Shown here: positions 1-64,000 of the stretch, in pieces
Layout of the letters: every line of letters starts with the position of its first letter
How positions within the stretch are numbered: the first letter of the stretch is position 1
NCBI GenBank assembly: GCA_021108405.1
Contig: JAIOQW010000140.1
Span: forward strand, 631 to 64,630
Length of the DNA stretch: 64,000 bases
Direction: 5' to 3'
DNA from: Methanosarcinales archaeon
GTDB lineage: Archaea; Halobacteriota; Methanosarcinia; Methanosarcinales; Methanocomedenaceae
Translations under genes and position numbers: made by a program
Notes under the pieces: model-generated
Database searches by the model: none
Told to the model about the DNA's origin: nothing
What the model saw: only the letters and a program-made list of their open reading frames with translations

Positions 1-1281
1 CTAAGTAACCCGGCTGCAGAAAACATGGCTCAGATGTATCTCACCCCAATATATGTAAACACAACAATAAATGGTATAATTATTACAGGAAGAGTGCTGA
101 ATAACAAGACCTCTATAACACAACAAATTGACTCTATTCTTGGAGATACCACCACAGCCATATATCAAAAAGGATACAGTACATCAATCACAAGTAATAC
201 CCTTTCAAGTACGCAATTCCCAGTCGACATTGTACAGGATGTATCTCAGGATGAGATAGTGATCTCAGAAGTGCAGAGATCTTCAATTACATATGTTTAT
301 GCAGCTACTCCTATTACTAATTATAACGGGGATGTGATAGGAACACTGGTAATTGAAACTCCAAAATCAGCATTTACACAACCACTATCACAGTTCAATC
401 AAACAGTAATGTTCGCTGGTTTTGCAGGTCTACTTTTCGGACTTATTTTTATGGTGACCAGAGTGAAAGAAATAACACGGCCCCTTTTAGAGCTAAAAAA
501 AGCTACACAGATTGTAGCAGAGGGAAAAGGGTATGAGAAAATATCCAATCCAGGCACAGATGAAATAGGCGATGTAGCACGCTCCTTTAATGATATGGTA
601 GATTCACTTGAAGACCGGAACCTTATGGTTATGCAATCAACAGAAGACGTGATGGCTGCAAATGTCGATCTTAATGAATATAGAGCCGTACTTCAGGAAA
701 AGACCGCCATACTTGAAGCACAGCAGTACCGTATGGCTGCATATACTGATATACTCACTGTATTGAGCAGTACCGTTGATCTGAATACCATTCTCACTAA
801 AGGTCTGGATAGTATAATGACTTATTCAAAATCGCCAGCCGGTGCTGTTTATCTATATAATTCCGAAAAAAAGATCCTTTCACCTGCAATCACAAAAAAT
901 ACATTAAAAGAAGTATGCAAGTACGAATTTGCTCAGGGAGAGGGAATCCCGGGCCTTTGCGCCCTGAATAAAGAGAAAATGATAGTAACCGAACTTGACA
1001 AAGATACCATTTTCAGGATAGAAGCCGGACTGTGTGAGTTTACTCCGACTGCCATTCTCAGTATTCCATTGATATTTAGAGACACAGTACTTGGTGTCAT
1101 AGTAACCTGTCATACAGATGAAATAACTGATGATATTACTCAATTCATGCAGCAAACCGCCGATCAGCTTGCCGTATCTATTAATAATGCCCAATCATAC
1201 AGACAGATTGAACAAATGAGAGTACAAAGCAAAGATAACCATGCTAAACCTGGAATTACCTCAAAGGAAGTCCTTTTATGA
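1..1281 (+). CDS. Membrane sensor protein, 5'-partial at window edge (extracellular region, TM, HAMP, coiled coil, GAF; no kinase core)
   Basis: The frame is open from nt 1, with no stop before the ATG at 25. TM segment MFAGFAGLLFGLIFMV, then HAMP-like ITRPLLELKKATQIVAEG...DEIGDVARSFNDMVDSL. The GAF block is clearly paralogous to that of the next gene (SPAGAVYLY/SPLGAVYMF, IFRIEAGLCE/VFRMESGLCE, SIPLIFRDTVLGVIVTCHT/SIPMIFKDMLLGVIITCHT). The protein ends right after GAF with no H-box. Confidence 0.6.
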   Translation, partial: LSNPAAENMAQMYLTPIYVNTTINGIIITGRVLNNKTSITQQIDSILGDTTTAIYQKGYSTSITSNTLSSTQFPVDIVQDVSQDEIVISEVQRSSITYVYAATPITNYNGDVIGTLVIETPKSAFTQPLSQFNQTVMFAGFAGLLFGLIFMVTRVKEITRPLLELKKATQIVAEGKGYEKISNPGTDEIGDVARSFNDMVDSLEDRNLMVMQSTEDVMAANVDLNEYRAVLQEKTAILEAQQYRMAAYTDILTVLSSTVDLNTILTKGLDSIMTYSKSPAGAVYLYNSEKKILSPAITKNTLKEVCKYEFAQGEGIPGLCALNKEKMIVTELDKDTIFRIEAGLCEFTPTAILSIPLIFRDTVLGVIVTCHTDEITDDITQFMQQTADQLAVSINNAQSYRQIEQMRVQSKDNHAKPGITSKEVLL

Positions 1282-1315
1282 TTACTATACCATTAACACA
1301 GGGGAATGAGAACAA

Positions 1316-4300
1316 ATGAAGATAAGCATAAGGATTTTCATGGTGTTTTTCATTTTCATCTTGATATCAAGTATAGTTACTTTTTTTATCAGCAGTACAA
1401 CCTCAAAAAATATTACTGAAGAGCAGATATATAACAACCTGAATTCGAATGTGGAGTCAAGAACATTTCATATTAAGACCATTCTGGAAAATTATAAAGA
1501 AATTACCGAGACTATGGCAGTGGGAAATTCATTTAAAGATGCAGTGGACGAGAGCAAGGATTATACTCAACGGATAGAGCAGGTTAACAGACGGATAAAC
1601 AATACAATTCAAAAAAATAATGAAATCCTTGTTTTTGTTATACTGGATAAAAATGGCACAGTAATTGCTTCCAATATGGCAGTTGTCGGACGTGATGATA
1701 GTGCTAGTATTATGTTTTTGGAAGGAAAAGAACACACTTTTATAAATGATATCACTATCTGCAAGATATGTGGAGAACCTGTTATAGGTGTGTCATCTCC
1801 AATTGTTGTAAATGGTGAATTTGCAGGGGTTTGTTCGATATATTATTGGGCTACTGTAGAATTATATGATATCATTACAGGTACAACAGGTTTAAAGCAG
1901 ACAGGTGAGATATATCTTGTGAACAAAGACGGTTTTATGATATCTCCATCAAGGTTTGTAAATGATACTGTTCTTAAACAACAGATAAATATTGAACACG
2001 AATATGAACATTCTTTTAATTCAAATGAATTATTCGTAACTAAAAATTATCTTGATGAGAAGGTATTTAGAGTTCATACCCATATACTTGAAATGGAATG
2101 GTATGTGATCGCTGAAATGAGTGAAGAAGAAGCATTAGCACCTGTTGCACAGTTGAATAATGCTATATTTAGTTTCACATTCGCTCTTATTATAATTGGT
2201 CTGGTCATTTCTATTATTATATCAAGATCGATATCCAAACCTATTAATGACCTGAGTAAAGGAGTTCGTGAAATAAAAAGCGGTAACCTTGATTATCAAT
2301 TGAACATTACAACTGGCGATGAAATAGAATTGTTTGCAAATGAGTTCAATGATATGAGTGATAAATTGAAGAGATCATACTCAGGACTCGAATTAAAAGT
2401 AGAAGAAAGAACTAAAGAAATAACAGATGCTAACAATACGCTCAAGGCAGAAATTGAAAAACACACCGCAATAGAGAATAAACTTAAAAGCAAACAGGTA
2501 ATGGACGCGGCATATTCAAAGATACTTACAATTTCAAATAAAACCATAGATATTGATACACTTCTGGACCAGGGTCTTACAAATCTTATGAAATATACTG
2601 ATTCACCGCTGGGTGCAGTCTATATGTTTGATCCGCAGCGCAATATACTTGTACCAAAGATAACTAAAGGTACTATGAATTCAGTCTCTGATAGGGAATT
2701 TTTAATGGGGGACGGTATCCCGGGTGACGCGGCTCAAAGAAAAACTATGATCGTAGTAACAGATATTCCGGAAGATACCGTATTCAGGATGGAATCAGGA
2801 CTGTGTGAATCACTTCCGACAACCATTGTCAGCATACCAATGATCTTTAAGGATATGCTTTTAGGCGTTATAATAACATGTCATACAGGTAATATCACAC
2901 AGGATAAACTGGATTTTATACAGCGTGTTGTTGATCAGTTTGCAGTATCTGTTAATAATGCTAATTCATATACTCAAATGCAGGTAATGGCAGTTCAAAT
3001 GAAAAATCAGCGTGATGAGCTTGAGATACAATCAAATCAACTTGAAGCAGCTAATAAGACAAAGTCCGAATTCCTGGCAAATATGAGCCATGAGCTAAGA
3101 ACCCCGCTTAATTCTATAATAGGGTTCTCAGAAGTATTACATGATCAAACATTCGGACCTGTAAATGATAAGCAGTTGAAGTATATAAACAATGTACTGA
3201 TAAGTGGCAAGCACTTATTACAGCTTATCAATGATATACTTGATCTATCCAAGGTTGAAGCAGGAAAAGTGGAATTGATCTACGAAGATTTTGAGTTATT
3301 AAGAGCAATAGATGAAGTAAAGACATTGATAATATCGATTGCATCAAAGAAGAATATCTCTATAGAAATAAACATCGAACCGCAACTTACTACCTTACAT
3401 GCAGATATCGGTAAAATCAAACAAATACTGTTCAATCTCCTCAGCAATGCAATAAAATTCTCATCTGAACATTCAGTGGTAACAGTAGATGTAGTTCGTA
3501 TTGAAGATATGGCACAGATATCTGTCACTGATACAGGTATAGGGATATCAAAAGAAGACCAGAAAAAACTGTTTAAGACCTTTGTGCAGATAGATGCAGC
3601 TGCCTCCAGGCAATATGAAGGAACCGGACTGGGTCTGGCTCTTGTCAGGCAGTTTGCACAGTTGCATGGAGGTAGTGCATGGGTAGAAAGCGAATCTGGA
3701 AAAGGTAGTACCTTTATTTTTACCATACCTATTGCAGGTAAGAAGAATATAGAGGATACTGATAAAAATACCAAAAACGAAAATGAAACGAAAGATTCTG
3801 TAACAGTACATCAACCTAAGACTACCAGCACCATTGAAAAAATAAAGAACATCACCATGCCAGATATATTTTCACCTGAAGATGGTACTGGTGATGAGCC
3901 TTTGATCCTAGTAGTGGAAGATGATACGAACTCAAATGAACTGCTGACCAATACTCTTACAGGTGCCGGATACAGGACCATATCTGCTTATACAGGAACC
4001 CAGGCAGTGGCTATTGCACAGAAAATGCAGCCGTTTGCTATCACACTCGATATAATGCTGCCTGGTTTGGACGGATGGGATGTGATGAAATGTCTTAAAT
4101 CCGATCCATTAACAAGGAATATCCCTGTTATTGTTATCTCTATGATAGATGAGAAAGAGTGTGCTTATTCATACGGTATAACTGATTACTTTACCAAACC
4201 TGTTGATAAGGATATATTGTTATCCACACTGAACGATCTTACAAATGGTCTTAATATTGAATCACCAAAGGTACTTGTTGTAGATGATGAACCTGATGTA

Positions 4301-4639
4301 ATTGAATTAATAGCATCTATGATAGAACCGGCAGGCTATGGTATATCACGGGCATACAATGGGCAGGAAGGAATTGATAAAGCAATAAGTGAACATCCTG
4401 ATCTACTGATACTTGATCTTATGATGCCTGTTGTAAACGGATTTGATGTGATTAAAAAATTAAAAAATACTGATGATACAAAAAATATACCAATTATCAT
4501 CTGTACTGCAAAAGACCTGACAAAAGCCGAATTACAAATGCTTACGCAAAACGTGATATCAATAATGCAAAAGGGGATGTTTAATACAGATCAATTCCTG
4601 GATGAGATTAACAGAGTTACAAAAAGAAGGAGGAAATAA
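1316..4639 (+). CDS. Hybrid sensor histidine kinase (Cache-like, HAMP, GAF, HisKA, HATPase_c, two receiver domains)
   Basis: N-terminal TM, extracellular Cache-like region, second TM, HAMP (SKPINDLSKGVREIKSGNLDYQL), GAF, H-box SEFLANMSHELRTPLNSI. ATPase boxes LLSNAIKF, DTGIGI, GTGLGLA. Two REC domains (ILVVEDD...LDIMLPGLDGW; VLVVDDEPD...LDLMMPVVNGF). Confidence 0.9.
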   Translation: MKISIRIFMVFFIFILISSIVTFFISSTTSKNITEEQIYNNLNSNVESRTFHIKTILENYKEITETMAVGNSFKDAVDESKDYTQRIEQVNRRINNTIQKNNEILVFVILDKNGTVIASNMAVVGRDDSASIMFLEGKEHTFINDITICKICGEPVIGVSSPIVVNGEFAGVCSIYYWATVELYDIITGTTGLKQTGEIYLVNKDGFMISPSRFVNDTVLKQQINIEHEYEHSFNSNELFVTKNYLDEKVFRVHTHILEMEWYVIAEMSEEEALAPVAQLNNAIFSFTFALIIIGLVISIIISRSISKPINDLSKGVREIKSGNLDYQLNITTGDEIELFANEFNDMSDKLKRSYSGLELKVEERTKEITDANNTLKAEIEKHTAIENKLKSKQVMDAAYSKILTISNKTIDIDTLLDQGLTNLMKYTDSPLGAVYMFDPQRNILVPKITKGTMNSVSDREFLMGDGIPGDAAQRKTMIVVTDIPEDTVFRMESGLCESLPTTIVSIPMIFKDMLLGVIITCHTGNITQDKLDFIQRVVDQFAVSVNNANSYTQMQVMAVQMKNQRDELEIQSNQLEAANKTKSEFLANMSHELRTPLNSIIGFSEVLHDQTFGPVNDKQLKYINNVLISGKHLLQLINDILDLSKVEAGKVELIYEDFELLRAIDEVKTLIISIASKKNISIEINIEPQLTTLHADIGKIKQILFNLLSNAIKFSSEHSVVTVDVVRIEDMAQISVTDTGIGISKEDQKKLFKTFVQIDAAASRQYEGTGLGLALVRQFAQLHGGSAWVESESGKGSTFIFTIPIAGKKNIEDTDKNTKNENETKDSVTVHQPKTTSTIEKIKNITMPDIFSPEDGTGDEPLILVVEDDTNSNELLTNTLTGAGYRTISAYTGTQAVAIAQKMQPFAITLDIMLPGLDGWDVMKCLKSDPLTRNIPVIVISMIDEKECAYSYGITDYFTKPVDKDILLSTLNDLTNGLNIESPKVLVVDDEPDVIELIASMIEPAGYGISRAYNGQEGIDKAISEHPDLLILDLMMPVVNGFDVIKKLKNTDDTKNIPIIICTAKDLTKAELQMLTQNVISIMQKGMFNTDQFLDEINRVTKRRRK

Positions 4640-4644
4640 GGAAA

Positions 4645-5010
4645 ATGAAAAATATCCTTGTTGTTGAAGACAATCCATTGAATATGGAATTGGTCAGCGA
4701 CCTGTTAGAATCGTACGGATACCAAGTAACAGGTGCAATGGACGGAGAAGAAGCACTTGAGATCGTTAATGGATCTACATTTGACCTGATATTACTTGAC
4801 ATGCAGCTTCCGAAGATGGACGGGCTTGAAGTGCTTGAAAATCTAAAGAGCAATCCTGCAACTGCTAATATAACAGTTGTTGCACTAACAGCTCATGCTA
4901 TGAAGGGAGATGAGGTCAAGTATAAAGAAGCAGGATGCAGTGGATATATCCCAAAACCAGTAGAGGTGCATAAGTTAAAATCTTCAATTGAGCAATACGT
5001 AGGAGAATAA
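4645..5010 (+). CDS. Single-domain response regulator (CheY-like receiver)
   Basis: 121 aa with ILVVEDNPLN, LLDMQLPKMDG, TAHAMKGD and GYIPKP motifs. Starts 5 nt after the kinase stop. Confidence 0.9.
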   Translation: MKNILVVEDNPLNMELVSDLLESYGYQVTGAMDGEEALEIVNGSTFDLILLDMQLPKMDGLEVLENLKSNPATANITVVALTAHAMKGDEVKYKEAGCSGYIPKPVEVHKLKSSIEQYVGE

Positions 5011-5853
5011 ATGACCCAAGATGCTTTACCCAAAATACTTGTAGTAGATGATGAGCCGTTCAATGTAGAACTAATGGAGGCAATACTGGCTGCGCAGTAC
5101 GATGTTATATCTGCATATAGCGGAGAGGAAGCACTCGAAAAACTTGCAGTCGATCCACCTGATCTTATCCTGCTTGATATTATGATGCCACAGATGAACG
5201 GGTATGAGGCCTGCAAGATCATACGAGAGGATGAAAAAACTCAGTTCATTCCTGTTATAATGGTAACTGCATTAGCAGAACGAGATGATAGAATAAAAGG
5301 TATTGAAGCCGGAGCAGACGATTTTCTTACCAAACCTGTGAATAAGACAGAACTGGCTACAAGGGTCAGGTCATTAGTAAGGGTCAAACAACTGCATGAT
5401 AGCCTTGTAAATGAACGTGATAAGCTGAATATGCAAAATCATATACGCAGTATCCTTACTTCTATTATTCCGGTATTGCTTCAACCTCTTCCCGATGAGC
5501 ACAAAAAGATAGTGATCCACCAGATGACAGATATGGTTGAGAAGAATATAATGGAATTATACCAGTTTGAAAGCAGTGATCCTCAGCAGGTTGGAATTAT
5601 TTGTAGCAGTGTGATGAACCAGCTTGGTGGAGATTTCATTAGCGAGATAAGTGAAGATAATATATGCAGGATCACAGGCACTGTTTGCCCGTGGGGTGAT
5701 GATGAAGCGGCTGGAAATCCTATAATGTGCAATCTGACAAGAGGCATATTCACAAGGATCGGTAGCAGGGCTTTTAGTAATGCACAGGTGGAAGTGATTG
5801 GGACAATAGGGAATGGGGATGAAAAATGTGTGTTTGAAATAATGACAAACTGA
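5011..5853 (+). CDS. Response regulator with C-terminal Cys-containing output domain (V4R / methanogen-output-like)
   Basis: REC motifs ILVVDDEPFN, LLDIMMPQMNGYE, DFLTKP. The C-terminal ~150 aa ends CPWGDDE...CNLTRG...GNGDEKCVFEI, which resembles V4R-type small-molecule-binding output domains. Its start abuts the previous stop. Confidence 0.7.
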   Translation: MTQDALPKILVVDDEPFNVELMEAILAAQYDVISAYSGEEALEKLAVDPPDLILLDIMMPQMNGYEACKIIREDEKTQFIPVIMVTALAERDDRIKGIEAGADDFLTKPVNKTELATRVRSLVRVKQLHDSLVNERDKLNMQNHIRSILTSIIPVLLQPLPDEHKKIVIHQMTDMVEKNIMELYQFESSDPQQVGIICSSVMNQLGGDFISEISEDNICRITGTVCPWGDDEAAGNPIMCNLTRGIFTRIGSRAFSNAQVEVIGTIGNGDEKCVFEIMTN

Positions 5854-6054
5854 CTAATTAATTGGAATTGTGAATAACATTTAAGTTTGTGGTGACTGAA
5901 GAGTGTGAATGAAAATCAATAAAAAATAAGTATCCAGTTCAAATCTATAAACGATAAATTCCATGTATTTTATCGTTCATAAACGTTAACTTTAAACAAT
6001 ATACATTCAATAATACCATATATGGACACAAGAACCAAATAAACAAACCAAAAA

Positions 6055-6449
6055 AAATATACTGTGTAGATACCGGTATGATCAATGCAGTATCATTTCG
6101 TTTTTCACATAATACCGGACAGATATATGAAAATATAGTTTTTATTCAGTTGAAACGGTTGAACTATGAGATATATTACTGGCAGAACACAAAAGGTCAC
6201 GAAGTTGATTTTGTAATAAAAAAGGGATTAGAAGTAAGCCAGTTGATTCAGGTATGTTATGATATTTCCAATATCGATACACGATCTCGTGAAATAAATG
6301 GATTGGTTTTCGGACTTATTCATTTTAATCTTCCAAAAGGTACGATCATAACTTCAGATTATTTCCATCAAGAAACTATTGAAGGAAAAGATATACGATA
6401 TGTACCACTCTGGTACTGGCTTCTTGAAATAGAGAGTTCACTTGCTTAA
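6055..6449 (+). pseudogene. 3' fragment of a COG1373/DUF4143-type AAA ATPase gene (N-terminal ~270 aa missing)
   Basis: Only the C-terminal signature is present (KIYCVDTGMINA...ENIVFIQLKR...YYWQNTKGHEVDFVI). Homology starts upstream of the first ATG in an A-rich tract, and no P-loop region precedes it. Confidence 0.6.
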
Positions 6450-6531
6450 AAGTAACAGCCTCTTAAGTTTACACGGATTAAAATTCCTTAACCGATCATA
6501 AATGGATAAAAACGAGACTTTTTATAGTACA

Positions 6532-7167
6532 TTATGTTTTTTTTAAGGCATCTGCTATTCTTTCAGGAAGAGTATCGAGTTTTTCACTTATATCATCAAG
6601 TACACCTAATTTATTATCCATCCCACCTAGCTTATCATTCATTCCACCAAGCTTATCTTCTATTCTGTCAGGTGCACCCAATTTATCATTCATTCCACCA
6701 AGCTTATCATCCATTCTATCAAGTGCACCTAATTTATCATTCATTCCATCAAGCTTATCATCCATTCTATCAAGTGCACCTAATTTATCATTCATCCCAC
6801 TGAGTATATGAATAATCTCATGAAATAATGATGAATGTTCTGTTAATATCCCAATACCTTTATCGAACCGTTTCATATACTCCCGTATATCTTCAGTCGC
6901 AATCCTGCCGAAAGGAGATGGTAATGTAATATCTTCTTCGATCACTGTAGTTTCTATTGTAATATGCCTATGGGATGTTAGATCATTAATAAAACCTGAA
7001 ATAGATATTTCCGGGCCGCTTGCCATAATCTTGACAGAACCATCAATATCATTAAAAACAAATCCATCTAAACCATTAGCTCTTCCATAAGTTTCTACTA
7101 TATCCCTATATCCTACCATTTGAATATTATTTCTTATGGATAAAAAGATGTTTTTTATATTTGTCAT
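6532..7167 (-). CDS. Acylphosphatase-like domain protein with C-terminal DKLG-type tandem repeats
   Basis: The N-terminal ~90 aa (VGYRDIVETYGRANGLDGFVFNDIDGSVKIMASGP) is acylphosphatase-like. The C-terminal half is GMNDKLGALDRMDDKLD repeated, with a 17-aa period. Confidence 0.55.
   Translation of the reverse strand: MTNIKNIFLSIRNNIQMVGYRDIVETYGRANGLDGFVFNDIDGSVKIMASGPEISISGFINDLTSHRHITIETTVIEEDITLPSPFGRIATEDIREYMKRFDKGIGILTEHSSLFHEIIHILSGMNDKLGALDRMDDKLDGMNDKLGALDRMDDKLGGMNDKLGAPDRIEDKLGGMNDKLGGMDNKLGVLDDISEKLDTLPERIADALKKT
6598..6800 (-). repeat. In-frame tandem repeat: 51-bp (17-codon) unit, about 2.6 near-identical copies plus diverged units
   Basis: Units at 6669-6719 and 6720-6770 differ at a few positions. 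A third copy starts at 6771. More diverged 24-27 bp sub-units run from 6598 to 6668. Confidence 0.85.
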
Positions 7168-7428
7168 GTAATATTCATTTTATATTGTAAGTATATAGTT
7201 TTATTGTATACTTGCTAAGACTTTTTTTCTAAGCCATATTGCTATAACCTCTTGAAAATATTCAATGGGTAATAGGTGTTTCACCGGAAGGAGAATATGG
7301 CAAATTTTCAAGCAGCTATTTTGAAGTATTTCGACATCACCGTTTAAACTATGAAAGGTGCAACCAATGATTTAATTATTACAATTTAACTTTGTCAATA
7401 ATAACATTATCCAATCCGGTGCCCCAGG

Positions 7429-8130
7429 TTAACGCGAATGAAATGAGCGTTTACCACACATAACAATCAACTCATTAATACATGCCACCGCCACCGGCGT
7501 ACCCCCCCGTGTCCCTGTACAGGTAATAGATGGAATATCCAGTCCTCTCACTTTCTGTTTAGATTCGGCAGCGTTCACAAACCCGACAGGAACAGCTATT
7601 ATAAGAGCCGGTTTGATACCATATTCTACTATACGCGATATGGTAATAGCAGCAGAAGGTGCATTTCCTATAACCACAACAGCATCCTGAAGATCCTGGG
7701 CTGCGCTTAGAAATCCTGCCGATGTTCTGGTAATACCACAATCATGGGCAAGTTGTGTGGCACCACTGAGATCAAGTACACATTGTATCTTACAATCATG
7801 TCCTGTTTTGATAATACCTGTAAGCACCATCCTGATATCAGTAAACACAGGTATACCAGTAGATATTGCACGCAGTCCGGCTTCGATCGGATCATTACAA
7901 AACACTAACAGGTCTTTAAATGCCGGATCTCCGGTAGCCACCACACAGCGTTGCCGTATTTTATCCTCGGGACTGTTATCTCCGACGATCTTCCTGGCAA
8001 TTTCACGTCCTGCTTCGGCAATGGTCATAGCCTCAGGAGTTATAGCTCCGGGTTCACTGCATATGCGGACCAGTTCAGGGTCAATTTCTTTAGTATGATG
8101 TGCAGCCGCACTCAATAGATCAGTAGTCAT
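7429..8130 (-). CDS. cbiC: Cobalt-precorrin-8 methylmutase
   Basis: VVIGNAPSAAITISRIVE and overall CbiC/CobH-like sequence. It is the last gene of the cbi operon. The ORF opens at 8187, but the Met at 8130 leaves only an 11-nt overlap with cbiH. Confidence 0.8.
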   Translation of the reverse strand: MTTDLLSAAAHHTKEIDPELVRICSEPGAITPEAMTIAEAGREIARKIVGDNSPEDKIRQRCVVATGDPAFKDLLVFCNDPIEAGLRAISTGIPVFTDIRMVLTGIIKTGHDCKIQCVLDLSGATQLAHDCGITRTSAGFLSAAQDLQDAVVVIGNAPSAAITISRIVEYGIKPALIIAVPVGFVNAAESKQKVRGLDIPSITCTGTRGGTPVAVACINELIVMCGKRSFHSR

Positions 8131-8899
8131 ATTTCTTATGATACCCCCTTGGTGTGATGATCCTTGAACCCCATATCCCTGATTCACTATTGCCTATGAT
8201 TATTGTAGTTCTCATATCTACTTCATCATCATGGTCGAGAATATTTCCCAAAGTGGTCACAGTCACTGACTCACCTTCTGTGCGTAATGCATTTCTGACT
8301 ATTCCTACAGGCACGGTATCTACCCTGCTGCGGCGGATTATCTTTATGGCTTTTTGGAAATTAGTATTACGTTGCCTGCTTTTTGGGTTATAGATACCAA
8401 TGATCATATCTGCCTCTGCAGCAGCATGCAGGCGTTTCTCAATAACTTCCCATGGCGTGAGCAGGTCACTTAAGCTGATCACTGCAAAATCCGTAACAAC
8501 AGGAGCACCAAGCAGACTTGCTGCTGCACTTAAAGCTGTTATACCTGGTACGATCTCAATATCCACACTAAGATCAACCTGTCTTGCAACTTCCAGTACC
8601 AGACCTGCCATGCCATAGATATTCGAATCCCCGCCGCTGACCATTACTACCTTATTATCCACAGCAAGATCAATAGCCTTCTTAGCTCTTTCCACTTCAT
8701 GACCCATACTTGAGCGAAACACCTGTTGTGTAGATACCAGGTCTTTGATCTGGTCAAGATAAGTACCGTTACCGAGAATAATATCTGCTTCTTTGATCAC
8801 TGTATGCGCTCTTAAGGTCATGTGTTCCAAAGAACCGGGTCCGATCCCTACTACATAGAGTTTTCCATTAACGTGCGATGGCGATTGTGACATTATCAT
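8120..8899 (-). CDS. cbiH: Cobalt-factor III / cobalt-precorrin-3 C17-methyltransferase
   Basis: Tetrapyrrole methylase motifs LYVVGIGPGSLEHMTLRA and SGGDSNIYGMAGL. Operon context. Confidence 0.85.
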   Translation of the reverse strand: MIMSQSPSHVNGKLYVVGIGPGSLEHMTLRAHTVIKEADIILGNGTYLDQIKDLVSTQQVFRSSMGHEVERAKKAIDLAVDNKVVMVSGGDSNIYGMAGLVLEVARQVDLSVDIEIVPGITALSAAASLLGAPVVTDFAVISLSDLLTPWEVIEKRLHAAAEADMIIGIYNPKSRQRNTNFQKAIKIIRRSRVDTVPVGIVRNALRTEGESVTVTTLGNILDHDDEVDMRTTIIIGNSESGIWGSRIITPRGYHKKYDY

Positions 8900-9722
8900 A
8901 CACCCTTTTTTTCATAATTAGTTCATTTTCACGGCTCAGTGCCAGTGCAGCCGGTTCACTTACACCAATAAGTCCCAGTCCCAAAGCTGCTGATTCGGAT
9001 GGTGTTTCGATGGAATTGATCACCTCAGCAGGGACAAATACGATCTCTCCCTTCATTTCGGCAATAGCTTCAATGAGTCCGCTCTCATGCTGTTTGATAT
9101 CTGCAGAAGCAAACAGTTCCACATCAGTTAATTCCAGGCCGCACTCGTGAAGAGCTTGATAGACTGCATTTATTACACTACTTGAGGATATTGCGCGCCT
9201 GGTCCCTATACCTACAATAACCCCGCTTTTGTGATGAGGACCTGTTTTCTTTTTAAGAACTGATACATTACTGTTTATTATGACCACCTTTGGTCCGTGT
9301 ATCTCGATCACTGGCAGGTCTGAATTAAGAAGACAGGTATTTATTGCTCTGGTAGATTCCTTATTCACTATCTCACAGTCCAGTGCCTGTGCTATACCTT
9401 CAACGCAGGGGCGGCCCATAACTTCAGTAGCTGTGGTTATGACAGGGCATGCCCCGGTACCTGCAAGACGCTGTGCCAGATCATTGGCACCGTGGTGACC
9501 TCCGCATAAGGCAACTGCATAGTTTAATCCTGCATCCATTACCACTACTACCGGATCAGTCCATTTATCTTCCAGCAGCGGCCCCACTTCCCGAACAGCG
9601 ATCCCGCATGCCATAACCGCTATAATGGCCTGGTATTCTAAAAAAGCTGTTTTAAAAGCTTCTTTATCATAAGGGATAAGATCTGCATCCACACATGTCC
9701 GGATTTTAAGAGCTACATCCAA
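8868..9722 (-). CDS. cbiG: Cobalt-precorrin-5A hydrolase
   Basis: CbiG-like blocks (GIGTRRAISSSSVINAV; GVSEPAALA). It lies between cbiF and cbiH. TTG start. Confidence 0.75.
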   Translation of the reverse strand: MDVALKIRTCVDADLIPYDKEAFKTAFLEYQAIIAVMACGIAVREVGPLLEDKWTDPVVVVMDAGLNYAVALCGGHHGANDLAQRLAGTGACPVITTATEVMGRPCVEGIAQALDCEIVNKESTRAINTCLLNSDLPVIEIHGPKVVIINSNVSVLKKKTGPHHKSGVIVGIGTRRAISSSSVINAVYQALHECGLELTDVELFASADIKQHESGLIEAIAEMKGEIVFVPAEVINSIETPSESAALGLGLIGVSEPAALALSRENELIMKKRVYDNVTIAIAR

Positions 9723-9739
9723 GTTATGTTCCAGATAGA

Positions 9740-10525
9740 TTATTGCGGTGCGTATAAATGAGACCTCCTGTACTCTACCGGGTCTACTACTCCACCTATA
9801 AGTATCATAGCTGATTGTGTTAATCCAGCTTCTTTGACCTTATCTGCGATATCATTAACAGTTCCTATAATGATCTTCTGGTCCTCCCATGTAGCATGGT
9901 ATACTACGGCAACAGGTGTATCAGGCGGATATTCAACCCTTTGTATGATATGTTCTATCTTATCTGTTCCGAGGAATACCGCCATAGTCGCTCCATGTCT
10001 CGACAATGCTGCCAGGTCATCTTCTGCTAAGGTCTCACCTGCAGGCCGGGTAATGATCAGAGTCTCACTTACACCCTTTAATGTCAATTGAGTACCCAGG
10101 GCTGCTGCACTACCAAATAGGGAAGATACACCTGGTACTATTTTCACTTCCACTGCGTGTTTGTCAAGTTCATTGATCTGCTCAATAATAGCACCATACA
10201 ATGACGGATCACCACTATGCAATCTAACTACTTTTTTACCCTGGTTGAGCGCATCTACCATTACGCCGGTGATATCTTCCAGACGCATTCCGAAGCTGTT
10301 GATCTTCTTGGCTTTAATGTCCTGTAATAACACAGGATTTACCAGGGAGCCGGCATATACTACCAGATCAGCGCTCTCAATAAGCCTTTGTCCTTTTACT
10401 GTGATCAGTTCAGGGTCTCCAGGACCTGCACCTACGAAATATATTTTATTATTACTACCATTCCTCACATTTTTAACAATATTTGCATTATTTTCATTAC
10501 TATTATTCACGGCGCTTCCTCGCAA
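9740..10525 (-). CDS. cbiF: Cobalt-precorrin-4 C11-methyltransferase
   Basis: IYFVGAGPGDPELITVKG and HSGDPSLYGA motifs. Asn-rich N-terminal extension from a GTG start. Confidence 0.85.
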   Translation of the reverse strand: MRGSAVNNSNENNANIVKNVRNGSNNKIYFVGAGPGDPELITVKGQRLIESADLVVYAGSLVNPVLLQDIKAKKINSFGMRLEDITGVMVDALNQGKKVVRLHSGDPSLYGAIIEQINELDKHAVEVKIVPGVSSLFGSAAALGTQLTLKGVSETLIITRPAGETLAEDDLAALSRHGATMAVFLGTDKIEHIIQRVEYPPDTPVAVVYHATWEDQKIIIGTVNDIADKVKEAGLTQSAMILIGGVVDPVEYRRSHLYAPQ

Positions 10526-11120
10526 GTATTAGACTAAAATAGTCACCTTTATCAGGCATTTTTTCCTGGTCTTTAATGATCTCTTCAGTATCTGAGAATA
10601 ATCGCTGGGCAAGAATGAAATCCTCAAATCCTTTTTGGCGTAACGAGTTGATTATCTCCCGGGGCCGTCTGGCTTTTAATATGATCCTATCTGTGAGCGG
10701 ACTCCCATCACTGACCTCAAAGGAAGTATCCATCATAATGTCGGCTCTGGATGCAAAAGCAGTGATGGAACTGATGCCCGGAATGGTTGAAATGGAGATG
10801 TCGGGATGACGCTGCTGTATTATCCGGCGTAGGTGGGTAAAAGTACTGAAGAAGTTAGGGTCACCGATAAGACCGAAAGCAACCAGTCCGTCTCTTGCAG
10901 GACCGGCTACCATATCTGCATTTTTTTCCCAGTGGGATTGTAATACTGCCTGGTCTTTTGTCATAGGGAATTCAAGCATGTACGGCTGTGAATAAGGTTC
11001 TACCAGCTCTTGAGCCAGCCGGCCCGGGACAAAGACCTTGTTAGCTCGCTGTAATATATCAACTGCCTGTAATGTCAATAATCCAGGATCACCCGGACCG
11101 AGTCCAACACCAATTAACAT
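10503..11120 (-). CDS. cbiL: Cobalt-precorrin-2 C20-methyltransferase
   Basis: MLIGVGLGPGDPGLLTLQA and GDPNFFSTF, of CbiL/CobI type. Operon context. Confidence 0.8.
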   Translation of the reverse strand: MLIGVGLGPGDPGLLTLQAVDILQRANKVFVPGRLAQELVEPYSQPYMLEFPMTKDQAVLQSHWEKNADMVAGPARDGLVAFGLIGDPNFFSTFTHLRRIIQQRHPDISISTIPGISSITAFASRADIMMDTSFEVSDGSPLTDRIILKARRPREIINSLRQKGFEDFILAQRLFSDTEEIIKDQEKMPDKGDYFSLILARKRRE

Positions 11121-11121
11121 T

Positions 11122-11667
11122 TTATTTATCTCCTTTTGTATCTCCTGTGATGATGTATACAGGATTTATAGGTTTAAAAGCTATTTCACCTGCAAGTTCA
11201 TAACTGTTTGAGACCTGGACAAGTACAGCATCAACAAAGATATCCAGGTCCTGCATGAGATCTATAACAGTTGAGGCAGTTTGTATACGCACTACATTTA
11301 CTACTATCTTTCCATTTACTTTATTCACTAATGTCCGCAGCACAGACTCTATATTCCTGGTACCTCCTATAAATGCGCAATCAAGCTGCGGCAGTTCATC
11401 CAATATCGCGGGTGCTTCACCCCTGATCAATTTGATATTATTAATATTGGCATTTCTAATATTTTTTTGGGCTGCTGATATGGCCTCATAACGGGAATCA
11501 ACAGCATAAACGCACTTTGCAATCCTGGCAGTCATGATTGAAATATAAGCTGTGCCACTGCCAATATCTGTAAATACATCACCATGGGATATATTTAATT
11601 TAAAGAATGCCAGGGCTGCAATTTCCGGTTTGGTAGGTCCGCCTGATACAAGTTCCATATATATCAC
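11122..11667 (-). CDS. cbiT: Cobalt-precorrin-6B C15-methyltransferase (decarboxylating)
   Basis: GGPTKPEIAALAFFKL...DIGSGTA class I SAM-MTase of CbiT type. First gene of the operon. The Met at 11658 is an alternative start. Confidence 0.8.
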   Translation of the reverse strand: MIYMELVSGGPTKPEIAALAFFKLNISHGDVFTDIGSGTAYISIMTARIAKCVYAVDSRYEAISAAQKNIRNANINNIKLIRGEAPAILDELPQLDCAFIGGTRNIESVLRTLVNKVNGKIVVNVVRIQTASTVIDLMQDLDIFVDAVLVQVSNSYELAGEIAFKPINPVYIITGDTKGDK

Positions 11668-11761
11668 TTCTGCATATTAATGAACTATTCTCATAAAAAT
11701 GTTATGACAACACCAAATCATAATTTTTAAGTATTGAAGTTAGATTGATATCCTGACTAAT

Positions 11762-11953
11762 ATGATAGATTCGAATGGCAGGATAATCTCAATTGGAGAT
11801 AGAGTAAAATTATTGTGGAATTTTGATAATAAACATCATACCGGAAGGATTGTTGAGATTAACAAAGACAGAATTACTATCACTACTTCAGGTACCAGGA
11901 TGTCTACATCTGATCCATCAAGAATAACTAAGATACAAAAGTCACTCATATAA
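11762..11953 (+). CDS. Small hypothetical protein (63 aa)
   Basis: ORF only. Divergent from cbiT. No recognisable motif. Confidence 0.3.
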   Translation: MIDSNGRIISIGDRVKLLWNFDNKHHTGRIVEINKDRITITTSGTRMSTSDPSRITKIQKSLI

Positions 11954-12013
11954 CCCTCATACTTGGAAACTTTATTACACATTAAACCAATGTGTGAATG
12001 AAGTGAGCATGAT

Positions 12014-12457
12014 ATGAATACTGAAATAGGATGGGTAATGATAATACTCGGGTTCTGTTTTCTGGCAGCTGAGGCATTACACCCTGGATTCTTCATAGCT
12101 GTACCCGGTACGGTATTACTGGTGATGGGTGCAATATTTATTTTGCTTCCCGGTGTGTTTGAACAGTGGAGTCCTATTATCATGGTAGTCACGGCTATAG
12201 TGGCCAGTATCGGGACTATTATGATATATCGCAGGATTGCTCCCGGACAAAAACCATTTACTACCAGTATGGATACCCTGGCAGGTAAAAAGGGTATTGT
12301 AACCATCGATATCGACCCTGGTTCCATCTCAGGTAAAGTGAGAATCGATAATCAGATATGGAGTGCCACATCAGATACCTCAATTTTGACAGGGACAGCT
12401 ATCGAGGTAACAGAATCCGAAGGTGTCCATGTGAAGGTTGTTGAAATGGTTGAATAA
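12014..12457 (+). CDS. NfeD-family membrane protein
   Basis: Three N-terminal TM segments plus a C-terminal OB-like tail (GKVRIDNQIWSATS). It lies immediately upstream of an SPFH gene, which is the classic NfeD-stomatin pairing. Confidence 0.75.
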   Translation: MNTEIGWVMIILGFCFLAAEALHPGFFIAVPGTVLLVMGAIFILLPGVFEQWSPIIMVVTAIVASIGTIMIYRRIAPGQKPFTTSMDTLAGKKGIVTIDIDPGSISGKVRIDNQIWSATSDTSILTGTAIEVTESEGVHVKVVEMVE

Positions 12458-12470
12458 GGTTTATAAATAA

Positions 12471-12537
12471 GAACAAAATCCTCCCTCTGGTCGGATTTTC
12501 TTGAGTATATATCCCTATAGATTATATACTATAAAAA
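12471..12537 (+). repeat. Hairpin mosaic element, modules A-H
   Basis: GAACAAAATCCTCCCTCTGGTCGGATTTTCTTGA followed by AGTATATA-11 nt-TATATACT and an A-run. It starts 14 nt after the nfeD stop. Confidence 0.85.
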
Positions 12538-12594
12538 GACTTAATAAAGTTGAGTATTATTAATCATTATTAATTATTATAGGTAGGCGAGTAT

Positions 12595-13770
12595 ATGGAC
12601 ATGAATATAGGTTTTATAATAGCTTTAATTATTACAGTGGCACTGATATTGATCTTTATATCAGGTGTTACTATTATCCAGCCCTATGAACAGGGCCTCT
12701 GGATAGTGCTTGGGAAATATAAAAGACGGTTGAATCCTGGTTTTAACTGGATATATCCACTTATCAGTGAAGTTATCCGCCTGGATCTGAGGACACAGGT
12801 ACTGGATGTTCCAAGGCAGGAGGTCATTACTAAAGATAACAGTCCCACCAATGTGGATGCTATTGTTTATATCAGAGTGATCGATCCTGAGAAATCCTAT
12901 TTTGAAGTTGTCAACTATCATCTTGCCACAGTCAGCCTTGCCCAGACCACACTTAGATCCGTAGTAGGTGATATGGAATTAGATGAGATCCTGTACAACA
13001 GGGATCTTATTAATAATAGACTCAGGGATATCCTGGATGAAGCTACAGATGCCTGGGGTGTCAAAGTAGAAGCAGTAGAGATCAGGGAAGTGGACCCTGT
13101 TGAGGCTGTTAAGGCTGCTATGGAAGAGCAGACCTCGGCTGAGAGAAAGAGAAGAGCTGCTATTTTATTAGCAGACGGACAGAAAAAAGCAGCCATCCTG
13201 GAAGCTGAAGGATCAAAACAGGCACTGATCTTAAATGCCGAAGGTGTCAGGCAATCCAAGATCCTGGAATCCGAAGGTGAGCGTGTGTCCAAGATACTTG
13301 TGGCCCAGGGAGAGTCGCAGGGTCTAAGAGTACTCAGTCTTGGTGCTGTGCCATTAGATAAGAAAGCCATTTCCGTACTCAGTATGAACATGATGAAAAA
13401 GATGGCTGACGGCCAGGCTACCAAGATCATCTTCCCGATGGAGATATCCCGGATGCTTGATCAGGTAGGAGAATACCTCGGTGCATCTACTGTGGTCCCT
13501 GAAGTAGGTGAAGTAGTAGATATAGAGAAGATAGTAGGTAAGGCTGATGAGGTGCTGGGTAAGATACCTAATCCTGACGAACTTCGAAAGGAAGTAGAAA
13601 AGATCGAGAAAGCCATGATAAAAGAAACTGAGGAATCGCTGGCGGTCGATCCGATAAAAGAGAAAGGCGCCAAAGGCAGATCAGATATACATGTCTTTAA
13701 GGAAGATGAGGATAGTATTTCTTCCGAACCTCCTATGGAGAATAATTCCAGTGAAAAGGAAGAAAGTTAA
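12595..13770 (+). CDS. SPFH/Band 7 (stomatin/prohibitin-like) protein with acidic C-terminal tail
   Basis: N-terminal TM, SPFH core (TKDNSPTNVDAIVYIRV, LRSVVGDMELDEIL), and an Ala/Glu-rich coiled region. Confidence 0.9.
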   Translation: MDMNIGFIIALIITVALILIFISGVTIIQPYEQGLWIVLGKYKRRLNPGFNWIYPLISEVIRLDLRTQVLDVPRQEVITKDNSPTNVDAIVYIRVIDPEKSYFEVVNYHLATVSLAQTTLRSVVGDMELDEILYNRDLINNRLRDILDEATDAWGVKVEAVEIREVDPVEAVKAAMEEQTSAERKRRAAILLADGQKKAAILEAEGSKQALILNAEGVRQSKILESEGERVSKILVAQGESQGLRVLSLGAVPLDKKAISVLSMNMMKKMADGQATKIIFPMEISRMLDQVGEYLGASTVVPEVGEVVDIEKIVGKADEVLGKIPNPDELRKEVEKIEKAMIKETEESLAVDPIKEKGAKGRSDIHVFKEDEDSISSEPPMENNSSEKEES

Positions 13771-13782
13771 CCACAATCCTAA

Positions 13783-14214
13783 ATGACGGTTGTTATCCGT
13801 AGTGCTGGTAAGGCAGATATACCACAAATAAAAAAAGTCCTTACTCAGTATCTACTGGAGACCGAACTGGTAAAAAGTAATATTGATCTGTTCATTGTAG
13901 CAGAGTATAATAAAAAGATCATTGGGTGTGCATGCCTGGACAATAGTTCAGGTGTGCTGGAACTCAGATCAATTGCCGTACTGCCTGGGTGGAAGAATAA
14001 GGGTGTCGGACGAAGGCTGGTTAACACATTAAGATCAAGAGCCAGTGGCATGAGTGATAGATTATATGTACGAACAACAGCCAGTAGTTTTTTTAGCAAG
14101 ATGGGATTTATGGAACTAAATAATTCACAAAAACCCAAAATCTGGCAGGACTGTGCCTGCTGTGATAAGTTGAAAATATGTAAGCAAGTTTTGATGGTAC
14201 TTGAATTAAGGTGA
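13783..14214 (+). CDS. GNAT family N-acetyltransferase
   Basis: Acetyl-CoA motif A: LRSIAVLPGWKNKGVGRRLV. Confidence 0.75.
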   Translation: MTVVIRSAGKADIPQIKKVLTQYLLETELVKSNIDLFIVAEYNKKIIGCACLDNSSGVLELRSIAVLPGWKNKGVGRRLVNTLRSRASGMSDRLYVRTTASSFFSKMGFMELNNSQKPKIWQDCACCDKLKICKQVLMVLELR

Positions 14215-14215
14215 G

Positions 14216-14743
14216 ATGATGCTGACACTCGGATTAGTGAATACGTATGATAGAATAAAGGTCCTGGATGCGCATTATCGCTCTATTGCCAGGGCGGCAC
14301 CTATTGCATATAGTTTTGGGTTTGCACTGGCACTATTCGGTTTTCCTTTTAACATGAATGCTGGTGAACTCTGCAGGTATGCGGCAGATAAGACCACTAT
14401 AGGCGAGTCCGGACGATACCTGATAGAGATGTATGAGCATAACCGGTTCTTTGTGTTCGATATGCCTAAAAAAGGGTTCCAGCCCCAATTCGGTGAGCCT
14501 GTGGTGACCACATCCCACCCTGACCAAAAGAAGACGGTCACACCTGCGAAACTGGCTGATGAGATTAACAGGGGCGGGTCATATCTGTTGTTGGTAGGAC
14601 TGGGGCATAAGGGGCTGCCTGAAGAGATGTTTAAAAGAGCACAGTTACATCTGGATATTACAGGGATGGGAGTAGCGCTGGAAACCTGTACAGCTATTGG
14701 AGCTGTGCCTGCTGTGCTGGGTGTTATGGTAAAAAAGAGGTAA
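14216..14743 (+). CDS. Conserved archaeal protein, possibly SPOUT-like (DUF531-type)
   Basis: 175 aa. The C-terminal LLLVGLGHKGLPEEMF...HLDIT...ALETCTAIGAVPAVL resembles a SPOUT knot region. The assignment is tentative. Confidence 0.4.
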   Translation: MMLTLGLVNTYDRIKVLDAHYRSIARAAPIAYSFGFALALFGFPFNMNAGELCRYAADKTTIGESGRYLIEMYEHNRFFVFDMPKKGFQPQFGEPVVTTSHPDQKKTVTPAKLADEINRGGSYLLLVGLGHKGLPEEMFKRAQLHLDITGMGVALETCTAIGAVPAVLGVMVKKR

Positions 14744-14837
14744 TTGTTTAGCTCTATTTACTTGACAGGAAGAAGAAGAATAATCAGAATTTTGAAGCCG
14801 CAGAGTGAACTATGAACTTTGGTTCGTAGATAAAGGA

Positions 14838-14859
14838 GAACAAAATCCTCCTTCTGGTC
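14838..14859 (+). repeat. Left half of module A only
   Basis: GAACAAAATCCTCCTTCTGGTC matches the first 22 nt of module A. The sequence then diverges, with no GGATTTTCTTGA arm. Confidence 0.6.
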
Positions 14860-15702
14860 CTGGCCCTGTCGATGTATTCAGGATAGCTTCTGCCTGGCCC
14901 GGGACTTTTTTAATGAAATGCAGGGTAATTAATAGAATATTGACCTGTTGCCGTCTCTACAAGAATGGAAAAACCTGTACAAAGCAGCGCTTGGGTTCAA
15001 GGAACTGGCTTCTTGGAACTGGATGCACGACAGCGACATTTTCGGGGTTAAAGACCCGGTAAGCGGTGAAATAGGATACTACTGCATCATGGGCGCTGTA
15101 GGTGAGCACTATGCTCTTGGGCTATATTTAGGCTCACAGGGATTGTGTGGGCTATCGAGTATACTCCCCAGCCCGGATGTTCCCGATCGCTTCCATAGTC
15201 CATGCATCAAGTTCAATATTATGGCTAGCAGCCAATTTTCGCAGTTCTCCTGCTGCTATTTCCAGATATTCCTCATCGGTCTGGTCCCCCATCTCTTCAC
15301 GCTTATTCAATGACTCTTGTATAGAAAGGTGGGTAAACACTTTTTGTACCTCATAAGAATGCATCCTATGAGTCGATGTCAGGACAATACATTGGCACAG
15401 GGCCTCAATGCGGGGCGACTATATAGTAGGTGCGCTGTAAGCCTTACCCACATGGCTCACCATTTCCTCGGAAGACACCTGTGCCAGATGATACTTGGAT
15501 TCCAAACCACTTTAATCTGACGTTTTACTTCACTGATATGACTATAATCTGCCAGTCATATCCAGTCCGGGATTCTCCTCCATCCTTCAATGGCCATGGA
15601 TTTGGGATTTACCCGCTTAACCTTATACCACGATTCCCGGTATTTGATCAGATATCCTGGCTTAACATCCTTAGGAGCGATCTTCAAACCGAGCTAAACA
15701 AA
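14860..15702. other. Degraded region with broken ORFs on both strands
   Basis: The plus-strand ORF 14948-15145 looks protein-like (SLQEWKNLYKAALGFKELASWNWMHDSDIFGVKDPVSGEIGYYCIMGAVGEHYALGLYLG) and then degenerates. A protein-like minus-strand ORF runs 15152-15364, and further minus-frame fragments follow to 15700. Confidence 0.3.
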
Positions 15703-15772
15703 GAACAAAATCCTCCCTTCGGTCGGATTTTCTTGAGTATATTATCTTACAGATTATATACTATAAAAAAAA
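15703..15772 (+). repeat. Hairpin mosaic element, modules A-H
   Basis: GAACAAAATCCTCCCTTCGGTCGGATTTTCTTGA + AGTATAT...ATATACT + A9. Confidence 0.85.
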
Positions 15773-15858
15773 AGAAAGGAGAATTAATTTATTTTCTCCT
15801 CAATAACAAATATCCTACCGTTAATAATCCAGTCACTGTGATCAATAACCCAAATCCA

Positions 15859-16139
15859 GGTATCCACTTCAAATCAGAGGGAAAAAATGATAGCCACAGA
15901 TGAACGCAGATGAACACAGATACGAAAATGCCTGGAAAATATAGCTTCCACGACCCCATTAGCAAATCTGTGTTCATCTGTGGTTTCTCATCATTTTAAC
16001 GCAAAGGCGCAAAGGCACTAAGATGCAAAGATGCAAAGAGTGTTATTATTTTTCATTACATCTTTGCGTTTTCGTTATATTCTTGTAGTGAGACTATTCA
16101 CTTGCGAAATAGTATACCATACTTTTTGAAGTGGATACC
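15859..16139. mobile_element. MITE-like element with 15-bp perfect terminal inverted repeats
   Basis: GGTATCCACTTCAAA (15859-15873) and TTTGAAGTGGATACC (16125-16139). The interior has CAGATGAAC tandem units paired with ATCTGTGTTCATCTGTGG, plus a second GCAAAGATG/CATCTTTGC hairpin. I saw no target-site duplication. Confidence 0.45.
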
Positions 16140-16142
16140 ATA

Positions 16143-17057
16143 TTACCACGGATCTGATAATAGATCATCAACATATGGACTTTTTCCTGTCTTGACCATA
16201 TAGAGTCTTGTCCACCAGACCATCATCAGTGGCTGTATAGTAATAATAATTATCAGCTGACTGCCCAGGGACCATATCGTATTCAGCCCGATAAAACCTG
16301 TTAAAGCGAGTATCTGGCCAACAACAATGGAAATGGATCCTATGATAATATAGATAGTAGTGCTGATTAACCAGATAACTATAACACTCAGTTTATTATC
16401 CATAAAAAATTCATATCCTTTATAGATACCTTCCAGGGCACCTATCCTTTCAACTACTATAGCATACAGTACCATTGAAAGAAAAACTGATAATATAATC
16501 AAATAGATAACCCATATGAGCAGGCCCAGTATGAAAAGTATTATTCCCAAACCGAACTGTCCTGCTCCAGTGGTATCTATGTTATTCCCCATAAGAAGGC
16601 CACCAGGTACCAAGAATACTATCCCGGCAAGTATCATCAGAAGTATTAGTACATCTGCCAGGAACACATGTATAAAACTTTTATTCCCGGCACTGATCAT
16701 ATCCCCAATAGTAGTATCACCACGAGAGATTGCACTCTGGCACATCCCTATCGCACCTGCAGAAAAATAAGAACTTGCTAGCATTGTGATAATAACACAT
16801 AGTAGTGCTAAAATAGCTATAAAGACAAAATTTTCATTAGCAGATGATAAAATAACTTCTATTAGTTCCTCATTTGAAGTAGAGAGCATTTCATCAAATA
16901 TACTGATACCTAAAATTCCAACGAATACTATGACAATAACAAATACTTTGATAAGAAGCATTACTACATAATTAATGACCAGAGGAATGCAGATATTCAG
17001 ATTTTTAATCCAGGTATTGAATCCTTTGGTAATTATTTTCTCCAGCGTCTCAGTCAT
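16143..17057 (-). CDS. Polytopic membrane protein of unknown function
   Basis: 304 aa with 6 or more hydrophobic segments. No catalytic motif recognised. Confidence 0.6.
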   Translation of the reverse strand: MTETLEKIITKGFNTWIKNLNICIPLVINYVVMLLIKVFVIVIVFVGILGISIFDEMLSTSNEELIEVILSSANENFVFIAILALLCVIITMLASSYFSAGAIGMCQSAISRGDTTIGDMISAGNKSFIHVFLADVLILLMILAGIVFLVPGGLLMGNNIDTTGAGQFGLGIILFILGLLIWVIYLIILSVFLSMVLYAIVVERIGALEGIYKGYEFFMDNKLSVIVIWLISTTIYIIIGSISIVVGQILALTGFIGLNTIWSLGSQLIIIITIQPLMMVWWTRLYMVKTGKSPYVDDLLSDPW

Positions 17058-17116
17058 GGATAATAAATTACGATATCAGTATGAAAACTTTACGCTACAA
17101 ATTGGCCGGATATTAA

Positions 17117-18451
17117 TTATTTTGCCTTTCCAATTCTCTCAATAATCCTATTCTTTTTATCAACAGCTTCCCCGGCCGCACGCTCAACCCTATCACACAT
17201 ATCCTTAAAGTCCATTGGTTCGTCTTCACCTACTAATTTCTTTATAGGTGTATAAGCCGATTCCCTGAACCGTGGTGAAAAGTCATTCATAACCCCATCA
17301 ACTTCCAGTTGGGCTCCACTTCCTTTTTCTATTTGTCCGACGACATCTGCCGCAATATCTTTCGATCTAAGCACATCAAGAATACTATCAGCAGCACCGG
17401 CGGGTGCAATGATCAGTAATGCATCCAGGGAAACACCCAGATAATCAATCTTAAGCATTTCCAGCATGGTCATTACAGCAGGATTCACCAGTGGCCGGAG
17501 CTTATCTTCCTTAAATACCAGTTTTACTCCTGCAGTCCTGGATATCTCCTTTGCATCTCCGCGTATACCTCCGTTAGTAACATCGGTCATAGCATGTATG
17601 TGTTCCAGCAGTCCGGCATCTATTATAGCCTCACAGGCTTCAATGAATGTGATATTAACAGTCTCATCCACAACATCGTGCATATCATAATATAAAGCGG
17701 TTGTAGAAATTGTACCACCACCAGCACCCTGTGTCATAAGTACCAGGTCCCCTGGTTCTGCCTGTATCCGTGCAGAAACCAGTTGAGTGATCCCTACGGC
17801 ACCCACACATCCGGTCATCCGTTCTCCAATTACCATATCTCCTCCAATACGCAGTGTACTGCCCGTTATCAATGGTATACCCGTAAGTTCGGCTACTGTA
17901 GTGATCCCTGCTATGTGATCAAATATCTTCCCTACATCCCCATCATCAGCAACATGAATATCTGATAACATTGCAAGAGGTTTTGCCCCCATTACATAGA
18001 TATCGCGAAGTGCTGCTCTTGCAACATGGAACCCGGATAAAAAAGGATAATCACTTAAACGGCTGTGCATACCATCTACTGTCACCACCAGATACTCACC
18101 TTTACTGGCCCTGACAACACCCGAATCATCCAGATGTGAACTGTCCACTTCTGCCGTCGTCTTTCCAATCACATGGGCAATCTGTTCATGGGCAAAAAAA
18201 TCACCTGCTCCTCTGCTACCTACCCCGAACTGGCCCATAGTAATACCTGATTGTATTGGTATGAGAATATCTTTATTCAGTTGTAAAGTAGCCTGTGATT
18301 CAACCATAACTGCATGAGCCAGCTCATTTGCATGGTCCTTACTAATATTATTACCTTTAATTTCAAGTATACGCTGTGATAGACGCTCTTCTATCTTGTC
18401 CGGACTTTCACCTGAAAATAAAGCACGTTTTGCATAACCTTCGATATCCAT
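17117..18451 (-). CDS. AIR synthase-related (PurM/HypE/SelD-fold) protein
   Basis: 444 aa with PurM-like N and C domains (DGMHSRLSDYP, GAKPLAMLSDIHVADDGD, MTDVTNGGIRGD). Confidence 0.75.
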   Translation of the reverse strand: MDIEGYAKRALFSGESPDKIEERLSQRILEIKGNNISKDHANELAHAVMVESQATLQLNKDILIPIQSGITMGQFGVGSRGAGDFFAHEQIAHVIGKTTAEVDSSHLDDSGVVRASKGEYLVVTVDGMHSRLSDYPFLSGFHVARAALRDIYVMGAKPLAMLSDIHVADDGDVGKIFDHIAGITTVAELTGIPLITGSTLRIGGDMVIGERMTGCVGAVGITQLVSARIQAEPGDLVLMTQGAGGGTISTTALYYDMHDVVDETVNITFIEACEAIIDAGLLEHIHAMTDVTNGGIRGDAKEISRTAGVKLVFKEDKLRPLVNPAVMTMLEMLKIDYLGVSLDALLIIAPAGAADSILDVLRSKDIAADVVGQIEKGSGAQLEVDGVMNDFSPRFRESAYTPIKKLVGEDEPMDFKDMCDRVERAAGEAVDKKNRIIERIGKAK

Positions 18452-18497
18452 GAAAAAACAGGATGTTCAATGTTAATATTAATGTTTTGGTATGATA

Positions 18498-19472
18498 TTA
18501 CCATACAAAGGCAACATTCCTCATTTCATGGGTTCTTGAAAGATCTTGCAGGATTACCATTACTTCGTCTCTAGTAATATCCACAGCTTTACGGCTCATA
18601 TAGACCACCTGTTTAACTTCAACCTGGCCGGTCCAATTCAGGAGCCGTACAATGCGCAATACGGTATTCTTCTGCCTCTCACGCTCTCTGGTCTGATACG
18701 TGCGTATAGAACGTAAAAAATCTATTTTCCGAAACTCGGGCCAGTACGGGGCACAAAAATATGCAGCACATTCATTTCCACTTGCCTGCCACGGCAGGAA
18801 ATTGGATATCCTCTCATCACCGCCAGTCCTGATGATAAGGTCAACATCAGGTACGGAAAACGTAGAAGACGGGTATAGGTGTGAAGAGATGGTTTTTTCG
18901 TTAATGTCAGATAACATAAGTTCTCCTGAATAGATCTTAGTAGCAATTATTCTTGCAGTGTCCACGATCTCCTGGCGCCCTCCATAAGCTAATGCAATAT
19001 TCAGGTAGAAATTATCATAATTTTTTGTTATGTATTCAGTCTGTTTTGCTATTTTCTGCAGACCAGTTGGAAGTAGATCAGTATTGCCCAGTATTCTAAC
19101 CTTCATCCTCCGCTTGTGAGTACGCTCATCATTGATTATCTCTTCCAGTTTGATCCCTATAAGATCAAATAAATTTTTCTTTTCATTGTATGAACGGCTC
19201 AGGTTCTCAGTAGAAAAAGCATAAATAGTCAACTGCTTAACGCCCAGTTCATAGGATAGATCAAGTATCCGTTGTGTGGTATCCGCTCCCCTGATATGTC
19301 CCTGATACATACTCATACCAAGTCTTTTGGCATATCTGCGATTACCATCCATGATAATAGCGACATGTCCTGGTATCTTGAATTCCTTAATTTCATGAGT
19401 TAGGACTCGCTCATATCCTGAATACAGGATATCATTAATCATTTTTCTGAATGAGGCACTAAGGCTACCCAT
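18498..19472 (-). CDS. uppS: cis-prenyltransferase (undecaprenyl/di-trans,poly-cis-polyprenyl diphosphate synthase) with ~60-aa C-terminal extension
   Basis: HVAIIMDGNRRYAK, TIYAFSTENLSR, RTGGDERISNFLPWQ. Confidence 0.9.
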   Translation of the reverse strand: MGSLSASFRKMINDILYSGYERVLTHEIKEFKIPGHVAIIMDGNRRYAKRLGMSMYQGHIRGADTTQRILDLSYELGVKQLTIYAFSTENLSRSYNEKKNLFDLIGIKLEEIINDERTHKRRMKVRILGNTDLLPTGLQKIAKQTEYITKNYDNFYLNIALAYGGRQEIVDTARIIATKIYSGELMLSDINEKTISSHLYPSSTFSVPDVDLIIRTGGDERISNFLPWQASGNECAAYFCAPYWPEFRKIDFLRSIRTYQTRERERQKNTVLRIVRLLNWTGQVEVKQVVYMSRKAVDITRDEVMVILQDLSRTHEMRNVAFVW

Positions 19473-19890
19473 ATCCCTATTTATATCTTTAAATGTACAT
19501 ATACTTTGTTAATATATAGGAATGTATATGCTTCCCCTGACTTTTAAGGATCGCGTGTGATGATGATATTTTTTTCAATAGTACAATAGAAATATTTATA
19601 TACTTTGGAAGTCATTAATATATAAGTGTGGAGACGCTTCTTATATCATTTCTTCTCGTCTCCTCACCACATCCCCTTTTCAAAATACCGCAAAAGTTTT
19701 ACTTTTAGGGCAATCTGTAATAGGAGGATTTATTTCTTTAAGGATATCATTAAGTCTTTATGAATCTTTAGATAAATTTATTATACTAAATGGATTCAAC
19801 TACAGTTGAATTAACAAGGAGATTTCAGTTATGAATGATAAATTAAGTGAAAGTTACGGTATAGAGATAATATCTCCAAGGACTTGAAAA

Positions 19891-20772
19891 ATGGTAATAT
19901 ATCTATTATGGACTGCTCTGGTATTCTTTGTTGTTGCATCTTTTCTCCCGCAACAATACAAACTACAACGATTGCCAATCGGTGCTATCGGGTGGGTTGT
20001 GTTTGCCGGACATTTGGGGCTTGAACCAATACATTACTTAGAAGAAAGTGATTTCACAATGATACTACTGATGTTGTTTGCAGCATTCTTATGTATCATT
20101 GTAGCACATCTGATGTTCATTACCTATCTACAAGCAAAGAAAGGTAACACAACTAAAGATTTAGTCAACAGAGAAAATGACTTGCTTATTCTTACAAAAA
20201 TAACTGCTTTAGGTTGTCTGTTCTATTTCCCATTTGCACAGATACCATCATTGAACCATCTGATCATATCCACAGTTGCCTCCCATACGGTCTGGCTTTC
20301 AAATCTAGTGGGTTTTCCTGTAGAGAGGATCGACTGGAATCTAATGACACTGGAAGGATATAGAATAGAGATCATACTGGCCTGTACTGCTATTGAGAGT
20401 ATTGCGCTTTTTATTGGGATCATCCTGGGCACACGGGCTGAATTAAAAAGAATAATCATGGCACTAATGGCATCGGTTCCTGTTATTTATATTCTCAATC
20501 TTATAAGAAATACCTTTGTAGTAGGAGCTTTTGGTTACCAGTGGTTTGGAACAGGTCCGATGATCATAAATATATTCGGTAAGGAATTTTATTTACATGA
20601 TTCAGCAAGTTTCTTTTTATCACACCATATTATTGCCAAGATCGGTTCCGGGATAGCTCTGTTTTTTATTGCTTACGCCGTACTAATTCTACTTCCCGAA
20701 GTGCTATATCTTATTGATAGTCTATGGTTGGAAATAAAAAAGGATATAAACCGTATTTTGCGAGGTGATTGA
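19891..20772 (+). CDS. artA: Archaeosortase (exosortase/archaeosortase family, ArtA-like)
   Basis: Polytopic, 293 aa. Cys motif EIILACTAIESIALF, Arg motif LNLIRNTF, downstream His (SHHIIAKIGSG). Adjacent to psd and pssA. Confidence 0.75.
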   Translation: MVIYLLWTALVFFVVASFLPQQYKLQRLPIGAIGWVVFAGHLGLEPIHYLEESDFTMILLMLFAAFLCIIVAHLMFITYLQAKKGNTTKDLVNRENDLLILTKITALGCLFYFPFAQIPSLNHLIISTVASHTVWLSNLVGFPVERIDWNLMTLEGYRIEIILACTAIESIALFIGIILGTRAELKRIIMALMASVPVIYILNLIRNTFVVGAFGYQWFGTGPMIINIFGKEFYLHDSASFFLSHHIIAKIGSGIALFFIAYAVLILLPEVLYLIDSLWLEIKKDINRILRGD

Positions 20773-21419
20773 TAATCCTTGCCCGAAACACCGACACAGT
20801 AGTAATAGGATTGTTCTTAATTTCAATTGTCCTGGCAATAATAGGGATATTTCTTAATTCTAAGCTGCTGGTATATGAATCGGTTATTTTCATTATCCTG
20901 GATATATTCTTTATCTGGTTTTTCAGGGATCCTGAGCGTATTCCTCAAGGATCCGAGGATGACATTATATCACCAGCCGATGGTAAAGTAATAGAAATCA
21001 GAGGAAAAACCGTATGCATTTTCATGAATATGCATCATGTACATGTCAACAGGGTCCCTATTGCCGGTAAGATCATCCGGATGAATCATAAAAATGGCGG
21101 GTATTTGCCAGCTTTTTTCAAAGACTCTAATAGAAATGAACGAAATACTATTTATATCGAATCAAAATACGGTACTGTCAAGGTAGTACAGATAGCAGGT
21201 ACAATAACCAGAAGGATAGATACTTATTTTAATGTAGGGGATAAAGTAGTTAGAGGAGAGCGCATTGGTATGATCAGATTTGGAAGTCGTGTAGATATCA
21301 CACCTCCCGAAGGGTACATATTGAGTGTTAACAAAGGAGATTCAGTAAAAGCAGCTATTTCTATCATCGCAAGAAGAAATTCTACTAAAGAAGATCATAA
21401 TAGCAGTGCAGGTGTATGA
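20769..21419 (+). CDS. psd: Archaetidylserine/phosphatidylserine decarboxylase proenzyme
   Basis: ISPADGKV, HVNRVPIAGK, and the self-cleavage region IRFGSRVDI. 4-nt overlap with artA. Confidence 0.85.
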   Translation: MIILARNTDTVVIGLFLISIVLAIIGIFLNSKLLVYESVIFIILDIFFIWFFRDPERIPQGSEDDIISPADGKVIEIRGKTVCIFMNMHHVHVNRVPIAGKIIRMNHKNGGYLPAFFKDSNRNERNTIYIESKYGTVKVVQIAGTITRRIDTYFNVGDKVVRGERIGMIRFGSRVDITPPEGYILSVNKGDSVKAAISIIARRNSTKEDHNSSAGV

Positions 21420-22101
21420 ATTGAGTGAGACTATTTTTCAGCTTATTAAACTACCTGATTTAGTGACCCTGATAAATGCACTGCTTGGTTTTTCTGCAAT
21501 TCTAATGGTGATCCAGTCTCCATCCAATGTCAATCATGCCTCTATCCTTATCTTATTAGCTGTAATGAGTGATGGATTAGACGGTCTGGTCGCCAGATCA
21601 ATGGAATCAGGTAAGCTTGGGGAATCTCTTGATTCACTGGCTGATACAATATCTTTTGGAGTAGCTCCATGTGCCATGGTATATGCCATACTGGCACCTC
21701 AGTTCCATTATTATGCCTGTTTTGTTGGAGGGGTATTTTTAGCATGTAGTATACTCAGACTGGCAAGGTTCAGTGCAATACCTGTAAAAAAAGGATTTAT
21801 GGGTATTCCGATAACAACTTCCGGTCTGATCGTAGTTCTATATATACTGGCCTTCTATGATGAAAGTTCTCCACTTTATTCCATTGTTCTATTAGGTATC
21901 ATGTTTGTCCTGGCTATGTTAATGATCAGCAATATACCATATCCGAAGATACAGGATACCAGGATTCTTGGTTTGGTTGCTTTTTTAATAATTGTGATTA
22001 TGCTGTTATTCTATCTGGACTATCAAGCCGGACTTGATATAATTGCTAAAGCTTGCTTTGTATTGATGGGATTATATGTCTTTAGTCCATTTTTCAAGTA
22101 A
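21406..22101 (+). CDS. pssA: CDP-alcohol phosphatidyltransferase (archaetidylserine synthase)
   Basis: DGLDGLVARSMESGKLGESLDSLADTISFGVAP matches D-G-x2-A-R-x8-G-x3-D-x3-D. Confidence 0.85.
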   Translation: MQVYELSETIFQLIKLPDLVTLINALLGFSAILMVIQSPSNVNHASILILLAVMSDGLDGLVARSMESGKLGESLDSLADTISFGVAPCAMVYAILAPQFHYYACFVGGVFLACSILRLARFSAIPVKKGFMGIPITTSGLIVVLYILAFYDESSPLYSIVLLGIMFVLAMLMISNIPYPKIQDTRILGLVAFLIIVIMLLFYLDYQAGLDIIAKACFVLMGLYVFSPFFK

Positions 22102-22124
22102 CTGCTCACTTCGTTCGCAGTTAC
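22098..22124 (-). repeat. Hairpin GTAACTGC-[TCACTTCGTTC]-GCAGTTAC carrying the conserved 11-nt loop in reverse orientation
   Basis: 8-bp perfect stem. The loop is the reverse complement of GAACGAAGTGA. It overlaps the pssA stop codon and sits at the truncation point of the next gene. Confidence 0.8.
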
Positions 22125-22708
22125 TTAAGGCTATCAAGCAGAAATACGATTTACCGGATAACTTTATTCTTTCTGTTGCAAAACCATTCCAGGGTGATAG
22201 ATTGTTACCAAGGAAAAACATTGATAATATCGTGAGATCATTCCTTGCATTTGAGGATAATTCAAAAACATTAAAACTCGTATTAGCAGATAATCGCTGT
22301 TATGAGTATATCACAGAGGTATTTGGGAAAGAATTGGCAAATGATCCTAGATTTGTCTATCCTGGTTGGATTTCTCATGAAGATATGCCCTATATATATA
22401 GTCTTGCAAAATTACTTATGATGCCATCATACTCTGAAAGTTTCGGTCTTCCATTGGTGGAAGCAATGGCATGTGGCTGTCCCGTAATCACTTCAACAAC
22501 AAGTTGTTGTCCTGAAATTGTAGGGGATGCAGCTATTGTTGTTGACCCTACTGATGTTAAGGGGCTGACCTTTGCTATAAGTAGTATATTAACTGATCAA
22601 GAACTTTCCAAAAGATTCACTGAAAAAGGAATAAAAAAAGCAAGTGAATATAGCTGGTCTAATAGTGCTAAAAAAGTAATAAGAATTTTCGGCACTGTCC
22701 TGGAATAG
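22124..22708 (+). pseudogene. 5'-truncated GT4-family glycosyltransferase (C-terminal Rossmann domain only)
   Basis: The E-x7-E region ESFGLPLVEAMACGCPVI and the typical GT4 C-terminus are present. The N-terminal ~170-aa domain is absent, and the reading frame runs straight out of pssA and the hairpin. Confidence 0.6.
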
Positions 22709-22972
22709 GCCGCATAATTTATATTTTATAATATCCATTTTACTTTTGTGATATTAAATGGCTAGACCTAGTGTTATATCAATTCTCAAGTGTCGGGTAA
22801 AGTCGAGATAATTTTATCCTGGCATCCTCAGTTGTAAATTGCCAATTAACTTCCGCATTTTTGTTGTTTCTGAATTTTAGTTTAGAAAGCCAATTTTCAA
22901 TTGGGTATCCATCTTCAAGTAAGTTTATGAATTCTTTTAGAATATTTGATCTTTTAGTGTCGTAATGTACCT

Positions 22973-23209
22973 TTTTTATAGTATATCAAATATAACTTGA
23001 TATATCGAAAATGCTTCGCATTTTCTAATCCTCCATTCCTCCAGAATGTCGGTCAATAAAATCCGAGCGGTAGCGAGGATTTTGTTCCAGTATATATTTC
23101 ATAAAAATATATCTCAAGTAAATGCGAACGAAGTGAGCATTTTTTTGTAGTATATCAAGTATAACTTGATGTACTCAAGAAAATCCGAGCGGTAGCGAGG
23201 ATTTTGTTC
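22973..23209 (-). repeat. Two adjacent mosaic elements in reverse orientation (F-Eshort-B-A, then extra hairpins-Elong-F-A)
   Basis: TAGTATATCAAATATAACTTGATATA; GAAAATGC-TTC-GCATTTTC; CTCCATTCCTCCAGAATGTCGG; AAAATCCGAGCGGTAGCGAGGATTTTGTTC occurs twice (ending at 23087 and 23209). Confidence 0.85.
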
Positions 23210-23319
23210 CAATAAAAGTAAAAGAAGGTTGAAGATACGGGATATACATATTCACCAGCATCAAGGCAAGCATTGATATCAATTCAAAGATTTTTTTCGC
23301 TTTTTCCAGGGGTTAATAC

Positions 23320-25104
23320 TTGAATTTCATCACCCGGATCAGTGAGATCATACGAGAACTAAACCTGAAGCATGTTCAGCGTTGGGCTGTTCTCAGCACT
23401 ATCGTTGGCGTGGTAAGTGGACTGGTTGCAATTGTTTTCTACAGCGGCCTATTTTATTCCACGTATTATATTTTAGGAGGTATAGGTGGTTACTATTCTG
23501 TAACACCTGCAGGTGATGTGGACCTGCTTACTGCGCCACCAGCCCACCCCAGTCGTATCCTTTTAATTATCCTTCCGGCTCTGGGAGGACTTGTTGCAGG
23601 ATATTTAGTATACCGTTTTGCTCCCGAGGCTGAAGGGCACGGGACTGATTCAGTAATAGAATCGTATCACCACAAACGGGGTATCATACGGGACCGTGTA
23701 CCCTTTATTAAAGCCATTACTACCATGATAACAATAGGTTCAGGTGGCAGTGCAGGTAGGGAAGGACCCATAGCCCACATTTCCGCAGGATTCGGGTCTA
23801 TTCTTGCAAACAAACTCAAACTGAATGACAGGGACAGACGCATGCTTGTTATTTGCGGTATGGCAGCTGGTATAGGCTGTATATTCAAGGCACCTCTTGG
23901 TGGCGCTATTTTTGCTATAGAAGTGCTATACAGGCAGGGTTCCGAATCAGAAGGAATAGTTCCTGCCTTTATTTCATCCACTATTGCATATTCCATATTC
24001 TGTACAGTATTCAACTGGGATCCTTTGTTCAGCATGCCTGATTACCAGTTCACCCATCCGATCGGACTTTTCTTTTATGCACTACTTGGAATCGCTTGTG
24101 CAGCTATAGGCATCCTGTACATCCATATTTTCTATGGATTAAGGAATAGTTTCAGTAAACTTGCCATACCCAGGCATATCAAACCTGCTATTGGCGGTTT
24201 AATGCTCGGTATTATGGCATTCTTTATACCGCAAAGTCTGGGTGTAGGATACGGACTGATACAGCAGGCAATAAATCAAGAACTGGCACTTACAGCAGGA
24301 CTGATGCTGGTGTTGATATTTGCTAAAATATTGGCTACTTCATTCACCATTAGCAGCGGAGGAAGTGGTGGTGTATTTGGCCCGACTCTGGTGATCGGTG
24401 CTATGCTTGGTGGATTCTTAGGTCTAACTTTTCATATTCTATTTCCTACCATTGTTACCGAATATGCAACTTTTGTCTTAGTAGGAATGGCAGCACTGCT
24501 GGCATGTGTGGCAAAAACACCACTCGCAGCTATAATAATGGTATCCGAACTTACCGGTAACTATCACCTGCTGCCGCCATTAATGCTGGCTTCGACACTG
24601 GCCTTTGTGATATCCGGAAAATGGACTATATATGAAAAGCAGGTACAAACCAGGATGGATTCCCCTGCCCACCGCAGAGAAATGACCATAGATGTCCTGG
24701 AATTGATCCAGGTTAAGGATGCAATGAGCACAAATATTATCACAGTGGACCCGGCAACACAAGTTCCGACAATACTTAACCTTGTTCATAAATACGGACA
24801 TGTCGGATATCCGGTACTTGATAATATGGAACTGGTAGGTGTAGTAACTTTTGAGGATGCAGAAAAAATCGCTTTTGATGAAAGGGAAAATATACTGGTT
24901 GAAGATATTATGACCACTTCAGTAGTAGTGACCTATGAAGATGAGAGCCTGGAAGATGCATTAAAGAAACTACTGGATAACGGGATAGGGCGATTGCCTG
25001 TAGTGGACAGGCAGGACCCGAAAAAATTATTAGGACTGCTAACAAAGTTTGATATTATCAGGATACATGCCCAGTTGAGTTCAAAGTTGTGCAGAATACC
25101 TTAA
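23320..25104 (+). CDS. ClC-family voltage-gated chloride channel/antiporter with two C-terminal CBS domains
   Basis: GSGGSAGREGP, GGAIFAIE, GVFGPTL selectivity motifs, with a CBS pair at the C-terminus. TTG start. Confidence 0.9.
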   Translation: MNFITRISEIIRELNLKHVQRWAVLSTIVGVVSGLVAIVFYSGLFYSTYYILGGIGGYYSVTPAGDVDLLTAPPAHPSRILLIILPALGGLVAGYLVYRFAPEAEGHGTDSVIESYHHKRGIIRDRVPFIKAITTMITIGSGGSAGREGPIAHISAGFGSILANKLKLNDRDRRMLVICGMAAGIGCIFKAPLGGAIFAIEVLYRQGSESEGIVPAFISSTIAYSIFCTVFNWDPLFSMPDYQFTHPIGLFFYALLGIACAAIGILYIHIFYGLRNSFSKLAIPRHIKPAIGGLMLGIMAFFIPQSLGVGYGLIQQAINQELALTAGLMLVLIFAKILATSFTISSGGSGGVFGPTLVIGAMLGGFLGLTFHILFPTIVTEYATFVLVGMAALLACVAKTPLAAIIMVSELTGNYHLLPPLMLASTLAFVISGKWTIYEKQVQTRMDSPAHRREMTIDVLELIQVKDAMSTNIITVDPATQVPTILNLVHKYGHVGYPVLDNMELVGVVTFEDAEKIAFDERENILVEDIMTTSVVVTYEDESLEDALKKLLDNGIGRLPVVDRQDPKKLLGLLTKFDIIRIHAQLSSKLCRIP

Positions 25105-25151
25105 GAGAATATTAACTTCGTTCACAGTTTCTAAGTTTGTAGAAAATAGTG

Positions 25152-25550
25152 TTACCTAACCTTACTGATGATATCGCTGGCACTAAGTATTCCAACTGGA
25201 CGATATGAAGCACCAACACCTGGCTCTGAAAGGACAAGCAGTCTATGGATACCTTTTTCCTTCATTATTTCAACCGTTTCCTTTAATGATGTAGAGGGTT
25301 TGACTGACTGAACAGTATAGTTCATGATGTCCTCAACAGTAGTATCCATCAAGGATTCATCCAGAATGATCTTTAACATATCCATTTCAGCGATCATACC
25401 CATAACTTCACCGTTCTCATCAATAACCGCTATACCAGAAACATTCTGTCTAGCCATTATCTTAGCTACTTCTATGACAGGATAATTTATTGGTACAGAG
25501 ATAACACCTCTTGTCATAACGTCTTTTACAGTCAATTCACTCAATGTCAT
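25152..25550 (-). CDS. CBS-pair domain protein
   Basis: 132 aa with two CBS repeats (VKDVMTRGVISV...; VEDIMNYTVQSV...). Confidence 0.85.
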   Translation of the reverse strand: MTLSELTVKDVMTRGVISVPINYPVIEVAKIMARQNVSGIAVIDENGEVMGMIAEMDMLKIILDESLMDTTVEDIMNYTVQSVKPSTSLKETVEIMKEKGIHRLLVLSEPGVGASYRPVGILSASDIISKVR

Positions 25551-25709
25551 ATTTAATTCGCTTCCAATGAATAAAATATGAATTAGTAGGATAAAAAGCT
25601 ATTTGATTTATTTACATATATTCAATGATGAAAATAATTATCAGGTATGTACAGGTATCTAAATACATAAGTAATATCAAAACCTTTCAACAAATTCAGG
25701 TGGTCTTTA

Positions 25710-26513
25710 ATGCAGACAAATAACTTCAAGTCAGGAAATATTGGTAAATCGGTACGCTTAGAGCGGATCTTCAACAGGGAGACGGGGAATGCTATAATTA
25801 TTCCAATGGATCATGGCGTAGGTGCAGGACCGATCAAAGGACTAATAGATCTATCAAAAATGGTAAATAAAGTGGCACAGGGCGGTGCCAATGCTGTTCT
25901 AGGTCACATGGGCCTTCCGAAATATGGTCATCGTGGCTATGGAAGGGATGTAGGTTTGATCATACATCTTTCAGCATCCACGTCTTTAGGTCCTGATCCC
26001 AACCATAAGGTACTGGTAACCAGTGTGGCAGAAGCTATCAAAGTAGGAGCTGATTGTGTATCGGTACATATAAATGTAGGTGCAAAGGATGAAGCTGAGA
26101 TGTTGATGGGGTTGGGTGCTACTGCAAGAATATGTGATGAGTGGGGCATGCCCCTACTGGCAATGATGTATCCCAGGGGCAGGACAGTCAAATCAGAACA
26201 TGATGTGGAATATGTTAAACATGCAGCCCGTATAGGAGCTGAACTGGGTGCTGATATTATCAAGACCAACTATACAGGAGATCCGGATTCATTCAAAGAA
26301 GTGGTAATGGGGTGTCCTGTACCGGTAGTAGTTGCCGGAGGGCCAAAGATGGATACTCAGCACGACCTGCTTGAAATGGTATATGATTCCATCCACTCAG
26401 GCGGCAAAGGTGTAGCAATAGGGAGAAACGTGTTCCAGGCTGATGATCCTACTGCACTTGTTGCTAAAATCTTCAAGATAGTACATCAGGGGTTAACAGT
26501 TGATGAAGTATGA
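25710..26513 (+). CDS. aroA': 2-amino-3,7-dideoxy-D-threo-hept-6-ulosonate synthase / class I aldolase (DhnA family)
   Basis: 267 aa. [23 protein letters not shown]. This is the archaeal alternative shikimate-entry enzyme family. Confidence 0.75.
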
Positions 26514-27424
26514 CCCAGCCGGAACTATCTATTGAACTTACCGGACTTGGGATGAAAAACCCTGTAATTTTAGCGGCAGGAATACTTGGCACAACCGGAG
26601 CATCGCTAAAACGAATTGCAGGGTCAGGTGTCGGTGCAGTAATTACCAAGTCCATAGGTACCATACCAGAGAAAGGACATCCTAATCCAAGCCTGGTCGC
26701 ACTTGAGTGCGGGCTATTGAATGCTATGGGACTGCCTAACCCATCCTATAAAGAATTTAATGATGAATTAGCGACTGCTAAAGAAGGAGACGTACCTGTA
26801 ATAGTCAGTATCTTCGGCAGCCATCCGGATGAGTTTAGTGAAATAATAGAAGGACTTGAAGGTGCAGATGCTTTTGAGCTGAACCTGAGCTGTCCGCATT
26901 CGCAACAGTACGGTGCTGCAGTAGGTACTGATCCCGTACTGGTAGAAAAGATCACAAAAGCTGCTAAAACTACTGCCAGTGTACCTATATGGGTTAAACT
27001 TACTCCGAATGTCACAGATATTGTTACAATAGGCGAAGCCGCATCCAGAGGCGGTGCAGATGCTGTGGTTGCTATTAATACGATCAGGAGTATGGCTATA
27101 GATATTCACAGTGGTTATCCAATACTTGGTAATCTGTACGGTGGTCTCTCGGGTGCTGCCATACGCCCTGTTGCTGTGAAATGTGTCTATGACCTGTACA
27201 GAGCACTGGATATTCCTGTAATAGGTGTTGGTGGGGTAAGTAAGTGGGAGGACGCAGTTGAGATGATGATGGCAGGTGCCTCTGCCGTGCAGATAGGTTC
27301 TGCCATATATGACAATTTTACCATTTTTAGTGAAATAAGTGAAGCGCTTTTCACATTTCTCAAATCACGGGATTTAAACCTGGGGGATATCATCGGAATT
27401 GCGCATAAGAAGGTGAAACAGTGA
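26510..27424 (+). CDS. pyrD: Dihydroorotate dehydrogenase 1B, catalytic subunit
   Basis: [29 protein letters not shown]. 4-nt overlaps on both sides. Confidence 0.9.
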
Positions 27425-28191
27425 AACCGGTAAATGCTGTCATAAAGGAGGTTATTAAAGAGACTCCGACAATCACTACCCTTATATTTGATATTAAACC
27501 TGATGCTATACCAGGTCAGTTCGTCATGGTATGGATAAGGGGTGTGGATGAGGTCCCTATGGCACTATCGCATCCGAACAGTATAACTGTGCAAAGAGTA
27601 GGAGATGCTTCCGAAACACTGTCTAATATGAAACCAGGTGATAGTATTGGGTTAAGAGGTCCGTTTGGGAATGGTTTTGAATTGACAGGACAGCGAATAA
27701 TGATCATTGCGGGTGGTGTGGGTGCTGCACCTCTATTGCCCCTGGCACATCAACTACGATTAAGAGACGCAAAAATATCAATATTATTAGGGGCTAAAAC
27801 ATCAAAAGAACTGCTATTTGAAGAGCAATTCAGCAGATCAGGTGAATTAAAGGCTGCTACTGATGATGGAAGTAAAGGGTATCACGGGGTTATTACCGGT
27901 CTGATGGATAAGTACGATCTGAACAGTTTTGATATGTTCTATGTTTGCGGCCCTGAGATGATGATGCGGGCAGTACTGGACATGCTGCATGTGAACGGTC
28001 TTGAAAATAGGTCACAGTTCAGTCTCCACAGGTATTTCAAGTGCGGAATCGGAGTTTGTGGGTCATGCACTATTGACCCGTGGGGGCTTCGTGTCTGTAA
28101 GGACGGACCTGTGTTTTATGGAGATATTCTCCTCAATAGTGAACTTGGAAAATATCATAGGGATGTAACCGGAAAAAAGATAATGTTTTAA
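27421..28191 (+). CDS. pyrK: Dihydroorotate dehydrogenase electron-transfer subunit
   Basis: FAD/NAD-binding fold plus a C-terminal 2Fe-2S Cys cluster (CGIGVCGSCTID...C). Confidence 0.9.
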   Translation: MKPVNAVIKEVIKETPTITTLIFDIKPDAIPGQFVMVWIRGVDEVPMALSHPNSITVQRVGDASETLSNMKPGDSIGLRGPFGNGFELTGQRIMIIAGGVGAAPLLPLAHQLRLRDAKISILLGAKTSKELLFEEQFSRSGELKAATDDGSKGYHGVITGLMDKYDLNSFDMFYVCGPEMMMRAVLDMLHVNGLENRSQFSLHRYFKCGIGVCGSCTIDPWGLRVCKDGPVFYGDILLNSELGKYHRDVTGKKIMF

Positions 28192-28218
28192 GTAATTCGG
28201 TACATCTACGAGGATAAT

Positions 28219-28965
28219 ATGCTAGGTAGATTCAAATACCAGGATGAGATATTTACCGGTACGATACTGGATGATAGAGTAGTGGTGGATAAGACTCTAT
28301 ATTGTGATACGTTCTCTATTGATGAGTTACAGGTATTGCCACCCTCAACTCCAAGTAAGATCATCTGCGTGGGATTGAACTATGTAGACCATGCCAGGGA
28401 ACTGAATATGACTATGCCTGATCACCCTATATTGTTCTTAAAACCTAATTCGAGCGTGATCGGGGATGGTGATAGGATCATATATCCGAATGAAGTGGAA
28501 CAGGTGGACTATGAAGCAGAACTGGCAGTGGTAATAGGTAAACGATGCAGGAACGTTCCTTCTGATAGGGCCATGGATGTGGTACTTGGATATACCTGTT
28601 TTAATGATGTTACGGCCCGTGATATCCAGAAGCTCGACACTCAGTGGACCAGAGCAAAGAGCTATGATACCTTTGCACCATTTGGCCCGTATATAGCCCA
28701 ACCTTCTGATATTGATATCTCAGATTTGTTTATCCGTACCAGAGTGAACGGAAAAGTCAAACAGGATTCCAATATCAATAAAATGATCTTTGGTGTTCCT
28801 GTTCTTATTGAGTTTATTTCTCATGTTATGACACTTGAAAAAGGTGATATTATAGCTACCGGAACCCCACCAGGTGTAGGCGAGATGCTGCCTGGTGATA
28901 CGGTTGAAATTGAGATTGAAGGCATTGGTATTTTGAAGAACCAGGTCATCAGGGATAGTCTTTAA
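28219..28965 (+). CDS. Fumarylacetoacetate hydrolase family protein
   Basis: KIICVGLNYVDHA, VDYEAELAVVIGK, GDIIATGTPPGVG. Confidence 0.85.
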   Translation: MLGRFKYQDEIFTGTILDDRVVVDKTLYCDTFSIDELQVLPPSTPSKIICVGLNYVDHARELNMTMPDHPILFLKPNSSVIGDGDRIIYPNEVEQVDYEAELAVVIGKRCRNVPSDRAMDVVLGYTCFNDVTARDIQKLDTQWTRAKSYDTFAPFGPYIAQPSDIDISDLFIRTRVNGKVKQDSNINKMIFGVPVLIEFISHVMTLEKGDIIATGTPPGVGEMLPGDTVEIEIEGIGILKNQVIRDSL

Positions 28966-30143
28966 TTCCGGATATCGGTTTCATCCTGCCCGTCATCTGC
29001 TTTTGGTAATTCTTCTCTTTCTACTATTTCATCAGTTTCTTCTTCTTCTTCTTCTTCTTCAGTTTCTTTTTCATTTGGCAAATCCAACTGCGTTTTTGAT
29101 TCAATTTCAACAAATGTCCTGTAGAATGCCAGTAAAAAACCGTATGCTGCTGGGCCTATAATAATTCCCATAGGACCTATCACAAATAAAGCTGTTGAGA
29201 AGGCTAACAGGGTTATGATCGGGTGTATCTGTCCGCTCGTCATCATAAGCTTTGGTCGAATAACATTTCCCGGAATTATATCCATGAACACCTGGCCATA
29301 AATTACAATGATTACAGCTATCTGCCATTCACCTGTCACGAGGTAATATAATGCTATGGGTACGTAGACTGTTGCAGGTCCTACGATAGGCAGTAAAGAA
29401 AAGATTGCAATGATACTGCCCCACATGACAGGATAAGGTACTCCTATTAAAAAAAAACCAATGGCACCTATAAAACCTCCAAGTAGACATACAAATAAAA
29501 ATACGTGAAACAGACTGTGATAAATATTATCAAGATTGAACAGGAACTTATTTACGGTTACTATTCTGTTGGCAGGTATTAATTCAGTATAATTCTTCAG
29601 GATTTTATCACTATCAGCAAGCAGATAAAATGAGAGAAAAACCATTATTGCACATTTCATTGTAATAATTCCGATATTGGATGCGAAATTCATTAGACCG
29701 GTGGTAACAATATCAACTACGAACCAGACAACTGATATAATAAGATTGGATAGGTCCTCACCCAGATCTTCCTGGTTGAAATATGGAATTAACGATTCAA
29801 TAAGATCATAACATGGTTCCATTAATGCATTTATACTTTCTTCGATAGTAGCTAAATCCAATCCGCTTAATTCAGTAAAAAGAACTCGAAGGATATTTAT
29901 GAAAACAGTAACAAAAAGCAGTACTACAATAGCAAGAGTTAAAAATGCCGAAATATTCCGGTTTTTAATCTTTGTGATCTTTCTCAGGGTCTTATCAAGC
30001 GGGTATAATATGTAAGCAAAGAATAAACTTAATATGATCACATCTACAAACACCCATGTAAGATGAGATACAATAAGAATTGCAGTAAGGGCAACAATGC
30101 CTGAAATTAGTATGAAAGCAGGTTGGTTGATATTTCTGGCCAT
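28962..30143 (-). CDS. AI-2E (PerM/YhhT) family transporter with poly-Glu C-terminal tail
   Basis: 8 TM-type profile typical of AI-2E. The tail is ETEEEEEEEETDE. Confidence 0.75.
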   Translation of the reverse strand: MARNINQPAFILISGIVALTAILIVSHLTWVFVDVIILSLFFAYILYPLDKTLRKITKIKNRNISAFLTLAIVVLLFVTVFINILRVLFTELSGLDLATIEESINALMEPCYDLIESLIPYFNQEDLGEDLSNLIISVVWFVVDIVTTGLMNFASNIGIITMKCAIMVFLSFYLLADSDKILKNYTELIPANRIVTVNKFLFNLDNIYHSLFHVFLFVCLLGGFIGAIGFFLIGVPYPVMWGSIIAIFSLLPIVGPATVYVPIALYYLVTGEWQIAVIIVIYGQVFMDIIPGNVIRPKLMMTSGQIHPIITLLAFSTALFVIGPMGIIIGPAAYGFLLAFYRTFVEIESKTQLDLPNEKETEEEEEEEETDEIVEREELPKADDGQDETDIRN

Positions 30144-30396
30144 TGTGACTATATTTAATTACAGAAATAAAAACTTTGTTATTGACCCTATTGCAACAGC
30201 CATTTCCATAATGACTTATAATGTATTTTCATACCAGCTTATTATTAGTATCACTACTCAGGAAACAAAAGGTAAGCACCGGAAAATTTTCTGGGAAGTA
30301 AGAATTATTGCTGGTTTCTTAAAAGGATTAATTACCACCGGTTTGAGGAGAAGGAGGGGCCGTAAGGCCTCTTCTTTACTCTACTCCAACTGTAAA

Positions 30397-30615
30397 TTAC
30401 TGTTCCATCTGTTGTAAGGCCTCTTCGATATCCACACCTTTAACTGTAGTCCTTTTAGCATGATTAGCCAGACGAATAGCTCTGGCAGCAATATCAATGC
30501 CATATTCTTCCAGATGCTTTGCCAGTGCTTCACTGCCGCTGGCACTAACTCTTTCGGCTCCGGCTGCCCTGATCAGACGCTCTATCGGTGCTGTTGGAAT
30601 TATCTTATCTTTCAT
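30397..30615 (-). CDS. Archaeal histone (HMf family)
   Basis: 72 aa. IPTAPIERLIRAAGAERVS...AARAIRLANHAKRTTVKGVDIEEAL is a histone fold. Confidence 0.9.
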   Translation of the reverse strand: MKDKIIPTAPIERLIRAAGAERVSASGSEALAKHLEEYGIDIAARAIRLANHAKRTTVKGVDIEEALQQMEQ

Positions 30616-30704
30616 TGCTATATCCTCCTTACTTATAATTTCAATAAAACTCTTAATTCTCTTATAGTTTTATAATTGAATCTATTTAAAACTTATGAAT
30701 AAAA

Positions 30705-30762
30705 AACACAATCCTCCATTCAGTCGGATTTTACTGAGTATATCAAGTTATACCTGATATAT
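30705..30762 (+). repeat. Hairpin mosaic element, diverged A plus F
   Basis: AACACAATCCTCCATTCAGTCGGATTTTACTGA + GTATATCAAGTTATACCTGATATA. It lies between the ubiA-type gene and the histone gene. Confidence 0.7.
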
Positions 30763-30787
30763 TAAAATAAAGGTATAATCATAGCAA

Positions 30788-31672
30788 TTATACTATTGTA
30801 CCCACAACAAACCCCAGCAAAGCTAAAAACATAGCCATCTTAAGTAGTTTGGATGATTTTTTTGCATTATCTTTAAGCAGCAGCTCATTAATAGATATTA
30901 AGAATAATATATCCGCCCCGAAGATCATGATAAGGTAGGATTCACCAAAGGCATTATGCAAATTAATAACAAAAGGGAGCGGACTTAACATCACAGCAGT
31001 TAATCCTATTACGGCTGCTGCCCTTTTCGCCTTATCCTCGCCAATTTTAATTGGAAGTGTCGTAGCTCCTGCTTTGAGGTCACCTTCCATATCCTGGATG
31101 TCTTTCACTATCTCTCTTGCCAGAGTAGCCAGACCTGCCAGAAGGAATAATATCATAACAGACATGATACCAGTACCTTCGAATATCTCAAGTGCACCTC
31201 CGAAAAGAAAAGTAGAACCGCCCAGATAACCCACTGCAATATTACCTATCAGTACTGTCTGCTTTAAAATGTATGCATATAAAAACAACAGGATAGAGTT
31301 GAATATTGCAATGAATAAACAAGCAGGTCCAAGCCAATATGAAAGTATAATGCCTGTGCAAAATAAGATCAATGCAATGATGAAAGCCGCTGTCTGGCTC
31401 ATCCTGCCTGATGGTATAGGACGACGGGGACGGTTCACACGGTCGATCTCAAGATCAAAATAGTCATTTATTGCATTACCAGCTCCGGTTATAAAAAATA
31501 CTACAAGAAAAACTATAAAAGGTTCATGCATTATATGAACCTGTACCGTCTCAGGCAGTGCCAGATAGGCTATTAAAGTTCCAGCTACGGCCGCAGATCC
31601 GGCCATAGCACAATTGGCCCATCTGATCAGTTCAAATACTGTAGAAATTGATTGCAATGGATTTCGCATCAA
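30788..31672 (-). CDS. UbiA-family prenyltransferase, digeranylgeranylglyceryl phosphate synthase-like
   Basis: [24 protein letters not shown] and a second Asp-rich motif (DIQDMEGD). 8-9 TM. Confidence 0.8.
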
Positions 31673-32595
31673 TCACCCCTTCCACTCTCAAGCATACGGT
31701 CTAATGACTTCTTAGCCTGCTCGCGTATGGATTCGGGAATAGTTACCACATACCTGTTCTCCTCAAGTGCGGTTATAATGTTTGAAAGACTGTTCATCTT
31801 CATGCTCGGACATACAGCACATGATGATGCAGGATAAAATTCTTTATCAGGGTTTTCTTTTTTAAGTCTATGCAGCATACCTATTTCAGTACCAATAATA
31901 AATTTACTGCTCTTTGAGCGTTTAATGTGAGTGACCATTCCTCCTGTACTAAAAACATTATCTGCAAGATCGATCACTTCAGGCCTACATTCCGGGTGAA
32001 CGATTGTTTCAGCATCAGGATACGTATTTTTTAACAGCATAATATCTTCAGGCAGTATCATATGATGTGTGGGGCAGTAACCATCCCAGGGTATGATCTT
32101 TTTATTCGTATAACGGGCTGTGTACAGTGCCAGGTTCCTGTCCGGTACAAAGATCACTTCATTTTCATCAAGACTATTCACTACCTGCACGGCATTAGCA
32201 GATGTACAGCAGATATCAGAATGTGCTTTTACCTGTGCACTGGTGTTTACATATGCTACAACTACAGCATCGGGATATTCCTTTTTCTTAATTATTAACT
32301 CTTCAGGTGTGATCATGGCTGCCATTGGGCATTCAGATAAGATCTCAGGTATCAACACTGTCTTTTGCGGACTGAGAATAGCAGCACTTTGTGCCATAAA
32401 ATCCACTCCGCAAAATACGATCACATCAGCCTCATGCTCAGCAGCCTGCTGGCTTAAACCAAGACTATCACCTGTAAAATCAGCAATGTCCTGAACCTCA
32501 CCACGCTGATAATTATGAGTAAGGATCACTGCATTACGCTCTTCTTTTAATTCATTGATACGCGCAATAAGTTTTTCTTTGTCCTGAAGAATCAT
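31669..32595 (-). CDS. nadA: Quinolinate synthase
   Basis: 308 aa. [27 protein letters not shown], and Cys ligands of the 4Fe-4S cluster. Confidence 0.9.
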
Positions 32596-32670
32596 CCGAA
32601 TTCCCTGCCAGATTAATATTAGTATTTGTATTTGTGTTTCTCATTTATTATTATGGAATAAAACACTTTC

Positions 32671-33354
32671 CTAAACTGTCTTTTTTACACGCCATTTAAG
32701 CAGTACACCGTCATCTATTTTCTCAATTGAGATCAATTCAAGTCCGGATGCTTGCTTACGGCGTGAAAAACCAATTCCATCAACCAGTGTAGGAGCTTGT
32801 TCACCACCCAGTATTACTGCACCTATGTAGGTGTAGATCTCATCCACAAGCCCTTGAGAGACCAGTGAACAATTTAGAGTTGCACCACCTTCGGCCATTA
32901 GTGTATGAATACCTTTTTGGTGTAGGGATGACATCAATATATTCAAATCTACCTGTACATTACCTGCTGTGATTATAGTAGCCTTTTTCTTAAGTTCTTC
33001 AATTTGCTGTATGGGAGCTTGCTCACATACAGCTATTATTCGCTCTGCATCCCCTTTTATAAAGATATCAGATTCAATGGGTGTTCTGGCCATACTGTCT
33101 ACTACTATCCTGATAGGGTTCTCATATCCGTACTTCTCTTTGTATGCACGTCTGAGATTGCTTGATTTGATAGTTAGACTGGGATCATCAGCCAGTACTG
33201 TGCCGATACCTACCATCACGGCATCGGCACCGGCACGTAAACGGTCTACTCTTGCAAAATCATTATCTCCTGATATCCTTACCTGTTTTCTTAGATTGGT
33301 TGAGATCTTACCATCTGCCGACATGGCAGCGTTAATGAAAGTAAATGGACGCAT
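32671..33354 (-). CDS. 2,5-diamino-6-ribosylamino-4(3H)-pyrimidinone 5'-phosphate reductase (RibD C-terminal type)
   Basis: MRPFTFINAAMSADGKIS, VMVGIGTVLADDPSLT, LMAEGGATLN. Confidence 0.8.
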   Translation of the reverse strand: MRPFTFINAAMSADGKISTNLRKQVRISGDNDFARVDRLRAGADAVMVGIGTVLADDPSLTIKSSNLRRAYKEKYGYENPIRIVVDSMARTPIESDIFIKGDAERIIAVCEQAPIQQIEELKKKATIITAGNVQVDLNILMSSLHQKGIHTLMAEGGATLNCSLVSQGLVDEIYTYIGAVILGGEQAPTLVDGIGFSRRKQASGLELISIEKIDDGVLLKWRVKKTV

Positions 33355-33400
33355 TTGCTCCTTGAATTGCTCTTTAAGTATATATTATTGACTGTGAGGA

Positions 33401-33435
33401 GAACAAAATCCTCCCTCCGGTCGGATTTTCTTGAC
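33401..33435 (+). repeat. Module A alone, directly upstream of the IS91-like transposase gene
   Basis: GAACAAAATCCTCCCTCCGGTCGGATTTTCTTGA. Next comes a CATTTTCT/AGAAAATG hairpin (about 33455-33488) whose arms match the module E stem. Confidence 0.85.
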
Positions 33436-33495
33436 GTATAGGAATTTATAAACACATTTTCTTATCCTGCTACTGAAATAGAAAATGTTGAAAGA

Positions 33496-34365
33496 ATGAG
33501 GTTTTGTAGAAAGCCTCAAAATGGATATAAAGTATATAAGTGTCCGAAATGTGAAACAAAGAAGTACGTATCTTTCACTTGTAAGACTCGTCTATGTACA
33601 TCATGTGGAACAAAATCGGCTAATGAATTTGCAGATAAAATTTATCATAGACTTCTAAGAGTCCCACACAGGCATGTTGTTTTTACTATTCCTGACAGGT
33701 TAAGGGAGACTTTCAAGATTTCTGATCATCAGAAAATTCTCTTTGAGGCAGCAAAAGTAACAATGGGAGATATGATCCAGTTTTCAAATAAAAAAAGCAA
33801 GAGAAAAATAAAGTTGAAAATTGGCATGATTCAGTTTCTGCAAACATTTGGTGCAGATATGAAATATAATCATCATATTCATAGCATTGTTACTGAAGGT
33901 GGTTTTGATAGAAATGGGAACTGGATTCATGTACATTTTATACACTATAAAGGATGGAGGAAAAAGTGGCAATATGAATTACTGACAAGGCTGAAAAAAG
34001 AAATGCCAAGATGCAAAGAGACAAATAAGTTCATAGACTTGCAATTTAAAAAATATCCAAATGGATTTGTAATTTACGGTAAAAGAAGATTTGAAAAAAG
34101 AGATGGGTGGAATATGGCAAGGTATATTGGTAGATATGTTAAGCATCCACCAATAGCCGAATCAAGAATAAAAGCCTATGATGGAAAACATGTAATATTC
34201 TGGTATAAAGACACTGAAACCAAAAGGAAGATAACTGTAACAATGGATAAAATTGAGTTTGTGCGATTACTGCTAAGTCACATACCAGTAAAATATTTTA
34301 GAACTGTTAGGTACTATGGTGTCTATTCAAGAAGAGGATACAAGCATAGAAATGGTTGTACTTAA
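33496..34365 (+). CDS. IS91-family-like rolling-circle (HUH, Y2) transposase, probably C-terminally truncated or frameshifted
   Basis: Zn-binding N-terminus CPKCETKKYVSFTCKTRLCTSCG. VPHRHVVFTIPDRLR. HUH motif NHHIHSIVTEGGF. RYIGRYVKHPPIAESRI. Tyrosine motif RTVRYYGVYSRR. An open +1 frame continues to about 34470. Confidence 0.75.
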   Translation: MRFCRKPQNGYKVYKCPKCETKKYVSFTCKTRLCTSCGTKSANEFADKIYHRLLRVPHRHVVFTIPDRLRETFKISDHQKILFEAAKVTMGDMIQFSNKKSKRKIKLKIGMIQFLQTFGADMKYNHHIHSIVTEGGFDRNGNWIHVHFIHYKGWRKKWQYELLTRLKKEMPRCKETNKFIDLQFKKYPNGFVIYGKRRFEKRDGWNMARYIGRYVKHPPIAESRIKAYDGKHVIFWYKDTETKRKITVTMDKIEFVRLLLSHIPVKYFRTVRYYGVYSRRGYKHRNGCT

Positions 34366-34532
34366 AGCCGCTGAAAGTGGAATTGGTAGAGATCAAACTT
34401 TAAGTGATATTGAATATTTGAAATTTAGGGGATATGTCTATGAGCCTAAAACAGGAGAAATTAGATATGCATTATAAGCGGTAGCCGAAGCGTATATGCT
34501 GTGTTAGACGATAATGCGAACGAATGGGCATA

Positions 34533-35111
34533 TTAATCACTTTTTTCCGATTTCGGTATTCCTATCCATCTTGGTGTCCTTTTCATATATTCTTTGTAAT
34601 CCTTTCCATACCTTTTAAGACAATATTGTTCTTCAGCAGGTGCAAATATCAAGTGAAAAATTCCCATTATTACTGTAAGCATTAGAAACACCCATGAAAC
34701 ACTGGCTATGGCAATGCTTAAAAATATCAAAGTTTGTGCAACATAATAGGGATGCCTTGAGTAACGGTAGGGTCCTTTGGTGAAAGGTTTACCAATTGGA
34801 GTAGTCCGAACAAAAAAAGTAGCTGATAGGGAAATAACAAATGCTATTAGGAAGATTATTAAACCTATGAAAAACCATACTTTTCCTAATTGCAATGGCA
34901 GAAAGATGGAATAGATAATTCCAGCAACCATAATAGCCGTAGAAATGACATTAAGTAATTTTTCATGCTTAATAGGAACAGAAACATTCAGTCTTTTTGA
35001 TGTTGCTTTACCTTTACCTACTAAAATCGATATAATCGGAGGGAGAAGAAAACAGACCATAAAAATCCAGGCATTCCATAAACCTATCTCAAAAGCTGGT
35101 GTAATCGACAT
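34533..35111 (-). CDS. Isoprenylcysteine carboxyl methyltransferase (ICMT/PEMT)-family membrane methyltransferase
   Basis: TKGPYRYSRHPYYVAQTLIFLSIA...APAEEQYCLKRYGKDYKEYMKRTPRWIP. 5 TM. Confidence 0.7.
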   Translation of the reverse strand: MSITPAFEIGLWNAWIFMVCFLLPPIISILVGKGKATSKRLNVSVPIKHEKLLNVISTAIMVAGIIYSIFLPLQLGKVWFFIGLIIFLIAFVISLSATFFVRTTPIGKPFTKGPYRYSRHPYYVAQTLIFLSIAIASVSWVFLMLTVIMGIFHLIFAPAEEQYCLKRYGKDYKEYMKRTPRWIGIPKSEKSD

Positions 35112-35309
35112 TTTCTCCTCATCCTTTTACTTTCATATTTTGCCCCGAAGTCACGGACCTCGGAATGGAAATTCCGAGGCATCAAGGTTGATGCTTGATA
35201 TTTAAGCACTCTTTCAGTTTGTTGGGATTCAGAATCCTTTTTAGGCGCAATTTAAAAAATAATCAATCGCTGCTTGCCATCGATTTTTGAATCGAATTTC
35301 TCTACGTTA

Positions 35310-36206
35310 TTAAACATTCACATTCAAGCTTAAGCTCTCCAGAAAGACCATCACCCATGGGATCATATTAATCATATAGTGGGCGCCCACGGCATGCTCC
35401 CAGTCACGCTTAGCGAAAATGACCGCCATCGGCAAGCCGTACAGCAATCCAGTTATCAGAATCCTGTCTAGCAGTGTTCCATCGTGACCCAAGCCGAAGA
35501 TGATCGCACTGAAGAGTACCGCAGAAACGACGGCTACGGCAGGACTTTTATTGAAGGCAGGCCGCAGCATAAAATAGACCAGACTGACAAGGAACAGCCT
35601 GAACATCGCTTCTTCCGTTATGGCTGAAAACCAGGGAAGCGAAAAGGGCATCCAAACGCGGGTCACCCAGGTAAGCCCAATACCCGGTGAACCGCTGGCG
35701 GCATTGAACAGGCCCAGCGGAACAAACAGCAGACACCCCCAGAGAAAACTCCCCAGAGCTTTTCCATATCGCCCCGCATGTAACTGACTTTCACCCAAGC
35801 CGGTGCGTTTGAGCAGTAGCCCACCAGCAATAAACATAGGCGGTGCAAATACGAGAAGTATAACGAAAGCAGATTTTCCAACGAAGCTGTTGTCCCAGAA
35901 TGGGAGACCTCCTAAAAAGGCGATGACGGCAATCACGAGGCCAACAACCGCCGGGCGTAAACGAATATCCCGACGCCAAACCAGGAGGGTCCATATTGTC
36001 GAAATCATCATTAGAAACAGAATGTCCCCACCACCGTCGGAGAAGGTGGCTAAGGCTAGCAGTAATACTATTGCTAGAACTGGAATCAATTGTCCGATTT
36101 TCCAGCGTTGCAGCAGAAGTGGACGAAGATCCGGTAGTTGTTTCACGGAAGACCCCGTGTGGACGAGATACCAAAGAAGGATTGCAACGTATGCACCATG
36201 AAGCAC
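35310..36206 (-). CDS. CPBP-family (CAAX protease / Abi) intramembrane glutamic protease; GC-rich foreign gene
   Basis: EExxxR motif SAITEEAMFRLFLV and FxxxH motif FSAIIFGLGH. The local GC content is visibly above 50% against about 40% in the flanks, which also produces many shadow ORFs. Confidence 0.8.
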   Translation of the reverse strand: MLHGAYVAILLWYLVHTGSSVKQLPDLRPLLLQRWKIGQLIPVLAIVLLLALATFSDGGGDILFLMMISTIWTLLVWRRDIRLRPAVVGLVIAVIAFLGGLPFWDNSFVGKSAFVILLVFAPPMFIAGGLLLKRTGLGESQLHAGRYGKALGSFLWGCLLFVPLGLFNAASGSPGIGLTWVTRVWMPFSLPWFSAITEEAMFRLFLVSLVYFMLRPAFNKSPAVAVVSAVLFSAIIFGLGHDGTLLDRILITGLLYGLPMAVIFAKRDWEHAVGAHYMINMIPWVMVFLESLSLNVNV

Positions 36207-36643
36207 GTTGAGCTCGACGCTGAATCGGCCCGTACTTCAAACGCCATTGGACAGTATGACGACGAGGGCGACCGTTGTCAGGAGCCACATAGTCATCAAT
36301 GCAAGACGACCTAAATCCTGACTAGTCCTTCCATTTCGTGTTTTTTTGAGTATATTTGGAAGAGCCATATTAATGAATTTTTATTGTTATTAGTATGCAC
36401 CTGTATCCTCATCCACCAGCCCATGATTTGCATTAGGATAAAAATATGGGTGAATTCTTAATCCTTATTTCAGTGTGGTTTGTGTTGATTTATGATGGTT
36501 AAGATATATAACATTGAGATCATCAAATTATCTCCCAAAATCTCTCAATCTAATTAACTTATATTTATCCTCTGGATGTGCGCCTGATTTTCTATTTTCA
36601 AAAAGATGTTTTTGCTTCTATCTACTCTGAGGAGCATGATTTT

Positions 36644-37018
36644 CTATTTTGCAGTCACTATACTATACGGACTTAAGTCCAAGGCCTGTTTATAAACCTC
36701 AGCTTTTAGATTTTCTATCTTGTCCGGCAATATAATTTTCAACAACTTCCCAGCCACTTCGAACACTTCCATAATAACAACTTTGTGCCCGGAGACTTTG
36801 CTTACATCTTTCTTTAAGTTTAAGGAAATTTGTAATATCCTACTACTCCTTCTTTTAATTCTCTTTGTAATAAAGTTTATGGAATAATTTAGAAGAAATT
36901 GAATAAATAGATGTACATGATCTAGATTATTTGCCATATTAATAATCTCAATATTCAAAACCAAGTTAGCAAAGACAGTGCTAATATCATGTTTACTCTC
37001 AACAACAATTTTATAACC
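36644..37018 (-). pseudogene. Decayed IS200/IS605-type TnpA (Y1 HUH transposase) gene
   Basis: YKIVVESKH (cf. YHIVW), HUH motif DHVHLFI, KRRSSRIL (cf. KGxSSR), AEVYKQ (cf. YIxxQ). An in-frame TAG lies 2 codons upstream of the YKIVV block, no proper start exists, and the middle is diverged. Confidence 0.55.
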
Positions 37019-37043
37019 CTATATATTATATAATAATAAACCC

Positions 37044-37340
37044 AAAATGCTTCGCATATTCTTAACCAAAGCTACAAAGGAGCCAAAGAGAACAAAATCC
37101 TTCCTTCGGTCGGATTTTCTTGACCGACATTCCGGAGGAATGGAGGATTAGAAAATGTGAACGAAGTGAGCATTTTCGATATATCAAGTTATACTTGATA
37201 TACTATAAGAAAACACGAAGTGTTTTTACCCTCCATTCCCACGAAATGTCGGGTGATCATATCGAAGATTCTACGAATCTTCTAATCTTCGGCTCTTTTC
37301 GAGTCTCAGATAAGCAAATCCGAACGAAGTGAGGATTTGC
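37044..37340. repeat. Largest mosaic array: Eshort, A-B-Elong-F forward, then G hairpin, B, C and D-like reversed, and a terminal GCAAATCC-[GAACGAAGTGA]-GGATTTGC hairpin
   Basis: Read directly. A starts at 37090. GAAAATGT-GAACGAAGTGA-GCATTTTC spans 37151-37177. F spans about 37178-37208. AAAACAC-GAA-GTGTTTT. GAAGATTC-TAC-GAATCTTC. The final hairpin spans 37314-37340. The array ends 22 nt before the ferredoxin start. Confidence 0.85.
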
Positions 37341-37362
37341 TTAACGTAAAAACTCTTGTAAG

Positions 37363-37926
37363 GTGAATGATTTGCGCAAGAAACTAACAGTGATACCAGA
37401 GAGATGTTCAGGATGCAGAGTATGTGAACTGGTGTGTGCAATAGCTCATACCGGTGTGAATAATCCGAAGAAAGCCAGAATAAAGATAATCTCACTTTAC
37501 CCGCATCCGGTCATTAAGATGCCTATTGTCTGCGAACAGTGTAAAAAACCAAAATGTAGGGATGTATGTCCTACGGATGCTATTGTAGTCAATGATGGTG
37601 TGGTTACTATACTGGAAGATAAATGTATCTCATGTCATGCCTGTATAAGTGCATGTCCAACCGGTGCTATTTTTACACATGAGGATATAGATACACCCTT
37701 TAAATGTGATCTGTGCGGCGGTGATCCGGAATGTGCCAGGGCCTGCCCTAAAAAAGCTATCCTGTATATCCCTGAACATACACTTGGCCAGTCTCAACGC
37801 TTAAAAACAGCACTGCAATATGCTCATATGCAGGAAGTTGAATATTATGAGAAAGGTGTAAAGAAGAAACTCAGATATGCAGAAGTCGAGACCGGTGGTA
37901 CCAGAGGTGATAACAATGAAAATTAA
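37363..37926 (+). CDS. Poly-ferredoxin-like 4Fe-4S protein (AOR partner)
   Basis: Four Cys clusters: CSGCRVCELVC, CEQCKKPKCRDVCP, CISCHACISACP, CDLCGGDPECARACP. Confidence 0.85.
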   Translation: MNDLRKKLTVIPERCSGCRVCELVCAIAHTGVNNPKKARIKIISLYPHPVIKMPIVCEQCKKPKCRDVCPTDAIVVNDGVVTILEDKCISCHACISACPTGAIFTHEDIDTPFKCDLCGGDPECARACPKKAILYIPEHTLGQSQRLKTALQYAHMQEVEYYEKGVKKKLRYAEVETGGTRGDNNEN

Positions 37927-39799
37927 GGGCGGATATCATAACAGGATCCTACATGTTGATCTGACACAATGTAAAACCAGTGTGGAACAGGTAAATAGTG
38001 AATTTGCATTAAAATATGTAGGCGGACGGGGCTGGGGTGCACGCCTGGTATGGGAGCATATGAAAGATGATTGTGACCCATTAGGTCCTGATAATATCAT
38101 AGTAATAGCTCCCGGACCACTATCAGGGTTATATCTGCCGGCATCAGGCAAGACATCTATTTGTTCCATAAGCCCGACTACAGGTATCTACGGGGACAGT
38201 AATATAGGAGGTATGATCGGCGTGGAACTGCGCCAGGCCGGATTTGATGCTATAGTGATCCACGGCAGGTCATCCGAGATGTCCTATCTGTGGATAGATG
38301 ATGACGATATCCAGCTTATAAGTGCTGCCAAATACCAGGGTATGGGTAGTATTGAAACAGAACATCAACTCAGGGAAGATATTGGCGATGAGACTGTTAA
38401 AGTAGCTTCCATCGGTCCGGCCGGTGAAAAAATGGTGAAAATGGCCTGTATCAGTGCAGATTGGGGACGAAATGCCGGCCGTACAGGAATGGGAGCCGTC
38501 CTGGGTTCAAAGAATTTGAAAGCTATTGCTATTCGCGGTTCTAAGGACATCCCTGTAGCCGACCTGCCACGTTTGGTTAAGATCAGTGATCAGGCATATA
38601 AAACATTATCAGAACATAACCTGTTCGAATTTTGGCAGCGTCAGGGCCTGATGAGTGTTATAGATTATGCTAATACTGTTGGCATCCTGCCTACCCGTAA
38701 TTTCAAGGATACATATTTCGATGAAGCAGAAAAGATCAATGGCGATGTCATGGAACTTGATTATAAGATAGGTGATACAGCCTGTTTCGGATGTCCGATG
38801 GCATGCGGTAATGTTAATTTAGTAAAGGATGGTAAGTATGCAGGTACAGTGATAGAAGGTCCTGAATATGAGACTGCTGCTATGCTGGGATCCAACCTTG
38901 GTATCAGTGACTTTGATGCTATACTGCGGGGTAATTACCTGTGTGATGAGTATGGAATAGATACGATCACAACAGGCAGTCTAATTGGAGTAATGATCGA
39001 AGGATATGAAAAGGGACTGGTAAGCCTGGATGATGTTGACGGCATGGCTTTGCAATGGGGTGATGACGATAATATCATGGATCTGATACGCAAGATAGCA
39101 TTCAGGGAAGGTGTTGGTGATACACTGGCCGACGGCGCATATGGTGTTATCAAACGCTGGCCCCAGTTAATACCCATTGTTTCGCATGTCAAAGGACTGG
39201 ACCAGTCAGCCTATGATGCCCGTGTGGCTATTACCATGGCATTGGGATACGGAACATCGGATATAGGAGCCCACCATGCAAGGGCATGGCCTGTTGCCAA
39301 GGAATTGGAAATGGGAGAAAAGTGGGACCTCCAGGAAAAGGCAGATCTTGTTATTTATCACCAGACAGTTAGACCACTATTTGATATGCTGGGCGTATGC
39401 AGGCTGCCCTGGATAGAACTAGGATTTGATGAAAATACTTATGCTGAGTTCTATAGTGCAGCAACTGGAATCGAATTCACGTTAAAGGAACTGTTAAAGC
39501 TCAGTAACAATATATATAATCTGACCCGTGCCATCAATATCAGACTTGGTATGACACGCTCAGATGATAAACCTCCTCAGAGGGTATTCAATGACCCTAT
39601 CAAGACAGGACCACATGCCGGAAAGGCTTTAAGCAGGGAAGAATACGAGAATATACTGGATATATACTACCAGCAGCGAGGTTGGGATAATGATGGTATA
39701 CCTACTGATGAGACCTTAATAGCAAGCGATCTTGAAGATGTGATCAAGTATATGGAACCTAAACGAAAATCTAATGAGGCTGTAAAGACCCGGAAGTGA
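37916..39799 (+). CDS. aor: Tungsten-type aldehyde:ferredoxin oxidoreductase
   Basis: MKIKGGYHNRILHVDL start, GGRGWGARL, GPEYET, and the CxxC region DTACFGCPMAC. The track ORF starts at 37877, but the ATG at 37916 fits the family N-terminus. Confidence 0.9.
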   Translation: MKIKGGYHNRILHVDLTQCKTSVEQVNSEFALKYVGGRGWGARLVWEHMKDDCDPLGPDNIIVIAPGPLSGLYLPASGKTSICSISPTTGIYGDSNIGGMIGVELRQAGFDAIVIHGRSSEMSYLWIDDDDIQLISAAKYQGMGSIETEHQLREDIGDETVKVASIGPAGEKMVKMACISADWGRNAGRTGMGAVLGSKNLKAIAIRGSKDIPVADLPRLVKISDQAYKTLSEHNLFEFWQRQGLMSVIDYANTVGILPTRNFKDTYFDEAEKINGDVMELDYKIGDTACFGCPMACGNVNLVKDGKYAGTVIEGPEYETAAMLGSNLGISDFDAILRGNYLCDEYGIDTITTGSLIGVMIEGYEKGLVSLDDVDGMALQWGDDDNIMDLIRKIAFREGVGDTLADGAYGVIKRWPQLIPIVSHVKGLDQSAYDARVAITMALGYGTSDIGAHHARAWPVAKELEMGEKWDLQEKADLVIYHQTVRPLFDMLGVCRLPWIELGFDENTYAEFYSAATGIEFTLKELLKLSNNIYNLTRAINIRLGMTRSDDKPPQRVFNDPIKTGPHAGKALSREEYENILDIYYQQRGWDNDGIPTDETLIASDLEDVIKYMEPKRKSNEAVKTRK

Positions 39800-39804
39800 T
39801 ATGA

Positions 39805-40614
39805 ATGAAAGATAAGACAATAGGATTTATTGGTACTGGGATGATGGGGGAGGCACTGATAAAAGGAATTACTAAAGCAGGTCTGGTGGAACGATCCAAA
39901 ATTTGTGCCTCTGATATTGATAAAAAAAAACTTGACCTCATGCATGAGGAGCTGGGTATTGCTGTCTCCACAGATAACAGAGTAGTTCTGGAGCAGGCTG
40001 ATACCATTATTCTGGCGATCAAGCCACAGATCATCCGTCATGTTTTGCAGGGGATCAGGGATTCAGTTTCTAAAAAGCATTTGTTTATTTCCATTGCTGC
40101 CGGGGTGAGCACTGGTAATCTGGCAGATGATCTGCCCGATGGTACACGAATTGTACGTGTCATGCCTAATATCTGTGCTACGGTAGGTGAAGCTGCTTCT
40201 GCCATTTGTCCTGGTAGTGCGGCTGATGATTCGGATGTGGAAACTGCCAGGTGGATATTAAATGCAGTAGGCAGGACTGTGGTAGTGGAGGAACATCTGA
40301 TGGATGCTGTTACTGGATTATCCGGCAGCGGGCCTGCATTTGTTTCTGTGGTCATCAGGGCACTTGCGGACGGAGGTGTCCACCAGGGGCTGGATAGAGC
40401 CACGGCCCGGACACTGGCTGCACAGACTGTACTGGGTACAGCAAGGATGGTACTGGACCTTGGATTGCATCCCGCCGAATTGAGGGATATGGTAAGCTCA
40501 CCTGCCGGAACAACTATACACGGGATAGAGGCATTGGAGAAAGGGCAGGTAAGAGCAGGTATAATGAGTGCGGTGATAGCAGCTTCCATGAGGTCAAACG
40601 AGCTGGGTAAATAA
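39805..40614 (+). CDS. proC: Pyrroline-5-carboxylate reductase
   Basis: IGFIGTGMMGEAL, ILAIKPQ, VRVMPN, GSGPAF, SPAGTT. Confidence 0.9.
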   Translation: MKDKTIGFIGTGMMGEALIKGITKAGLVERSKICASDIDKKKLDLMHEELGIAVSTDNRVVLEQADTIILAIKPQIIRHVLQGIRDSVSKKHLFISIAAGVSTGNLADDLPDGTRIVRVMPNICATVGEAASAICPGSAADDSDVETARWILNAVGRTVVVEEHLMDAVTGLSGSGPAFVSVVIRALADGGVHQGLDRATARTLAAQTVLGTARMVLDLGLHPAELRDMVSSPAGTTIHGIEALEKGQVRAGIMSAVIAASMRSNELGK

Positions 40615-40624
40615 TGAGGGTATT

Positions 40625-41212
40625 ATGTCTGTCGACGGTGCTAACCTGATCCTGCAGAAAAAACCGGCCTTAGCGTTGCTTGCTATTAACAGGGAAGAAG
40701 AAACCTATGCGTCCCTGATATCAAGGGAGATCGGATCTACTTTTGCACATACTGCAAATATTCTTGGTAAACTTGAAAGTGAAGGGCTGGTGCGGTTTGA
40801 GACAAGTGGTAATGATAACCGTGTAAAGAGTGTTGGTCTGACATCCAGAGGTAAAGCTACGGCTGTGCTGGTAGAGAAAATTGTTGCTGTTATGGATGAT
40901 ACTAAAACCGACAGTAAAAGAAAAACAATAGGCAAGAAGAAAGGCAAGCCAAAAAAGGATGTTAAAGGATTTGCCCAAAAGCTTGGAGTGATCAATAACA
41001 ATATCGAATTGGTCAAAAAGGAGGAACTGGGTAGCAAGAAGAGCATTTCCCAGGAGGATTTTGTACGCATTGGGCAGCGGCTCGGACCTTATCGCAGGGA
41101 GTTAAGGAAGATTATTAAGACGGGTAAGAAAGTAGAAATGAAACAAGCTGCAATATTGGATAAGAAGATAGATGATGTTCTTGGGGAAAGGGAGAGGCTA
41201 AGGGGACAGTAA
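40625..41212 (+). CDS. Winged-helix DNA-binding protein with Lys-rich C-terminal half
   Basis: ETYASLISREIGSTFAHTANILGKLESEGLVRFE is a MarR/ArsR-like wHTH. The rest is basic and low complexity. Confidence 0.5.
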   Translation: MSVDGANLILQKKPALALLAINREEETYASLISREIGSTFAHTANILGKLESEGLVRFETSGNDNRVKSVGLTSRGKATAVLVEKIVAVMDDTKTDSKRKTIGKKKGKPKKDVKGFAQKLGVINNNIELVKKEELGSKKSISQEDFVRIGQRLGPYRRELRKIIKTGKKVEMKQAAILDKKIDDVLGERERLRGQ

Positions 41213-41281
41213 GAAATATCTTAAGTGAACTACTCCCAGCTATTGCAAAAATTTTAAATCGTATATTTCGAATTGTTCACC

Positions 41282-42235
41282 TTATTCATTTGTCCAGTCG
41301 TTCATATCAAGTTTTATAGCGATTTTAACCTTTTCAGAAATACTTATGTTCTCAATATCTATCTTATCTAAGGCTTGCAGTCTTTTCTTTAACCCACATT
41401 GATTAGCATTTTGGATACTTAACCCTGGTCGGGCATTCAGTTCAAGCACAAGCGGTCCGACTTTGTTATCGATAGCTATGTCAACACCAAGATATCCGAG
41501 TCCTACTGCACAAAATGATTTAGTAGCCATTGTAAGAATATCATCCCAGAAAGGTATCTCAACCCCGACCAGAGAAGATCCCGTATCCGGGTGTGAATAT
41601 ACAGATCGGTCCTTACAGATTGCATGGACTGTCTTTCCTTCTGATATTTTAATTCCTGCCCCCAATGCTCCTTTATGGAGATTTGCTTTACCAGAAGACT
41701 CTTTTGTAGGTAATCGAACCATTGCCATTACTGGTATACCTTTATATACTATGATCCTGACATCAGGTACTCCCTCAAAAGAGACTTTCTCAAGAGATGA
41801 ATGAGATATAATTAAAGACTCTAAAAAGACCGTACTTGGGCTACCATCAATAGAATATACACCTTCAAGTATTTCCAGACAATGTTTTTGGATCTCTTTG
41901 AGAGTTATTAACTTACCGTTTGCCATTACCCAGTTATCTTCTACTCTACCCTTGATCACTACTATGCCTCTTCCACCTGCACCTACTGAAGGTTTTATTA
42001 CAAATTTGTCTGTTGTTAGTGATTTATCAAGATTTTTAAGTTCATGCACTTCCTTAAAAACACTATACACTTCAGAAAACGGAATGTTAAAATCCTTAAG
42101 AAGGTCTTTTGTCACGAGTTTATCATCTACTAAATTGAGCAATTTTCTCGGGTTTTTCGGGAAGATGAAACTAATGTTACGTTCATTTATTCCGATTATT
42201 TCCCTTTTATTACTGAATAATCCATATATGATCAT
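41282..42235 (-). CDS. Alpha-L-glutamate ligase-related ATP-grasp protein (RimK-related)
   Basis: GINERNISFIFPKNPRKLLNLVDDKLVTKDLL, FEGVPDVRIIVYKGIPVMAMVRLPTKESSGKANLHKGALGAGI, LGYLGVDIAID...PLVLELNARPGLSIQ. Confidence 0.8.
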   Translation of the reverse strand: MIIYGLFSNKREIIGINERNISFIFPKNPRKLLNLVDDKLVTKDLLKDFNIPFSEVYSVFKEVHELKNLDKSLTTDKFVIKPSVGAGGRGIVVIKGRVEDNWVMANGKLITLKEIQKHCLEILEGVYSIDGSPSTVFLESLIISHSSLEKVSFEGVPDVRIIVYKGIPVMAMVRLPTKESSGKANLHKGALGAGIKISEGKTVHAICKDRSVYSHPDTGSSLVGVEIPFWDDILTMATKSFCAVGLGYLGVDIAIDNKVGPLVLELNARPGLSIQNANQCGLKKRLQALDKIDIENISISEKVKIAIKLDMNDWTNE

Positions 42236-42239
42236 ACAT

Positions 42240-42866
42240 TTAACCTTTCATAACCCTGGAAAACCTGAAATACTCCACCATACGCAACCCTTTCCATCTT
42301 CCAAGAAGTATATTAAACCCTACAACCAGAAAGAGGATTTCCGGATGGGTCATAACAACTGCCTGAAGAGTGGGTTGGGAAATCACCAAAAAACAAATAA
42401 GTGAAACAAATAGTGTACCTAAACTGATTTTAAGAGCATCCCGAATTCCCTTCTCTACTGTAGTTTTCATAAAGTTCTCTATAATGATGGACATTATTAT
42501 TAATGGAAAAACAGTAATTGTCGCAAGTGATTGGTTGCCTGTTTTAATTCCGATTGTTATTAAAGCTGCTATTATTATACAGCACAATGTCAGCAATACA
42601 GCCAGTCTGGGTACCAACATGAGATTCAGGCGTTCAATATATTTTCGTACGAAAACACCTGTTATCAATAAAACGCCGAACAGGATCAAGCCTATAATCA
42701 AGCCGGAACTTAGAAAAGCTATTGACATTATAGCAGGTCCGAAAACACCATATGTTTGTAATCCGATAACATTTCTAAAAATAGCCACAATTGTAGCTGC
42801 AAACGGTAAAATAAGAATAAGTTTTAGAGTTTCAAGTGGAATATTTGATTCTGATACTTTTATCAT
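42240..42866 (-). CDS. Multi-TM protein, likely the 7TM module that partners RimK-related ATP-grasp ligases
   Basis: 208 aa with 6-7 hydrophobic helices. It lies 4 nt upstream of the ATP-grasp gene on the same strand. The family assignment comes from context and topology only. Confidence 0.5.
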   Translation of the reverse strand: MIKVSESNIPLETLKLILILPFAATIVAIFRNVIGLQTYGVFGPAIMSIAFLSSGLIIGLILFGVLLITGVFVRKYIERLNLMLVPRLAVLLTLCCIIIAALITIGIKTGNQSLATITVFPLIIMSIIIENFMKTTVEKGIRDALKISLGTLFVSLICFLVISQPTLQAVVMTHPEILFLVVGFNILLGRWKGLRMVEYFRFSRVMKG

Positions 42867-42919
42867 TGTATCGACTTTTACTTTTTCATAGTTATGAATA
42901 GTCTCCAGGTCTTCATCAT

Positions 42920-43705
42920 CTACTGTTGAAAATTTAATATTTTTTTATCCAGTATTTCTGTGACAGGGTTCTTCTGTATGGAAGATGTAAGTATTGCATC
43001 CCATACAAGATCAGAATCTTTTAAATCTGTTATAATAAGGTATTCCGGAGAAGCTGCCTTTTGTAAGATTAAGGCATGCTGCTTTAACACTTTTTCTCCT
43101 ATATCACTTGAAATGATTATTTTTTTATCATTCAATGAACCATATGAAGTTACATAGTCTATTATAACATTCAATCCTGTTATATCTTTTGAGAATATTA
43201 CAATATATTCAATATCTATAGTATCATCCGGAAACGTACCCGGGAAATATTTTGAGTCATAATCAATTCTTTTTTCAAGTACTGGTATCCCAACTGCTGT
43301 GGCATAATTTCCCATTAGTCTTACAAGATTATATTTAACCGAGTTATCATAAATTATCAGCATAGAGCTCATATTAGATTCTTCTGTGCTCTCTGGTTTA
43401 TTATCATCTATATCGCTATCTGATCCGGTGTCATCATCTTCATCACTGTCTACATCATCTGCTTCGCTATCTGATTCACTGTCATCATCTACACCGCTAT
43501 CTGTATCATCATCGTCATCCACATCGCTGTCTGACTCACTGTTATCATCTACATCACTGTCTGGTTCATCGTTGTCATCTCCATCACTATCTGACTCTGC
43601 TTGAGATATTTCTAGGTTTGTTAACGCTAGCAACCCACCAGTCAGAAGAATTGTGATAATCACTAATATGACCCTTATTCTCATATGTTCTAATTCCTTT
43701 TCCAT
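42920..43705 (-). CDS. Signal-anchored protein with ~70-aa Asp/Ser-rich repeat region and C-terminal globular domain
   Basis: N-terminal TM VILVIITILLTGGLLAL, six DSDxDDxxxx-type decamers, then about 150 aa of ordinary sequence. It is the first gene of the three-gene minus-strand cluster. Confidence 0.6.
   Translation of the reverse strand: MEKELEHMRIRVILVIITILLTGGLLALTNLEISQAESDSDGDDNDEPDSDVDDNSESDSDVDDDDDTDSGVDDDSESDSEADDVDSDEDDDTGSDSDIDDNKPESTEESNMSSMLIIYDNSVKYNLVRLMGNYATAVGIPVLEKRIDYDSKYFPGTFPDDTIDIEYIVIFSKDITGLNVIIDYVTSYGSLNDKKIIISSDIGEKVLKQHALILQKAASPEYLIITDLKDSDLVWDAILTSSIQKNPVTEILDKKILNFQQ
43390..43600 (-). repeat. In-frame ~30-bp periodic repeat encoding DSD(V/G/I)DD decamers
   Basis: The protein reads DSDGDDNDEP DSDVDDNSES DSDVDDDDDT DSGVDDDSES DSEADDV... 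DSDIDDNKPE. The shadow ORF on the opposite strand is correspondingly repetitive. Confidence 0.8.
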
Positions 43706-43711
43706 TATTTT

Positions 43712-43876
43712 TAGTATATCAAGTATAACTTGATATATCGAAAATGCTCACTCTGTTCACATTTTCTAATCTTCAGCTCTTTTATGAGCCTCGCTCGAAG
43801 ATTCTATGAATCTTCTAATCCTCCATTCCTCTGGAATGTCGGTCAAGAAAATCCTCCAGACGGGTAGATTTTGTTC
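43712..43876 (-). repeat. Full-length mosaic element in reverse orientation (F-E-D-C-B-A on the plus strand)
   Basis: TAGTATATCAAGTATAACTTGATATA; GAAAATGC-TCACTCTGTTC-ACATTTTC; D-like; GAAGATTC-TAT-GAATCTTC; CTCCATTCCTCTGGAATGTCGG; diverged A ending GATTTTGTTC. Confidence 0.85.
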
Positions 43877-44022
43877 TTATCTAACTTTCTTCACTTTGTT
43901 GTGACTTATTTATCATTATTTATACATTTCGGCTTACACAGTATCTTCAAATAACTTTTTGATATTTCTTCAATCAGCATCAATTTGCGTTTCCTACACG
44001 CTCCTTAAGTCGTTGCAGTCAT

Positions 44023-44041
44023 TCAACTCCGCAGGAGTTGA
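44023..44041. repeat. Isolated triloop hairpin TCAACTCC-GCA-GGAGTTGA
   Basis: 8-bp perfect stem and 3-nt loop, the same design as modules B, C and E. Confidence 0.6.
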
Positions 44042-44106
44042 TTCGATATTAGAATATATACAGCTGATAATTGCTTTTTTATACATATAATGAGTATTTA
44101 TAAGAA

Positions 44107-44619
44107 ATGATCAATCCCAGATCTCGAAGATATAATATTACAGCATATACAATGATTCTTCTAGCAGTGGTACTGTGGGATACATCTCTTGTAGTGGCTC
44201 CTTATTTTGCATATGTTGGCGGAATATACCAGAGCATATCAGATATTATTTATTTTAATTTCCATTTTTTATGTCATCAAATGCCTGAGCGCTCTTTGTT
44301 TATTTTAGGGAACAAAATGCCTGTATGTCTACGTTGTGCTGGTATTTATTTTGGATTTCTGATAGGAACTATCGCATACCCCTTTATCAGGGGCCTTGAA
44401 ACACGAGATATTCCCCATAAGTGGATATTAATTATAGCATTGTTGCCAGTTGGTATTGACGGCCTTACACAGCTTGTGGGACTCAGACAGAGTACTAACG
44501 ACCTGAGAGTAGTTACAGGTACGATCTTGGGTGTGCTATCTGCCTTTTTTATTGTGCCTGCATTTCTTCAGGTGTATGATGAAATGTGTAATTTTTTAAG
44601 AAAAAAATTAAATGACTGA
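44107..44619 (+). CDS. DUF2085-family membrane protein
   Basis: CHQMPERSLFILGNKMPVCLRCAGIYFG signature. 4-5 TM. Confidence 0.7.
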   Translation: MINPRSRRYNITAYTMILLAVVLWDTSLVVAPYFAYVGGIYQSISDIIYFNFHFLCHQMPERSLFILGNKMPVCLRCAGIYFGFLIGTIAYPFIRGLETRDIPHKWILIIALLPVGIDGLTQLVGLRQSTNDLRVVTGTILGVLSAFFIVPAFLQVYDEMCNFLRKKLND

Positions 44620-44700
44620 TCCACACTATTTATATATAAAAAGAGGAATTGATACTAATTTTTCCAAAAAGTATATAAGGAGAGTAACAGTTTATTATCA

Positions 44701-44762
44701 TAGTATATATTCCATAAGATTATATACTTAAGAAAATTCGAGCGTTAGCTAGGATTTTGTTC
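44701..44762 (-). repeat. Mosaic element H-A in reverse orientation
   Basis: TAGTATATATTCCATAAGATTATATACT + TAAGAAAATTCGAGCGTTAGCTAGGATTTTGTTC. Confidence 0.8.
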
Positions 44763-44795
44763 TTCAGATTATCTAATATCTTTAGGAGTATTTTT

Positions 44796-45236
44796 ATGGT
44801 TGATTTTAATAAATTGCAAAAACCTGTTTTAATTTCAGGAATTCCGGCTGGATTAATTTCAGTGATCCCATTTATACATTGTCTATGCTGCGTGTGGCTG
44901 ATACTGTTTGGTTTTCTATCAGCATATTTATTTAAAAAAGATACAGGAACTCTGGAAATCGAAGACGGTGTAATATCCGGAGCTCTAACTGGTTTAGTAG
45001 CATTTGTTATTATGATGATTTTATCTATAATCTTTATATTTTTTAAAGTTGGAATATCCCCTCTAATGGGAGAAGATATGGCAATGCAAGGTATTATGTC
45101 AGGTTTTTCTTTATTATTTATATTATTCACAGGGTTAATACAAATCATCGTATTTCCGATTTTCGGAGCAATTGGCGGAATAATTGGAGCTGTATTGTTG
45201 AAAGATAAAGAACTGAGTGAACAAAATCCTCGCTAA
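44796..45236 (+). CDS. Small polytopic membrane protein of unknown function
   Basis: 4 TM segments. The ATG at 44796 is preferred because the track start at 44757 lies inside the repeat. The last five codons and the stop (EQNPR*) are encoded by module A. Confidence 0.5.
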   Translation: MVDFNKLQKPVLISGIPAGLISVIPFIHCLCCVWLILFGFLSAYLFKKDTGTLEIEDGVISGALTGLVAFVIMMILSIIFIFFKVGISPLMGEDMAMQGIMSGFSLLFILFTGLIQIIVFPIFGAIGGIIGAVLLKDKELSEQNPR

Positions 45237-45502
45237 CGCTCGGATTTTCTTGACTGAAGCTCCGAAGGAGCTGAAGATTAGAAGATTCGTAGAATCTTCA
45301 CCTGAGGCTCTTAAAAGAGCCTAAGATTAGAAAATGTGAACGGAGTGAGCATTTTCGATATATCGAGTTATACCTGATAGAGGCTGTCCAACAATCCAAA
45401 ATCGGAAGAAAAAGAAAGGCAAATAGGGCTGTTAATCCAAAAACAAGTGAAATTTTTGATACCAAAAGCAATTGTGGGACAGCCTCGATATACTATAAAA
45501 AA
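45219..45502 (+). repeat. Full-length mosaic element A-B'-C-D-E-F, with F interrupted by a 107-bp insertion
   Basis: GAACAAAATCCTCGCTAACGCTCGGATTTTCTTGA; GAAGCTCC-GAA-GGAGCT; GAAGATTC-GTA-GAATCTTC; GGCTCTT-AA-AAGAGCC; GAAAATGT-GAACGGAGTGA-GCATTTTC; split F. Confidence 0.9.
45380..45486. mobile_element. Nested 107-bp TIR element inserted in module F, flanked by a GATA direct duplication
   Basis: 10-bp perfect TIRs GAGGCTGTCC / GGACAGCCTC. GATA occurs at 45376-45379 and again at 45487-45490, while intact F copies have a single GATA (ACTTGATATACT). Confidence 0.6.
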
Positions 45503-45611
45503 TTCCCATAAAGTATAAATGTTCGGAAATAATGATCAATGCATTATCTTTATAAAGGGTTACCAGTAAAAAGGTAACCACATAATATTATAATTATTCG
45601 GTGCATCAATC

Positions 45612-46676
45612 ATGTCAAATATTTCCATTAAAACGATAAATAAAAGTCATATAGATGAAGTTGATTTTGATAATCTAGGTTTTGGCGAGGTCTTTTCTGA
45701 TCATATGTTCAGTATGGATTATGAGAACGGGGAATGGATAAACCCGAGGATCGAACCATATGGAAATATTGAATTCGAACCTGCTATGTGCACACTTCAC
45801 TATGCTCAATCAGTCTTTGAAGGTCTGAAAGCCTTCCATGTTAATGATGGGAGTATTAATCTTTTCAGGCCCGAGATGAACCTTGAAAGGATGAACAGAT
45901 CCAACGACAGGATGTGCATTCCGCGTATAGATATTGATATGTTCTTTGATGCTATGACCACTCTCATCAAACTGGAGCGCAACTGGATACCTGATAAAAA
46001 AGGATATTCATTATATATACGGCCCTTTGTTTTCGGGACTGAGAATTTCCTTGGTGTGCATCCTTCAAACACATATCGTTTTATGATCATACTCTCACCG
46101 GTCGGTGCATACTACAAAGAAGGTTTCAATCCTGTTAGTCTGTTAGTACCTGAAGAATATGTCAGGGCTGTTAAAGGCGGAGTTGGTGAGGCAAAAACTT
46201 CAGGTAACTATGCTGCCAGTCTGCTGCCTGCCGAGATAGCACAGAAAAGGGGGTATACCCAGGTATTATGGCTTGATGGTGTAGAGCATAAATATATTGA
46301 TGAAGTAGGTACCATGAATATCTTCTTTGTTATTGATGATGAACTGGTAACACCACCACTGGAAGGTTCAATTTTAGGCGGTATAACCAGGGATTCTACC
46401 ATTCACCTGGCAAGAGACTGGGGTATGAAAGTATATGAGCGGCGCATTTCTATTGATGAGATCATTGAGAGATCAAAAGAGGATAGACTCAAAGGGGCCT
46501 TTGGTACTGGTACTGCAGCTGTCATATCCCCGGTAGGTGAGATCCGGTATAAGGATATTACGCTAAATATAAATGACGGGGAGATAGGTCCTATCGCCAG
46601 AAGATTGTATGATGAGATCACTGGTATACAGTACGGAGAAAAACCTGATAGATACGGGTGGATATACAAGATATAA
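45612..46676 (+). CDS. ilvE: Branched-chain amino acid aminotransferase
   Basis: 354 aa, class IV aminotransferase (YAQSVFEGLKAF, VGEAKTSGNYAASL, GTMNIFFV, GITRDS). Confidence 0.9.
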   Translation: MSNISIKTINKSHIDEVDFDNLGFGEVFSDHMFSMDYENGEWINPRIEPYGNIEFEPAMCTLHYAQSVFEGLKAFHVNDGSINLFRPEMNLERMNRSNDRMCIPRIDIDMFFDAMTTLIKLERNWIPDKKGYSLYIRPFVFGTENFLGVHPSNTYRFMIILSPVGAYYKEGFNPVSLLVPEEYVRAVKGGVGEAKTSGNYAASLLPAEIAQKRGYTQVLWLDGVEHKYIDEVGTMNIFFVIDDELVTPPLEGSILGGITRDSTIHLARDWGMKVYERRISIDEIIERSKEDRLKGAFGTGTAAVISPVGEIRYKDITLNINDGEIGPIARRLYDEITGIQYGEKPDRYGWIYKI

Positions 46677-46835
46677 AAATAAAATCCTCGCTAGCGCTCG
46701 GATTTTATTGACCGACATTCCAGAGAAATGGAGGATTAGAAGATTCGTAGAATCTTCGCCAGAGGCTCTTAAAAGAGCCGAAGAGTAGAAAATGTGAACG
46801 GAGTGAGCATTTTCGATATAGTTGTACTTAATACT
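46676..46835 (+). repeat. Full-length mosaic element A-B-C-D-E-(degenerate F)
   Basis: It starts at the ilvE stop codon and ends at the HNH gene ATG. Modules are as in 45219, except that B (CATTCC-AGA-GAAATG) replaces B'. Confidence 0.9.
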
Positions 46836-47264
46836 ATGAAAAAGACTAATATTAAAAGGACCATACAGTACCGCCGTAAGATCCAGCTTCTTACACAGTT
46901 GTTCAATAAAAGAAAAACTGAGCTATCAGCGGGATATCAGGGGTATCACGAACTTAAAGGGTTTGTGGATGAGTGTGAGCACTGGGGCATAATGGACCGC
47001 GGCCAGGAAAAGGCACTGGATGAGTGGATAGATTTTCTTAACCGCTGGCCTTTTGCAGGAGGAACAACGAAGAGTGCTTTAACACCATACCAGCGAAATA
47101 AGGCGATGGGGAAGCAACAGTTTATATGTACTATGTGCGGCAGGCCTGCAGAAGAGGTGCATCATATAATCCCAAGATCAAAGGGCGGTCGGAATACTTC
47201 TGGTAATCTTACTATATTGTGCAGGGAGTGTCATGAAAAAATTCATAAAAAAAAGAAAAAGTAG
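46836..47264 (+). CDS. Stand-alone HNH endonuclease
   Basis: CTMCGRPAEEVHHIIPRSKGGRNTSGNLTILCRECHEKIH. I did not recognise the N-terminal ~90 aa. The track start at 46794 lies inside the repeat, so the ATG at 46836 is preferred. Confidence 0.75.
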   Translation: MKKTNIKRTIQYRRKIQLLTQLFNKRKTELSAGYQGYHELKGFVDECEHWGIMDRGQEKALDEWIDFLNRWPFAGGTTKSALTPYQRNKAMGKQQFICTMCGRPAEEVHHIIPRSKGGRNTSGNLTILCRECHEKIHKKKKK

Positions 47265-47293
47265 GGATTTTAATTTAATAAATCCCTATTTTT
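47246..47293. terminator. Candidate bidirectional terminator between convergent genes
   Basis: GGGATTT-9 nt-AAATCCC hairpin (47264-47286), with an A-run on the left and TATTTTT on the right. It lies between the HNH stop (47264) and the cytochrome stop (47302). Confidence 0.45.
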
Positions 47294-47301
47294 AAAGTTA
47301 T

Positions 47302-48387
47302 CTAACCTCTGATTAATAGTTCCATTTCCGACATTGGTATTACACTCATTACGGCTTTATTGCTCAATACAGAATCATCACCGAGGGTCTTCTTAACATA
47401 TATGTCATAGTTGCCTGGTGATTCCGACACATTGAATGTAATCTCATTATCAGATACAGTCGTAGGAATTATTTCTTTATCACCGACAAGTACTGTAACA
47501 TCCGGAGATGCATCATCCTGGGCGCTGGTGAAATCGATACCTATGATTGTAGCAATATTACCTTCCTCAACTGGGTTAGTAATATTATAAATAGTGGGAG
47601 CGATTAGATCTCCACCGGGTGAATCACCCAATATAGATAATGCAGACGTTAGAGCATTTGTACTTGATGCAACACCATAGAGGTCATACCATCCGTGGCA
47701 TCCCCAGCAATCCCAATTACTACCAATATGGCCGTATCCATCCATACCTTCGGTATTATTATAGTCGTACTGGATAATGTGGAGTGACCTAACACCATGA
47801 CAGTCTTCGCATTTTCTTATATCCAGCATTCCACCATCTCCAGAGTGACAGAGGTTACAATCAAGACCTGTTCCATGGTGAGTAGCTTGATTTGAGTGAA
47901 TATTATCTCCACCTGGTTCATGGCAAGCTTCACAACCACCGATCTTTAATGAACCGGATTGATTATTGAAACTTGTACTAGGAGTTACTAATGATGGTTC
48001 ATACGTTGGGATTGCATGTCCGTCATTATAATCATCAATGATACTACCGTGACAATCAGTACATATTCTATCAATTGCAGCCTGAGTTACGTGATGAGGT
48101 GAGCTGTGGTGACATGCCAGACAGTCCCTGGTAAATTCGAGACCCTGATCATTAATATCATGACATTGCGTACATGTATAACCTTCTCCAATTAACAAAT
48201 GGTGTCTGTCTACAAGGCCGGAACTATGACATTCTCTACATTCAGGTTCTGTAAATTCACCAAATGCAGTATCAGGCAGCCCAACATTTTGATCTACCGG
48301 TGGTGGTGGAATATCAGCAAAAGCTATACTGATGACCATCAACATAGCTACAACACTTGTAAAATAGACTAGTCTACTATATTTCAA
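47302..48387 (-). CDS. Octaheme c-type cytochrome with N-terminal signal/anchor and C-terminal IPT/TIG-like domain
   Basis: Eight CxxCH motifs: CRECH, CTQCH, CLACH, CTDCH, CEACH, CNLCH, CEDCH, CWGCH. The N-terminus is hydrophobic. The C-terminal ~100 aa looks like a beta-sandwich. Confidence 0.9.
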   Translation of the reverse strand: MKYSRLVYFTSVVAMLMVISIAFADIPPPPVDQNVGLPDTAFGEFTEPECRECHSSGLVDRHHLLIGEGYTCTQCHDINDQGLEFTRDCLACHHSSPHHVTQAAIDRICTDCHGSIIDDYNDGHAIPTYEPSLVTPSTSFNNQSGSLKIGGCEACHEPGGDNIHSNQATHHGTGLDCNLCHSGDGGMLDIRKCEDCHGVRSLHIIQYDYNNTEGMDGYGHIGSNWDCWGCHGWYDLYGVASSTNALTSALSILGDSPGGDLIAPTIYNITNPVEEGNIATIIGIDFTSAQDDASPDVTVLVGDKEIIPTTVSDNEITFNVSESPGNYDIYVKKTLGDDSVLSNKAVMSVIPMSEMELLIRG

Positions 48388-48464
48388 ATTTTTGCCTCCA
48401 TATTTTTTTCATATTGTTTCTCTTTAAGAATCTTTAGTATTAAAGGTTTTCGATATTTTTTTTA

Positions 48465-50288
48465 TTATTTATTTCTGTAGTTAATTGTGATAAAAAACAC
48501 TATTAAACTTAATATCAGACAGAAACTCGGAATACCTTCCTGACTCTGTGTAGATGTATGTTCCGGTGTCTCTTCAATTGTTTGTTGTGGTGTTTGTTCT
48601 ACCATGCCTTCTCCACCAGCCTCGTCTGCAGCTACCTGCTTACCAGTAACTGCAAATGAAGCAAAACCAGCGGTATTGGATGTAAAGTATAGTTTATCAT
48701 CATCCTTGGTTGTCAGAGTAGTAGTAAGCTCTTCCCAGCTTCCACTATTGTACCGGTTCATGACAATAGTCGTTTCGTCAATATCATTCTCAGTGACCCA
48801 TGATTTTTCTACATAGAATTCTATTATGGGATCATCCATGTTCTGTGAAGTAGCCCATCCTTTATTCCCAAGCCAGATATTCAGGTTTTTATAAATATAA
48901 TCAGGTGGGACAGTATCAACAAGTGTTGAAGTATTCTTAAGTATCTCCACTTTTGCTGCAACTGTTCCTGAATTGGTCAGACCGGTGAAATTAATATATC
49001 GAATTATATTTCCTTCTGAATTAAAAGAATAACTTACTTTAGTATTCTTGTTAACAGATTCTCTTTGTATTTCTTTGATATCAATATTTTGAAATGCTTC
49101 ACCGGAGCTGCCTCCGCCACCACCGCTACCGCCACTGCCACCACCGTTATTGCTGTTATCAATCTGTATCTCATCATTATTTATAACTGTTATTTGATAG
49201 AAGTTCGTATAATTCGATGTAGTCGCAGTTACGTTAATTACATTATTACCAGATACTAATGAGACTAACATTGAATATTTCCAGAGTGGACTTTCACCCT
49301 GAACAGTAGCATTCTCTCCATTAACTGTTACTGTTGGAGTTGAATTTGTCCTCACCCAACCTGTAACATTAATGGGACTTGTATCTACAGTTTTATTATC
49401 CTCATGGGAAGTGATATTGATAGAAATGGGTATTGACTCTAGAATTTTAACGCCCACTTTGTCGCTAATTGTATTACCTGAAGTATCATTAGCATAGATG
49501 ATATAGTCCCACTCTCCCAGAGTCGTGGAATCTATCGGGACCTGGATATCCTCACCGCTTTGATAATTTGTAGGAGGTTGAATAAGAGTACTGTTTATTG
49601 TGTTATTCTTATATACCCAATATTTATTTTCATTACCAGGACTAGCAGTTATAGTCCATGTTATATTCTTTTTGACTTCCTTTTCTATTTCAATATCACG
49701 TGGATGAGTAATTTCCAGTAACGCGGTACTGGATGATACGTTTTCAGATTCGATAGTAAAGTTTAATACCCATATGTCTGACCCGTTTTCAGCATCATCA
49801 TAAATTATATTATCATAAGTGTCAGTTCTGATCATTTGAATATTATCAACACAGAACCCTTCTCCAAATTCCGAATCATATGTCCTGTAAATAAAACCAA
49901 TATATTTTGTCCCGATTTTTTTTGTCAAATCCACCGGCAATTCTCGTGACCAATCTTGTTTATTTCCAGTATATTCCAGTGAAGGCAATGAAAATAAACT
50001 CTTCATGTCATCAGACCAGAAAAAATGAGCGTGATCACCCGGCCCAATATCATATTTAGTAGAATAAAATAATTTTACTGAGGTGCAGTCCTGCCAATCT
50101 ACTTCTGTATACATAATATTCCAAATATTAGTTCCAGTCCCTGAGTAATAATAATGGTTCAATTCATCCGGATCATCATCTCCGGCTACTGGTGAAATAA
50201 ATAACCCGGCCAATAGGCAGATCATTAGAAATATAGATCCAATTCTTTTTTTCAATTCATTACCTCCTGATTTCCACAAATATATCAA
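48465..50288 (-). CDS. Large secreted surface protein with Gly/Ser linker, PGF-pre-PGF domain and PGF-CTERM-like anchor (PSF variant)
   Basis: Signal peptide. NNGGGSGGSGGGGGSSGE linker. PGF-pre-PGF-like block (YKNLNIWLGNKGW...IEFYVEKSWVTENDID...NRYNSGSWEELTT...GFASFAVTG). Thr/Gln/Glu linker, then GIPSFCLILSLIVFFITINYRNK. Confidence 0.75.
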   Translation of the reverse strand: MIYLWKSGGNELKKRIGSIFLMICLLAGLFISPVAGDDDPDELNHYYYSGTGTNIWNIMYTEVDWQDCTSVKLFYSTKYDIGPGDHAHFFWSDDMKSLFSLPSLEYTGNKQDWSRELPVDLTKKIGTKYIGFIYRTYDSEFGEGFCVDNIQMIRTDTYDNIIYDDAENGSDIWVLNFTIESENVSSSTALLEITHPRDIEIEKEVKKNITWTITASPGNENKYWVYKNNTINSTLIQPPTNYQSGEDIQVPIDSTTLGEWDYIIYANDTSGNTISDKVGVKILESIPISINITSHEDNKTVDTSPINVTGWVRTNSTPTVTVNGENATVQGESPLWKYSMLVSLVSGNNVINVTATTSNYTNFYQITVINNDEIQIDNSNNGGGSGGSGGGGGSSGEAFQNIDIKEIQRESVNKNTKVSYSFNSEGNIIRYINFTGLTNSGTVAAKVEILKNTSTLVDTVPPDYIYKNLNIWLGNKGWATSQNMDDPIIEFYVEKSWVTENDIDETTIVMNRYNSGSWEELTTTLTTKDDDKLYFTSNTAGFASFAVTGKQVAADEAGGEGMVEQTPQQTIEETPEHTSTQSQEGIPSFCLILSLIVFFITINYRNK

Positions 50289-50367
50289 TTGAGTGGTCTA
50301 ATTTATTGTTTTTTTATTTTAAGTTATCCTAATTATTTTTTTATAGAATTTCCAATTCCTGCAATAA

Positions 50368-50429
50368 GAACCAAATCCTCCTTCCGGTCGGATTTTCTTA
50401 AGTATATCAAGTTATACTTAATATACTAT
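50368..50429 (+). repeat. Hairpin mosaic element A-F
   Basis: GAACCAAATCCTCCTTCCGGTCGGATTTTCTTAA + GTATATCAAGTTATACTTAATATACT. Confidence 0.8.
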
Positions 50430-50576
50430 TAATTATATGTGCTGTAAACTATTTATAATTTACGGATAAATATAAACAATTAAATAATAAAAATGTTATA
50501 TATATGTGCATGTTATTATACCCAATAAAACTGATAGAAATAATTATATTTCTTCAAATTAAATAACAAATTCATT

Positions 50577-50978
50577 ATGAAGTATATTAACATTGCCGTA
50601 TTCATCATTCTAATTTTTATCACCACATCAGGATGTATTGGAGAGAAAAATATAATAAAATCCAATATAGTAATTATTACCGAGGAAAAAAATCCAATCA
50701 TTGAAGATATCAAGGTTACTACTGAAAAAGTAAGTAAAATTGAAGATTATAGTCAGGTAACCCCTCATTTTCCAGGTGTGAATATGCAATGCATCTGCAA
50801 TATGATGCCGATAGATTACTGGAGGTCAGTAGATTACCATGGTGCAGGTGAGTATGAGATAATATCAGAACTTAATAATATTCCACAAAAAGGCGAAAGA
50901 GTAGACGTGATCATTACAGTTGTAGATATAAATGGTGACCAGTTAACAAAAGAGACCAAGGCCATAATATGGGAATAA
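50577..50978 (+). CDS. Putative lipoprotein (133 aa)
   Basis: Signal-like N-terminus ending in the lipobox-like ITTSGC. No other motif. Confidence 0.45.
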   Translation: MKYINIAVFIILIFITTSGCIGEKNIIKSNIVIITEEKNPIIEDIKVTTEKVSKIEDYSQVTPHFPGVNMQCICNMMPIDYWRSVDYHGAGEYEIISELNNIPQKGERVDVIITVVDINGDQLTKETKAIIWE

Positions 50979-51065
50979 GTTAATCTGCGTAATCATCGAT
51001 ACGTATTTAAGCCGTAAAGATATTTAGGTCGTATTAATATTATACCATTCATATATACTGGAGGA

Positions 51066-51461
51066 ATGGACCAGATGAAAGAGCAGACAGAAGTCCGTAC
51101 ACTAAAAGAAGGAAGATATGTTATAATTGACGATGAACCATGTGTCATAAAATCACTATCCCATTCAAAACCTGGAAAACACGGTAGTGCCAAAGCTAGA
51201 GTTGACGCAATCGGTATATTTGATAATCAAAAGCGATCCATCATATCACCTGTAACCCAGAAGATCTATGTTCCACTCGTAGAAAGGAAGAACGGGCAGG
51301 TTTTATCCATATCAAACAATAACGCCCAGATAATGGATATGAGTGATTATTCTACTATAGAGCTCCCTATACCGGATGAATATAAGAATGTAGTTGAAGT
51401 AGGAAAAGACATCCAGTACTTAGTGGCTATGGGCAAGATGAAACTGGATATGCGTGTCTAA
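51066..51461 (+). CDS. eif5a: Translation initiation factor 5A
   Basis: TLKEGRYVIIDDEPCVI...SKPGKHGSAKARV, containing the hypusine-site KPGKHG. Confidence 0.9.
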   Translation: MDQMKEQTEVRTLKEGRYVIIDDEPCVIKSLSHSKPGKHGSAKARVDAIGIFDNQKRSIISPVTQKIYVPLVERKNGQVLSISNNNAQIMDMSDYSTIELPIPDEYKNVVEVGKDIQYLVAMGKMKLDMRV

Positions 51462-51482
51462 TATTTATTAGAATTATTTTTT

Positions 51483-51545
51483 GTAGTATATCAAGTATAA
51501 CTTGATATACTCAAGAAAATCCGAGCGTTAGCGAGGATTTTGTTC
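51483..51545 (-). repeat. Mosaic element F-A in reverse orientation
   Basis: GTAGTATATCAAGTATAACTTGATATACT + CAAGAAAATCCGAGCGTTAGCGAGGATTTTGTTC. It ends 11 nt before the speB start. Confidence 0.85.
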
Positions 51546-51556
51546 TCAGGATAAAT

Positions 51557-52441
51557 ATGTCTGACAATTTCTTTTTTGCAGATGCTGATTCCAGTTATGA
51601 GGATGCTATTTTCATAATATTCGGTGCACCTTTTGACTATACTTCTACATATAGGAAGGGAAGTCGGTTAGCTCCTGATATTATCAGGGAAGTATCATAT
51701 AGTTTTGAGACCTACAATCCTTTTTTTAATGTGGACCTGTGTAATGTTCCAATGCATGATGCAGGAAATATTGAGATAAGTAATAACTGTACTATTGAGC
51801 AGGCTATAACAGTCGTAGGTAATATGGTCCGTAAGGTTATTGCTCAGGGTAAGATACCGATAATGCTGGGTGGTGAACATTCCCTCACACTTCCATGTAT
51901 AAGAGAAACAAAACTCAGATATCATGACCTTGGTGCAGTAGTACTGGATGCACATCTTGATCTGCTAAATGATTATTCAGGTGAAAGAAACAGTCATGCA
52001 TGTATAAGCCGCCGTATTATTGAGGATGTTACCGATGAGTATGTCTCAATCGGGATACGAAGCGGGAGCCGGGATGAATATTCAACAGCAAAGACTAAGA
52101 ATATAATTTATTATACAGCCGATCAAATATATGATATGGGCTGTGATAATGTCCATACTGAGCTGAGCAGATACTTAAATACCCGGCATTTGTATCTATC
52201 CCTTGATATGGATGTCCTGGATCCTTCTTTTGCTCCTGCACTGGGAACACCTGAACCTTTCGGTCTTACCGACCGTCAGGTACTTTCGTTTATTCGAAAG
52301 CTTGCTCCACGAACAGTAGGTTTTGATGTGGTTGAGATCGCCCCTCAATATGATAGCGGTAATACGGCACTGCTGGGTGCAAAATTTATCAGGGAATTTA
52401 TTGCAGCGGTTTGGGCATATAAAGAACAAAATCCTCGCTAA
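51557..52441 (+). CDS. speB: Agmatinase (arginase family)
   Basis: GGEHSLT, DAHLDL, SLDMDVLDP. The last codons and stop (EQNPR*) come from module A. Confidence 0.9.
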   Translation: MSDNFFFADADSSYEDAIFIIFGAPFDYTSTYRKGSRLAPDIIREVSYSFETYNPFFNVDLCNVPMHDAGNIEISNNCTIEQAITVVGNMVRKVIAQGKIPIMLGGEHSLTLPCIRETKLRYHDLGAVVLDAHLDLLNDYSGERNSHACISRRIIEDVTDEYVSIGIRSGSRDEYSTAKTKNIIYYTADQIYDMGCDNVHTELSRYLNTRHLYLSLDMDVLDPSFAPALGTPEPFGLTDRQVLSFIRKLAPRTVGFDVVEIAPQYDSGNTALLGAKFIREFIAAVWAYKEQNPR

Positions 52442-52455
52442 CACTCTGATTTGAA
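52424..52455 (+). repeat. Module A with degenerate right arm
   Basis: GAACAAAATCCTCGCTAACACTCTGATTTGAAC. The left arm and loop are intact and the right arm is mutated. Confidence 0.65.
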
Positions 52456-52582
52456 CTGGATATTAATATACTTTACTTTTAGTAATATTTAAGTATATAC
52501 TTGACTATCATACCTTTAAAATATTTTCGAGGCGATACATATCAATTTACGATTTCTTGGCGGCTGCAATGAAGTAGGGCGT

Positions 52583-53776
52583 ATGGCAATACTTGTAGAT
52601 GACGGGATCCTGCTTGATTATGGTATGAAACCATCTGATCCGCCACAATATCCAGTTGGAGGTCTACGTCCGGATTCAGTAGTTATATCTCATGGTCATC
52701 TTGACCACTGTGGCATAGTAGCCAATCTTATGGATATCAAGCCGGATATGTTCATGACACCGGTAACCAGGGATATGGCTGTGCTCCTGGCCAGGGATAC
52801 CATTAAGATCGCCGAAGCAAAAGGACATGTACTTCCCTTTATTTATGAAGATATCAGGGATTTTGAACTTAATTCTAATACGGTAAATTATGGCGTTGAT
52901 TTTGACCTTTCCGGATATAAAGGGAGATTGTATGATGCCGGTCATATTCCTGGTTCTGCTTCTATTTTTCTTGAAAATGAAAGTAACAGTCTGGTCTTCA
53001 CCGGAGATATTAATGATCAGGATACACATCTGATTAAGTCGATGCAGACTCTGCCTACTGCTGATATTGCCATAATAGAAAGCACTTATTTCGGGTCGGA
53101 TCATAATCCGAGAGATAAACTTGAAGAAGGCCTGATTGCATCTATTGAGAAAACTGTAGACTGCGGAGGATGGGCATTGATCCCTGCCTTTGCTATCGGA
53201 CGTACCCAGGAAGTGCTTATGATCCTGGAAAAACACGGCATACAAGCCTGGGTGGATGGTATGGGAGTTGATGTCTGCAATATATTAAGATCAAACCCGG
53301 CTTATTTGAAAGATCCCGGGCTTTTTAAAAAAGCTTTTGGATATGCCAGCATAGTTAATTCAAGGGAAAGATATAAAGTAATGGATGAACCCTGTGCTAT
53401 CGTGACCACTGCAGGTATGTTGAACGGCGGTCCTGCGCTATACTATCTAAGTAAAATATATAATGATCCGTTATCCACGATATTGCTGACCGGCTATCAA
53501 GTAGAGGGTACTAATGGAAGAAAAGTAATAGAAAAAGGGTATTATGAAGATAGAGGAAAAGTAATGCATCTTAAGGCAAAATCCGAACTTTATGATCTAT
53601 CTGCCCATTGTGGGGATAAAGGATTAAAAAAAATAGTACAACAGCAAGTAGATGGCGGATGTGAAAATGTGATATGTGTGCATGGTGATAATACAGATGG
53701 TTTTGCCTCATGGATCAACGAGAACCTGGGAGTTAATGCAATATCACCTTCTAACGGTGACAATATCTATATTTGA
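52583..53776 (+). CDS. MBL-fold beta-CASP ribonuclease (COG1236 / aCPSF2-like)
   Basis: VISHGHLDHCG, DAGHIPGS, IESTYFG, and a C-terminal HGD motif. The conserved N-terminal strand LRFLGGCNEVGR lies upstream of the first ATG (see findings). Confidence 0.8.
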   Translation: MAILVDDGILLDYGMKPSDPPQYPVGGLRPDSVVISHGHLDHCGIVANLMDIKPDMFMTPVTRDMAVLLARDTIKIAEAKGHVLPFIYEDIRDFELNSNTVNYGVDFDLSGYKGRLYDAGHIPGSASIFLENESNSLVFTGDINDQDTHLIKSMQTLPTADIAIIESTYFGSDHNPRDKLEEGLIASIEKTVDCGGWALIPAFAIGRTQEVLMILEKHGIQAWVDGMGVDVCNILRSNPAYLKDPGLFKKAFGYASIVNSRERYKVMDEPCAIVTTAGMLNGGPALYYLSKIYNDPLSTILLTGYQVEGTNGRKVIEKGYYEDRGKVMHLKAKSELYDLSAHCGDKGLKKIVQQQVDGGCENVICVHGDNTDGFASWINENLGVNAISPSNGDNIYI

Positions 53777-53789
53777 TTTATTTGATAAT

Positions 53790-54329
53790 ATGATAGAAAT
53801 TGTAATATTAAGGCTCGGGCATCGTCTACAACGTGACCAGCGGGTTACTACCCATGTAGGATTAACAGCCAGGGCACTGGGTGCCAGTACAATGCTGCTG
53901 GCTTCTGATGATAAAGGTATTGTACAAAGTATCAATGAAGTAAGCCGGCAGTGGGGAGGTAACTTCAGTGCAAGGACCGTAACATCATGGAAACAGGAGA
54001 TCCGTAACTGGAAAGATAAAGGAGGTAAGGTTGTACACCTTACTATGTATGGTATCAACCTCCCTGATGTCATTGATGAGATATCTGGTATCGAACCGTT
54101 AATGATAGTAGTAGGGGCACAAAAAGTTCCACCAGAAATATATCATATGGCTGATTGGAATGTAGCTATAGGTAGTCAACCACATTCTGAGATCGCAGCA
54201 TTAGCAGTATTTCTTGACAGGTTGCATACTTCAAGGAATAATGACCCGTTGGCTTTGGAATTTCCGGGAGGAAATTTGAAGATATTTTCAAGTGAACGGG
54301 GAAAAATCGTTAAAGAAAAAAATATATAA
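53790..54329 (+). CDS. tRNA (cytidine56-2'-O)-methyltransferase
   Basis: MIEIVILRLGHRLQRDQRVTTHVGLTARALGA is the aTrm56 SPOUT signature. The ATG at 53790 is preferred over the overlapping track start at 53676. Confidence 0.85.
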   Translation: MIEIVILRLGHRLQRDQRVTTHVGLTARALGASTMLLASDDKGIVQSINEVSRQWGGNFSARTVTSWKQEIRNWKDKGGKVVHLTMYGINLPDVIDEISGIEPLMIVVGAQKVPPEIYHMADWNVAIGSQPHSEIAALAVFLDRLHTSRNNDPLALEFPGGNLKIFSSERGKIVKEKNI

Positions 54330-54400
54330 TTATTAAATCCGACCGAATTTTCAACGGAACACCGAAAAATACAAATAACCGGAGATACAAGATAATCTTT

Positions 54401-55804
54401 ATGAAGCGGTTTATTAACAGAACGACCGAACTTTCGTTCCTTGAAAGAAAATATAACGCGCCCGGATCCCAATTCGTGGTCATCTACGGGAGGAGAAGAG
54501 TTGGAAAAACCGAATTGATAAAACAGTTTTGCAGCAACAAAACCGCTCTTTATCTGCTCGCAGACAAAAGGGGAACACTACTGAATCTGGAAAGATTCGC
54601 TGAAAAAGCAGCAGACCATTTCGGGGACATGCCCCCGCGTGCGAAAGACTTCTATGATCTTTTTAACTACATCACACGACACATCGATCCGAAAAAGAGT
54701 ATCGTTGTAATCGATGAGTTTTCATCCTTGATAGAACGGGATGAAACAATACCTTCCATATTCCAGGTCATCTGGGATGAATATTTAAAAGACAACGAGA
54801 TCATGTTGATTCTTTGCGGGTCAACAATCTCTATGATGGTCGAAGGCGTGCTTTCACAAAAGTCACCCCTATACGGAAGGCGAACAGGTCAATGGGAACT
54901 TGATCCTTTAAAAGCGCCTAACATAATGGAATTCCACGCAGGAATCGACGCCGAGAAGGCAGTGGAACTTTACAGCATATTCGGTGGAGTTCCGCTTTAT
55001 ATTCTAGAGTTTGATCCGAAAAAAGACGTGTTTGAGAATATCAGGGATCATATCCTGACCAGAGGAGAGATACTGTATGAAGAGGCTGAGATACTCCTGA
55101 AAGAAGAGTTAAAGGAATACTATCTGTACATCGCAATCTTTGAGGGGATTGCGAAAGGTAAAAATCGCATCGTTGAGATATCCGACTATTCTAAGATACC
55201 ATCGAAAGATATGCCGAAATATATGGGCACTCTGATGAAACTGGGACTTATTGGGAAGGAATATCCTGTAACCACAATCAAGAAGAGCAAAAAGACGAGA
55301 TACTTCATTAAGGATGGTTTTTTCAGGTTCTATTTCAGGTATGTTCATCCAAATAAAACAGAAATCGAATCAGGGAATTCTGACAAGGTGATACAGACGA
55401 TAAAGAATGATTTTGGATCGTTTGTTGGAACTGGGTTTGAAAATATCGCCGGAGATATGATTACACAACCCAAAAATCTGACAAAATTGCCTTTCATATT
55501 TAACAGGATAGGGAGACAGTGGGGAAAGATCCGGGATGCGCCAAAAGGTAGAAATACGTATGAGATTGATATTGTTGCCTTAAACGATGATACAAAAGAG
55601 ATCCTGTTTATCGAATGCAAGTGGAAGAGCCTGTCGCATGGGCAGGCAGAGACGGTTCTTAATGATCTTGTGGAAAAATCACACTATGTCAACTGGAATA
55701 ATGAAACGAGAATGGAGTACTTTGGAATTATCTCAAAGAGGATTGAAAAGAAGGATGAGTTGAAGAAAAGGGGTTTTGTTGTCTTTGACCTTGATGATTT
55801 TTAG
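54401..55804 (+). CDS. Archaeal ATPase (PF01637-type) with DUF234 C-terminal domain
   Basis: FINRTTELSFLERKY...FVVIYGRRRVGKTELI (Walker A), VVIDEF (Walker B), and a C-terminal nuclease-like EIDIVAL...FIECKW. Confidence 0.8.
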   Translation: MKRFINRTTELSFLERKYNAPGSQFVVIYGRRRVGKTELIKQFCSNKTALYLLADKRGTLLNLERFAEKAADHFGDMPPRAKDFYDLFNYITRHIDPKKSIVVIDEFSSLIERDETIPSIFQVIWDEYLKDNEIMLILCGSTISMMVEGVLSQKSPLYGRRTGQWELDPLKAPNIMEFHAGIDAEKAVELYSIFGGVPLYILEFDPKKDVFENIRDHILTRGEILYEEAEILLKEELKEYYLYIAIFEGIAKGKNRIVEISDYSKIPSKDMPKYMGTLMKLGLIGKEYPVTTIKKSKKTRYFIKDGFFRFYFRYVHPNKTEIESGNSDKVIQTIKNDFGSFVGTGFENIAGDMITQPKNLTKLPFIFNRIGRQWGKIRDAPKGRNTYEIDIVALNDDTKEILFIECKWKSLSHGQAETVLNDLVEKSHYVNWNNETRMEYFGIISKRIEKKDELKKRGFVVFDLDDF

Positions 55805-55892
55805 ATTCTCAATTTAATATTAGTTCACCTTTCGAAAACTCATGATACCCCCTGCCCAAAGTATTATTAACCTTGAAACATAGGTAACTAAT

Positions 55893-56087
55893 ATGGAAAC
55901 AAAAATCGAACATAATAAAGTGTGGCTCTACAAAGATGAATACGAAGATATGCTTGAATACATTGATCGATTGAAAGAAACAATAAACATTCTTTCTGAT
56001 ACTGATAATCTAATAGCAGTTAAAAAAGCTCTTACGAGAATCAAGTCTGGCAATTATCTCACGAAAGAAGATATGGTATTTGATTGA
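55893..56087 (+). CDS. Putative antitoxin of the RelE module
   Basis: 64 aa. 4-nt overlap (ATGA) with the downstream RelE-like gene. Confidence 0.55.
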   Translation: METKIEHNKVWLYKDEYEDMLEYIDRLKETINILSDTDNLIAVKKALTRIKSGNYLTKEDMVFD

Positions 56088-56341
56088 TGTATACTCTGCT
56101 ATTTGATAAAGAATTTAAAGTAGAACTTAAAAAACTCGGTAAACCTGAAAGGGATAGAATATTAAAGAAAGTCTTTCAACTTGAAAAATATCCTGAATTG
56201 GGAAAACATCTGATCGGTATCGATCTTTGGAGTCTTAGAATTGGAAAATATCGTGTATTGTACACAATCAAAGAAAACAAACTTCAAGTTCTTGTTCTGA
56301 CAGTTAGTCATCGAAGAAAAGCATATAAAAACATAGTTTGA
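56084..56341 (+). CDS. relE: RelE/ParE-family type II toxin
   Basis: 85 aa. LRIGKYRVLYTIKENKLQVLVLTVSHRRKAY. Confidence 0.85.
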   Translation: MMYTLLFDKEFKVELKKLGKPERDRILKKVFQLEKYPELGKHLIGIDLWSLRIGKYRVLYTIKENKLQVLVLTVSHRRKAYKNIV

Positions 56342-56361
56342 TTTTCAACTATAAAACTAAA

Positions 56362-56425
56362 GAACAAAATCCTCCCTCTGGTCGGATTTTCTTGACTATA
56401 TATTCTTATAGATTATAATCTACAA
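56362..56425 (+). repeat. Hairpin mosaic element A-H
   Basis: GAACAAAATCCTCCCTCTGGTCGGATTTTCTTGA + CTATATATTCTTATAGATTATAAT. The H part overlaps the stop and last codons of the convergent larE-like gene. Confidence 0.8.
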
Positions 56426-57203
56426 AAACAATATTCGCATACCCCAATTTTTTAAAATACTCAACAATACATTCCTTATTCTTCATAATTACATCCATAT
56501 CCTCATTCATAAATTCAATGTGGGCAGAATCCACATGGTCGCGTATTCTACACTGCTTGATACCCATACAATAAAGATAATCCTCAGCCATCTCCACCCG
56601 CTTAAGATCAGTTAATGTGATCATCCTTCCATATGGGAATCTTGTAAGCAAGCATGTTTGTTGAGGCTTATCCCATACAGACAATCCGAAGCTCCGTGCT
56701 ATCTGACGTATTTCGTGCTTGGTAATATCCATATCAATAAAAGGAGTTTTTATTCCATTTTCCAGGATCGCTTTATAACCAGGCCTGTGTTCATTAAGTT
56801 CTGAAGCATTTGTTCCATCAGCTACTGCCTTAAGTCCGGATTCTGCAGCTAACATGTTCAACTTGCCATATAGAAAGCTCTTGCAGTAATAACACCTACC
56901 TTTTGGGTTTTGTGTAAATCCAGGTTCCTGTAGTATATCAAATGGAATTATGATGTGTCTGATACCTATAGATCGTATAGTCTTTTTAGCACTCTTAAGC
57001 TCACGTTCTGATAGTATGGGACTGTTGGCTGTTACGGCTACAGCTTTATTTCCCAGTGCTTTATATGCCAGAGCTGCTAACGTACTGCTGTCCACACCGC
57101 CACTAAAGGCTACAAGCACGCCATTAAAACATCTTAAATTATCTACTATTTTTTCAATTTTATCCTGTAAATAGATAAAATCGTGGTCCGGTATTTCATC
57201 CAT
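56406..57203 (-). CDS. PP-loop ATP pyrophosphatase, LarE-like (TIGR00268-type)
   Basis: VLVAFSGGVDSSTLAALA PP-loop. 265 aa. Conserved Cys (CYYCK). Confidence 0.8.
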   Translation of the reverse strand: MDEIPDHDFIYLQDKIEKIVDNLRCFNGVLVAFSGGVDSSTLAALAYKALGNKAVAVTANSPILSERELKSAKKTIRSIGIRHIIIPFDILQEPGFTQNPKGRCYYCKSFLYGKLNMLAAESGLKAVADGTNASELNEHRPGYKAILENGIKTPFIDMDITKHEIRQIARSFGLSVWDKPQQTCLLTRFPYGRMITLTDLKRVEMAEDYLYCMGIKQCRIRDHVDSAHIEFMNEDMDVIMKNKECIVEYFKKLGYANIVFVDYNL

Positions 57204-57282
57204 TTGATAGTATTGTAGTCTATCTATATAGTAAGGCTTTTGCTTGTGTATAACTTATAATACTGACTATGGAGGTAAAATA

Positions 57283-57432
57283 ATGGAAATGGAACTTAAG
57301 ATCGACGGAGAAGAAATATCAGTGAACCATTTTGTAGAAAAGATATTTGCCGGTATTGTAGGTGGAGCAGCACAGTGCCTGGATGATGTTGAAGAGGACT
57401 GGAAAGAATTGAAGCTAATAATAACTCGCTAA
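57283..57432 (+). CDS. Small hypothetical protein (49 aa)
   Basis: ATG preceded by GGAGGT. No recognisable motif. Confidence 0.3.
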   Translation: MEMELKIDGEEISVNHFVEKIFAGIVGGAAQCLDDVEEDWKELKLIITR

Positions 57433-57438
57433 AGCTTA

Positions 57439-58116
57439 TTAACTCTTCATATTACTTAGATCCAATTTACCTGTAGAAGTATCAAGACCTATTCCGGTGG
57501 ACCGCAGGTATTCGACAGCATGGCCGCGCCCGTGAATCAGCAATTCGACCAGATCATCGGGTTCATCCATATCAGTACTGACAAAAAATGAATCATATAC
57601 TGCTATACTCAGGTCTGCTTCATTAGCAATCCTTAGATGGTCAAGGAAACTTGTCCCATAATAATCTACATGAAATGTATCAGGGTTGTGTATAGACAGT
57701 ACATTAGTACCTCCTCCAGAACCAGGAGCAATCACTATATCGCCTGGCAGTTCAGTTAGTTCCATGATCTGTTTTTCTGTGACAAGGGGCATATCAGCCA
57801 TAATAATAAATATATCTTGCACCGTGTTACTGGCTGCTTTGATTAGATATTCGTTCAATGCTTCATTTAAGCCTTTTTCAATTAACAATATATTAACATT
57901 GGATGGGAATTTCGTATTCATAGCACACGAGATGGATGAATTAATAACTTCAATAAGGTCAAACTTTTTTGTTTTTTCAACTGCAGCTATTACATCATAT
58001 AGCATTGCAAGGGCAAATTCCTGTCTCTGGGTCTTAGAAAGTATCCCGGATAAACGTGATTTTGCATTTTCCTGTTTAAATGGTATTACTGCTCTCATTT
58101 TTTTCAAATCCTGCAA
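57439..58116 (-). CDS. cofC: 2-phospho-L-lactate guanylyltransferase (F420 biosynthesis)
   Basis: MRAVIPFKQENAKSRLSGILSKTQRQEFALAMLYDVIAA, MADMPLV, GGTN. Confidence 0.8.
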   Translation of the reverse strand: MQDLKKMRAVIPFKQENAKSRLSGILSKTQRQEFALAMLYDVIAAVEKTKKFDLIEVINSSISCAMNTKFPSNVNILLIEKGLNEALNEYLIKAASNTVQDIFIIMADMPLVTEKQIMELTELPGDIVIAPGSGGGTNVLSIHNPDTFHVDYYGTSFLDHLRIANEADLSIAVYDSFFVSTDMDEPDDLVELLIHGRGHAVEYLRSTGIGLDTSTGKLDLSNMKS

Positions 58117-58200
58117 TTAAGTATATACTTTTTTTACGTTTAAAAACGCAGGAAATGATAAATTTTCCGTTTTAAGTTTCATCCTGTACTGGAAATATAA

Positions 58201-58617
58201 CTAAAAATCAGCAGCAACTTCTTGAATATTAATTTCTTCCTCGTTATGTATCAATAAATGCTTACGTGCCTCAAATTCCGGTAATATTTCAAAATTCTCT
58301 ACCAGTTCATCATAAATATCATGTTTTGAACTAACAATAACCACATGAGCAGGTGGGTGTATCTTTGTTAGTTTCCCTATGGCTACACTGGGAACCGTAT
58401 TTAAAGAAACAACTGCCGCAGAGCTACATTTGTTTTTTAATGGTCGGTTGATCACCTTGCCAAGTATCTCGTCCGCATAATCAGGCGACATAGATTTTGG
58501 CGGACCGGCAAATACCATTCTACCATATCTTCTTAGATCCAATAAAGTAGTATGCACTTTAAGACTGGTATCTGCACGTATTACTGCAAATGATTTCATT
58601 TTTTTATTCCACACCAC
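58201..58617 (-). CDS. Conserved hypothetical protein (138 aa)
   Basis: ORF with ordinary composition. Family not recognised. Confidence 0.4.
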   Translation of the reverse strand: MVWNKKMKSFAVIRADTSLKVHTTLLDLRRYGRMVFAGPPKSMSPDYADEILGKVINRPLKNKCSSAAVVSLNTVPSVAIGKLTKIHPPAHVVIVSSKHDIYDELVENFEILPEFEARKHLLIHNEEEINIQEVAADF

Positions 58618-58683
58618 AGATAACGTAACGTCTATCGACTATAAATAAATACCTATAATGTTCTTTACAGGTTATGTAATTTC

Positions 58684-59661
58684 TTAATTTTTTTGGACTT
58701 TTTCAAAAATAAATGTAATCAAATCCACGAAATCATCCATTGCCTCAATTTCATTCTTTTCTACCAATACAGTATTATCCACACACTCGGATTTACAGGG
58801 CCCATTGACTATGAACATTGAATGCGTTTTCGCCACATCAGAAATACTGCTCATCAACTTTGCCCTTTTTACCATAGCACCTGAATAATTGCTAAAACCA
58901 GTAAGAATAGTGGGTATAGGATCATTATTTTTACTATTATTTTGAGTGTGTTCAAATGAAACAGCACTGAACGGAGCCTGTGAAACAGGGATAACATCAA
59001 GTCCCAGACCTGATAAAATAGACCTTATACTGGTCCCGGGTTCTGTTTCACATGAAGATATCTCAGTTTTCATTTTACGTTTTTCAATATTGATAAAATC
59101 AATTGCCTGGGCAAATGCGTGATTAAATAATTCTTCAAGATGCATTACTATATCAACTGACATATCCATACCCTCTTCCTCATATTTGGATACAGTTCGT
59201 CTGGAAACTCCAAGTTCAGTAGCAAGAGCACCTATTGATAAATCTGAACTCAATCGCATATCACGTAACAGACTACCATCTATACTGACATATAGCCCGC
59301 CTGGGGCAGCATATATTAGCGGAGGCAGGTTCTCCATAAAATAATCATATAATGTTTCTATATTAATGGAAGGAACACCGTATCTATAATAAACTACAGT
59401 TGATTCCAGAGGATGGTCCCTGGTCTTTTCACCTACCACCAACGGAACACCGGCAAGATATTTAGATAAACATATCATTTCCCTGGCAGTTTCTTCCTTG
59501 AGTCCGTCAATATTAGAAAGTACCTTGATCAGAAGAAATATGTCCTCGAGTCTGGCAGCTATATCAAAACTCCTGGGTCTGATATTACACCGCGCAGATA
59601 TATTGAACCCGCTGTGTTCAAGATGTTCTACAACCTGGTTTATCAATATCTCTTTATTCAT
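58684..59661 (-). CDS. Archaeal putative HTH-type (XRE-like) transcriptional regulator, ~320-aa family
   Basis: Central HTH LSIGALATELGVSRRTVSKYEEEG. Length and layout match the methanogen family of putative HTH-type regulators. Confidence 0.7.
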   Translation of the reverse strand: MNKEILINQVVEHLEHSGFNISARCNIRPRSFDIAARLEDIFLLIKVLSNIDGLKEETAREMICLSKYLAGVPLVVGEKTRDHPLESTVVYYRYGVPSINIETLYDYFMENLPPLIYAAPGGLYVSIDGSLLRDMRLSSDLSIGALATELGVSRRTVSKYEEEGMDMSVDIVMHLEELFNHAFAQAIDFINIEKRKMKTEISSCETEPGTSIRSILSGLGLDVIPVSQAPFSAVSFEHTQNNSKNNDPIPTILTGFSNYSGAMVKRAKLMSSISDVAKTHSMFIVNGPCKSECVDNTVLVEKNEIEAMDDFVDLITFIFEKVQKN

Positions 59662-59842
59662 TATATATAATCAGGTATTTAATTGTATATAAATAGGATG
59701 TTAATTGGTGATCGTTGTAATTCAAATTATCCAAGGTTATACAAGTATAAGTACTGCAAAATATTATTAAGCAAGGTTTATTGTATTACACTAATAATAT
59801 ACACTAAGACAACAGAAAAGTTGAGATTAAAGGTGGACCAAA

Positions 59843-60739
59843 ATGGAACTTGAAGGATTACGACATGGAACTGAATTATTAAAACGCGGATTTGCCAGTA
59901 TGCAAAAAGGTGGTGTTGTTATGGATGTCACAACTTCGGATGAGGCACATATTGCAGAAGATGCCGGTGCTGTAGCGGTCATGGCCCTGCATATGGTTCC
60001 TGCTGATATCAGAAAGATCGGTGGTGTGGCACGTATGGCTGACCCACAAATTATTTCGCAGATCATTGATGCTGTTACCATACCGGTTATGGCTAAGGCA
60101 CGTATCGGCCATTTTGTAGAAGCTGATATACTACAATCATTGGGTGTAGACCTGGTAGATGAATCTGAAGTGTTGACCCCTGCAGATGAGAAATATCATA
60201 TTGATAAAAGGAACTTTACCATTCCTTTCATATGCGGAGCCAGGGATCTGGGTGAAGCTCTACGTAGAATTCATGAAGGAGCGGCCATGATACGTACCAA
60301 AGGGGAAGCAGGTACAGGTGATATACGCGAAGCTGTCAGACATATCCGTGTGATCAATGAACAGATAGGTAAGCTTAAAGGGATGAATATACAAGAGATG
60401 GAAAGAGTGGCAAGAGAGATTGAAGCACCTATAGAATTAGTTATAGAGACAGGAGAACGCCAGCGTCTTCCCGTAGTAAACTTTGCTGCCGGCGGGGTTG
60501 CTACACCCGCAGATGCTGCCCTGATGATGAGACTGGGTGCAGATGGTGTTTTTGTAGGTAGCGGTATATTCAAAGCAGAGAATCCGTCCACTATGGCAAG
60601 TGCTATTGTGGATGCAGTCAACAATTTCGATGATGCTAAGGTGCTGGGTGAGATATCCAAGGGTCTGGGAGAACAGATGAAAGGTATAAGCATTGATACC
60701 ATCCCGAAAGAGGAGATATTACAGACCCGAGGATGGTAA
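59843..60739 (+). CDS. pdxS: Pyridoxal 5'-phosphate synthase, lyase subunit
   Basis: [48 protein letters not shown]. Confidence 0.95.
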
Positions 60740-60885
60740 ATAAAATCCTCGCTAGCGCTCGGATTTTCTTGACTGAAGCTTCGAAGAAGCTGAAGATTAG
60801 AAGATTCGTAGAATCTTCGTCTGACATTCCGGAGGAATGGAGGATTAGATAATGTGAACGGGGTGAGCATTTTCGATGTATCAAG
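60740..60885 (+). repeat. Full-length mosaic element A-B'-C-B-E-(degenerate F)
   Basis: It starts 1 nt after the pdxS stop. B' here is GAAGCTTC-GAA-GAAGCT, a compensated variant. The E loop is GAACGGGGTGA. Confidence 0.9.
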
Positions 60886-60891
60886 ATATTT

Positions 60892-62355
60892 ATGAATACA
60901 GAACATCAGGAATGGGCTGAAAAATACCGCCCGAAAAACCTACAGGAAATAGCAGGGCATAATAAAATAGTACAGGACCTGCTTATATGGGCCCGGGAAT
61001 GGGATAAAGGGAGTCCAAAAGATAAAGCATTGATACTGCATGGAAAACCCGGTGTAGGTAAGACATCTTTCGTACATGCTCTGGCATACCAGATGGAATG
61101 GGATAAAATAGAGCTCAATGCATCTGATCAGAGGACTGCAAGCATTATAAAGAAAGTAGCAGGTTCTGCCAGTAAGATGGGAACCTTTAGCGGTATTTCA
61201 GGTAAGCGTCTGGTAATACTGGATGAAGCCGATAATCTACATGGTAATTACGACCGTGGTGGCGCCAGGGCCATTATCCAGGTCATTAAGCGAACGTCCC
61301 AACCTATCATCCTGATCGCTAATGAGTTCTATAATGTAGAGCCGGCATTACGCCTGTCCTGCAAAGCCATACAGTTCAAAGCACTAAGAAGTTCATCAAT
61401 TGTATCAGTATTAAAGAACATTTGTATAAAGGAAGATGTGAAGGTAAGTAAGGATGTCCTGGATACAATAGCCAGTAGTGCTAACGGGGATTTACGAAGT
61501 GCAATTAATGACCTGCAGGCTATGTCAATTGGAAAAAGTGAACTTACCATAGATGATATTACTACAGGTTCCAGGGATATAAGAGAAACAATATTTAAGG
61601 CAATGAATAAAATATTTAGAGGGACTGATATACGATCTGCACAAGAAGCTGCCTGGAAGATAGATGAGAGTCCCGAGAACCTGATAAACTGGGTAGATGA
61701 AAACCTTCCTATAGCATATAAAAAAGATACGGACTTAGCAGCCGGATATACCATGCTGTCCAGAGCTGACCTGTTCCTGGGTAGGGTACGGCGCAGACAG
61801 AATTATAGACTCTGGCGTTATGCCAGTCTTTTCATGACCGGGGGTATAGCGGCTGTTAAAACGCAAAGTTATTCGGGTTTTATCAATTTCAAGTCTCCCC
61901 AGTACTGGAGAAAACTTGGACAGACCAGGACAAAACGCAACATAAGGGATTCAACAGCCAGTAAGATCGGGGTGTTATGTCATGTATCAAAGAAAAATGC
62001 CAGGGCCGATCTTATATGGTTCTTTAAAGGCATGATGAAAAGTAAACAACATTCAACAGTATTATCAGTGGAACTAGATTTAAATCCTGATGAGATCGCA
62101 TTTTTACTGGATACAAAGCCAACCACCAAAAAAGTAAAGCAAATCTATGATGCAGCTCAGGAGATGATCACAGAAAAGCTGGAGCATGACATTGAAGTAT
62201 TCGGTGGATTTGGTTATAATGATGATAACCTGCAGAACAAGAAAATTGAGGAAGAGGTAGAGGTAATAGAGCAGGTTATAGAACAGGTTACAGATGAGCA
62301 AGAAGTGCATAACGAGACTGAAAAAGGAAGGCAGAAATCTCTGTTTGATTTCTAA
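60892..62355 (+). CDS. rfcL: Replication factor C large subunit
   Basis: WAEKYRPKNLQEIAGH, HGKPGVGKTS, LDEADNL, and an acidic C-terminal tail ending in the PCNA-interaction-like QKSLFDF. Confidence 0.9.
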   Translation: MNTEHQEWAEKYRPKNLQEIAGHNKIVQDLLIWAREWDKGSPKDKALILHGKPGVGKTSFVHALAYQMEWDKIELNASDQRTASIIKKVAGSASKMGTFSGISGKRLVILDEADNLHGNYDRGGARAIIQVIKRTSQPIILIANEFYNVEPALRLSCKAIQFKALRSSSIVSVLKNICIKEDVKVSKDVLDTIASSANGDLRSAINDLQAMSIGKSELTIDDITTGSRDIRETIFKAMNKIFRGTDIRSAQEAAWKIDESPENLINWVDENLPIAYKKDTDLAAGYTMLSRADLFLGRVRRRQNYRLWRYASLFMTGGIAAVKTQSYSGFINFKSPQYWRKLGQTRTKRNIRDSTASKIGVLCHVSKKNARADLIWFFKGMMKSKQHSTVLSVELDLNPDEIAFLLDTKPTTKKVKQIYDAAQEMITEKLEHDIEVFGGFGYNDDNLQNKKIEEEVEVIEQVIEQVTDEQEVHNETEKGRQKSLFDF

Positions 62356-62363
62356 GAGGTGAT

Positions 62364-62981
62364 CTGATAGCCGGGAAATTAATAGCACTTGAAGGTATTG
62401 ACGGTTCAGGCAAATCCACGATCATTACCATGTTAGAACAACATTTTCGAAATGATCCTGATGTGGTATTTACCAGGGAGCCTACTACGGGATGGATAGG
62501 GGATGTTGTTAATCAGGCAATCGGTTCCAGGACAGATCCTATGGCAGAATTATTCCTGTTCATTGCAGACCATGCAGACCATCTTAGCAGTCTTATAAAA
62601 CCGGCGCTTGACGACAATAAGATGGTAATCTCTGATCGTTATTCTGACAGCAGGTATGCGTATCAGGGTGTTACCCTGCAGGGAATTATCAAATCCCCTC
62701 TTGAATGGGTGATAGAACTTCATAAAGACTGGACCATTATACCTAACCTTACTATATTGCTTGATATCAACCCAGCAGTAAGTATTGCCAGGGTGGATAG
62801 TCGAAGCAAGCAAACTAAGTTTGAAAAGATCGATTTTTTGCAACAGGTACGGGATAATTATTTAAAACTTGTGGATATGGAACCTGATCGGTTTTTAGTT
62901 GTGGATGCACAGCAGCCAATCAAAAAGGTTAAAGAGATCATATTAGCTGCAGTAGTAGAAAATTTCAGATATCCCTTATAA
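62364..62981 (+). CDS. tmk: Thymidylate kinase
   Basis: The P-loop LEGIDGSGKST lies at 62388-62420, upstream of the first ATG (62430). DRY motif SDRYSDSRYAYQG. The 5' end is uncertain: no in-frame ATG, GTG or TTG lies between the TGA at 62346 and 62430. Confidence 0.8.
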   Translation: MIAGKLIALEGIDGSGKSTIITMLEQHFRNDPDVVFTREPTTGWIGDVVNQAIGSRTDPMAELFLFIADHADHLSSLIKPALDDNKMVISDRYSDSRYAYQGVTLQGIIKSPLEWVIELHKDWTIIPNLTILLDINPAVSIARVDSRSKQTKFEKIDFLQQVRDNYLKLVDMEPDRFLVVDAQQPIKKVKEIILAAVVENFRYPL

Positions 62982-63708
62982 AAGTGATATATCCGGTATG
63001 CCCCACTCTTGTAGTAGAAGGACGCGTTCCCTTTTGACTAAAAGACATCTCTCGTTGTGTAAACTCAAAAGTAACTACATCCTTGAATCCTGCATCATTA
63101 ACACCCAACCTCGTTTCCCTGGTCTGTTCTATAAATGGTGAGAACACTACACAGTAGCCACCGGGATTTAATACATTCCTGACATAAGGGATAACCTCTG
63201 CAACATGATGCATATCCAGTGTGACAAGATCAAATTTCTCATTCAATATCATGATCTCCTGTATTATATCACCAGAGCGGACTTCGACATTCTCAAGACC
63301 GGCAAGGTCTATATTTGACCTGGCAACTTGAGCGAACGTTTCCTGTATCTCATAGGTTATTACTTTTTTTGCAATAAGTCCAAGATAAATAGCAAGGATA
63401 CCTGAACCCGTACCAGCATCCAGTACAGTATCATTTTTATTCAGACCAGTATAAGAAATGATCATACCAATATCTTTAGGACTCATCGGCGCACCGGTCC
63501 TTTTCAGATAATGATACAGATCTGGTGCTCTGGGACGCTGTACCTTAAACTCATGACCCAGGTGGGAACTGATCACATCTCCCCATTGCATATCAAGCAG
63601 TCTATGAAGTTCAAAAACACCCACATCCGTATGTAAATTCTCATTTTTGACCCTGACAAAAAAAACCTTATCATCACGCTTTAACAGTACCGGTTCACCT
63701 GGTTTCAA
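62965..63708 (-). CDS. trmI: tRNA (adenine-N1)-methyltransferase (TrmI/Gcd14 family)
   Basis: VLDAGTGSGILAIYL and DLVTLDM, with an N-terminal beta domain. TTG start. Confidence 0.85.
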   Translation of the reverse strand: MKPGEPVLLKRDDKVFFVRVKNENLHTDVGVFELHRLLDMQWGDVISSHLGHEFKVQRPRAPDLYHYLKRTGAPMSPKDIGMIISYTGLNKNDTVLDAGTGSGILAIYLGLIAKKVITYEIQETFAQVARSNIDLAGLENVEVRSGDIIQEIMILNEKFDLVTLDMHHVAEVIPYVRNVLNPGGYCVVFSPFIEQTRETRLGVNDAGFKDVVTFEFTQREMSFSQKGTRPSTTRVGHTGYITFIRDI

Positions 63709-64000
63709 AGAATATCACGCACCAGGGGGATGATCTGGGATATGTGATCTATAACTACGTCAGATTCACGGCTCAATCTTTTGGGTCTGACATTTCGCGA
63801 CTGGACTGTCAGTACTGCAAGATCGGCTTCTCTAAATGCCATTACATCATTAATCGCATCACCCACCATAACAACCTTTTCACATGCTCGTTTCAGGTTC
63901 TTGATGATCTCGCTTTTACACTGTGGTGTTGATTGACCGAAAGTATGCCCTTTCTTAACACCGATACTCTGCGCAATGAACTCTACATCTTCCTGTTTAT
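63705..64000 (-). CDS. HAD-superfamily hydrolase (soluble P-type-ATPase-like), 5'-partial at window edge
   Basis: My translation of the minus strand gives ...KSEIIKNLKRACEKVVMVGDAINDVMAFREADLAVLTVQ...VVIDHISQIIPLVRDIL*, which is HAD motif IV (GDxxND). Stop at 63705-63707, with a 4-nt overlap with the trmI start. Confidence 0.5.
   Translation of the reverse strand, partial: KQEDVEFIAQSIGVKKGHTFGQSTPQCKSEIIKNLKRACEKVVMVGDAINDVMAFREADLAVLTVQSRNVRPKRLSRESDVVIDHISQIIPLVRDIL

Follow-up and report, generated by a model that had tools for sequence, protein, structure and literature searches.

The window, a 64,000-nt stretch of a metagenome contig from an uncultured methane-oxidising ANME-2 archaeon, contains a family of mobile elements made up of strings of small hairpins. 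The elements are 60-170 bases long, are non-coding, and possess no transposase. One copy is a clean insertion polymorphism, and the elements are flanked by a T-run on one side only. The same lineage has an IS91-family insertion sequence that shares the T-run target and sits in one of the hairpin modules, module A. The elements may well be transposase-less passengers moved as single-stranded DNA, in trans, by an HUH enzyme, for which an IS91-family Y2 transposase is the leading candidate.

Occurrence of the Repeats

A preliminary description of this DNA reported a dense modular family of concatenated hairpins, with a conserved order, conserved linkers, and copies in both orientations. These observations are confirmed. 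Module annotation with blastn-short identifies approximately 17 loci, which account for 2.7% of the length of the window, and the modules are found where they had been placed, each well over chance expectation. The left arm of module A has 18 matches at no more than one mismatch (1.78 expected), and the right arm has 13 (0.66 expected). Modules C and F have 5 and 9 matches, respectively (0.01 and 0.03 expected), and modules E and B have 5 each (0 expected). The window has 95 perfect hairpins whose stems reach 7 bp or more, versus 43-53 in shuffles. The original list of loci stands but missed solo A/E-type hairpins. One of these (22096..22126, minus strand) has the conserved loop GAACGAAGTGA on a different 10-12-bp stem, and similar ones are located at 7427-7453 and 34505-34530.

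A genome scan had been recommended, and further copies do exist in related genomes. The same elements are found in ANME-2 HR1 and in cold-seep Methanosarcinales MAGs at 80-100% identity, where genes are only ~70% identical. For the short elements, similarity between the window and HR1 (0.80-0.93) is as high as within one genome. Rfam has no match at gathering score across the whole window, its E-value mode yields only noise across 43600-47000, and full-text literature searches found no description of these repeats, in agreement with the preliminary description, which did not recognize them as a described archaeal family.

Module Architecture

Across the ~17 loci, module A comes first and F or H comes last. 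An optional block between them begins with B, B', or D, continues with any number of units of C plus one of B, B', or D, and closes with E. The order is as first described, and 60 more chains in other genomes obey it. The modules themselves are real, except that H is a variant of F.

The A end is an imperfect hairpin preceded by GAAC, an arrangement that begins 64 of the 74 listed full-length A copies. Its stem has 7 bp and a further 2 bp, separated by an invariant 2x2 internal loop, and is capped by a 3-4-nt loop. At the opposite end, F or H forms a perfect palindrome with the terminus ...TATACTA, and long forms carry 2-8 additional small hairpins between the two ends. The terminal hairpins lie 1-4 nt from the element ends. 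Module A (AAAATCC..GGATTTT, with the internal loop) and module F (AGTATATCAAGT..ACTTGATATACT) are unrelated in sequence. Module E is an inverted A-type hairpin, and the common architecture is N7-GA-NN-loop-NN-GA-N7. Among 73 hairpins representing 23 variants, the GA..GA positions never vary and compensatory changes occur in both stems; single-strand structure is therefore under selection. On both strands, fold z-scores range from -5 to -8.

Short and Partial Elements

Short elements run from A to F or H. Those of the A1-H type are all on the plus strand. The first (12471..12531, GAAC...TATACTA) is 13 nt past the stop of NfeD, and the start of Band_7 follows 63 nt after the element. The last (56362..56422) has a ParE-toxin gene 20 nt upstream. 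Between them is the copy at 15703..15763, and the sequence 15701-15769 is 100% identical to an ANME-2 HR1 copy (L027, 1356-1424). The A1-F type is represented on the plus strand by a copy in a divergent intergenic region (50368..50428) and a degenerate copy (30704..30765). Short elements with A2 are on the minus strand and include A2-F at 23148..23209 and 51484..51545, the latter in the aIF5A/agmatinase interval, and A2-H at 44701..44762.

Three plus-strand loci carry all or part of a module A alone. A truncated A1 retains only its left arm and loop (14838..14859). A partial A2 (52424..52455) supplies the last residues (...KEQNPR) and the stop codon of agmatinase. A lone module A1 (33401..33434) terminates in ...TTTTCTTG(A) and is followed directly by the left end of the IS91-family insertion sequence.

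Long Elements and Composite Arrays

Four long elements stand singly. A1-B-C-D-E-F is located at 43712..43878 on the minus strand, and the others are on the plus strand. In A2-B'-C-D-E-F (45219..45495), a TAA in the A2 loop terminates the upstream ORF (...EQNPR). A 107-nt MITE unrelated to the elements interrupts the F module of this copy (45359-45495) at 45380-45486 and has both inverted terminal repeats and a duplicated target. A2-B-C-D-E-F with a degenerate F (46677..46836) directly follows an aminotransferase stop. Module content at this site varies in ~91%-identical relatives. A2-B'-C-B-E-F, also with a degenerate F (60738..60890), lies between PdxS and the RFC large subunit.

Other copies are packed together. 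On the minus strand, A2-B-E-F with a short-loop E (22979..23087) is preceded by CCTTTTTTA^. The adjacent variant (23088..23147, minus strand) consists of an H-like palindrome, CAAG, and an A-type hairpin with the loop GAACGAAGTGA. The next copy is inserted at the T-run GCATTTTTTTG^ of this variant, between 23147 and 23148. The span 37044-37340 had been described as a composite array. The array is real, but is better parsed (37012-37343) as two long elements that share one F, plus a decayed copy. A1-B-E-F occupies 37090..37205 on the plus strand, and the opposed A'-D-C-B-(short hairpin) at 37210..37343 on the minus strand converges on the F palindrome at 37180-37205. The decayed remnant (37012..37089, minus strand) has F/H-like, short-loop E, and B'-like parts. 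Nesting is also observed in contig L028, where an R-oriented copy follows the T-run of A2.

Filled and Empty Sites

The elements are mobile. A presence/absence polymorphism, proposed in the preliminary description as a check, exists between aIF5A and agmatinase. The window has a precise 62-nt A-F insertion here, TAGTATATC...GGATTTTGTTC, and four contigs (L138, L139, L064, and L048) have a clean empty site in which AATTATTTTTTG is joined to TCAGGATAAAT. Two of the four have near-identical flanks, and the aIF5A of L138 and L139 is 100% identical. Comparison of the filled site with the four empty sites places the boundary to within 1 nt and reveals no target duplication. Terminal inverted repeats are also missing, as the ends GAACAAAATCC... 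and ...TTGATATACTA differ. An insertion with neither feature rules out a classical MITE. The clean comparison comes from this one site; three other sites matched solely the same strain.

Target Preference and Element Ends

The target is a T-run at one end, TTTTT-N-A^, which reads TTTTT[T/C][A]^. An A-run follows the F/H end in 37 of 52 cases versus 9% in AT-rich background (p = 3e-27). Variants of the target are TTTA, TTCA, and TTTG, with GTTC in two copies, and are related but not identical to the canonical CTTG/GTTC. On the A side, position -1 of the flank is only weakly biased toward A. The other end is formed by the imperfect hairpin and then GTTC^, and the inserted DNA terminates in ...GGATTTTGTTC.

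In the IS91 family, terIS adjoins a GTTC cleavage site and takes the form of an imperfect subterminal palindrome, and the left end of IS801 begins with GAAC. The family uses the target tetranucleotide CTTG/GTTC at the ori end only. Members of the family produce no target duplication, their mini-derivatives move in trans, and one-ended transposition is known (PMC13181058; PMC3189936). The hairpin elements appear to have this Y2 HUH, rolling-circle layout because they lack a target duplication and inverted termini, have unlike ends, and combine a T-rich target on one side with a palindrome and GTTC on the other.

The IS91-Family Insertion Sequence

A decayed IS91-family (Y2 HUH) insertion sequence is located at 33434..34465 on the plus strand. 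Its left end, ACGTATAGGAATTTATAAAC, sits exactly at the CTTG of module A. The encoded transposase carries two deletions, one at the left end and one internal (aa 37-333 and 425-465 of a 468-aa relative). The NCBIfam cut-off of 125 is exceeded both by this copy (238 bits) and by the full-length copy in contig L128 (288.6 bits); the Pfam Y2_Tnp match is 3.5e-35. Seven independent copies of the insertion sequence all follow a T-run (p = 5e-8), e.g., TTTTTTTA^, CTTTTTGA^, TTTTTTCA^, AATTTTCA^, and, in the window, the TTTTCTTG(A)^ of A1. Full-length relatives have the same T-run target. The seven copies terminate in a hairpin plus TTTCTTGA^, a design like that of module A (hairpin plus TTTTCTTGA).

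The identity of the mobilizing enzyme is nevertheless unproven because the ends of the insertion sequence have no significant similarity to F or A in anchored and local alignments (p about 0.1). Further features count against IS91-type mobilization. The ter hairpin of the insertion sequence is GC-rich (GCCCCGAAGGGGC) without a GA/GA loop, and the transposase is oriented from the target-adjacent end to the hairpin end, the reverse of IS91. No mosaic modules are found beside full-length copies, the window's transposase is truncated, and ~240 kb of other element-bearing loci contain no Y2 gene; these points likewise weigh against it, as do the departure of the target from CTTG/GTTC and the recovery of only one clean filled/empty pair.

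Proposed Mechanism

The elements would move as single-stranded DNA, with cutting and joining performed in trans by an HUH endonuclease, which we infer to be most likely an IS91-family Y2 transposase of the rolling-circle type. On the putative active strand, the ori-like F end would be joined 3' of the T-run target TTTTT-N-A^, and transfer would stop after GTTC^, directly 3' of the ter-like A hairpin. The hairpin would present tandem G.A mismatches on this strand. The 3' arm of module A (GGATTTTCTTGA) would itself be a good target, and for this reason elements and insertion sequences are proposed to nest at the A junction. Recombination or deletion between shared linkers (..GATTAGA, ..CYGA) may shuffle the modules and generate the mosaics. 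A 1-nt discrepancy at the E-F junction counts against deriving the B..E block by simple nested insertion.

Alternative Explanations

Mobilization by a Y1 HUH enzyme, either as PATE-like derivatives of IS200/IS605 or, as the earlier BIME comparison would imply, as REP/REPIN-like repeats with a RAYT, is conceivable but unlikely. Non-coding elements with near-terminal palindromes, no inverted termini, and no target duplication correspond to the definition of a PATE (PMC3119063), and IS200/IS605 is the most frequent archaeal IS family (PMC13343696). Its insertion is likewise 3' of a short specific sequence. An IS200-like TnpA fragment (36644-36964) adjoins the composite array, with decayed copies on both sides, but this fragment is a pseudogene below the cut-off (28.5 bits versus 55) and is the sole Y1 gene in the window. 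No Y1 gene is near the >60 copies elsewhere. The ~240 kb of other element-bearing loci contain neither a Y1 nor a Y2 gene, and no RAYT is present in these loci or in the window. PATE and IS605 ends have similar palindromes, whereas the terminal hairpins A and F are unrelated. Their placement 1-4 nt from the ends, the GAAC/GTTC terminus, which is an IS91-family signature, and the lack of a conserved GTAG-type head also argue against Y1.

It is improbable that the hairpin strings are mainly host cis-elements (3'-UTR stabilizers, terminators or anti-terminators, or protein-binding sites) that are maintained by selection, with mobility incidental. Their strong hairpin structure and their conservation between genomes with ~70%-identical genes would suit such a role. 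The elements also adjoin T-runs, which are the archaeal termination signal, and two copies supply a stop codon. Most copies had been said to start 0-20 nt from a stop codon; this was overstated, as only 6-7 of the 17 A ends are within 20 nt of the stop of a real gene, although these copies would fit such a role. Against it, copies between co-directional genes face either way, with no strong bias relative to flanking genes, and the aIF5A-agmatinase copy is missing in near-identical strains. No element is present at the agmatinase locus in any of the 60-87% relatives, one site differs in module content among strains encoding an identical protein, and Rfam has no match. Any effect on expression is presumptive.

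The elements could also be mimics of a rolling-circle replication origin from a plasmid or virus, mobilized by its Rep protein instead of a transposase. The F arm reads ACTTGATAT, and phiX174 and pC194-type replicons are nicked at the motif CTTG^ATA. The element ends are also unlike those of the sole IS91-like element found. This origin is very improbable, as the internal CTTG of F is not the element boundary, no Rep gene is seen at any locus, and no IMG/VR viral contig has module A or F. An assembly or chimera artefact is scarcely credible: short-read contigs of one sample do break within elements, but real repeats cause breaks at such positions, and the same elements are found in intact unique flanks in independent NCBI, ENA, JGI, and Logan assemblies.

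Comparison with Known Systems

Bacterial REP, BIME, and REPIN sequences are short imperfect palindromes that are high-copy, intergenic, and often located just past stops. Their clusters are mosaics with conserved linkers, and they rely on an HUH enzyme. The preliminary description likened the elements to REP/BIME. The resemblance holds for the high-copy intergenic imperfect palindromes and the mosaics but does not extend to a GTAG-type head or a RAYT. Unlike REP/BIME, the archaeal elements are a defined composite unit with two unlike ends that inserts whole and has a strict one-sided T-run target.

The PATEs of Haloquadratum walsbyi are also archaeal and transposase-free, lack ITRs and target duplications, have near-terminal palindromes, outnumber autonomous elements, and receive nested insertions (PMC3119063). 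PATE end palindromes are alike and resemble IS605-type (Y1) ends. In the elements described here, A and F are unrelated and the termini are of the IS91 (Y2) type. PATEs also do not consist of many small hairpins strung together.

Non-autonomous Helitrons, which are eukaryotic, share the lack of target duplication and inverted termini, a subterminal 3' hairpin, and a short AT-rich target. They vastly outnumber autonomous copies, a further likeness, and follow the rolling-circle Y2 HUH logic that is proposed here (partly after PMC4683698). Helitrons differ in their kilobase scale, their 5'-TC...CTRR-3' termini, and their reliance on a Rep/helicase protein, and they are unrelated to the present elements in sequence.

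The closest counterparts are mini IS91/IS801 derivatives (IS801 fragments of 229, 360, and 679 nt and the IS91 mini-IS). These also have unlike ends, no duplication, and no inverted termini. Their left end is GAAC plus a stem-loop, and their right end adjoins a short specific target. They are mobilized in trans, as is proposed here, and read-through and one-ended events yield variants (PMC3189936, PMC13181058). The elements of the window differ in their archaeal host, their size of 60-170 nt, and hundreds of inferred copies. Their ends are not recognizably from the co-resident insertion sequence, and their target is a T-run plus N-A, not CTTG/GTTC. They also have internal arrays of additional hairpins and an invariant GA/GA (TC/TC) internal loop in the ter hairpin. 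The repeats themselves are undescribed, and the type of selfish DNA is already known. Since they insert precisely beside T-runs without duplication and are most like a mini IS91 transposon, they are an undescribed variant of this known type.

Repeat Modules and Their Order

The repeats are real, and module counts in the window are far above those in shuffled sequence. The left arm of module A matches 18 times (1.78 expected), its right arm 13 times (0.66), module F nine times (0.03), module C five times (0.01), and modules E and B five times each (0 expected for both). The window has 95 perfect hairpins with stems of 7 bp or more, compared with 43-53 in block shuffles, and the modules account for the excess. 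Annotation with ten module consensi (blastn-short) places approximately 17 loci in the window, 1,741 nt in all (2.7%), and these are linked to one another by direct-repeat families. Folded as single strands, both strands are predicted to form a series of independent hairpins (z-scores -5 to -8).

The conserved module order proposed in the preliminary description holds for the window and for 42 loci that were retrieved by a module scan of species-representative genomes and analyzed together with it. Each element begins with A (A1 or A2) and finishes with F or H. The optional block between them is composed of B, B' or D, any number of further units of C plus B, B' or D, and a final E. The commonest chains are A-F, A-H, and A-X-E-F, and the genome of ANME-2 cluster archaeon HR1 carries one A2-(B'-C)x3-B'-E-F copy. 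Module H is an F variant with a substituted inner stem.

Read in the opposite orientation, E has the architecture of A, N7-GA-NN-(3-4 nt)-NN-GA-N7, which is found in 73 instances and 23 variants. The inner stem is CC/GG, GC/GC, or AC/GT, and the outer stem is AAAATCC/GGATTTT, AAAATGT/GCATTTT, TAAACGC/GTGTTTA, TAACTGC/GCAGTTA, CAAATCC/GGATTTG, or AAGCCCT/AGGGTTT. Both GA dinucleotides are invariant and together make up a constant GA/GA internal loop (2x2), which is TC/TC on the opposite strand. The hairpin structure and this loop are therefore under selection. Solo hairpins with an 11-nt loop, GAACGAAGTGA or near variants, are present at 7427-7453, 22096-22126, 34505-34530, 37311-37343, and ~7034-7064 of locus L013 (L-numbers denote contigs or loci from other genomes and metagenomes). 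Their stems, of 5-12 bp, differ widely. Many of these hairpins border genes, and they resemble scattered relatives of the A/E hairpin.

Element Ends, Target, and Gene Context

Beyond the F/H end (...TATACT), 52 copies continue with A, a position of T (32), A (10), C (5), or G (5), a position of A (35), G (11), or T (6), and then AAAAA. The A-run follows 37 of the 52 copies, compared with 9% for positions drawn at random from AT-rich sequence (p = 3e-27). Since empty sites already have this run, it belongs to the target rather than to the element. On the R strand, which is complementary to the A-to-F reading, the element is therefore preceded by TTTTT-[T/C]-[A]^, starts TAGTATA..., and ends GTTC^ after the A hairpin. 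In the flank on the A side, the sole bias is toward A at position -1. Because tandem G.A mismatches are stable and hairpin A takes its GA/GA form on the R strand, which also has the 5' T-run target and the 3' GTTC, this would be the active strand.

Element orientation relative to neighboring genes is mixed. The earlier statement that most copies lie 0-20 nt from a stop codon was too strong, as only 6-7 of 17 A ends are within 20 nt of a real stop. A strict strand-specific RNA role was rejected, with orientation counts from a crude ORF caller lacking a clear bias. Module A2 forms the 3' end of two genes, contributing the final residues, EQNPR, and the stop codon, which is the TAA of its loop. 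One gene encodes an MJ1491-like membrane protein (45177-45236) and the other agmatinase (52382-52441), and the two proteins are unrelated. At the agmatinase stop of an 87% relative (L048, 1405-1465), a long perfect inverted repeat, GAACAAAATCCTCGCTA..TAGCGAGGATTTTGTTC, replaces the imperfect A2 hairpin in a region that contains Ns. Judging from this repeat, module A could have arisen from two inverted GTTC termini.

Insertion Polymorphism and Site Variation

The spacer between the aIF5A and agmatinase genes is 95 nt in the window and holds a reverse-oriented A2-F element (51484-51545, minus strand). The same spacer is only 34 nt in L064 (agmatinase 96% identical), L048 (87%), L138, and L139. 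In L138 and L139, aIF5A is 100% identical to that of the window and the flank differs by one SNP. The ENA accession of the L139 sample, ERZ26872907, is closely adjacent to that of the window's sample, ERZ26872896. The empty site in these two contigs reads AATTATTTTTTG and TCAGGATAAATATG on either side of the insertion point. The insert is TAGTATATCAAGTATAACTTGATATACTCAAGAAAATCCGAGCGTTAGCGAGGATTTTGTTC, 62 nt long, with a boundary ambiguity of 1 nt (T), and comparison of filled and empty sites reveals neither a target duplication nor inverted termini. The presence/absence polymorphism raised in the preliminary description is thus found here, with four empty relatives, and the hairpin elements are mobile. 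Further empty sites were sought using exact NfeD, PdxS, and ParE look-ups, which returned the same strain only, and AAA ATPase homologues, which returned short contigs only.

Just after the aminotransferase stop codon, four contigs with an identical protein carry differing module strings. The window copy (46677-46836, plus strand) is A2-B-C-D-E-F and that of L045 is A2-D-C-D-E-F. In L044 and L046, the same element is shortened by deletions of 42 nt and 8 nt. In L047, A2 is fused to ..ATATACTA, followed by unrelated DNA.

Homology between the window and a ~91% relative stops at 37360 and restarts at 45489, both of which are element edges; a break at 41226 is element-free. Short-read contigs of the same strain terminate within elements. 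ParE-type toxin/antitoxin pairs adjoin elements and a synteny break (window 55893-56341; L044 9282-9729), and the 91% relative has a ParE pair in place of 4.2 kb of the window (41227-45488).

Host Region and Distribution

The window has a G+C content of 34-45% and ordinary housekeeping genes, including those for cobalamin synthesis, NfeD/Band_7, aIF5A-agmatinase, PdxS, RFC, and AFOR. One further gene has only faint Pfam matches, to a cytochrome family. An exact match of the window aminotransferase places the window within NODE_91 of ENA ERZ26872896, a metagenome contig of 71 kb. The best named homologues are from 'Methanosarcinales archaeon' (92%), with Candidatus Methanocomedens and 'ANME-2 cluster archaeon' next (~80%).

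Among the matches listed in the species-representative scan, most are contigs of HR1, and several are from cold-seep Methanosarcinales MAGs. Element-bearing contigs among these matches are also in bacterial bins, namely Anaerolineales bin SFP3_US_05_5 (L012, L020, L023, L029, L032, and L035) and Desulfobacterales C00003106 (L018). At least one 'Anaerolineales' contig (L012) has an archaeal ribD orthologue, with 68.5% identity to the window. Probably, ANME-2 contigs were wrongly assigned here to the bins of partners or bystanders. For L018, true inter-domain transfer is a possible alternative.

Genes of the window and HR1 are ~70% identical, and the element copies are 85-100% identical (short forms 0.80-0.93, the same as inside one genome). 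Among relatives found in a metagenome scan with the agmatinase gene as query, the 96% one retains A2 alone, at the gene end, and neither the 87% one nor any of those at 60-65% has a module chain at this locus. Given the missing chains and the high identity between window and HR1 copies, the family is patchy across lineages, with a consensus common to its copies.

Transposase Relics and the IS91-Family Element

The window contains two HUH transposase relics, one IS200-like and one of the IS91 family. The first is an IS200/IS605-type TnpA pseudogene (36644-36964, minus strand; Pfam Y1_Tnp 8e-7, NCBIfam below cut-off). To its left is a decayed A/F-like junction (~36335-36365), and to its right is a composite hairpin array. 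The second is an IS91-family (Y2) transposase ORF (33496-34365; Pfam Y2_Tnp 3.5e-35, NCBIfam 238 bits with a cut-off of 125), truncated by deletions and part of a decayed insertion sequence (IS) at 33434-34465.

Full-length relatives of the transposase are 466-480 aa, share 70-81% identity, and are found in Methanosarcinales and Methanoperedens. Their contigs define the boundaries of the IS. The full-length IS is ~1.65 kb, encodes a 468-aa transposase with a ~100-aa C-terminal extension, and inserts after T-runs. The left end is (A)ACG[T/C]ATAGGAAAGTATAAAC, preceded by a T-run in 7/7 copies: TTTTTTTA^, CTTTTTGA^, TTTTTTCA^, or AATTTTCA^ (p = 5e-8). The right end is a hairpin followed by TTTCTTGA^ and then unrelated flanks, and full-length relatives terminate in GCCCCGAAGGGGCTTTCTTGA. 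In the window, the left end is directly after the GGATTTTCTTG(A) of module A1. In this lineage, the IS91-family element and the hairpin elements have the same kind of target. The 3' arm of module A also serves as a target for the IS, and the far end of the IS is built like module A.

Direct descent of the hairpin elements from this co-resident IS was rejected, as its ends are not significantly similar to A-F or A-H in local and end-anchored alignments (p 0.11-0.17). A GTATA/TTATACTT motif common to IS ends and elements was treated as chance. The IS ter hairpin is GC-rich and lacks the GA/GA loop, and the IS gene points away from the target-adjacent end, the reverse of the IS91 arrangement. A close link between elements and a transposase was also rejected: in tblastn searches of all retrieved loci, the truncated and full-length Y2 proteins and a Y1 protein had matches only in the window and the IS contigs. 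No transposase is near >60 element copies in other genomes, and contigs with full-length IS copies have no mosaic modules. Because of these differences in ends, ter hairpin, gene direction, and location, the cognate enzyme may be another, unseen HUH protein.

Origin of the Mosaics

The 3' end of module A is a T-run plus CTTGA, which would serve as a target for both the elements and the IS. If the T-run of their own terminal hairpin is a target, the elements would nest and build hairpin arrays. Apparent nested cases are an R-oriented element with an F hairpin after the T-run of A2 in L028 and an element after a hairpin T-run in the window, between 23147 and 23148. E, which is followed by TTCG^A, is an inverted hairpin of the A type, so an ancient nested element with opposite polarity, retained ever since, could account for the B..E block; a simple insertion would not fit at one nucleotide of the E-F junction. 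One-ended termination at the GAAC in the loop of E was rejected, as partial E-F copies start upstream at an ATTAGA linker instead.

The linkers ..GATTAGA and ..C[T/A]GA alternate strictly. Together with the module swaps and deletions at one orthologous site, this points to recombination between linkers as a means of shuffling modules. At 37090-37343, two opposed long elements meet at one F palindrome, A1-B-E-F-(short hairpin)-B-C-D-A', and form a large quasi-palindrome. Strand switching at F and recombination are possible causes.

Neighboring Elements and Genes

A conventional MITE family has copies at 45380-45486 of the window, L045 1477-1617, L047 73-213, and L129 1617-1757. Its TIRs are ~10-17 nt (GAGRCTGTC...GACARYCTC), and its target duplications are 4-5 bp (GATA, AGTAT, ATGTA). 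The window copy sits inside module F. Upstream of the aminotransferase, L045 and L047 have the MITE and L044 and L046 lack it. Its two forms, of 107 nt and 141 nt, have nothing in common except the TIRs. Use of the MITE as a shared-lineage marker with the IS contigs was rejected, the common part being the 17-nt TIRs only.

Directly 3' of the 46677 long element is a small HNH nuclease gene (46794-47264, plus strand), whose position is conserved in L044 and L045. In its HNH region it is similar to IscB/Cas9 (NCBIfam guided_IscB 1.9e-11, far below cut-off). The listed GTG falls within module E, so translation probably starts further downstream. In-frame coding tandem repeats on the minus strand are found at 6564-6809 (51/21-nt period, ORF 6532-7167) and 43402-43600 (30/60-nt period, ORF 42920-43705).

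Significance

ANME-2 archaea are uncultured, slow-growing, and known almost wholly via metagenome bins. With ~1 copy every 4 kb, the family accounts for broken contigs and binning errors in ANME-2 assemblies, and presence or absence of a copy is usable as a strain marker. The elements mark synteny breakpoints and change gene ends. Through them, the known range of IS91/Helitron-style rolling-circle transposition, with its non-autonomous parasites, would come to include archaea. The elements also provide a compact substrate for HUH-hairpin recognition, composed of a 25-nt hairpin with an invariant GA/GA loop, then GTTC. If exapted, hairpin strings in 3'-UTRs or between operon genes are candidates for control of RNA stability or termination, in organisms without any genetics.

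Relation to Known Mobile Elements

The family is real, active, and undescribed, and its members are transposase-less, palindrome-associated mobile elements. No published description of these repeats was found in the library searched, and IS91 goes unmentioned in the main text of a 2026 survey of archaeal insertion sequences. Known RNA families were rejected: the Rfam check proposed at the outset gave no real match (gathering score for the whole window, E-value mode for the richest 3.4 kb), and a tRNA and tmRNA screen found none. A viral origin was likewise rejected, with 0 matches of the module A and F patterns in IMG/VR.

A tentative reading, with somewhat less than even confidence, is that these are the first non-autonomous rolling-circle mini-transposons of IS91/Helitron logic to be described in archaea. 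They would still be active in present-day ANME-2, target the T-run of their own terminal hairpin, and so nest and build hairpin arrays. They would also rewrite gene 3' ends (stop codons and the EQNPR C-terminus), break synteny, and fragment assemblies. It is also possible that a Y1 enzyme mobilizes the elements in a PATE-like or REP/RAYT-like system. The two ends of PATEs are alike (PMC3119063), however, whereas the A and F ends are not.

For the IS91/Helitron-like reading, the comparison is with a family that makes no target duplication and has a short target beside oriIS only (PMC13181058, PMC3189936). Its terIS is an imperfect subterminal palindrome adjoining a GTTC or CTCG cleavage site, and IS801 begins with GAAC at its left end. 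Transposition is often one-ended, and mini-derivatives are mobilized in trans (PMC13181058, PMC3189936). The A-to-F direction of the hairpin elements maps onto the conventional ter-left, ori-right drawing of this family. The closest known systems are the miniature derivatives of IS91/IS801, haloarchaeal PATEs, bacterial REP/BIME repeats, and non-autonomous Helitrons.

Follow-up and report, generated by a model that had tools for sequence, protein, structure and literature searches.

Hairpin mosaics as probable insertion targets of an archaeal IS91-like element, seen from a decayed copy in a Methanosarcinales genome

The window, a 64-kb (64,000-nt) stretch of a Methanosarcinales contig, contains the remains of an IS91-like element flush behind a repeated hairpin, module A. 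Very probably, the element entered directly after module A, and deletions then removed the 5' part of its gene, a stretch from its interior and the hairpin at its end; in all likelihood, the hairpin mosaics are targets of this element family and not its ends. The ends and a 9-nt target are defined here, from ~50 copies, for an uncharacterised archaeal IS91 branch that is multicopy in ANME-2/Methanoperedens genomes. For archaea, the case also offers a concrete candidate connection, open to test, between mosaics of BIME-like hairpins and an HUH transposase.

The transposase family, its ends and its target

As the earlier note had proposed, the window ORF is a true IS91-family Y2 HUH transposase gene. 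Pfam finds Y2_Tnp at 3.5e-35 and Zn_Tnp_IS91 at 4.8e-18, and the scores exceed the curated cut-offs of PF04986 (122 bits, cut-off 20.9), PF14319 (65 bits, cut-off 26.3) and NCBIfam NF033538, "IS91 family transposase" (238 bits for the window ORF and 288.6 bits for the full-length relative P0006, cut-off 125). The Zn-binding, HUH and RYYG motifs lie where that note had placed them: the Cys cluster at 33505-33606, H127-I-H129 at 33874-33882, and tyrosines Y273/Y277, within RYYGVYS, at 34312-34326. Residues H175/H177 and Y321/Y325 (P0006 numbering), invariant across the homologue alignment, would be catalytic. The homologues have 466-468 aa (~467), against 289 aa in the window; the ORF is truncated. 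Nor is the gene rare within its clade, as had been supposed: ~70 clusters with 54-81% identity were found in Methanosarcinales, Methanoperedens and related metagenomes, several of them multicopy. To our knowledge, IS91 has been considered absent from archaea, and no paper in the literature library searched connects IS91 with ANME-2/Methanoperedens archaea.

The ends of the element were derived from ~110 relatives. The left end opens with CGTATAGGAAAGTATAAAC and the right end closes with GCCCCGA(T)AGGGGCTTTCTTGA, a hairpin plus tail of the form GCCCC-GA(T)A-GGGGC-TTTCTTGA-3'; full-length elements measure ~1.53-1.65 kb and carry one 467-aa Y2 HUH transposase. Copies with an identical protein in different contexts diverge exactly before CGTATAGG and after CTTGA, identical ends recur in ~50 further loci with 65-90% amino acid identity, and the terminal hairpin has a compensatory variant (GCACCC/GGGTGC). 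The two ends, CGTATAGG... and ...GGGGCTTTCTTGA, are unrelated, so that terminal inverted repeats are absent. There is no target-site duplication either: in single copies the DNA on the left side is unlike that on the right, and the insertion in the ParE gene of L028 is precise. Junctions of a right end with a left end (L035, L040, L068 and L076) and partial left-end arrays at internal ..CTTGA sites point to self-targeting by the element, and are also indirect signs of what may be rolling-circle transposition by way of single-stranded circular intermediates. The putative ori and ter ends are assigned solely by the side that has the conserved flank. These elements break metagenome assemblies: in many cases the contig that carries a copy is ~1.6 kb long, just the size of the element itself.

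With regard to the target, the consensus of 45 left junctions, read on the tnpA-sense strand, is TTTTYTYRA, which adjoins the left end on its 5' side. Position -4 is T in all 45 junctions, position -1 is A in 44 of them and position -2 is R in 41, with a T-run at -9 to -6; the right flanks (49 distinct) are unconstrained. Insertion beside CTTG or GTTC, which the earlier note had named for IS91, is one part of this wider pattern: sites of the CTTG(A)/GTTC(A) type are used, GTTCA by two copies (L040 and L063), but no more than roughly one in three of the 45 junctions is of this kind, whereas all 45 have the specific 5' flank. The junction is ambiguous by one base, falling after either CTTGA or CTTG. 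A need for a hairpin in targeting was considered and rejected upon folding left flanks against right flanks or shuffles (44-nt left flanks, mean MFE -1.56 vs -1.78 kcal/mol, Mann-Whitney p = 0.57). By analogy with IS91 (PMC13181058), the transposase would nick the target after the TTTTYTYRA motif, the ori-like left end would be joined there, and transposition would terminate at the element's own hairpin and TTTCTTGA. The preferred target would therefore repeat the sequence in which the element itself ends.

Decay of the window copy

To judge from the alignments, the window copy is a non-functional relic, shaped by three deletions (Table 1). Its left end was placed by aligning 64 junctions in register. 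The deletions were mapped by affine-gap pairwise block alignment to four references, which was used because whole-element MAFFT misplaced window sequence near the deletions.

Table 1. Features of the window copy, its surroundings and the sequences discussed
Feature	Position or sequence	Strand	Basis or remark
RibD_C-domain host neighbour gene	32671..33354	-	
Module A	33401..33434	+	stem AAAATCC 33405-33411 / GGATTTT 33423-33429; loop 33412-33422; tail CTTGA 33430-33434
Module A, top strand	...GGATTTTCTTGA then F		
Module A, bottom strand	...GGATTTTGTTCT		
Window IS copy, predicted dead	33435 to ~34498	+	junction register, block alignment and host homology
IS left (ori-like) end, CGTATAGGAATTTATAAACACATTTTCTTATCC...	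33435..33477	+	88% identical to L029 and L001 left ends
Deletion 1 junction, microhomology GAAATAGA	33475..33482	+	~163 nt gone
Truncated tnpA ORF, 289 aa	33496..34365	+	residues ~49-333 of the 467-aa protein
Deletion 2 junction	34348..34365	+	~280-296 nt gone; frame shifted
Last ~37 tnpA codons, winged-helix-like tail ...SDIEYLKFRGYVYEPKTGEIRYAL, then stop	34365..34477	+	alignment to homologues
~20 nt residue after stop codon	34478..34498	+	host homology resumes at ~34499
Host DNA, PEMT 3' flank with E-like hairpin 34513-34531	34499..34532	+	L106 comparison
PEMT/ICMT-family methyltransferase, host neighbour gene	34533..35111	-	
Y1 transposase pseudogene	36644-36964	-	Pfam Y1_Tnp 8.2e-7, 29.6 bits, cut-off 23
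Long mosaic	37030-37344		adjoins Y1 pseudogene
Right end of the family, sense strand	...GCCCCGAAGGGGCTTTCTTGA		
Mosaic unit, boundaries if mobile	TAGTATAT...GTTC(T)		

Deletion 1 removed the remainder of the left end and codons 1 to ~42, and corresponds to positions 1858-2020 of L033, 582-744 of L029 and 5819-5982 of L001. Deletion 2 took out the CPxC region and the linker, and the last tnpA codons no longer share the reading frame of the core but lie inside an ORF at 34316-34477. With deletion 3 the canonical right end, AATTTTGCCCCGAAGGGGCTTTCTTGA, which is present in all relatives, disappeared from the window copy. It was considered whether an in-frame stretch before the ATG (..NTF..) might be left over from the coding sequence of the N terminus; this was discarded, since 33435-33477 aligns as the non-coding left end of the element.

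Another point concerns the two hairpins that had been thought to bracket the gene as its own. The first, after module A, is real as an inverted repeat, CATTTTCT (33455-33462) with AGAAAATG (33480-33487), but is a by-product of deletion 1: the two arms pair because the ~163-nt deletion joined the left end of the element to codons I-E-N-V. The second, AATGC-GAACGAATGG-GCAT at 34513-34531, also exists behind the gene, but it is host DNA. In L106, where the PEMT gene is 92% identical and no IS is present, the same sequence (...agtgattaa followed by TATGCCCATTCGTTCGCAATATTGTCTAACAG) stands right behind the PEMT stop codon. For this reason, and because the closest relatives of the window copy have canonical ends, the idea that this hairpin is a lineage-specific terminal hairpin of the element was abandoned. 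Comparison of PEMT orthologue loci found no synteny on the IS side.

Hairpin mosaics: probable landing sites and other readings

The gene is preceded, as first described, by a complete module A. This module ends in TTTCTTGA (33427-33434) and the element begins at the next base, 33435, a coincidence explained if the last 8 bases of module A are at once the landing site and a match to the element's own tail. When up to 3 mismatches are allowed, module A has six copies where shuffled sequence predicts 0, and loop variants are present on both strands. The exact TTTCTTGA octamer is present 13 times in the window, 3.9 being expected from base composition, and 10 of the 13 are module A tails, which marks the mosaics as hot spots. 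The observation that whatever follows module A starts right after it holds as well: F, B, H or the IS element stands directly behind TTTCTTGA, and that such unlike sequences share one starting point is accounted for by a target that equals the element tail.

The window is not the only case. In L028, a second IS copy lies between modules A and F, and in L033 a copy follows an E-type hairpin and TTTCTTGA. Hairpin modules ending in TTTCTTGA have thus been used as a target at least three times, and the suggestion that the mosaics are preferred targets of the element is borne out by these three hits together with the octamer count. The A-IS junctions of the window and L028 might be one event, if a composite of A, IS and F moves; with such a single origin, only two independent module hits would be left.

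Are the mosaics themselves mobile? One may tentatively suppose, with the odds somewhat against it, that transposases of this IS91-like family act in trans on the mosaics (in minimal form A+F, 61 nt), which would then be rolling-circle elements of a non-autonomous kind. Read on the opposite strand, the mosaics would start with TAGTATATAATCTATAAG (ori-like), end with the A hairpin and TTTTGTTC (ter-like), and insert 3' of T-runs. On its other strand the same A hairpin would offer TTTCTTGA, drawing in the IS and further modules, so that mosaics would grow by nesting. The uninterrupted 61-nt unit occurs at 12471, 15703, 50368, 56362 and elsewhere in the window. In L028, A + IS + F splits a ParE toxin gene precisely between codons 31 and 32; once the halves are rejoined, the ParE_toxin match covers 1-89/89 in one stretch. 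The bottom-strand target there, CATTTTTTAA (given also as TTTTTTAA), fits the rule of the IS family perfectly, and because the split lies at an IS-type target, after TTTTTTAA, the mosaics may follow the same target rule. In addition, 6-7 of 8 short A+F copies have a T-run and A/G flush with the F side, GTATA is common to mosaic and IS near their 5' ends, and optional modules begin exactly after the CTTGA of module A and end with an E hairpin and TTTTCGA. The mosaic 3' end is a hairpin with TTTTGTTC, and GTTC is an alternative IS91-type site. The non-autonomous derivatives of the earlier note are plausible candidates, which both the precise insertion in L028 and the make-up of the DNA beside the A+F copies would fit.

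Several points weigh on the other side. Only one mosaic insertion, L028, has boundaries set by a gene. Most copies have T at position -2 of their flank, against R in the IS, and mosaic and IS left ends have no real similarity beyond GTATA. At the 3' end the mosaic has a hairpin, a T-run and GTTC, the IS a hairpin and TTTCTTGA. Within the 64-kb window the transposase is present only as one dead copy, the long mosaic forms are not clean insertions into the short form (the G of F is absent), and an exact search with the NfeD protein of an A+F locus returned only the same genome and no empty/filled pair. The fuller version, in which the mosaics are nested hairpin-only rolling-circle MITEs of the archaeal IS91-like Y2 transposase, is doubtful. 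It would give the terminal hairpin two faces, one strand (hairpin and TTTTGTTC) acting as the MITE termination signal and the other (hairpin and TTTCTTGA) as a decoy cleavage site that recruits insertions. If true, archaea would have their own version of the REP/RAYT relationship of bacteria, based on a Y2 enzyme, with BIME-like mosaics built module by module.

It is also unlikely, though worth serious attention, that the mosaics are intergenic hairpins which serve the host, for instance as transcript 3'-end or terminator elements (a hairpin with oligo-T), and which have no mobility link to the IS but are hit only on account of TTTCTTGA. They are intergenic and often lie just behind stop codons, hairpins of the E type (family D11) have variable stems around a constant loop, two genomes retain an E-like hairpin downstream of PEMT, and the folding comparison indicates that the IS needs no hairpin for targeting. 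Against a host function, the A+F unit of L028 interrupts a toxin ORF, so that this unit at least moves; mosaic copies stand in both orientations relative to neighbour genes; and a search of the window against Rfam gave no family matches. A scan of viral contigs for module A gave one unrelated chance match.

REP/RAYT pairs and IS200 PATEs are known hairpin derivatives tied to HUH transposases, and they are established precedents for the idea that the mosaics are REP/PATE-like satellites of an IS200-like Y1 HUH transposase, with the IS91-like copy a bystander. A long mosaic does end 98 nt upstream of a Y1 gene remnant in the window, but this reading is improbable. The mosaic is on one side only, so that the pseudogene is not flanked by repeats, and with ~15 mosaics per 64 kb one beside a given gene is not unusual. 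None of the modules A, E and F is present in the flanks of the three homologous Y1 loci (L110, L111 and L112), which give the idea no support; L110 and L111, without L112, share another downstream sequence (..TTATGCTCGGATAG..) with the window.

Finally, the claim that the element has modules A and E/F as its genuine conserved ends (ori/ter hairpins) can be set aside. Module A does stand directly against the element both here and in L028, where F directly follows, but in the flank comparisons 43 of the 45 left junctions have unrelated DNA outside CGTATAGG..., the 49 distinct right flanks are likewise unrelated beyond ...GGGGCTTTCTTGA in almost every case, A+F is an uninterrupted unit elsewhere, and the E-like hairpin at 34513-34531 belongs to the host.

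Comparison with known systems

The family resembles IS91, IS801 and IS1294 in its N-terminal Zn-binding domain and Y2_Tnp core (HUH, YxxxY), and in having neither inverted repeats nor target duplication. As in IS91, insertion occurs 3' of a short specific sequence, which takes in CTTG and GTTC at some of the sites; one end has a single subterminal palindrome by a target-like cleavage motif, as in terIS, and the other adjoins the target, as in oriIS (PMC13181058). In IS91, however, tnpA has terIS on its upstream side and oriIS on its downstream side, and the active strand is the bottom one, antisense to tnpA (PMC13181058). Here the polarity relative to tnpA is reversed: the ori-like end is upstream, the palindrome with its cleavage-like motif is downstream, and the target is on the sense strand. 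The analogy may therefore not hold in detail, and the reversal bears on strand choice in Y2 HUH transposition. Further differences from IS91 are the longer, T-rich target TTTTYTYRA, an extra ~49-aa N-terminal segment, a C-terminal tail like an archaeal MCM winged helix (both below cut-off) and the hosts, ANME-2/Methanoperedens archaea.

The IS200/IS605 elements, mobilised by Y1 HUH enzymes through "peel and paste", have subterminal hairpins, no target duplication and short hairpin-only PATEs. The present family shares with them a target 5' of the left end, on the same strand as tnpA, but its protein is of the Y2_Tnp/IS91 type and not Y1_Tnp, and a conserved GC hairpin is found at the right end only.

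The enterobacterial REP/BIME sequences with RAYT, and IS1397 and ISKpn1, which insert into BIMEs, offer a last parallel from general knowledge: intergenic multi-hairpin mosaics, an IS that inserts into them specifically and a possible HUH partner. In the archaeal case, however, specificity lies in an 8-nt motif at the foot of the hairpin, the same as the IS tail, with no hairpin requirement detected, and the candidate partner is a Y2 enzyme, not Y1, in an archaeal host.

A decayed IS91-family copy

The earlier note assigned the window's transposase gene to the IS91 family, and rightly so: its product hits Pfam Y2_Tnp (3.5e-35, over model positions 1-178 of 183), Zn_Tnp_IS91 (4.8e-18) and NCBIfam NF033538, "IS91 family transposase" (238 bits; cut-off 125), with the HUH and YxxxY motifs in place. 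In the protein database are ~70 clusters of homologues, 54-81% identical and derived from Methanosarcinales, Methanoperedens and related metagenomes; nearly all are 466-468 aa long. Compared with these, the window ORF is short of ~49 residues at the N-terminus and ~135 at the C-terminus; the final 37 codons for the full-length protein (ending SDIEYLKFRGYVYEPKTGEIRYAL and stop) survive in a different frame at 34365-34477. Affine-gap alignment to four full-length references mapped the lesions listed in the table. The window element is a decayed IS91-family copy inside a hairpin mosaic. The contig belongs to a Methanosarcinales MAG, and the protein of the adjoining methyltransferase gene, PEMT, shares 93% identity with one labelled Ca. 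Methanomarinus.

Features of the window and of related loci (L numbers), with base preferences at the left junctions
Feature	Position	Strand	Details
Module A	33401-33434	+	GAAC-AAAATCC-TCCCTCCGGTC-GGATTTT-CTTGA
tnpA ORF	33496-34365	+	289 aa
Cys cluster of ORF	33505-33606	+	present
HUH motif H127-I-H129	33874-33882	+	present
YxxxY, Y273/Y277 in RYYGVYS	34312-34326	+	present
Deletion 1	between 33477 and 33478		~163 nt gone, within microhomology GAAATAGA (33475-33482)
Deletion 2	34348-34365		~280-296 nt gone, frame shifted
Deletion 3	3' side of IS copy		canonical 3' end wholly gone
IS200-like Y1 HUH transposase pseudogene	36644-36964	-	Pfam Y1_Tnp 8.2e-7
Split ParE/RelE-type toxin gene	L028 2177-2269 and 3974-4135		precise split, A + IS + F between
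Tandem left-end arrays	L040 1652-1930; L059 489-750; L050/L051 90-350; L042 2335-2480		35-, 49-, 71-nt fragments
Left flank	-9 to -6		T-run
Left flank	-5		T/C
Left flank	-4		T, 45/45
Left flank	-3		T/C/G
Left flank	-2		A 27, G 14 (45 junctions)
Left flank	-1		A, 44/45

Two structures that had been described around the gene proved to be something else. The hairpin before it, CATTTTCT/AGAAAATG, thought to reuse the arms of module E, is an artefact: it combines the IS left end (..AAACRCATTTTCTTATCC, shared with L029, L035 and L001) with the tnpA codons I-E-N-V, unrelated pieces that lie ~180 nt apart in intact copies. The "degenerate E hairpin" at 34513-34531 is host DNA and not an IS end, since in the IS-free locus L106 the stop codon of a 92% identical PEMT gene is followed by TATGCCCATTCGTTCGCAATATTGTCTAACAG, which, three differences apart, is window ~34499-34532 in reverse complement. 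The coding sequence of tnpA includes, at 33606-33616, GGAACAAAATC, the 5' arm of module A, and in the Methanoperedens copy of L001 (6110-6138) this string is followed by GCGAACGAATGGGCA, 15 nt of the host E-like hairpin (34516-34530). The likeness is odd, and probably due to chance, the codons being G-T-K-S-A-N-E-W-A.

In the full-length homologue P0006, the ~65-aa C-terminus (residues 401-466, equivalent to window 34365-34477) weakly resembles the archaeal MCM winged-helix domain, at scores below cut-off for both profiles (PF21120 6.6e-4; NF040949 1.1e-4), and lies outside the reach of canonical IS91 profiles. Residues 1-48 form an extension conserved among full-length proteins, with a hydrophobic stretch, KSVTITVTIALILFS (protein alignment A1), that is unusual in transposases. 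Is this a genuine domain? It could be, or it could be left-end DNA that is conserved and read as protein.

Ends and target of the family

Another question is where the element begins and ends. P0006, which shares 78% identity with the window ORF, was found on 12 contigs, four with differing surroundings, among which similarity runs exactly from CGTATAGGAAAGTATAAAC to ...TTTTGCCCCGAAGGGGCTTTCTTGA; one metagenome scan gave 80 further loci. The right end is a hairpin, GCCCC-GA(T)A-GGGGC, followed by TTTCTTGA, and is kept across 65-90% aa identity. In a variant, GCACCC...GGGTGC, both sides have changed and the stem is maintained, while all the closest full-length relatives of the window copy have the canonical GC hairpin. 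Beyond this end lie 49 distinct flanks without compositional constraint; at the left end, ~22 nt are conserved (64 junctions). Many copies occupy ~1.6 kb contigs, as expected of an assembly-breaking repeat. The ends, and the absence of target duplication, are observed directly. Modules A and E/F, proposed earlier as conserved termini, are not: they were not found at 43 of 45 left junctions, nor at nearly all right flanks. On Methanoperedens contigs (L014-L023; 1309-2490 and 4392-7125), the IS lies directly 3' of an IS110-family transposase gene and adjoins a type I restriction-modification/GmrSD cluster, its stop codon overlapping the end of the neighbouring gene.

Position counts at 45 left junctions, a few with IS-internal sequence upstream (left-end arrays), give the consensus TTTTYTYRA immediately before the IS, and the element itself ends in the eight bases TTTCTTGA. 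The junction is uncertain by one base; if the A is counted as IS, insertion follows CTTG, GTTC, TTTA or TTCA, and both canonical IS91 tetranucleotides are among them. Left flanks do not fold more stably than right flanks or shuffled sequences do; it is the sequence of the target that is recognised, and a hairpin is not needed. The IS also lands on itself, as seen in right end-left end junctions (L035, L040, L068, L076) and in partial left-end arrays broken at internal ..ATCTTGA or ..TTCTTGA sites (L040, L042, L049-51, L057-59). Each array fragment runs from CGTATAGG to an internal site, either ..CTTGA or ..TTCAA; the arrays look as if the IS had repeatedly inserted into itself or rolling-circle events had aborted, or they are possibly assembly artefacts. 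The strand-specific 5' target, its identity with the 3' tail and the self-targeting are direct observations.

Hairpin mosaics as targets, and perhaps as elements

The mosaics had been proposed to be either preferred targets or non-autonomous derivatives of this rolling-circle element. The observation behind this idea is real, given the domain matches and the six copies of module A within three mismatches (none in 100 shuffles), besides more loop variants on both strands. The six with a TCCCTYYGGTC loop (12471, 15703, 33401, 37090, 50368, 56362) are all on the + strand, and those with a TCGCTAxCGCTC loop are on both.

The first half of the proposal is supported, and the CTTG(A) junction is right: the window IS starts at 33435, the base right after module A's TTTCTTGA. 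The L028 copy has on its left a module A with one mismatch to the window's, and on its right module F, GTATATTATCTTATAGATTATATACTA, so that the uninterrupted A-F units at window 12471 and 15703 act as paralogous empty sites. In L033 the left flank, ATGCGAACGAAGTGAGCATTTTCTTGA, has 22 nt identical to the window E module (23119-23143), followed by CTTGA. The window has 13 exact TTTCTTGA octamers (3.9 expected from base composition), and 10 are module-A tails. The copy sits in a mosaic because this tail equals both the sequence that the family targets and the one at its own 3' end, which also explains why whatever follows CTTGA starts right after it.

Long mosaics (23005-23210, 37090-37344, 45219-45380, 46677-46840, 60738-60900) carry optional hairpin units B, C, D and H between the CTTGA of A and the F palindrome; these end ..GATTAG or ..GAGTAG, and E + TTTTCGA comes after. 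E-type stems vary between copies around a constant loop, GAACGAAGTGA. The first G of the F palindrome is absent in long mosaics, which are therefore not plain insertions into the short form.

Do the mosaics move as well? In L028, A (34 nt), IS and F (27 nt) split a ParE-type toxin gene between codons K31 and L32; the joined halves cover all 89 ParE_toxin model positions (1-89) in a single stretch and align without gaps to the intact window toxin. This is the sole A+F unit whose outer boundaries are fixed by a coding frame. Its top-strand site, GGGAAA/TTAAAA, is not an IS target, so either A+F came first or the composite moved whole. On the bottom strand, the site reads CATTTTTTAA, a perfect family target, and the unit starts with TAGTATATAATCTATAAG and ends AAAATCC...GGATTTTGTTC(T), that is, hairpin, T-run and GTTC; a T-run plus A/G is flush with the F side in 6-7 of 8 short A+F copies. 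All this would suit Y2-driven MITEs obeying the IS target rule, a reading that we entertain tentatively while leaning against it: flank position -2 is mostly T, not R, GTATA alone is common to mosaic and IS ends, the window's sole transposase copy of the family is dead, and a search for empty/filled pairs yielded none. The hairpins may also have a purely host function, for example as terminator-like elements, which is compatible with their use as IS targets. A reading as satellites of the IS200-like Y1 transposase would draw on the pseudogene (with flanks, 36300-37110), the long mosaic of 37030-37344 being 98 nt away; no module A, E or F occurs in the flanks of three Y1 homologues (L110-L112).

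Elsewhere in the window, imperfect tandem repeats at 6564-6809 (periods 51/30/21 nt) and 43403-43594 (30/51 nt), within long ORF regions, are probably repetitive protein-coding sequence.

Comparison with IS91 and IS200/IS605

By analogy with IS91 (PMC13181058), the transposase would nick 3' of the motif with covalent attachment, one strand would be displaced, beginning at the ori-like left end and stopping at the ter-like hairpin and TTTCTTGA, and this single strand would be inserted 3' of a similar motif. The terIS of IS91, a single subterminal palindrome beside the cleavage tetranucleotide, lies upstream of orf121-tnpA, and oriIS with the target tetranucleotide lies downstream, the bottom strand being active (PMC13181058). 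In the archaeal family, by contrast, tnpA is followed by the ter-like end, and the sense strand carries every motif: seen from the gene, the polarity is reversed, and the layout is the one found in IS200/IS605. What is new in this branch of the IS91 family is the inverted polarity, the long T-rich target, the candidate added protein domains and the archaeal host.

Follow-up and report, generated by a model that had tools for sequence, protein, structure and literature searches.

Transposons of the IS91 family are moved by an HUH Y2 transposase and insert without target duplication at a CTTG or GTTC tetranucleotide beside oriIS, an end that contains palindromes. The opposite end, terIS, consists in IS91, IS801 and IS1294 of one imperfect subterminal palindrome abutting the cleavage tetranucleotide (GTTC, CTCG). 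The cut falls at the palindrome's foot, beside this tetranucleotide, rather than within a loop, and the intermediates are single-stranded circles. One-ended transposition is expected to yield tandem products and to co-mobilise flanking DNA (PMC13181058). The units described below resemble this family in the absence of a target duplication, in the ori-type palindrome at one end and in the imperfect palindrome with its adjoining tetranucleotide at the other; where they stand in arrays, they also follow CTTG. Unlike the IS91 family, they reside in an archaeal host and are gene-less, with a length of 61-66 bp. Helitrons also end in a 3' hairpin, but they are eukaryotic, encode a Rep-helicase, have the ends TC...CTRR and show no sequence relation to the units.

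Bacterial REP, BIME and REPIN sequences are similar in a different way. They are imperfect palindromes of 20-40 bp, which are present in high copy between genes, either solo, as inverted pairs or in mosaics. Their hairpins are polar owing to conserved mismatches, ISs use them as landing sites, and insertions may reach the ends of genes. All of these properties recur in the present hairpins. The GTAG/GTGG tag is absent, however, no RAYT was found in about 360 kb, the stems are AT-rich instead of GC-rich, the two hairpins of a unit differ from each other, and the foot tetranucleotide suggests an IS91-type partner.

Mini-hairpins of the type C-GAA-G or C-GNA-G, such as d(GCGAAGC), and tandem sheared G·A pairs are unusually stable in both single-stranded DNA and RNA. 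The tip of the present hairpins has the same C-GAA-G/C-GNA-G arrangement, closed by C-G beside 5'-GA/GA-3'. The extra-stable mini-hairpins are physical-chemistry motifs rather than genetic elements, and they may play a corresponding role in the tip. Nearest-neighbour parameters for DNA do not account for a stabilisation by GA/GA. The K-turn and K-loop bound by L7Ae likewise occur in archaea and place a tandem G·A beside a helix at the apex of a hairpin, a sheared geometry with which the tip is compatible in sequence alone. The tip differs from them in having no 3-nt bulge, in that the intervening bases pair and covary, and in an orientation that is inconsistent with respect to transcription.

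The ANME-2 archaea are uncultured, are key methane oxidisers, and their genomes are known from metagenomes only.

The GA tip and its hairpin family

The window, that is, the whole 64-kb stretch of DNA that was analysed, contains the 11-mer GAACRRAGTGA in seven exact copies, against 0.07 expected (about 100-fold; at least seven copies were reached in none of 100 shuffles). An eighth copy, at 60856, has GGG in the loop. The 11-mer had been pointed out in the initial annotation, and the hairpins listed there were found at or near their positions (23120, 37151, 45330, 46788, 60851, 43740 on the minus strand, 37311-37343, and 22094-22128 on the minus strand). The two short E stems with a TTC loop (23007-23025 and 37044-37060) are also real. 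Of two sites described as degenerate, both weak, that at 34505-34530 is indeed a decayed copy, and that at 25113-25123 has no stem.

The 11-mer is not an 11-nt loop, as had been proposed. It is composed of two tandem G·A mismatches, two covarying base pairs and a GNA or GNNA loop. Positions 3-4 pair and covary with positions 8-9, and the GA...GA and a loop of 3-4 nt remain unpaired. About 20 hairpins in the window fit this GA-NN-loop-NN-GA grammar, compared with about 2 in shuffles. The outer pair of the tip is A-T in 36 copies, C-G in 24 and G-C in 17, and the inner pair is C-G in 73 of 79. In the seed alignment 87.6% of the cells are paired, compared with 74% in shuffles, none of 500 of which scored equally high. 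Both-sided changes occur at seven pairs, and the signal collapses when the partners are slid. Covariation is also seen across 82 distinct copies, in which the G·A positions of the tip are invariant in 94-96% (77-79 of 82) and the loop is GAA, GGA, GTA or a G-pyrimidine-T-A tetraloop in 51.

The stems had been regarded as unrelated. Judged from their alignment, all of them are variants of one stem, (C/T)AAG-NAAAT-SY, with compensatory changes, and they form a single homologous family, an outcome that the initial annotation had itself named as refuting its proposal. The consensus of the GA-strand alignment is (C/T)(A/T)AG-N-A-A-(A/C)-T-(C/G)-(C/T), with a mean column identity of 79% over 38 columns. 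On its purine-rich strand, a family copy starts with (C/T)AAG, followed by an AT-rich stem of 7-11 bp, G-A, 2 bp and the GNA/GNNA loop; past the loop come 2 bp, G-A, the returning stem, TTTT and then GTTC, CTTG or a near variant. The abundant hairpin AAAATCC...GGATTTT is the family element in the opposite orientation. The 5' heads are CAAG (35), TTAG (16), CAAT (7) and TAAG (5). The 3' feet after TTTT are GTTC (23) and CTTG (15) in 38 of 74 distinct copies, and the rest are variants including CTTA, GTTT and CGAT. The commonest E subtype of the source genome has the 3' end TTTTCGAT, which is neither CTTG nor GTTC.

Searched with a covariance model of the family, the window yields 24 copies, and 363 kb of ANME-2/Methanosarcinales DNA yield 98. 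Matches of the family type are nearly all intergenic, even though ORFs make up about 80% of the sequence. Module positions coincide with the ends of truncated genes and with the edges of indels. No Rfam family matches anywhere in the window at gathering thresholds, and around 37311-37343 there is just noise (E up to 10); a scan of the window for tRNAs gave none. A search of the literature for the sequence strings returned nothing relevant, and no prior description was found in the literature on Methanosarcina and ANME repeats, archaeal REP/RAYT or archaeal IS91 MITEs.

Table. Features of the window that belong to, or were compared with, the hairpin family. A, E, X and Y denote subtypes of hairpins and palindromes.
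Positions	Strand	Feature	Remarks
12469..12505	-	A-type hairpin	part of A+Y unit 12468-12540
15701-15737, 30702-30738, 33399-33435, 56360-56396	-	A-type copies	covariance model
22093..22129	-	family hairpin, TAACTGC/GCAGTTA stem (12 bp)	a complete gene on one side, a truncated glycosyltransferase gene on the other
23002..23030	-	tip-less E hairpin GAAAATGC-GAA-GCATTTTC	position and orientation of the E hairpin in other mosaics
23052..23211	+	three family hairpins (23052-23089, 23113-23149, 23174-23211)	Y palindrome between
33434..34530	+	truncated IS91-like element, left end ACGTATAGGAA...	starts directly after the CTTG foot of A hairpin 33399-33435
36644..36964	-	IS200-like pseudogene (YIAGQ-type C-terminus)	5'-truncated, frameshifted; outside the hairpin system
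37044..37060	-	tip-less E-like hairpin AATATGC-GAA-GCATTTT
37087..37345	+	mosaic foldback	MFE -101.7 kcal/mol, z = -9.9
37088..37124	-	A-type hairpin, + strand reading GAAC-AAAATCC-TTCCTTCGGTC-GGATTTT-CTTG	48.9 bits
37146..37182	+	E-type hairpin GATTAG-AAAATGT-GAACGAAGTGA-GCATTTT-CGAT	covariance model
37311..37343	+	hairpin TAAGCAAATCC-GA-AC-GAA-GT-GA-GGATTTGCTTA	11-bp stem; covariance-model score 53.5 bits
37322..37332	+	11-mer GAACGAAGTGA	tandem G·A (GA/GA), 2 bp (AC/GT), GAA triloop
43735..43878	-	mosaic: E hairpin with AGA loop 43735-43771, degenerate A hairpin 43842-43878	stops 10 nt short of the ATG of gene 42920-43705
44727-44764	+	A-type copy	covariance model
45217..45379	+	mosaic: A hairpin (GA strand -), three small GNA-loop hairpins, E hairpin 45325-45361, Y	ORF 44757-45236 ends with TAA in a hairpin loop of the mosaic
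46675..46840	+	mosaic of the same kind as 45217..45379	abuts the stop codon of gene 45612-46676; E hairpin 46783-46819
50367..50429	-	63-bp unit (A hairpin + Y)	site comparison
51480..51542	+	63-bp unit (Y palindrome, A hairpin, TTTTG/TTC)	flanked by aIF5A and agmatinase
60736..60890	+	mosaic of the same kind as 45217..45379	between PdxS and RFC; E hairpin (GGG loop) 60843-60879

The hairpin at 37311-37343 combines a stem of the 'A' subtype with a tip of the 'E' subtype and forms the right arm of a 257-bp foldback. This mosaic begins with an A hairpin that has its GA strand on the minus strand, the X palindrome, an E hairpin and the Y palindrome, in this order. These are followed by AAAACAC-GAA-GTGTTTT, X', GAAGATTC-TAC-GAATCTTC, GGCTC..GAGTC and the 37311-37343 hairpin. 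The hairpins at either end are inverted copies of each other and pair mutually in the predicted fold. The earlier description of the 11-mer as a swappable insert is right only loosely, in the sense that several combinations of tip and stem subtypes exist and that a tip-less form occupies the same position in a mosaic.

Units, arrays and the IS91-like element

The smallest recurring assembly is a unit of 61-66 bp, in which an AT-rich palindrome ('Y', the 5' half) is followed by a GA-tip hairpin (the 3' half) and TTTT(C/G)TT(G/C). Units occur solo, in head-to-tail arrays joined by CTTG, and in inverted mosaics. Arrays with CTTG junctions are present at the loci L063 (of four and of two units), L095 (three) and L056 (three). 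Units within arrays are preceded by CTTG, and solo units by TTTTTT(A/G).

Comparison with related genomes reveals both filled and empty sites. The units at 51480-51542 and 50367-50429 have empty orthologous sites in L074 and L075 and show no target duplication, the flanks at both sites being AT-rich rather than CTTG and the junctions not being fixable to the base. At the former site, L073 carries a different mix of modules. Mosaics are missing from orthologous sites in ANME-2 HR1; that at 60736-60890, for example, is present in L073 and absent from HR1 (L028). The cargo gene of the insertion in L073 encodes a glycoside-hydrolase-like protein, not a transposase.

An IS91-like (HUH Y2) element of about 1.65 kb with sharp ends is found in the same lineage as the units. 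Its protein contains the domains Zn_Tnp_IS91 and Y2_Tnp, in which the HUH and YxxxY motifs are seen, and genes with both domains are present in the window (truncated), in related metagenomes and in MAGs. The Y2 transposase of L086 (1357-2763) is 468 aa long, and P0126 is a further such protein. The element is inserted directly 3' of TTTTCTTG or TTTTTTA, and several times this point is the foot of a family hairpin. The target CTTG is such a foot in the window, in L086 and in L084, and in L086 the element splits an A+Y unit exactly, again with no target duplication. The left end, ACGTATAGGAAAGTATAAAC, abuts (T)TTCTTG in seven of the first 12 copies, the others being preceded by a T-run ending in TA or TGA. 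The right end is a hairpin followed by TTTCTTG, namely GCCCC-GAA/GCA-GGGGC-TTTCTTG. Unlike in IS91, T-run+A targets are as frequent as CTTG, and the orientation of the gene relative to ori and ter is reversed: tnpA lies on the strand that reads 5'-CTTG|ori...ter-CTTG|, whereas the reported active strand of IS91 is the bottom one.

The left end ties the element to the units. Five 66-nt units from three Methanosarcinales MAGs start with ACGTATAGGAAAGTATA, 17 nt that are identical to the left end of the IS91-like element, and close with an E hairpin and CTTG. The MAGs with such units include CSMAG_508 and a bin of SRR21487742. The Y palindromes of other lineages can be aligned to the same left, ori-type end. 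The right ends differ. All autonomous copies sampled end in GCCCC-GNA-GGGGC without G·A, whereas the family hairpin is marked by a pair of invariant G·A mismatches and by its 2-bp/GNA cap. The two hairpins have nothing in common beyond C(GNA)G in the cap and TTTCTTG in the tail. A GA-tip hairpin was found at the end of none of about 20 autonomous copies examined.

The copy in the window starts directly at a family-hairpin foot, and its ORF (33496-34365; Zn_Tnp_IS91 + Y2_Tnp) retains HHIH and YIGRY and has lost both ends of the protein. The decayed E-like hairpin near its 3' end lacks CTTG and is therefore unusable as evidence for an autonomous element that ends in a GA tip. In about 170 kb of hairpin-rich ANME-2 loci no IS91-like gene was found, and MAG assemblies do drop such repeats.

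Proposed mobilisation of the units and its alternatives

Taken together, the ends, the targets and the sites without duplication suggest that the units are IS91-type MITEs, the hairpin being their terIS-like end. We give this reading slightly better than an even chance (roughly 0.55). The units would be non-autonomous rolling-circle elements mobilised by an HUH Y2 transposase, and the GA-tip hairpin together with its tetranucleotide would constitute the terIS-like end. Once single-stranded, the strand with G·A/G·A and C(GNA)G would fold into a compact, asymmetric hairpin, and the tip might serve fast, strand-specific folding, contact with a protein, or both. The transposase would then cut immediately 3' of the CTTG or GTTC at the foot of the hairpin. 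Every new unit would supply a hairpin with a TTTTCTTG foot, which is the preferred target, and an A-type palindrome has CTTG and GTTC on its opposite strands. New insertions would thus accumulate beside older ones in either orientation, and this pile-up would explain why tandem arrays, inverted pairs and long mosaics are seen. Against this reading stand the differing ter hairpin of the autonomous element, the strand of tnpA, the 3' end of the commonest E subtype, the AT-rich flanks of the two filled sites and the 170 kb of hairpin-rich loci that have no IS91-like gene. The preference of an IS for hairpin targets does not by itself prove that the enzyme of the IS moves the hairpins.

If the IS91-type model is true, the units would be, to our knowledge, the first described rolling-circle MITEs of archaea. 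They would also show how an end that creates its own target (hairpin + CTTG) nests elements into arrays and mosaics. The G·A mismatches, being invariant, make it easy to test how an HUH Y2 transposase discriminates between the strands of a palindrome. Mobile hairpin units of about 60 bp, with 24 copies in 64 kb, help to explain the long, repeat-filled intergenic regions of ANME-2 genomes, as well as contig breaks, gene truncations and local losses of synteny. The covariance model can be used to mask and annotate repeats in Methanosarcinales MAGs.

Alternatively, the hairpins could be REP/BIME-like repeats that are moved or maintained by an enzyme of another type, either an unsampled RAYT-like Y1 protein or the recombination or replication machinery of the host, with the IS91-like element merely landing at hairpin feet, as some bacterial ISs do on REPs. 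This we consider unlikely, even though high copy number, intergenic placement, imperfect palindromes with conserved mismatches, and inverted pairs and mosaics reminiscent of BIMEs and REPINs would all fit. The variable presence of copies among close relatives, the position of modules at the borders of truncated genes and indels, and the dissimilarity of the IS91-like ter hairpin to the family hairpin point the same way. Against it, the 5' foot has no GT(A/G)G tag, the heads being CAAG or TTAG, and the sole Y1 gene in the roughly 360 kb sampled is the IS200-type pseudogene, the end hairpins of whose intact relative are unrelated. The genes with hairpins on both sides are ordinary housekeeping genes with no transposase among them, and a REPtron was rejected on the same ground. 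The RAYT classes have been reported from bacteria only (PMC6006769), and the IS91-like left end of the units would be left unexplained.

It is quite unlikely that the tip is kept mainly for a function in RNA, the DNA repeats just spreading an RNA element such as an L7Ae-type K-loop or a stable hairpin of 3' UTRs or operon spacers that blocks exonucleases or insulates genes. In 87 of 88 copies the RNA fold of the GA strand is better than that of its complement, by 3.5 kcal/mol, and many copies lie directly after stop codons or in operon spacers and are therefore probably transcribed, which speaks for such a function. Tandem G·A is the core of the K-turn, and a tandem GA/GA beside a U·G or C-G pair resembles the K-loops of archaeal H/ACA and C'/D' RNAs. 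However, the 3-nt bulge is absent, and between the GAs lies a covarying 2-bp helix, which a K-loop would not need. The GA strand is sense or antisense to the flanking genes without bias, with both orientations within a single mosaic, orthologous positions do not retain copies, and no Rfam family matches. Very unlikely is a reading in which the tip (G·A/G·A with its C(GNA)G cap) is itself a recognition module, used across domains; it could then delimit rolling-circle mini-elements of a broad and so far undescribed class, or could be a protein-binding RNA or DNA cap (for instance of the L7Ae family) scattered over genomes as a dispersed regulatory network. The original proposal of an 11-nt single-stranded loop on unrelated stems, which would contain the nick site of an HUH enzyme (IS200-like or IS91-like) or of the adjacent HNH protein, is extremely improbable. 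In its favour are the conserved sequence that caps the hairpin and the HUH genes of the window; against it, the 11-mer pairs internally and the stems are homologous. Enzymes of the IS91 family cut beside the palindrome at the tetranucleotide, and a nick within the loop is therefore unlikely (PMC13181058). The initial view of a recognition-type feature on a hairpin, as opposed to a plain terminator, is supported. The HUH connection drawn there survives for the IS91-like protein, through the CTTG/GTTC foot, the insertion at this foot and the units with an IS91-like left end, and fails for the IS200-like one.

Other candidate partners and tips on other hairpins

Of the IS200-like gene, the window contains just a pseudogene, and the end hairpins of the closest intact relative (P0122, L076) are different ones. 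Near its end this relative carries GGACTTAAGTCC, which is retained in the pseudogene of the window, and no GA-tip hairpin. The HNH gene was set aside as well, since it has no homologues near other copies and hairpins flank it on one side only. A canonical K-turn was rejected after the 3-nt bulge had been sought in several registers and in a neighbouring CUGAAG...CUGAAG hairpin, all of which are symmetric G·A internal loops. Hairpins are not required for archaeal termination, and an intrinsic terminator is at odds with the AT-rich stems, the T run on the 5' side of the unit and the mixed orientation.

GA tips were also encountered on unrelated hairpins, in hairpin arrays of gut Clostridia, in a Gallispira MAG, in a low-GC 'Desulfovibrionaceae' MAG and in a viral contig. 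About half of the bacterial matches in the genome scan lie within long ORFs, where they encode DVNxVSI and thus arise by chance. The scan of viral contigs gave 20 matches, 19 of which are chance coding matches and one of which is a genuine hairpin.

The tip and the stem of the hairpin

The 64-kb window has seven copies of the 11-mer GAACRRAGTGA, where dinucleotide shuffles predict 0.07, and an eighth copy carries a GGG loop. Every hairpin listed in the initial annotation was found, as were both of the shortened E stems closed by a TTC loop, and the raw observation of a recurrent 11-mer thus holds. The interpretation of the 11-mer as an 11-nt loop presented on unrelated stems has to be revised in both of its parts.

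Between the two GA dinucleotides, the outer pair is A-T, C-G or G-C and the inner pair is nearly always C-G, while the loop variants are GAA, GGA, AGA, AAA or G(T/C/G)TA. In the 11-mer, a GNA or GNNA loop therefore closes a 2-bp helix, below which lie two tandem G·A mismatches. RNA parameters predict precisely this fold, and the purine-rich (GA) strand is more stable than its complement by 3.5 kcal/mol on average; with DNA nearest-neighbour parameters, which have no terms for sheared G·A pairs and GNA loops, the tip stays open in the predicted fold. When the window was scanned with the hairpin grammar stem–GA–NN–loop(3-4)–N'N'–GA–stem', about 20 hairpins on both strands fitted it, compared with about 2 after shuffling. 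The same design is seen on the opposite strand of the abundant AAAATCC…GGATTTT hairpin, the top of which reads TCCCTTCGGTC on one strand.

The stems belong to one homologous family, an outcome that the initial annotation had itself named as refuting its claim of unrelated stems. An alignment of 18 window copies, all read on the GA strand, has 79% column identity over 38 columns, and GAAAATGT, GCAAATCC, GTAACTGC and GTAAATGC are compensatory variants (C-G/G-C at one pair, A-T/C-G/T-A at others) of a single stem, G-N-A-A-N-T-S-Y, with (C/T)(A/T)AG directly before it. Several combinations of tip and stem subtype occur; the hairpin at 37311-37343 carries an E-type tip on an A-type stem, and a tip-less E form occupies the same place in the same orientation in one mosaic (multi-module repeat). 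Each of the four G·A mismatch positions is conserved in 77-79 of 82 distinct copies. Together with the compensatory stem changes, this is good evidence for hairpin formation in vivo and for selective retention of the mismatches.

Placement, gain and loss of the repeats

Judged from its genes, which include aIF5A, RFC, CofC and cobalamin genes, and from close DNA and protein matches, the window (39% G+C) is part of an ANME-2/Methanosarcinales MAG. With a covariance model derived from the window copies, 24 matches were obtained for the window itself and 98 across 363 kb of related sequence, a sample including Methanosarcinaceae MAGs and ANME-2 genera in which a housekeeping protein has only 65-67% identity. 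Family-type matches are almost all intergenic, though about 80% of the sequence is ORF, and the GA strand is not consistently oriented with respect to the genes beside it. Larger repeats contain the hairpins as modules; the 257-bp region around the hairpin at 37311-37343 is predicted to form a single long foldback, both ends of which are inverted hairpin copies.

The mosaics are absent from the orthologous regions of ANME-2 HR1. Comparison with close relatives gave two clean cases of presence and absence, each of a 63-bp unit made of the AT-rich palindrome Y and a hairpin, without target duplication; in one of the two cases, a third genome combines the same hairpin with another set of modules. 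Stop codons are supplied by hairpin loops, several hairpin copies adjoin truncated genes, and hairpin insertions extend into coding ends. Four truncated genes end at or beside a hairpin module, which suggests that the modules mark deletion or insertion breakpoints. Variable gene islands also adjoin hairpin modules.

Features associated with the hairpin modules, and other repeats of the window (window coordinates unless a comparison locus, L073, is named)
Feature	Position	Description
DUF7309 fragment	14948-15313	Truncated; ends at/beside hairpin module
GT4 C-terminal fragment	22076-22708	Truncated; ends at/beside hairpin module
IS91-like gene	33496-34365	Truncated; ends at/beside hairpin module
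IS200-like gene	36644-36964	Truncated; ends at/beside hairpin module
Agmatinase stop codon	52424-52452	TAA of A-hairpin loop; kept in L073/L074
Stop codon of ORF 44757-45236	45219-45247	TAA of A-hairpin loop
NAD synthase, last codons	56394-56431	Within Y palindrome
Variable 2.1-kb segment	54338-56432 (versus L073 4591-4621)	DUF234 ATPase, ParE-type toxin; A+Y unit at right boundary
Variable 1.2-kb segment	L073 1442-2688 (versus window 52452)	GH32/43-like protein; begins directly after CTTG of A hairpin
Separate MITE, ~110 bp	45381-45490	Terminal inverted repeats GAGGCTGTCC(A/C)AC; 4-bp target duplication (GATA); within Y palindrome of mosaic
Tandem coding repeat	6564-6809	51-bp period; in ORF 6532-7167 (-)
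Tandem coding repeat	43403-43594	30/51-bp, acidic; in ORF 42920-43705 (-)

Relation to the IS91-like element

The IS91-like ORF of the window is a truncated copy with Zn_Tnp_IS91 and Y2_Tnp domains. Full copies from metagenomes and MAGs are sharp-ended elements of about 1.65 kb that start with ACGTATAGGAAAGTATAAAC, end with …AATTTT-GCCCC-GAA/GCA-GGGGC-TTTCTTG and insert without duplication. The start is directly preceded by (T)TTCTTG in 7 of the first 12 copies, and otherwise by a T-run ending in TA or TGA. In the IS91 family, a CTTG/GTTC target lies next to oriIS, which has palindromes, one imperfect terIS palindrome adjoins the cleavage tetranucleotide, and single-strand circles are formed (PMC13181058); by its sequence, the element matches this pattern. 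Contigs of 1630-1653 bp (L100-L104) consist of the element at exactly its own length, ACGTATAGG… to …CTTTCTTGA, as happens in many assemblies, which shows that the element has multiple copies in ANME/Methanoperedens metagenomes and causes their assemblies to break.

The target, the foot and the left end are common to the hairpin family and this element and tie the two together. The element used the foot of a family hairpin as its CTTG target in three cases (the window, L084 and L086); its insertion in L086 parts an A+Y unit precisely where hairpin and Y palindrome join. The foot is TTTT followed by GTTC (23) or CTTG (15) in 38 of 74 distinct copies. The units form head-to-tail arrays with joints at CTTG, and solo units are preceded by TTTTTT(A/G), the other target type of the element. 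Five 66-nt units, present in three Methanosarcinales MAGs, share their first 17 nt with the IS91-like left end and finish with an E hairpin including GAACGAAGTGA, then CTTG; the Y palindromes of other lineages align with the same left end.

The most likely reading (probability about 0.55) is that the units are miniature IS91-type elements, with an ori-type end formed by Y and a ter-type end formed by the GA-tip hairpin and its tetranucleotide. The GA tip on the transferred strand would form a compact, strand-specific cap, the complementary strand having T·C/C·T mismatches and pyrimidine loops. With each insertion adding one more hairpin-TTTTCTTG target, and with the two strands of the A-type palindrome presenting CTTG and GTTC respectively, units would pile up side by side in both orientations. 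Against this reading, the ter hairpin of the autonomous element is without the G·A tip, and the main E subtype of the window ends in CGAT; the junctions of the two polymorphic 63-bp units, which are not fixed to the base, limit it further. A REP/BIME-like family moved by something else, in which the IS91-like element only lands, is a rather unlikely alternative. REP/RAYT systems are described for bacteria; for archaea, the literature searched turned up neither these repeats nor IS91-type MITEs. The hairpin repeats are a variant on two known kinds, IS91-family ends and REP-like mosaics.

A primary role in RNA, as a K-loop or a protective hairpin, is improbable: the structure has no bulge, its 2-bp helix covaries, its orientation is mixed and its positions are not conserved. 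The literal model of the initial annotation, a nick site within the loop, is least credible of all.

The same tip in other genomes

Real hairpins with the same tip on other stems are present in L052, L055, L060 and L070 (low-GC MAG labelled Desulfovibrionaceae), in L053 (Gallispira) and at 9836 of a viral contig (L005). In L060 and L070 two of them face each other as inverted copies, with about 40 nt between them, and in L053 the hairpin lies within a repeated multi-hairpin block. There is a small chance that the tip in these bacterial MAGs and the viral contig represents something broader.

Gut Clostridia MAGs (L035 at ~3450-3800, L037, L050, L057, L061) have arrays of 8-10 different short hairpins, spaced by ATATCGA / CTCGATAT and flanked on one side by the gene for a rumA-like methyltransferase and on the other by that for a four-helix-bundle protein. 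A rolling-circle origin of these arrays is conceivable, because CTCG is the IS91 terIS tetranucleotide. Two of their hairpins, ATGT-GAACGAAGTGA-GCAT and ATTTC-GAGCATAGCGA-GAAAT, have the same GA…GA grammar.
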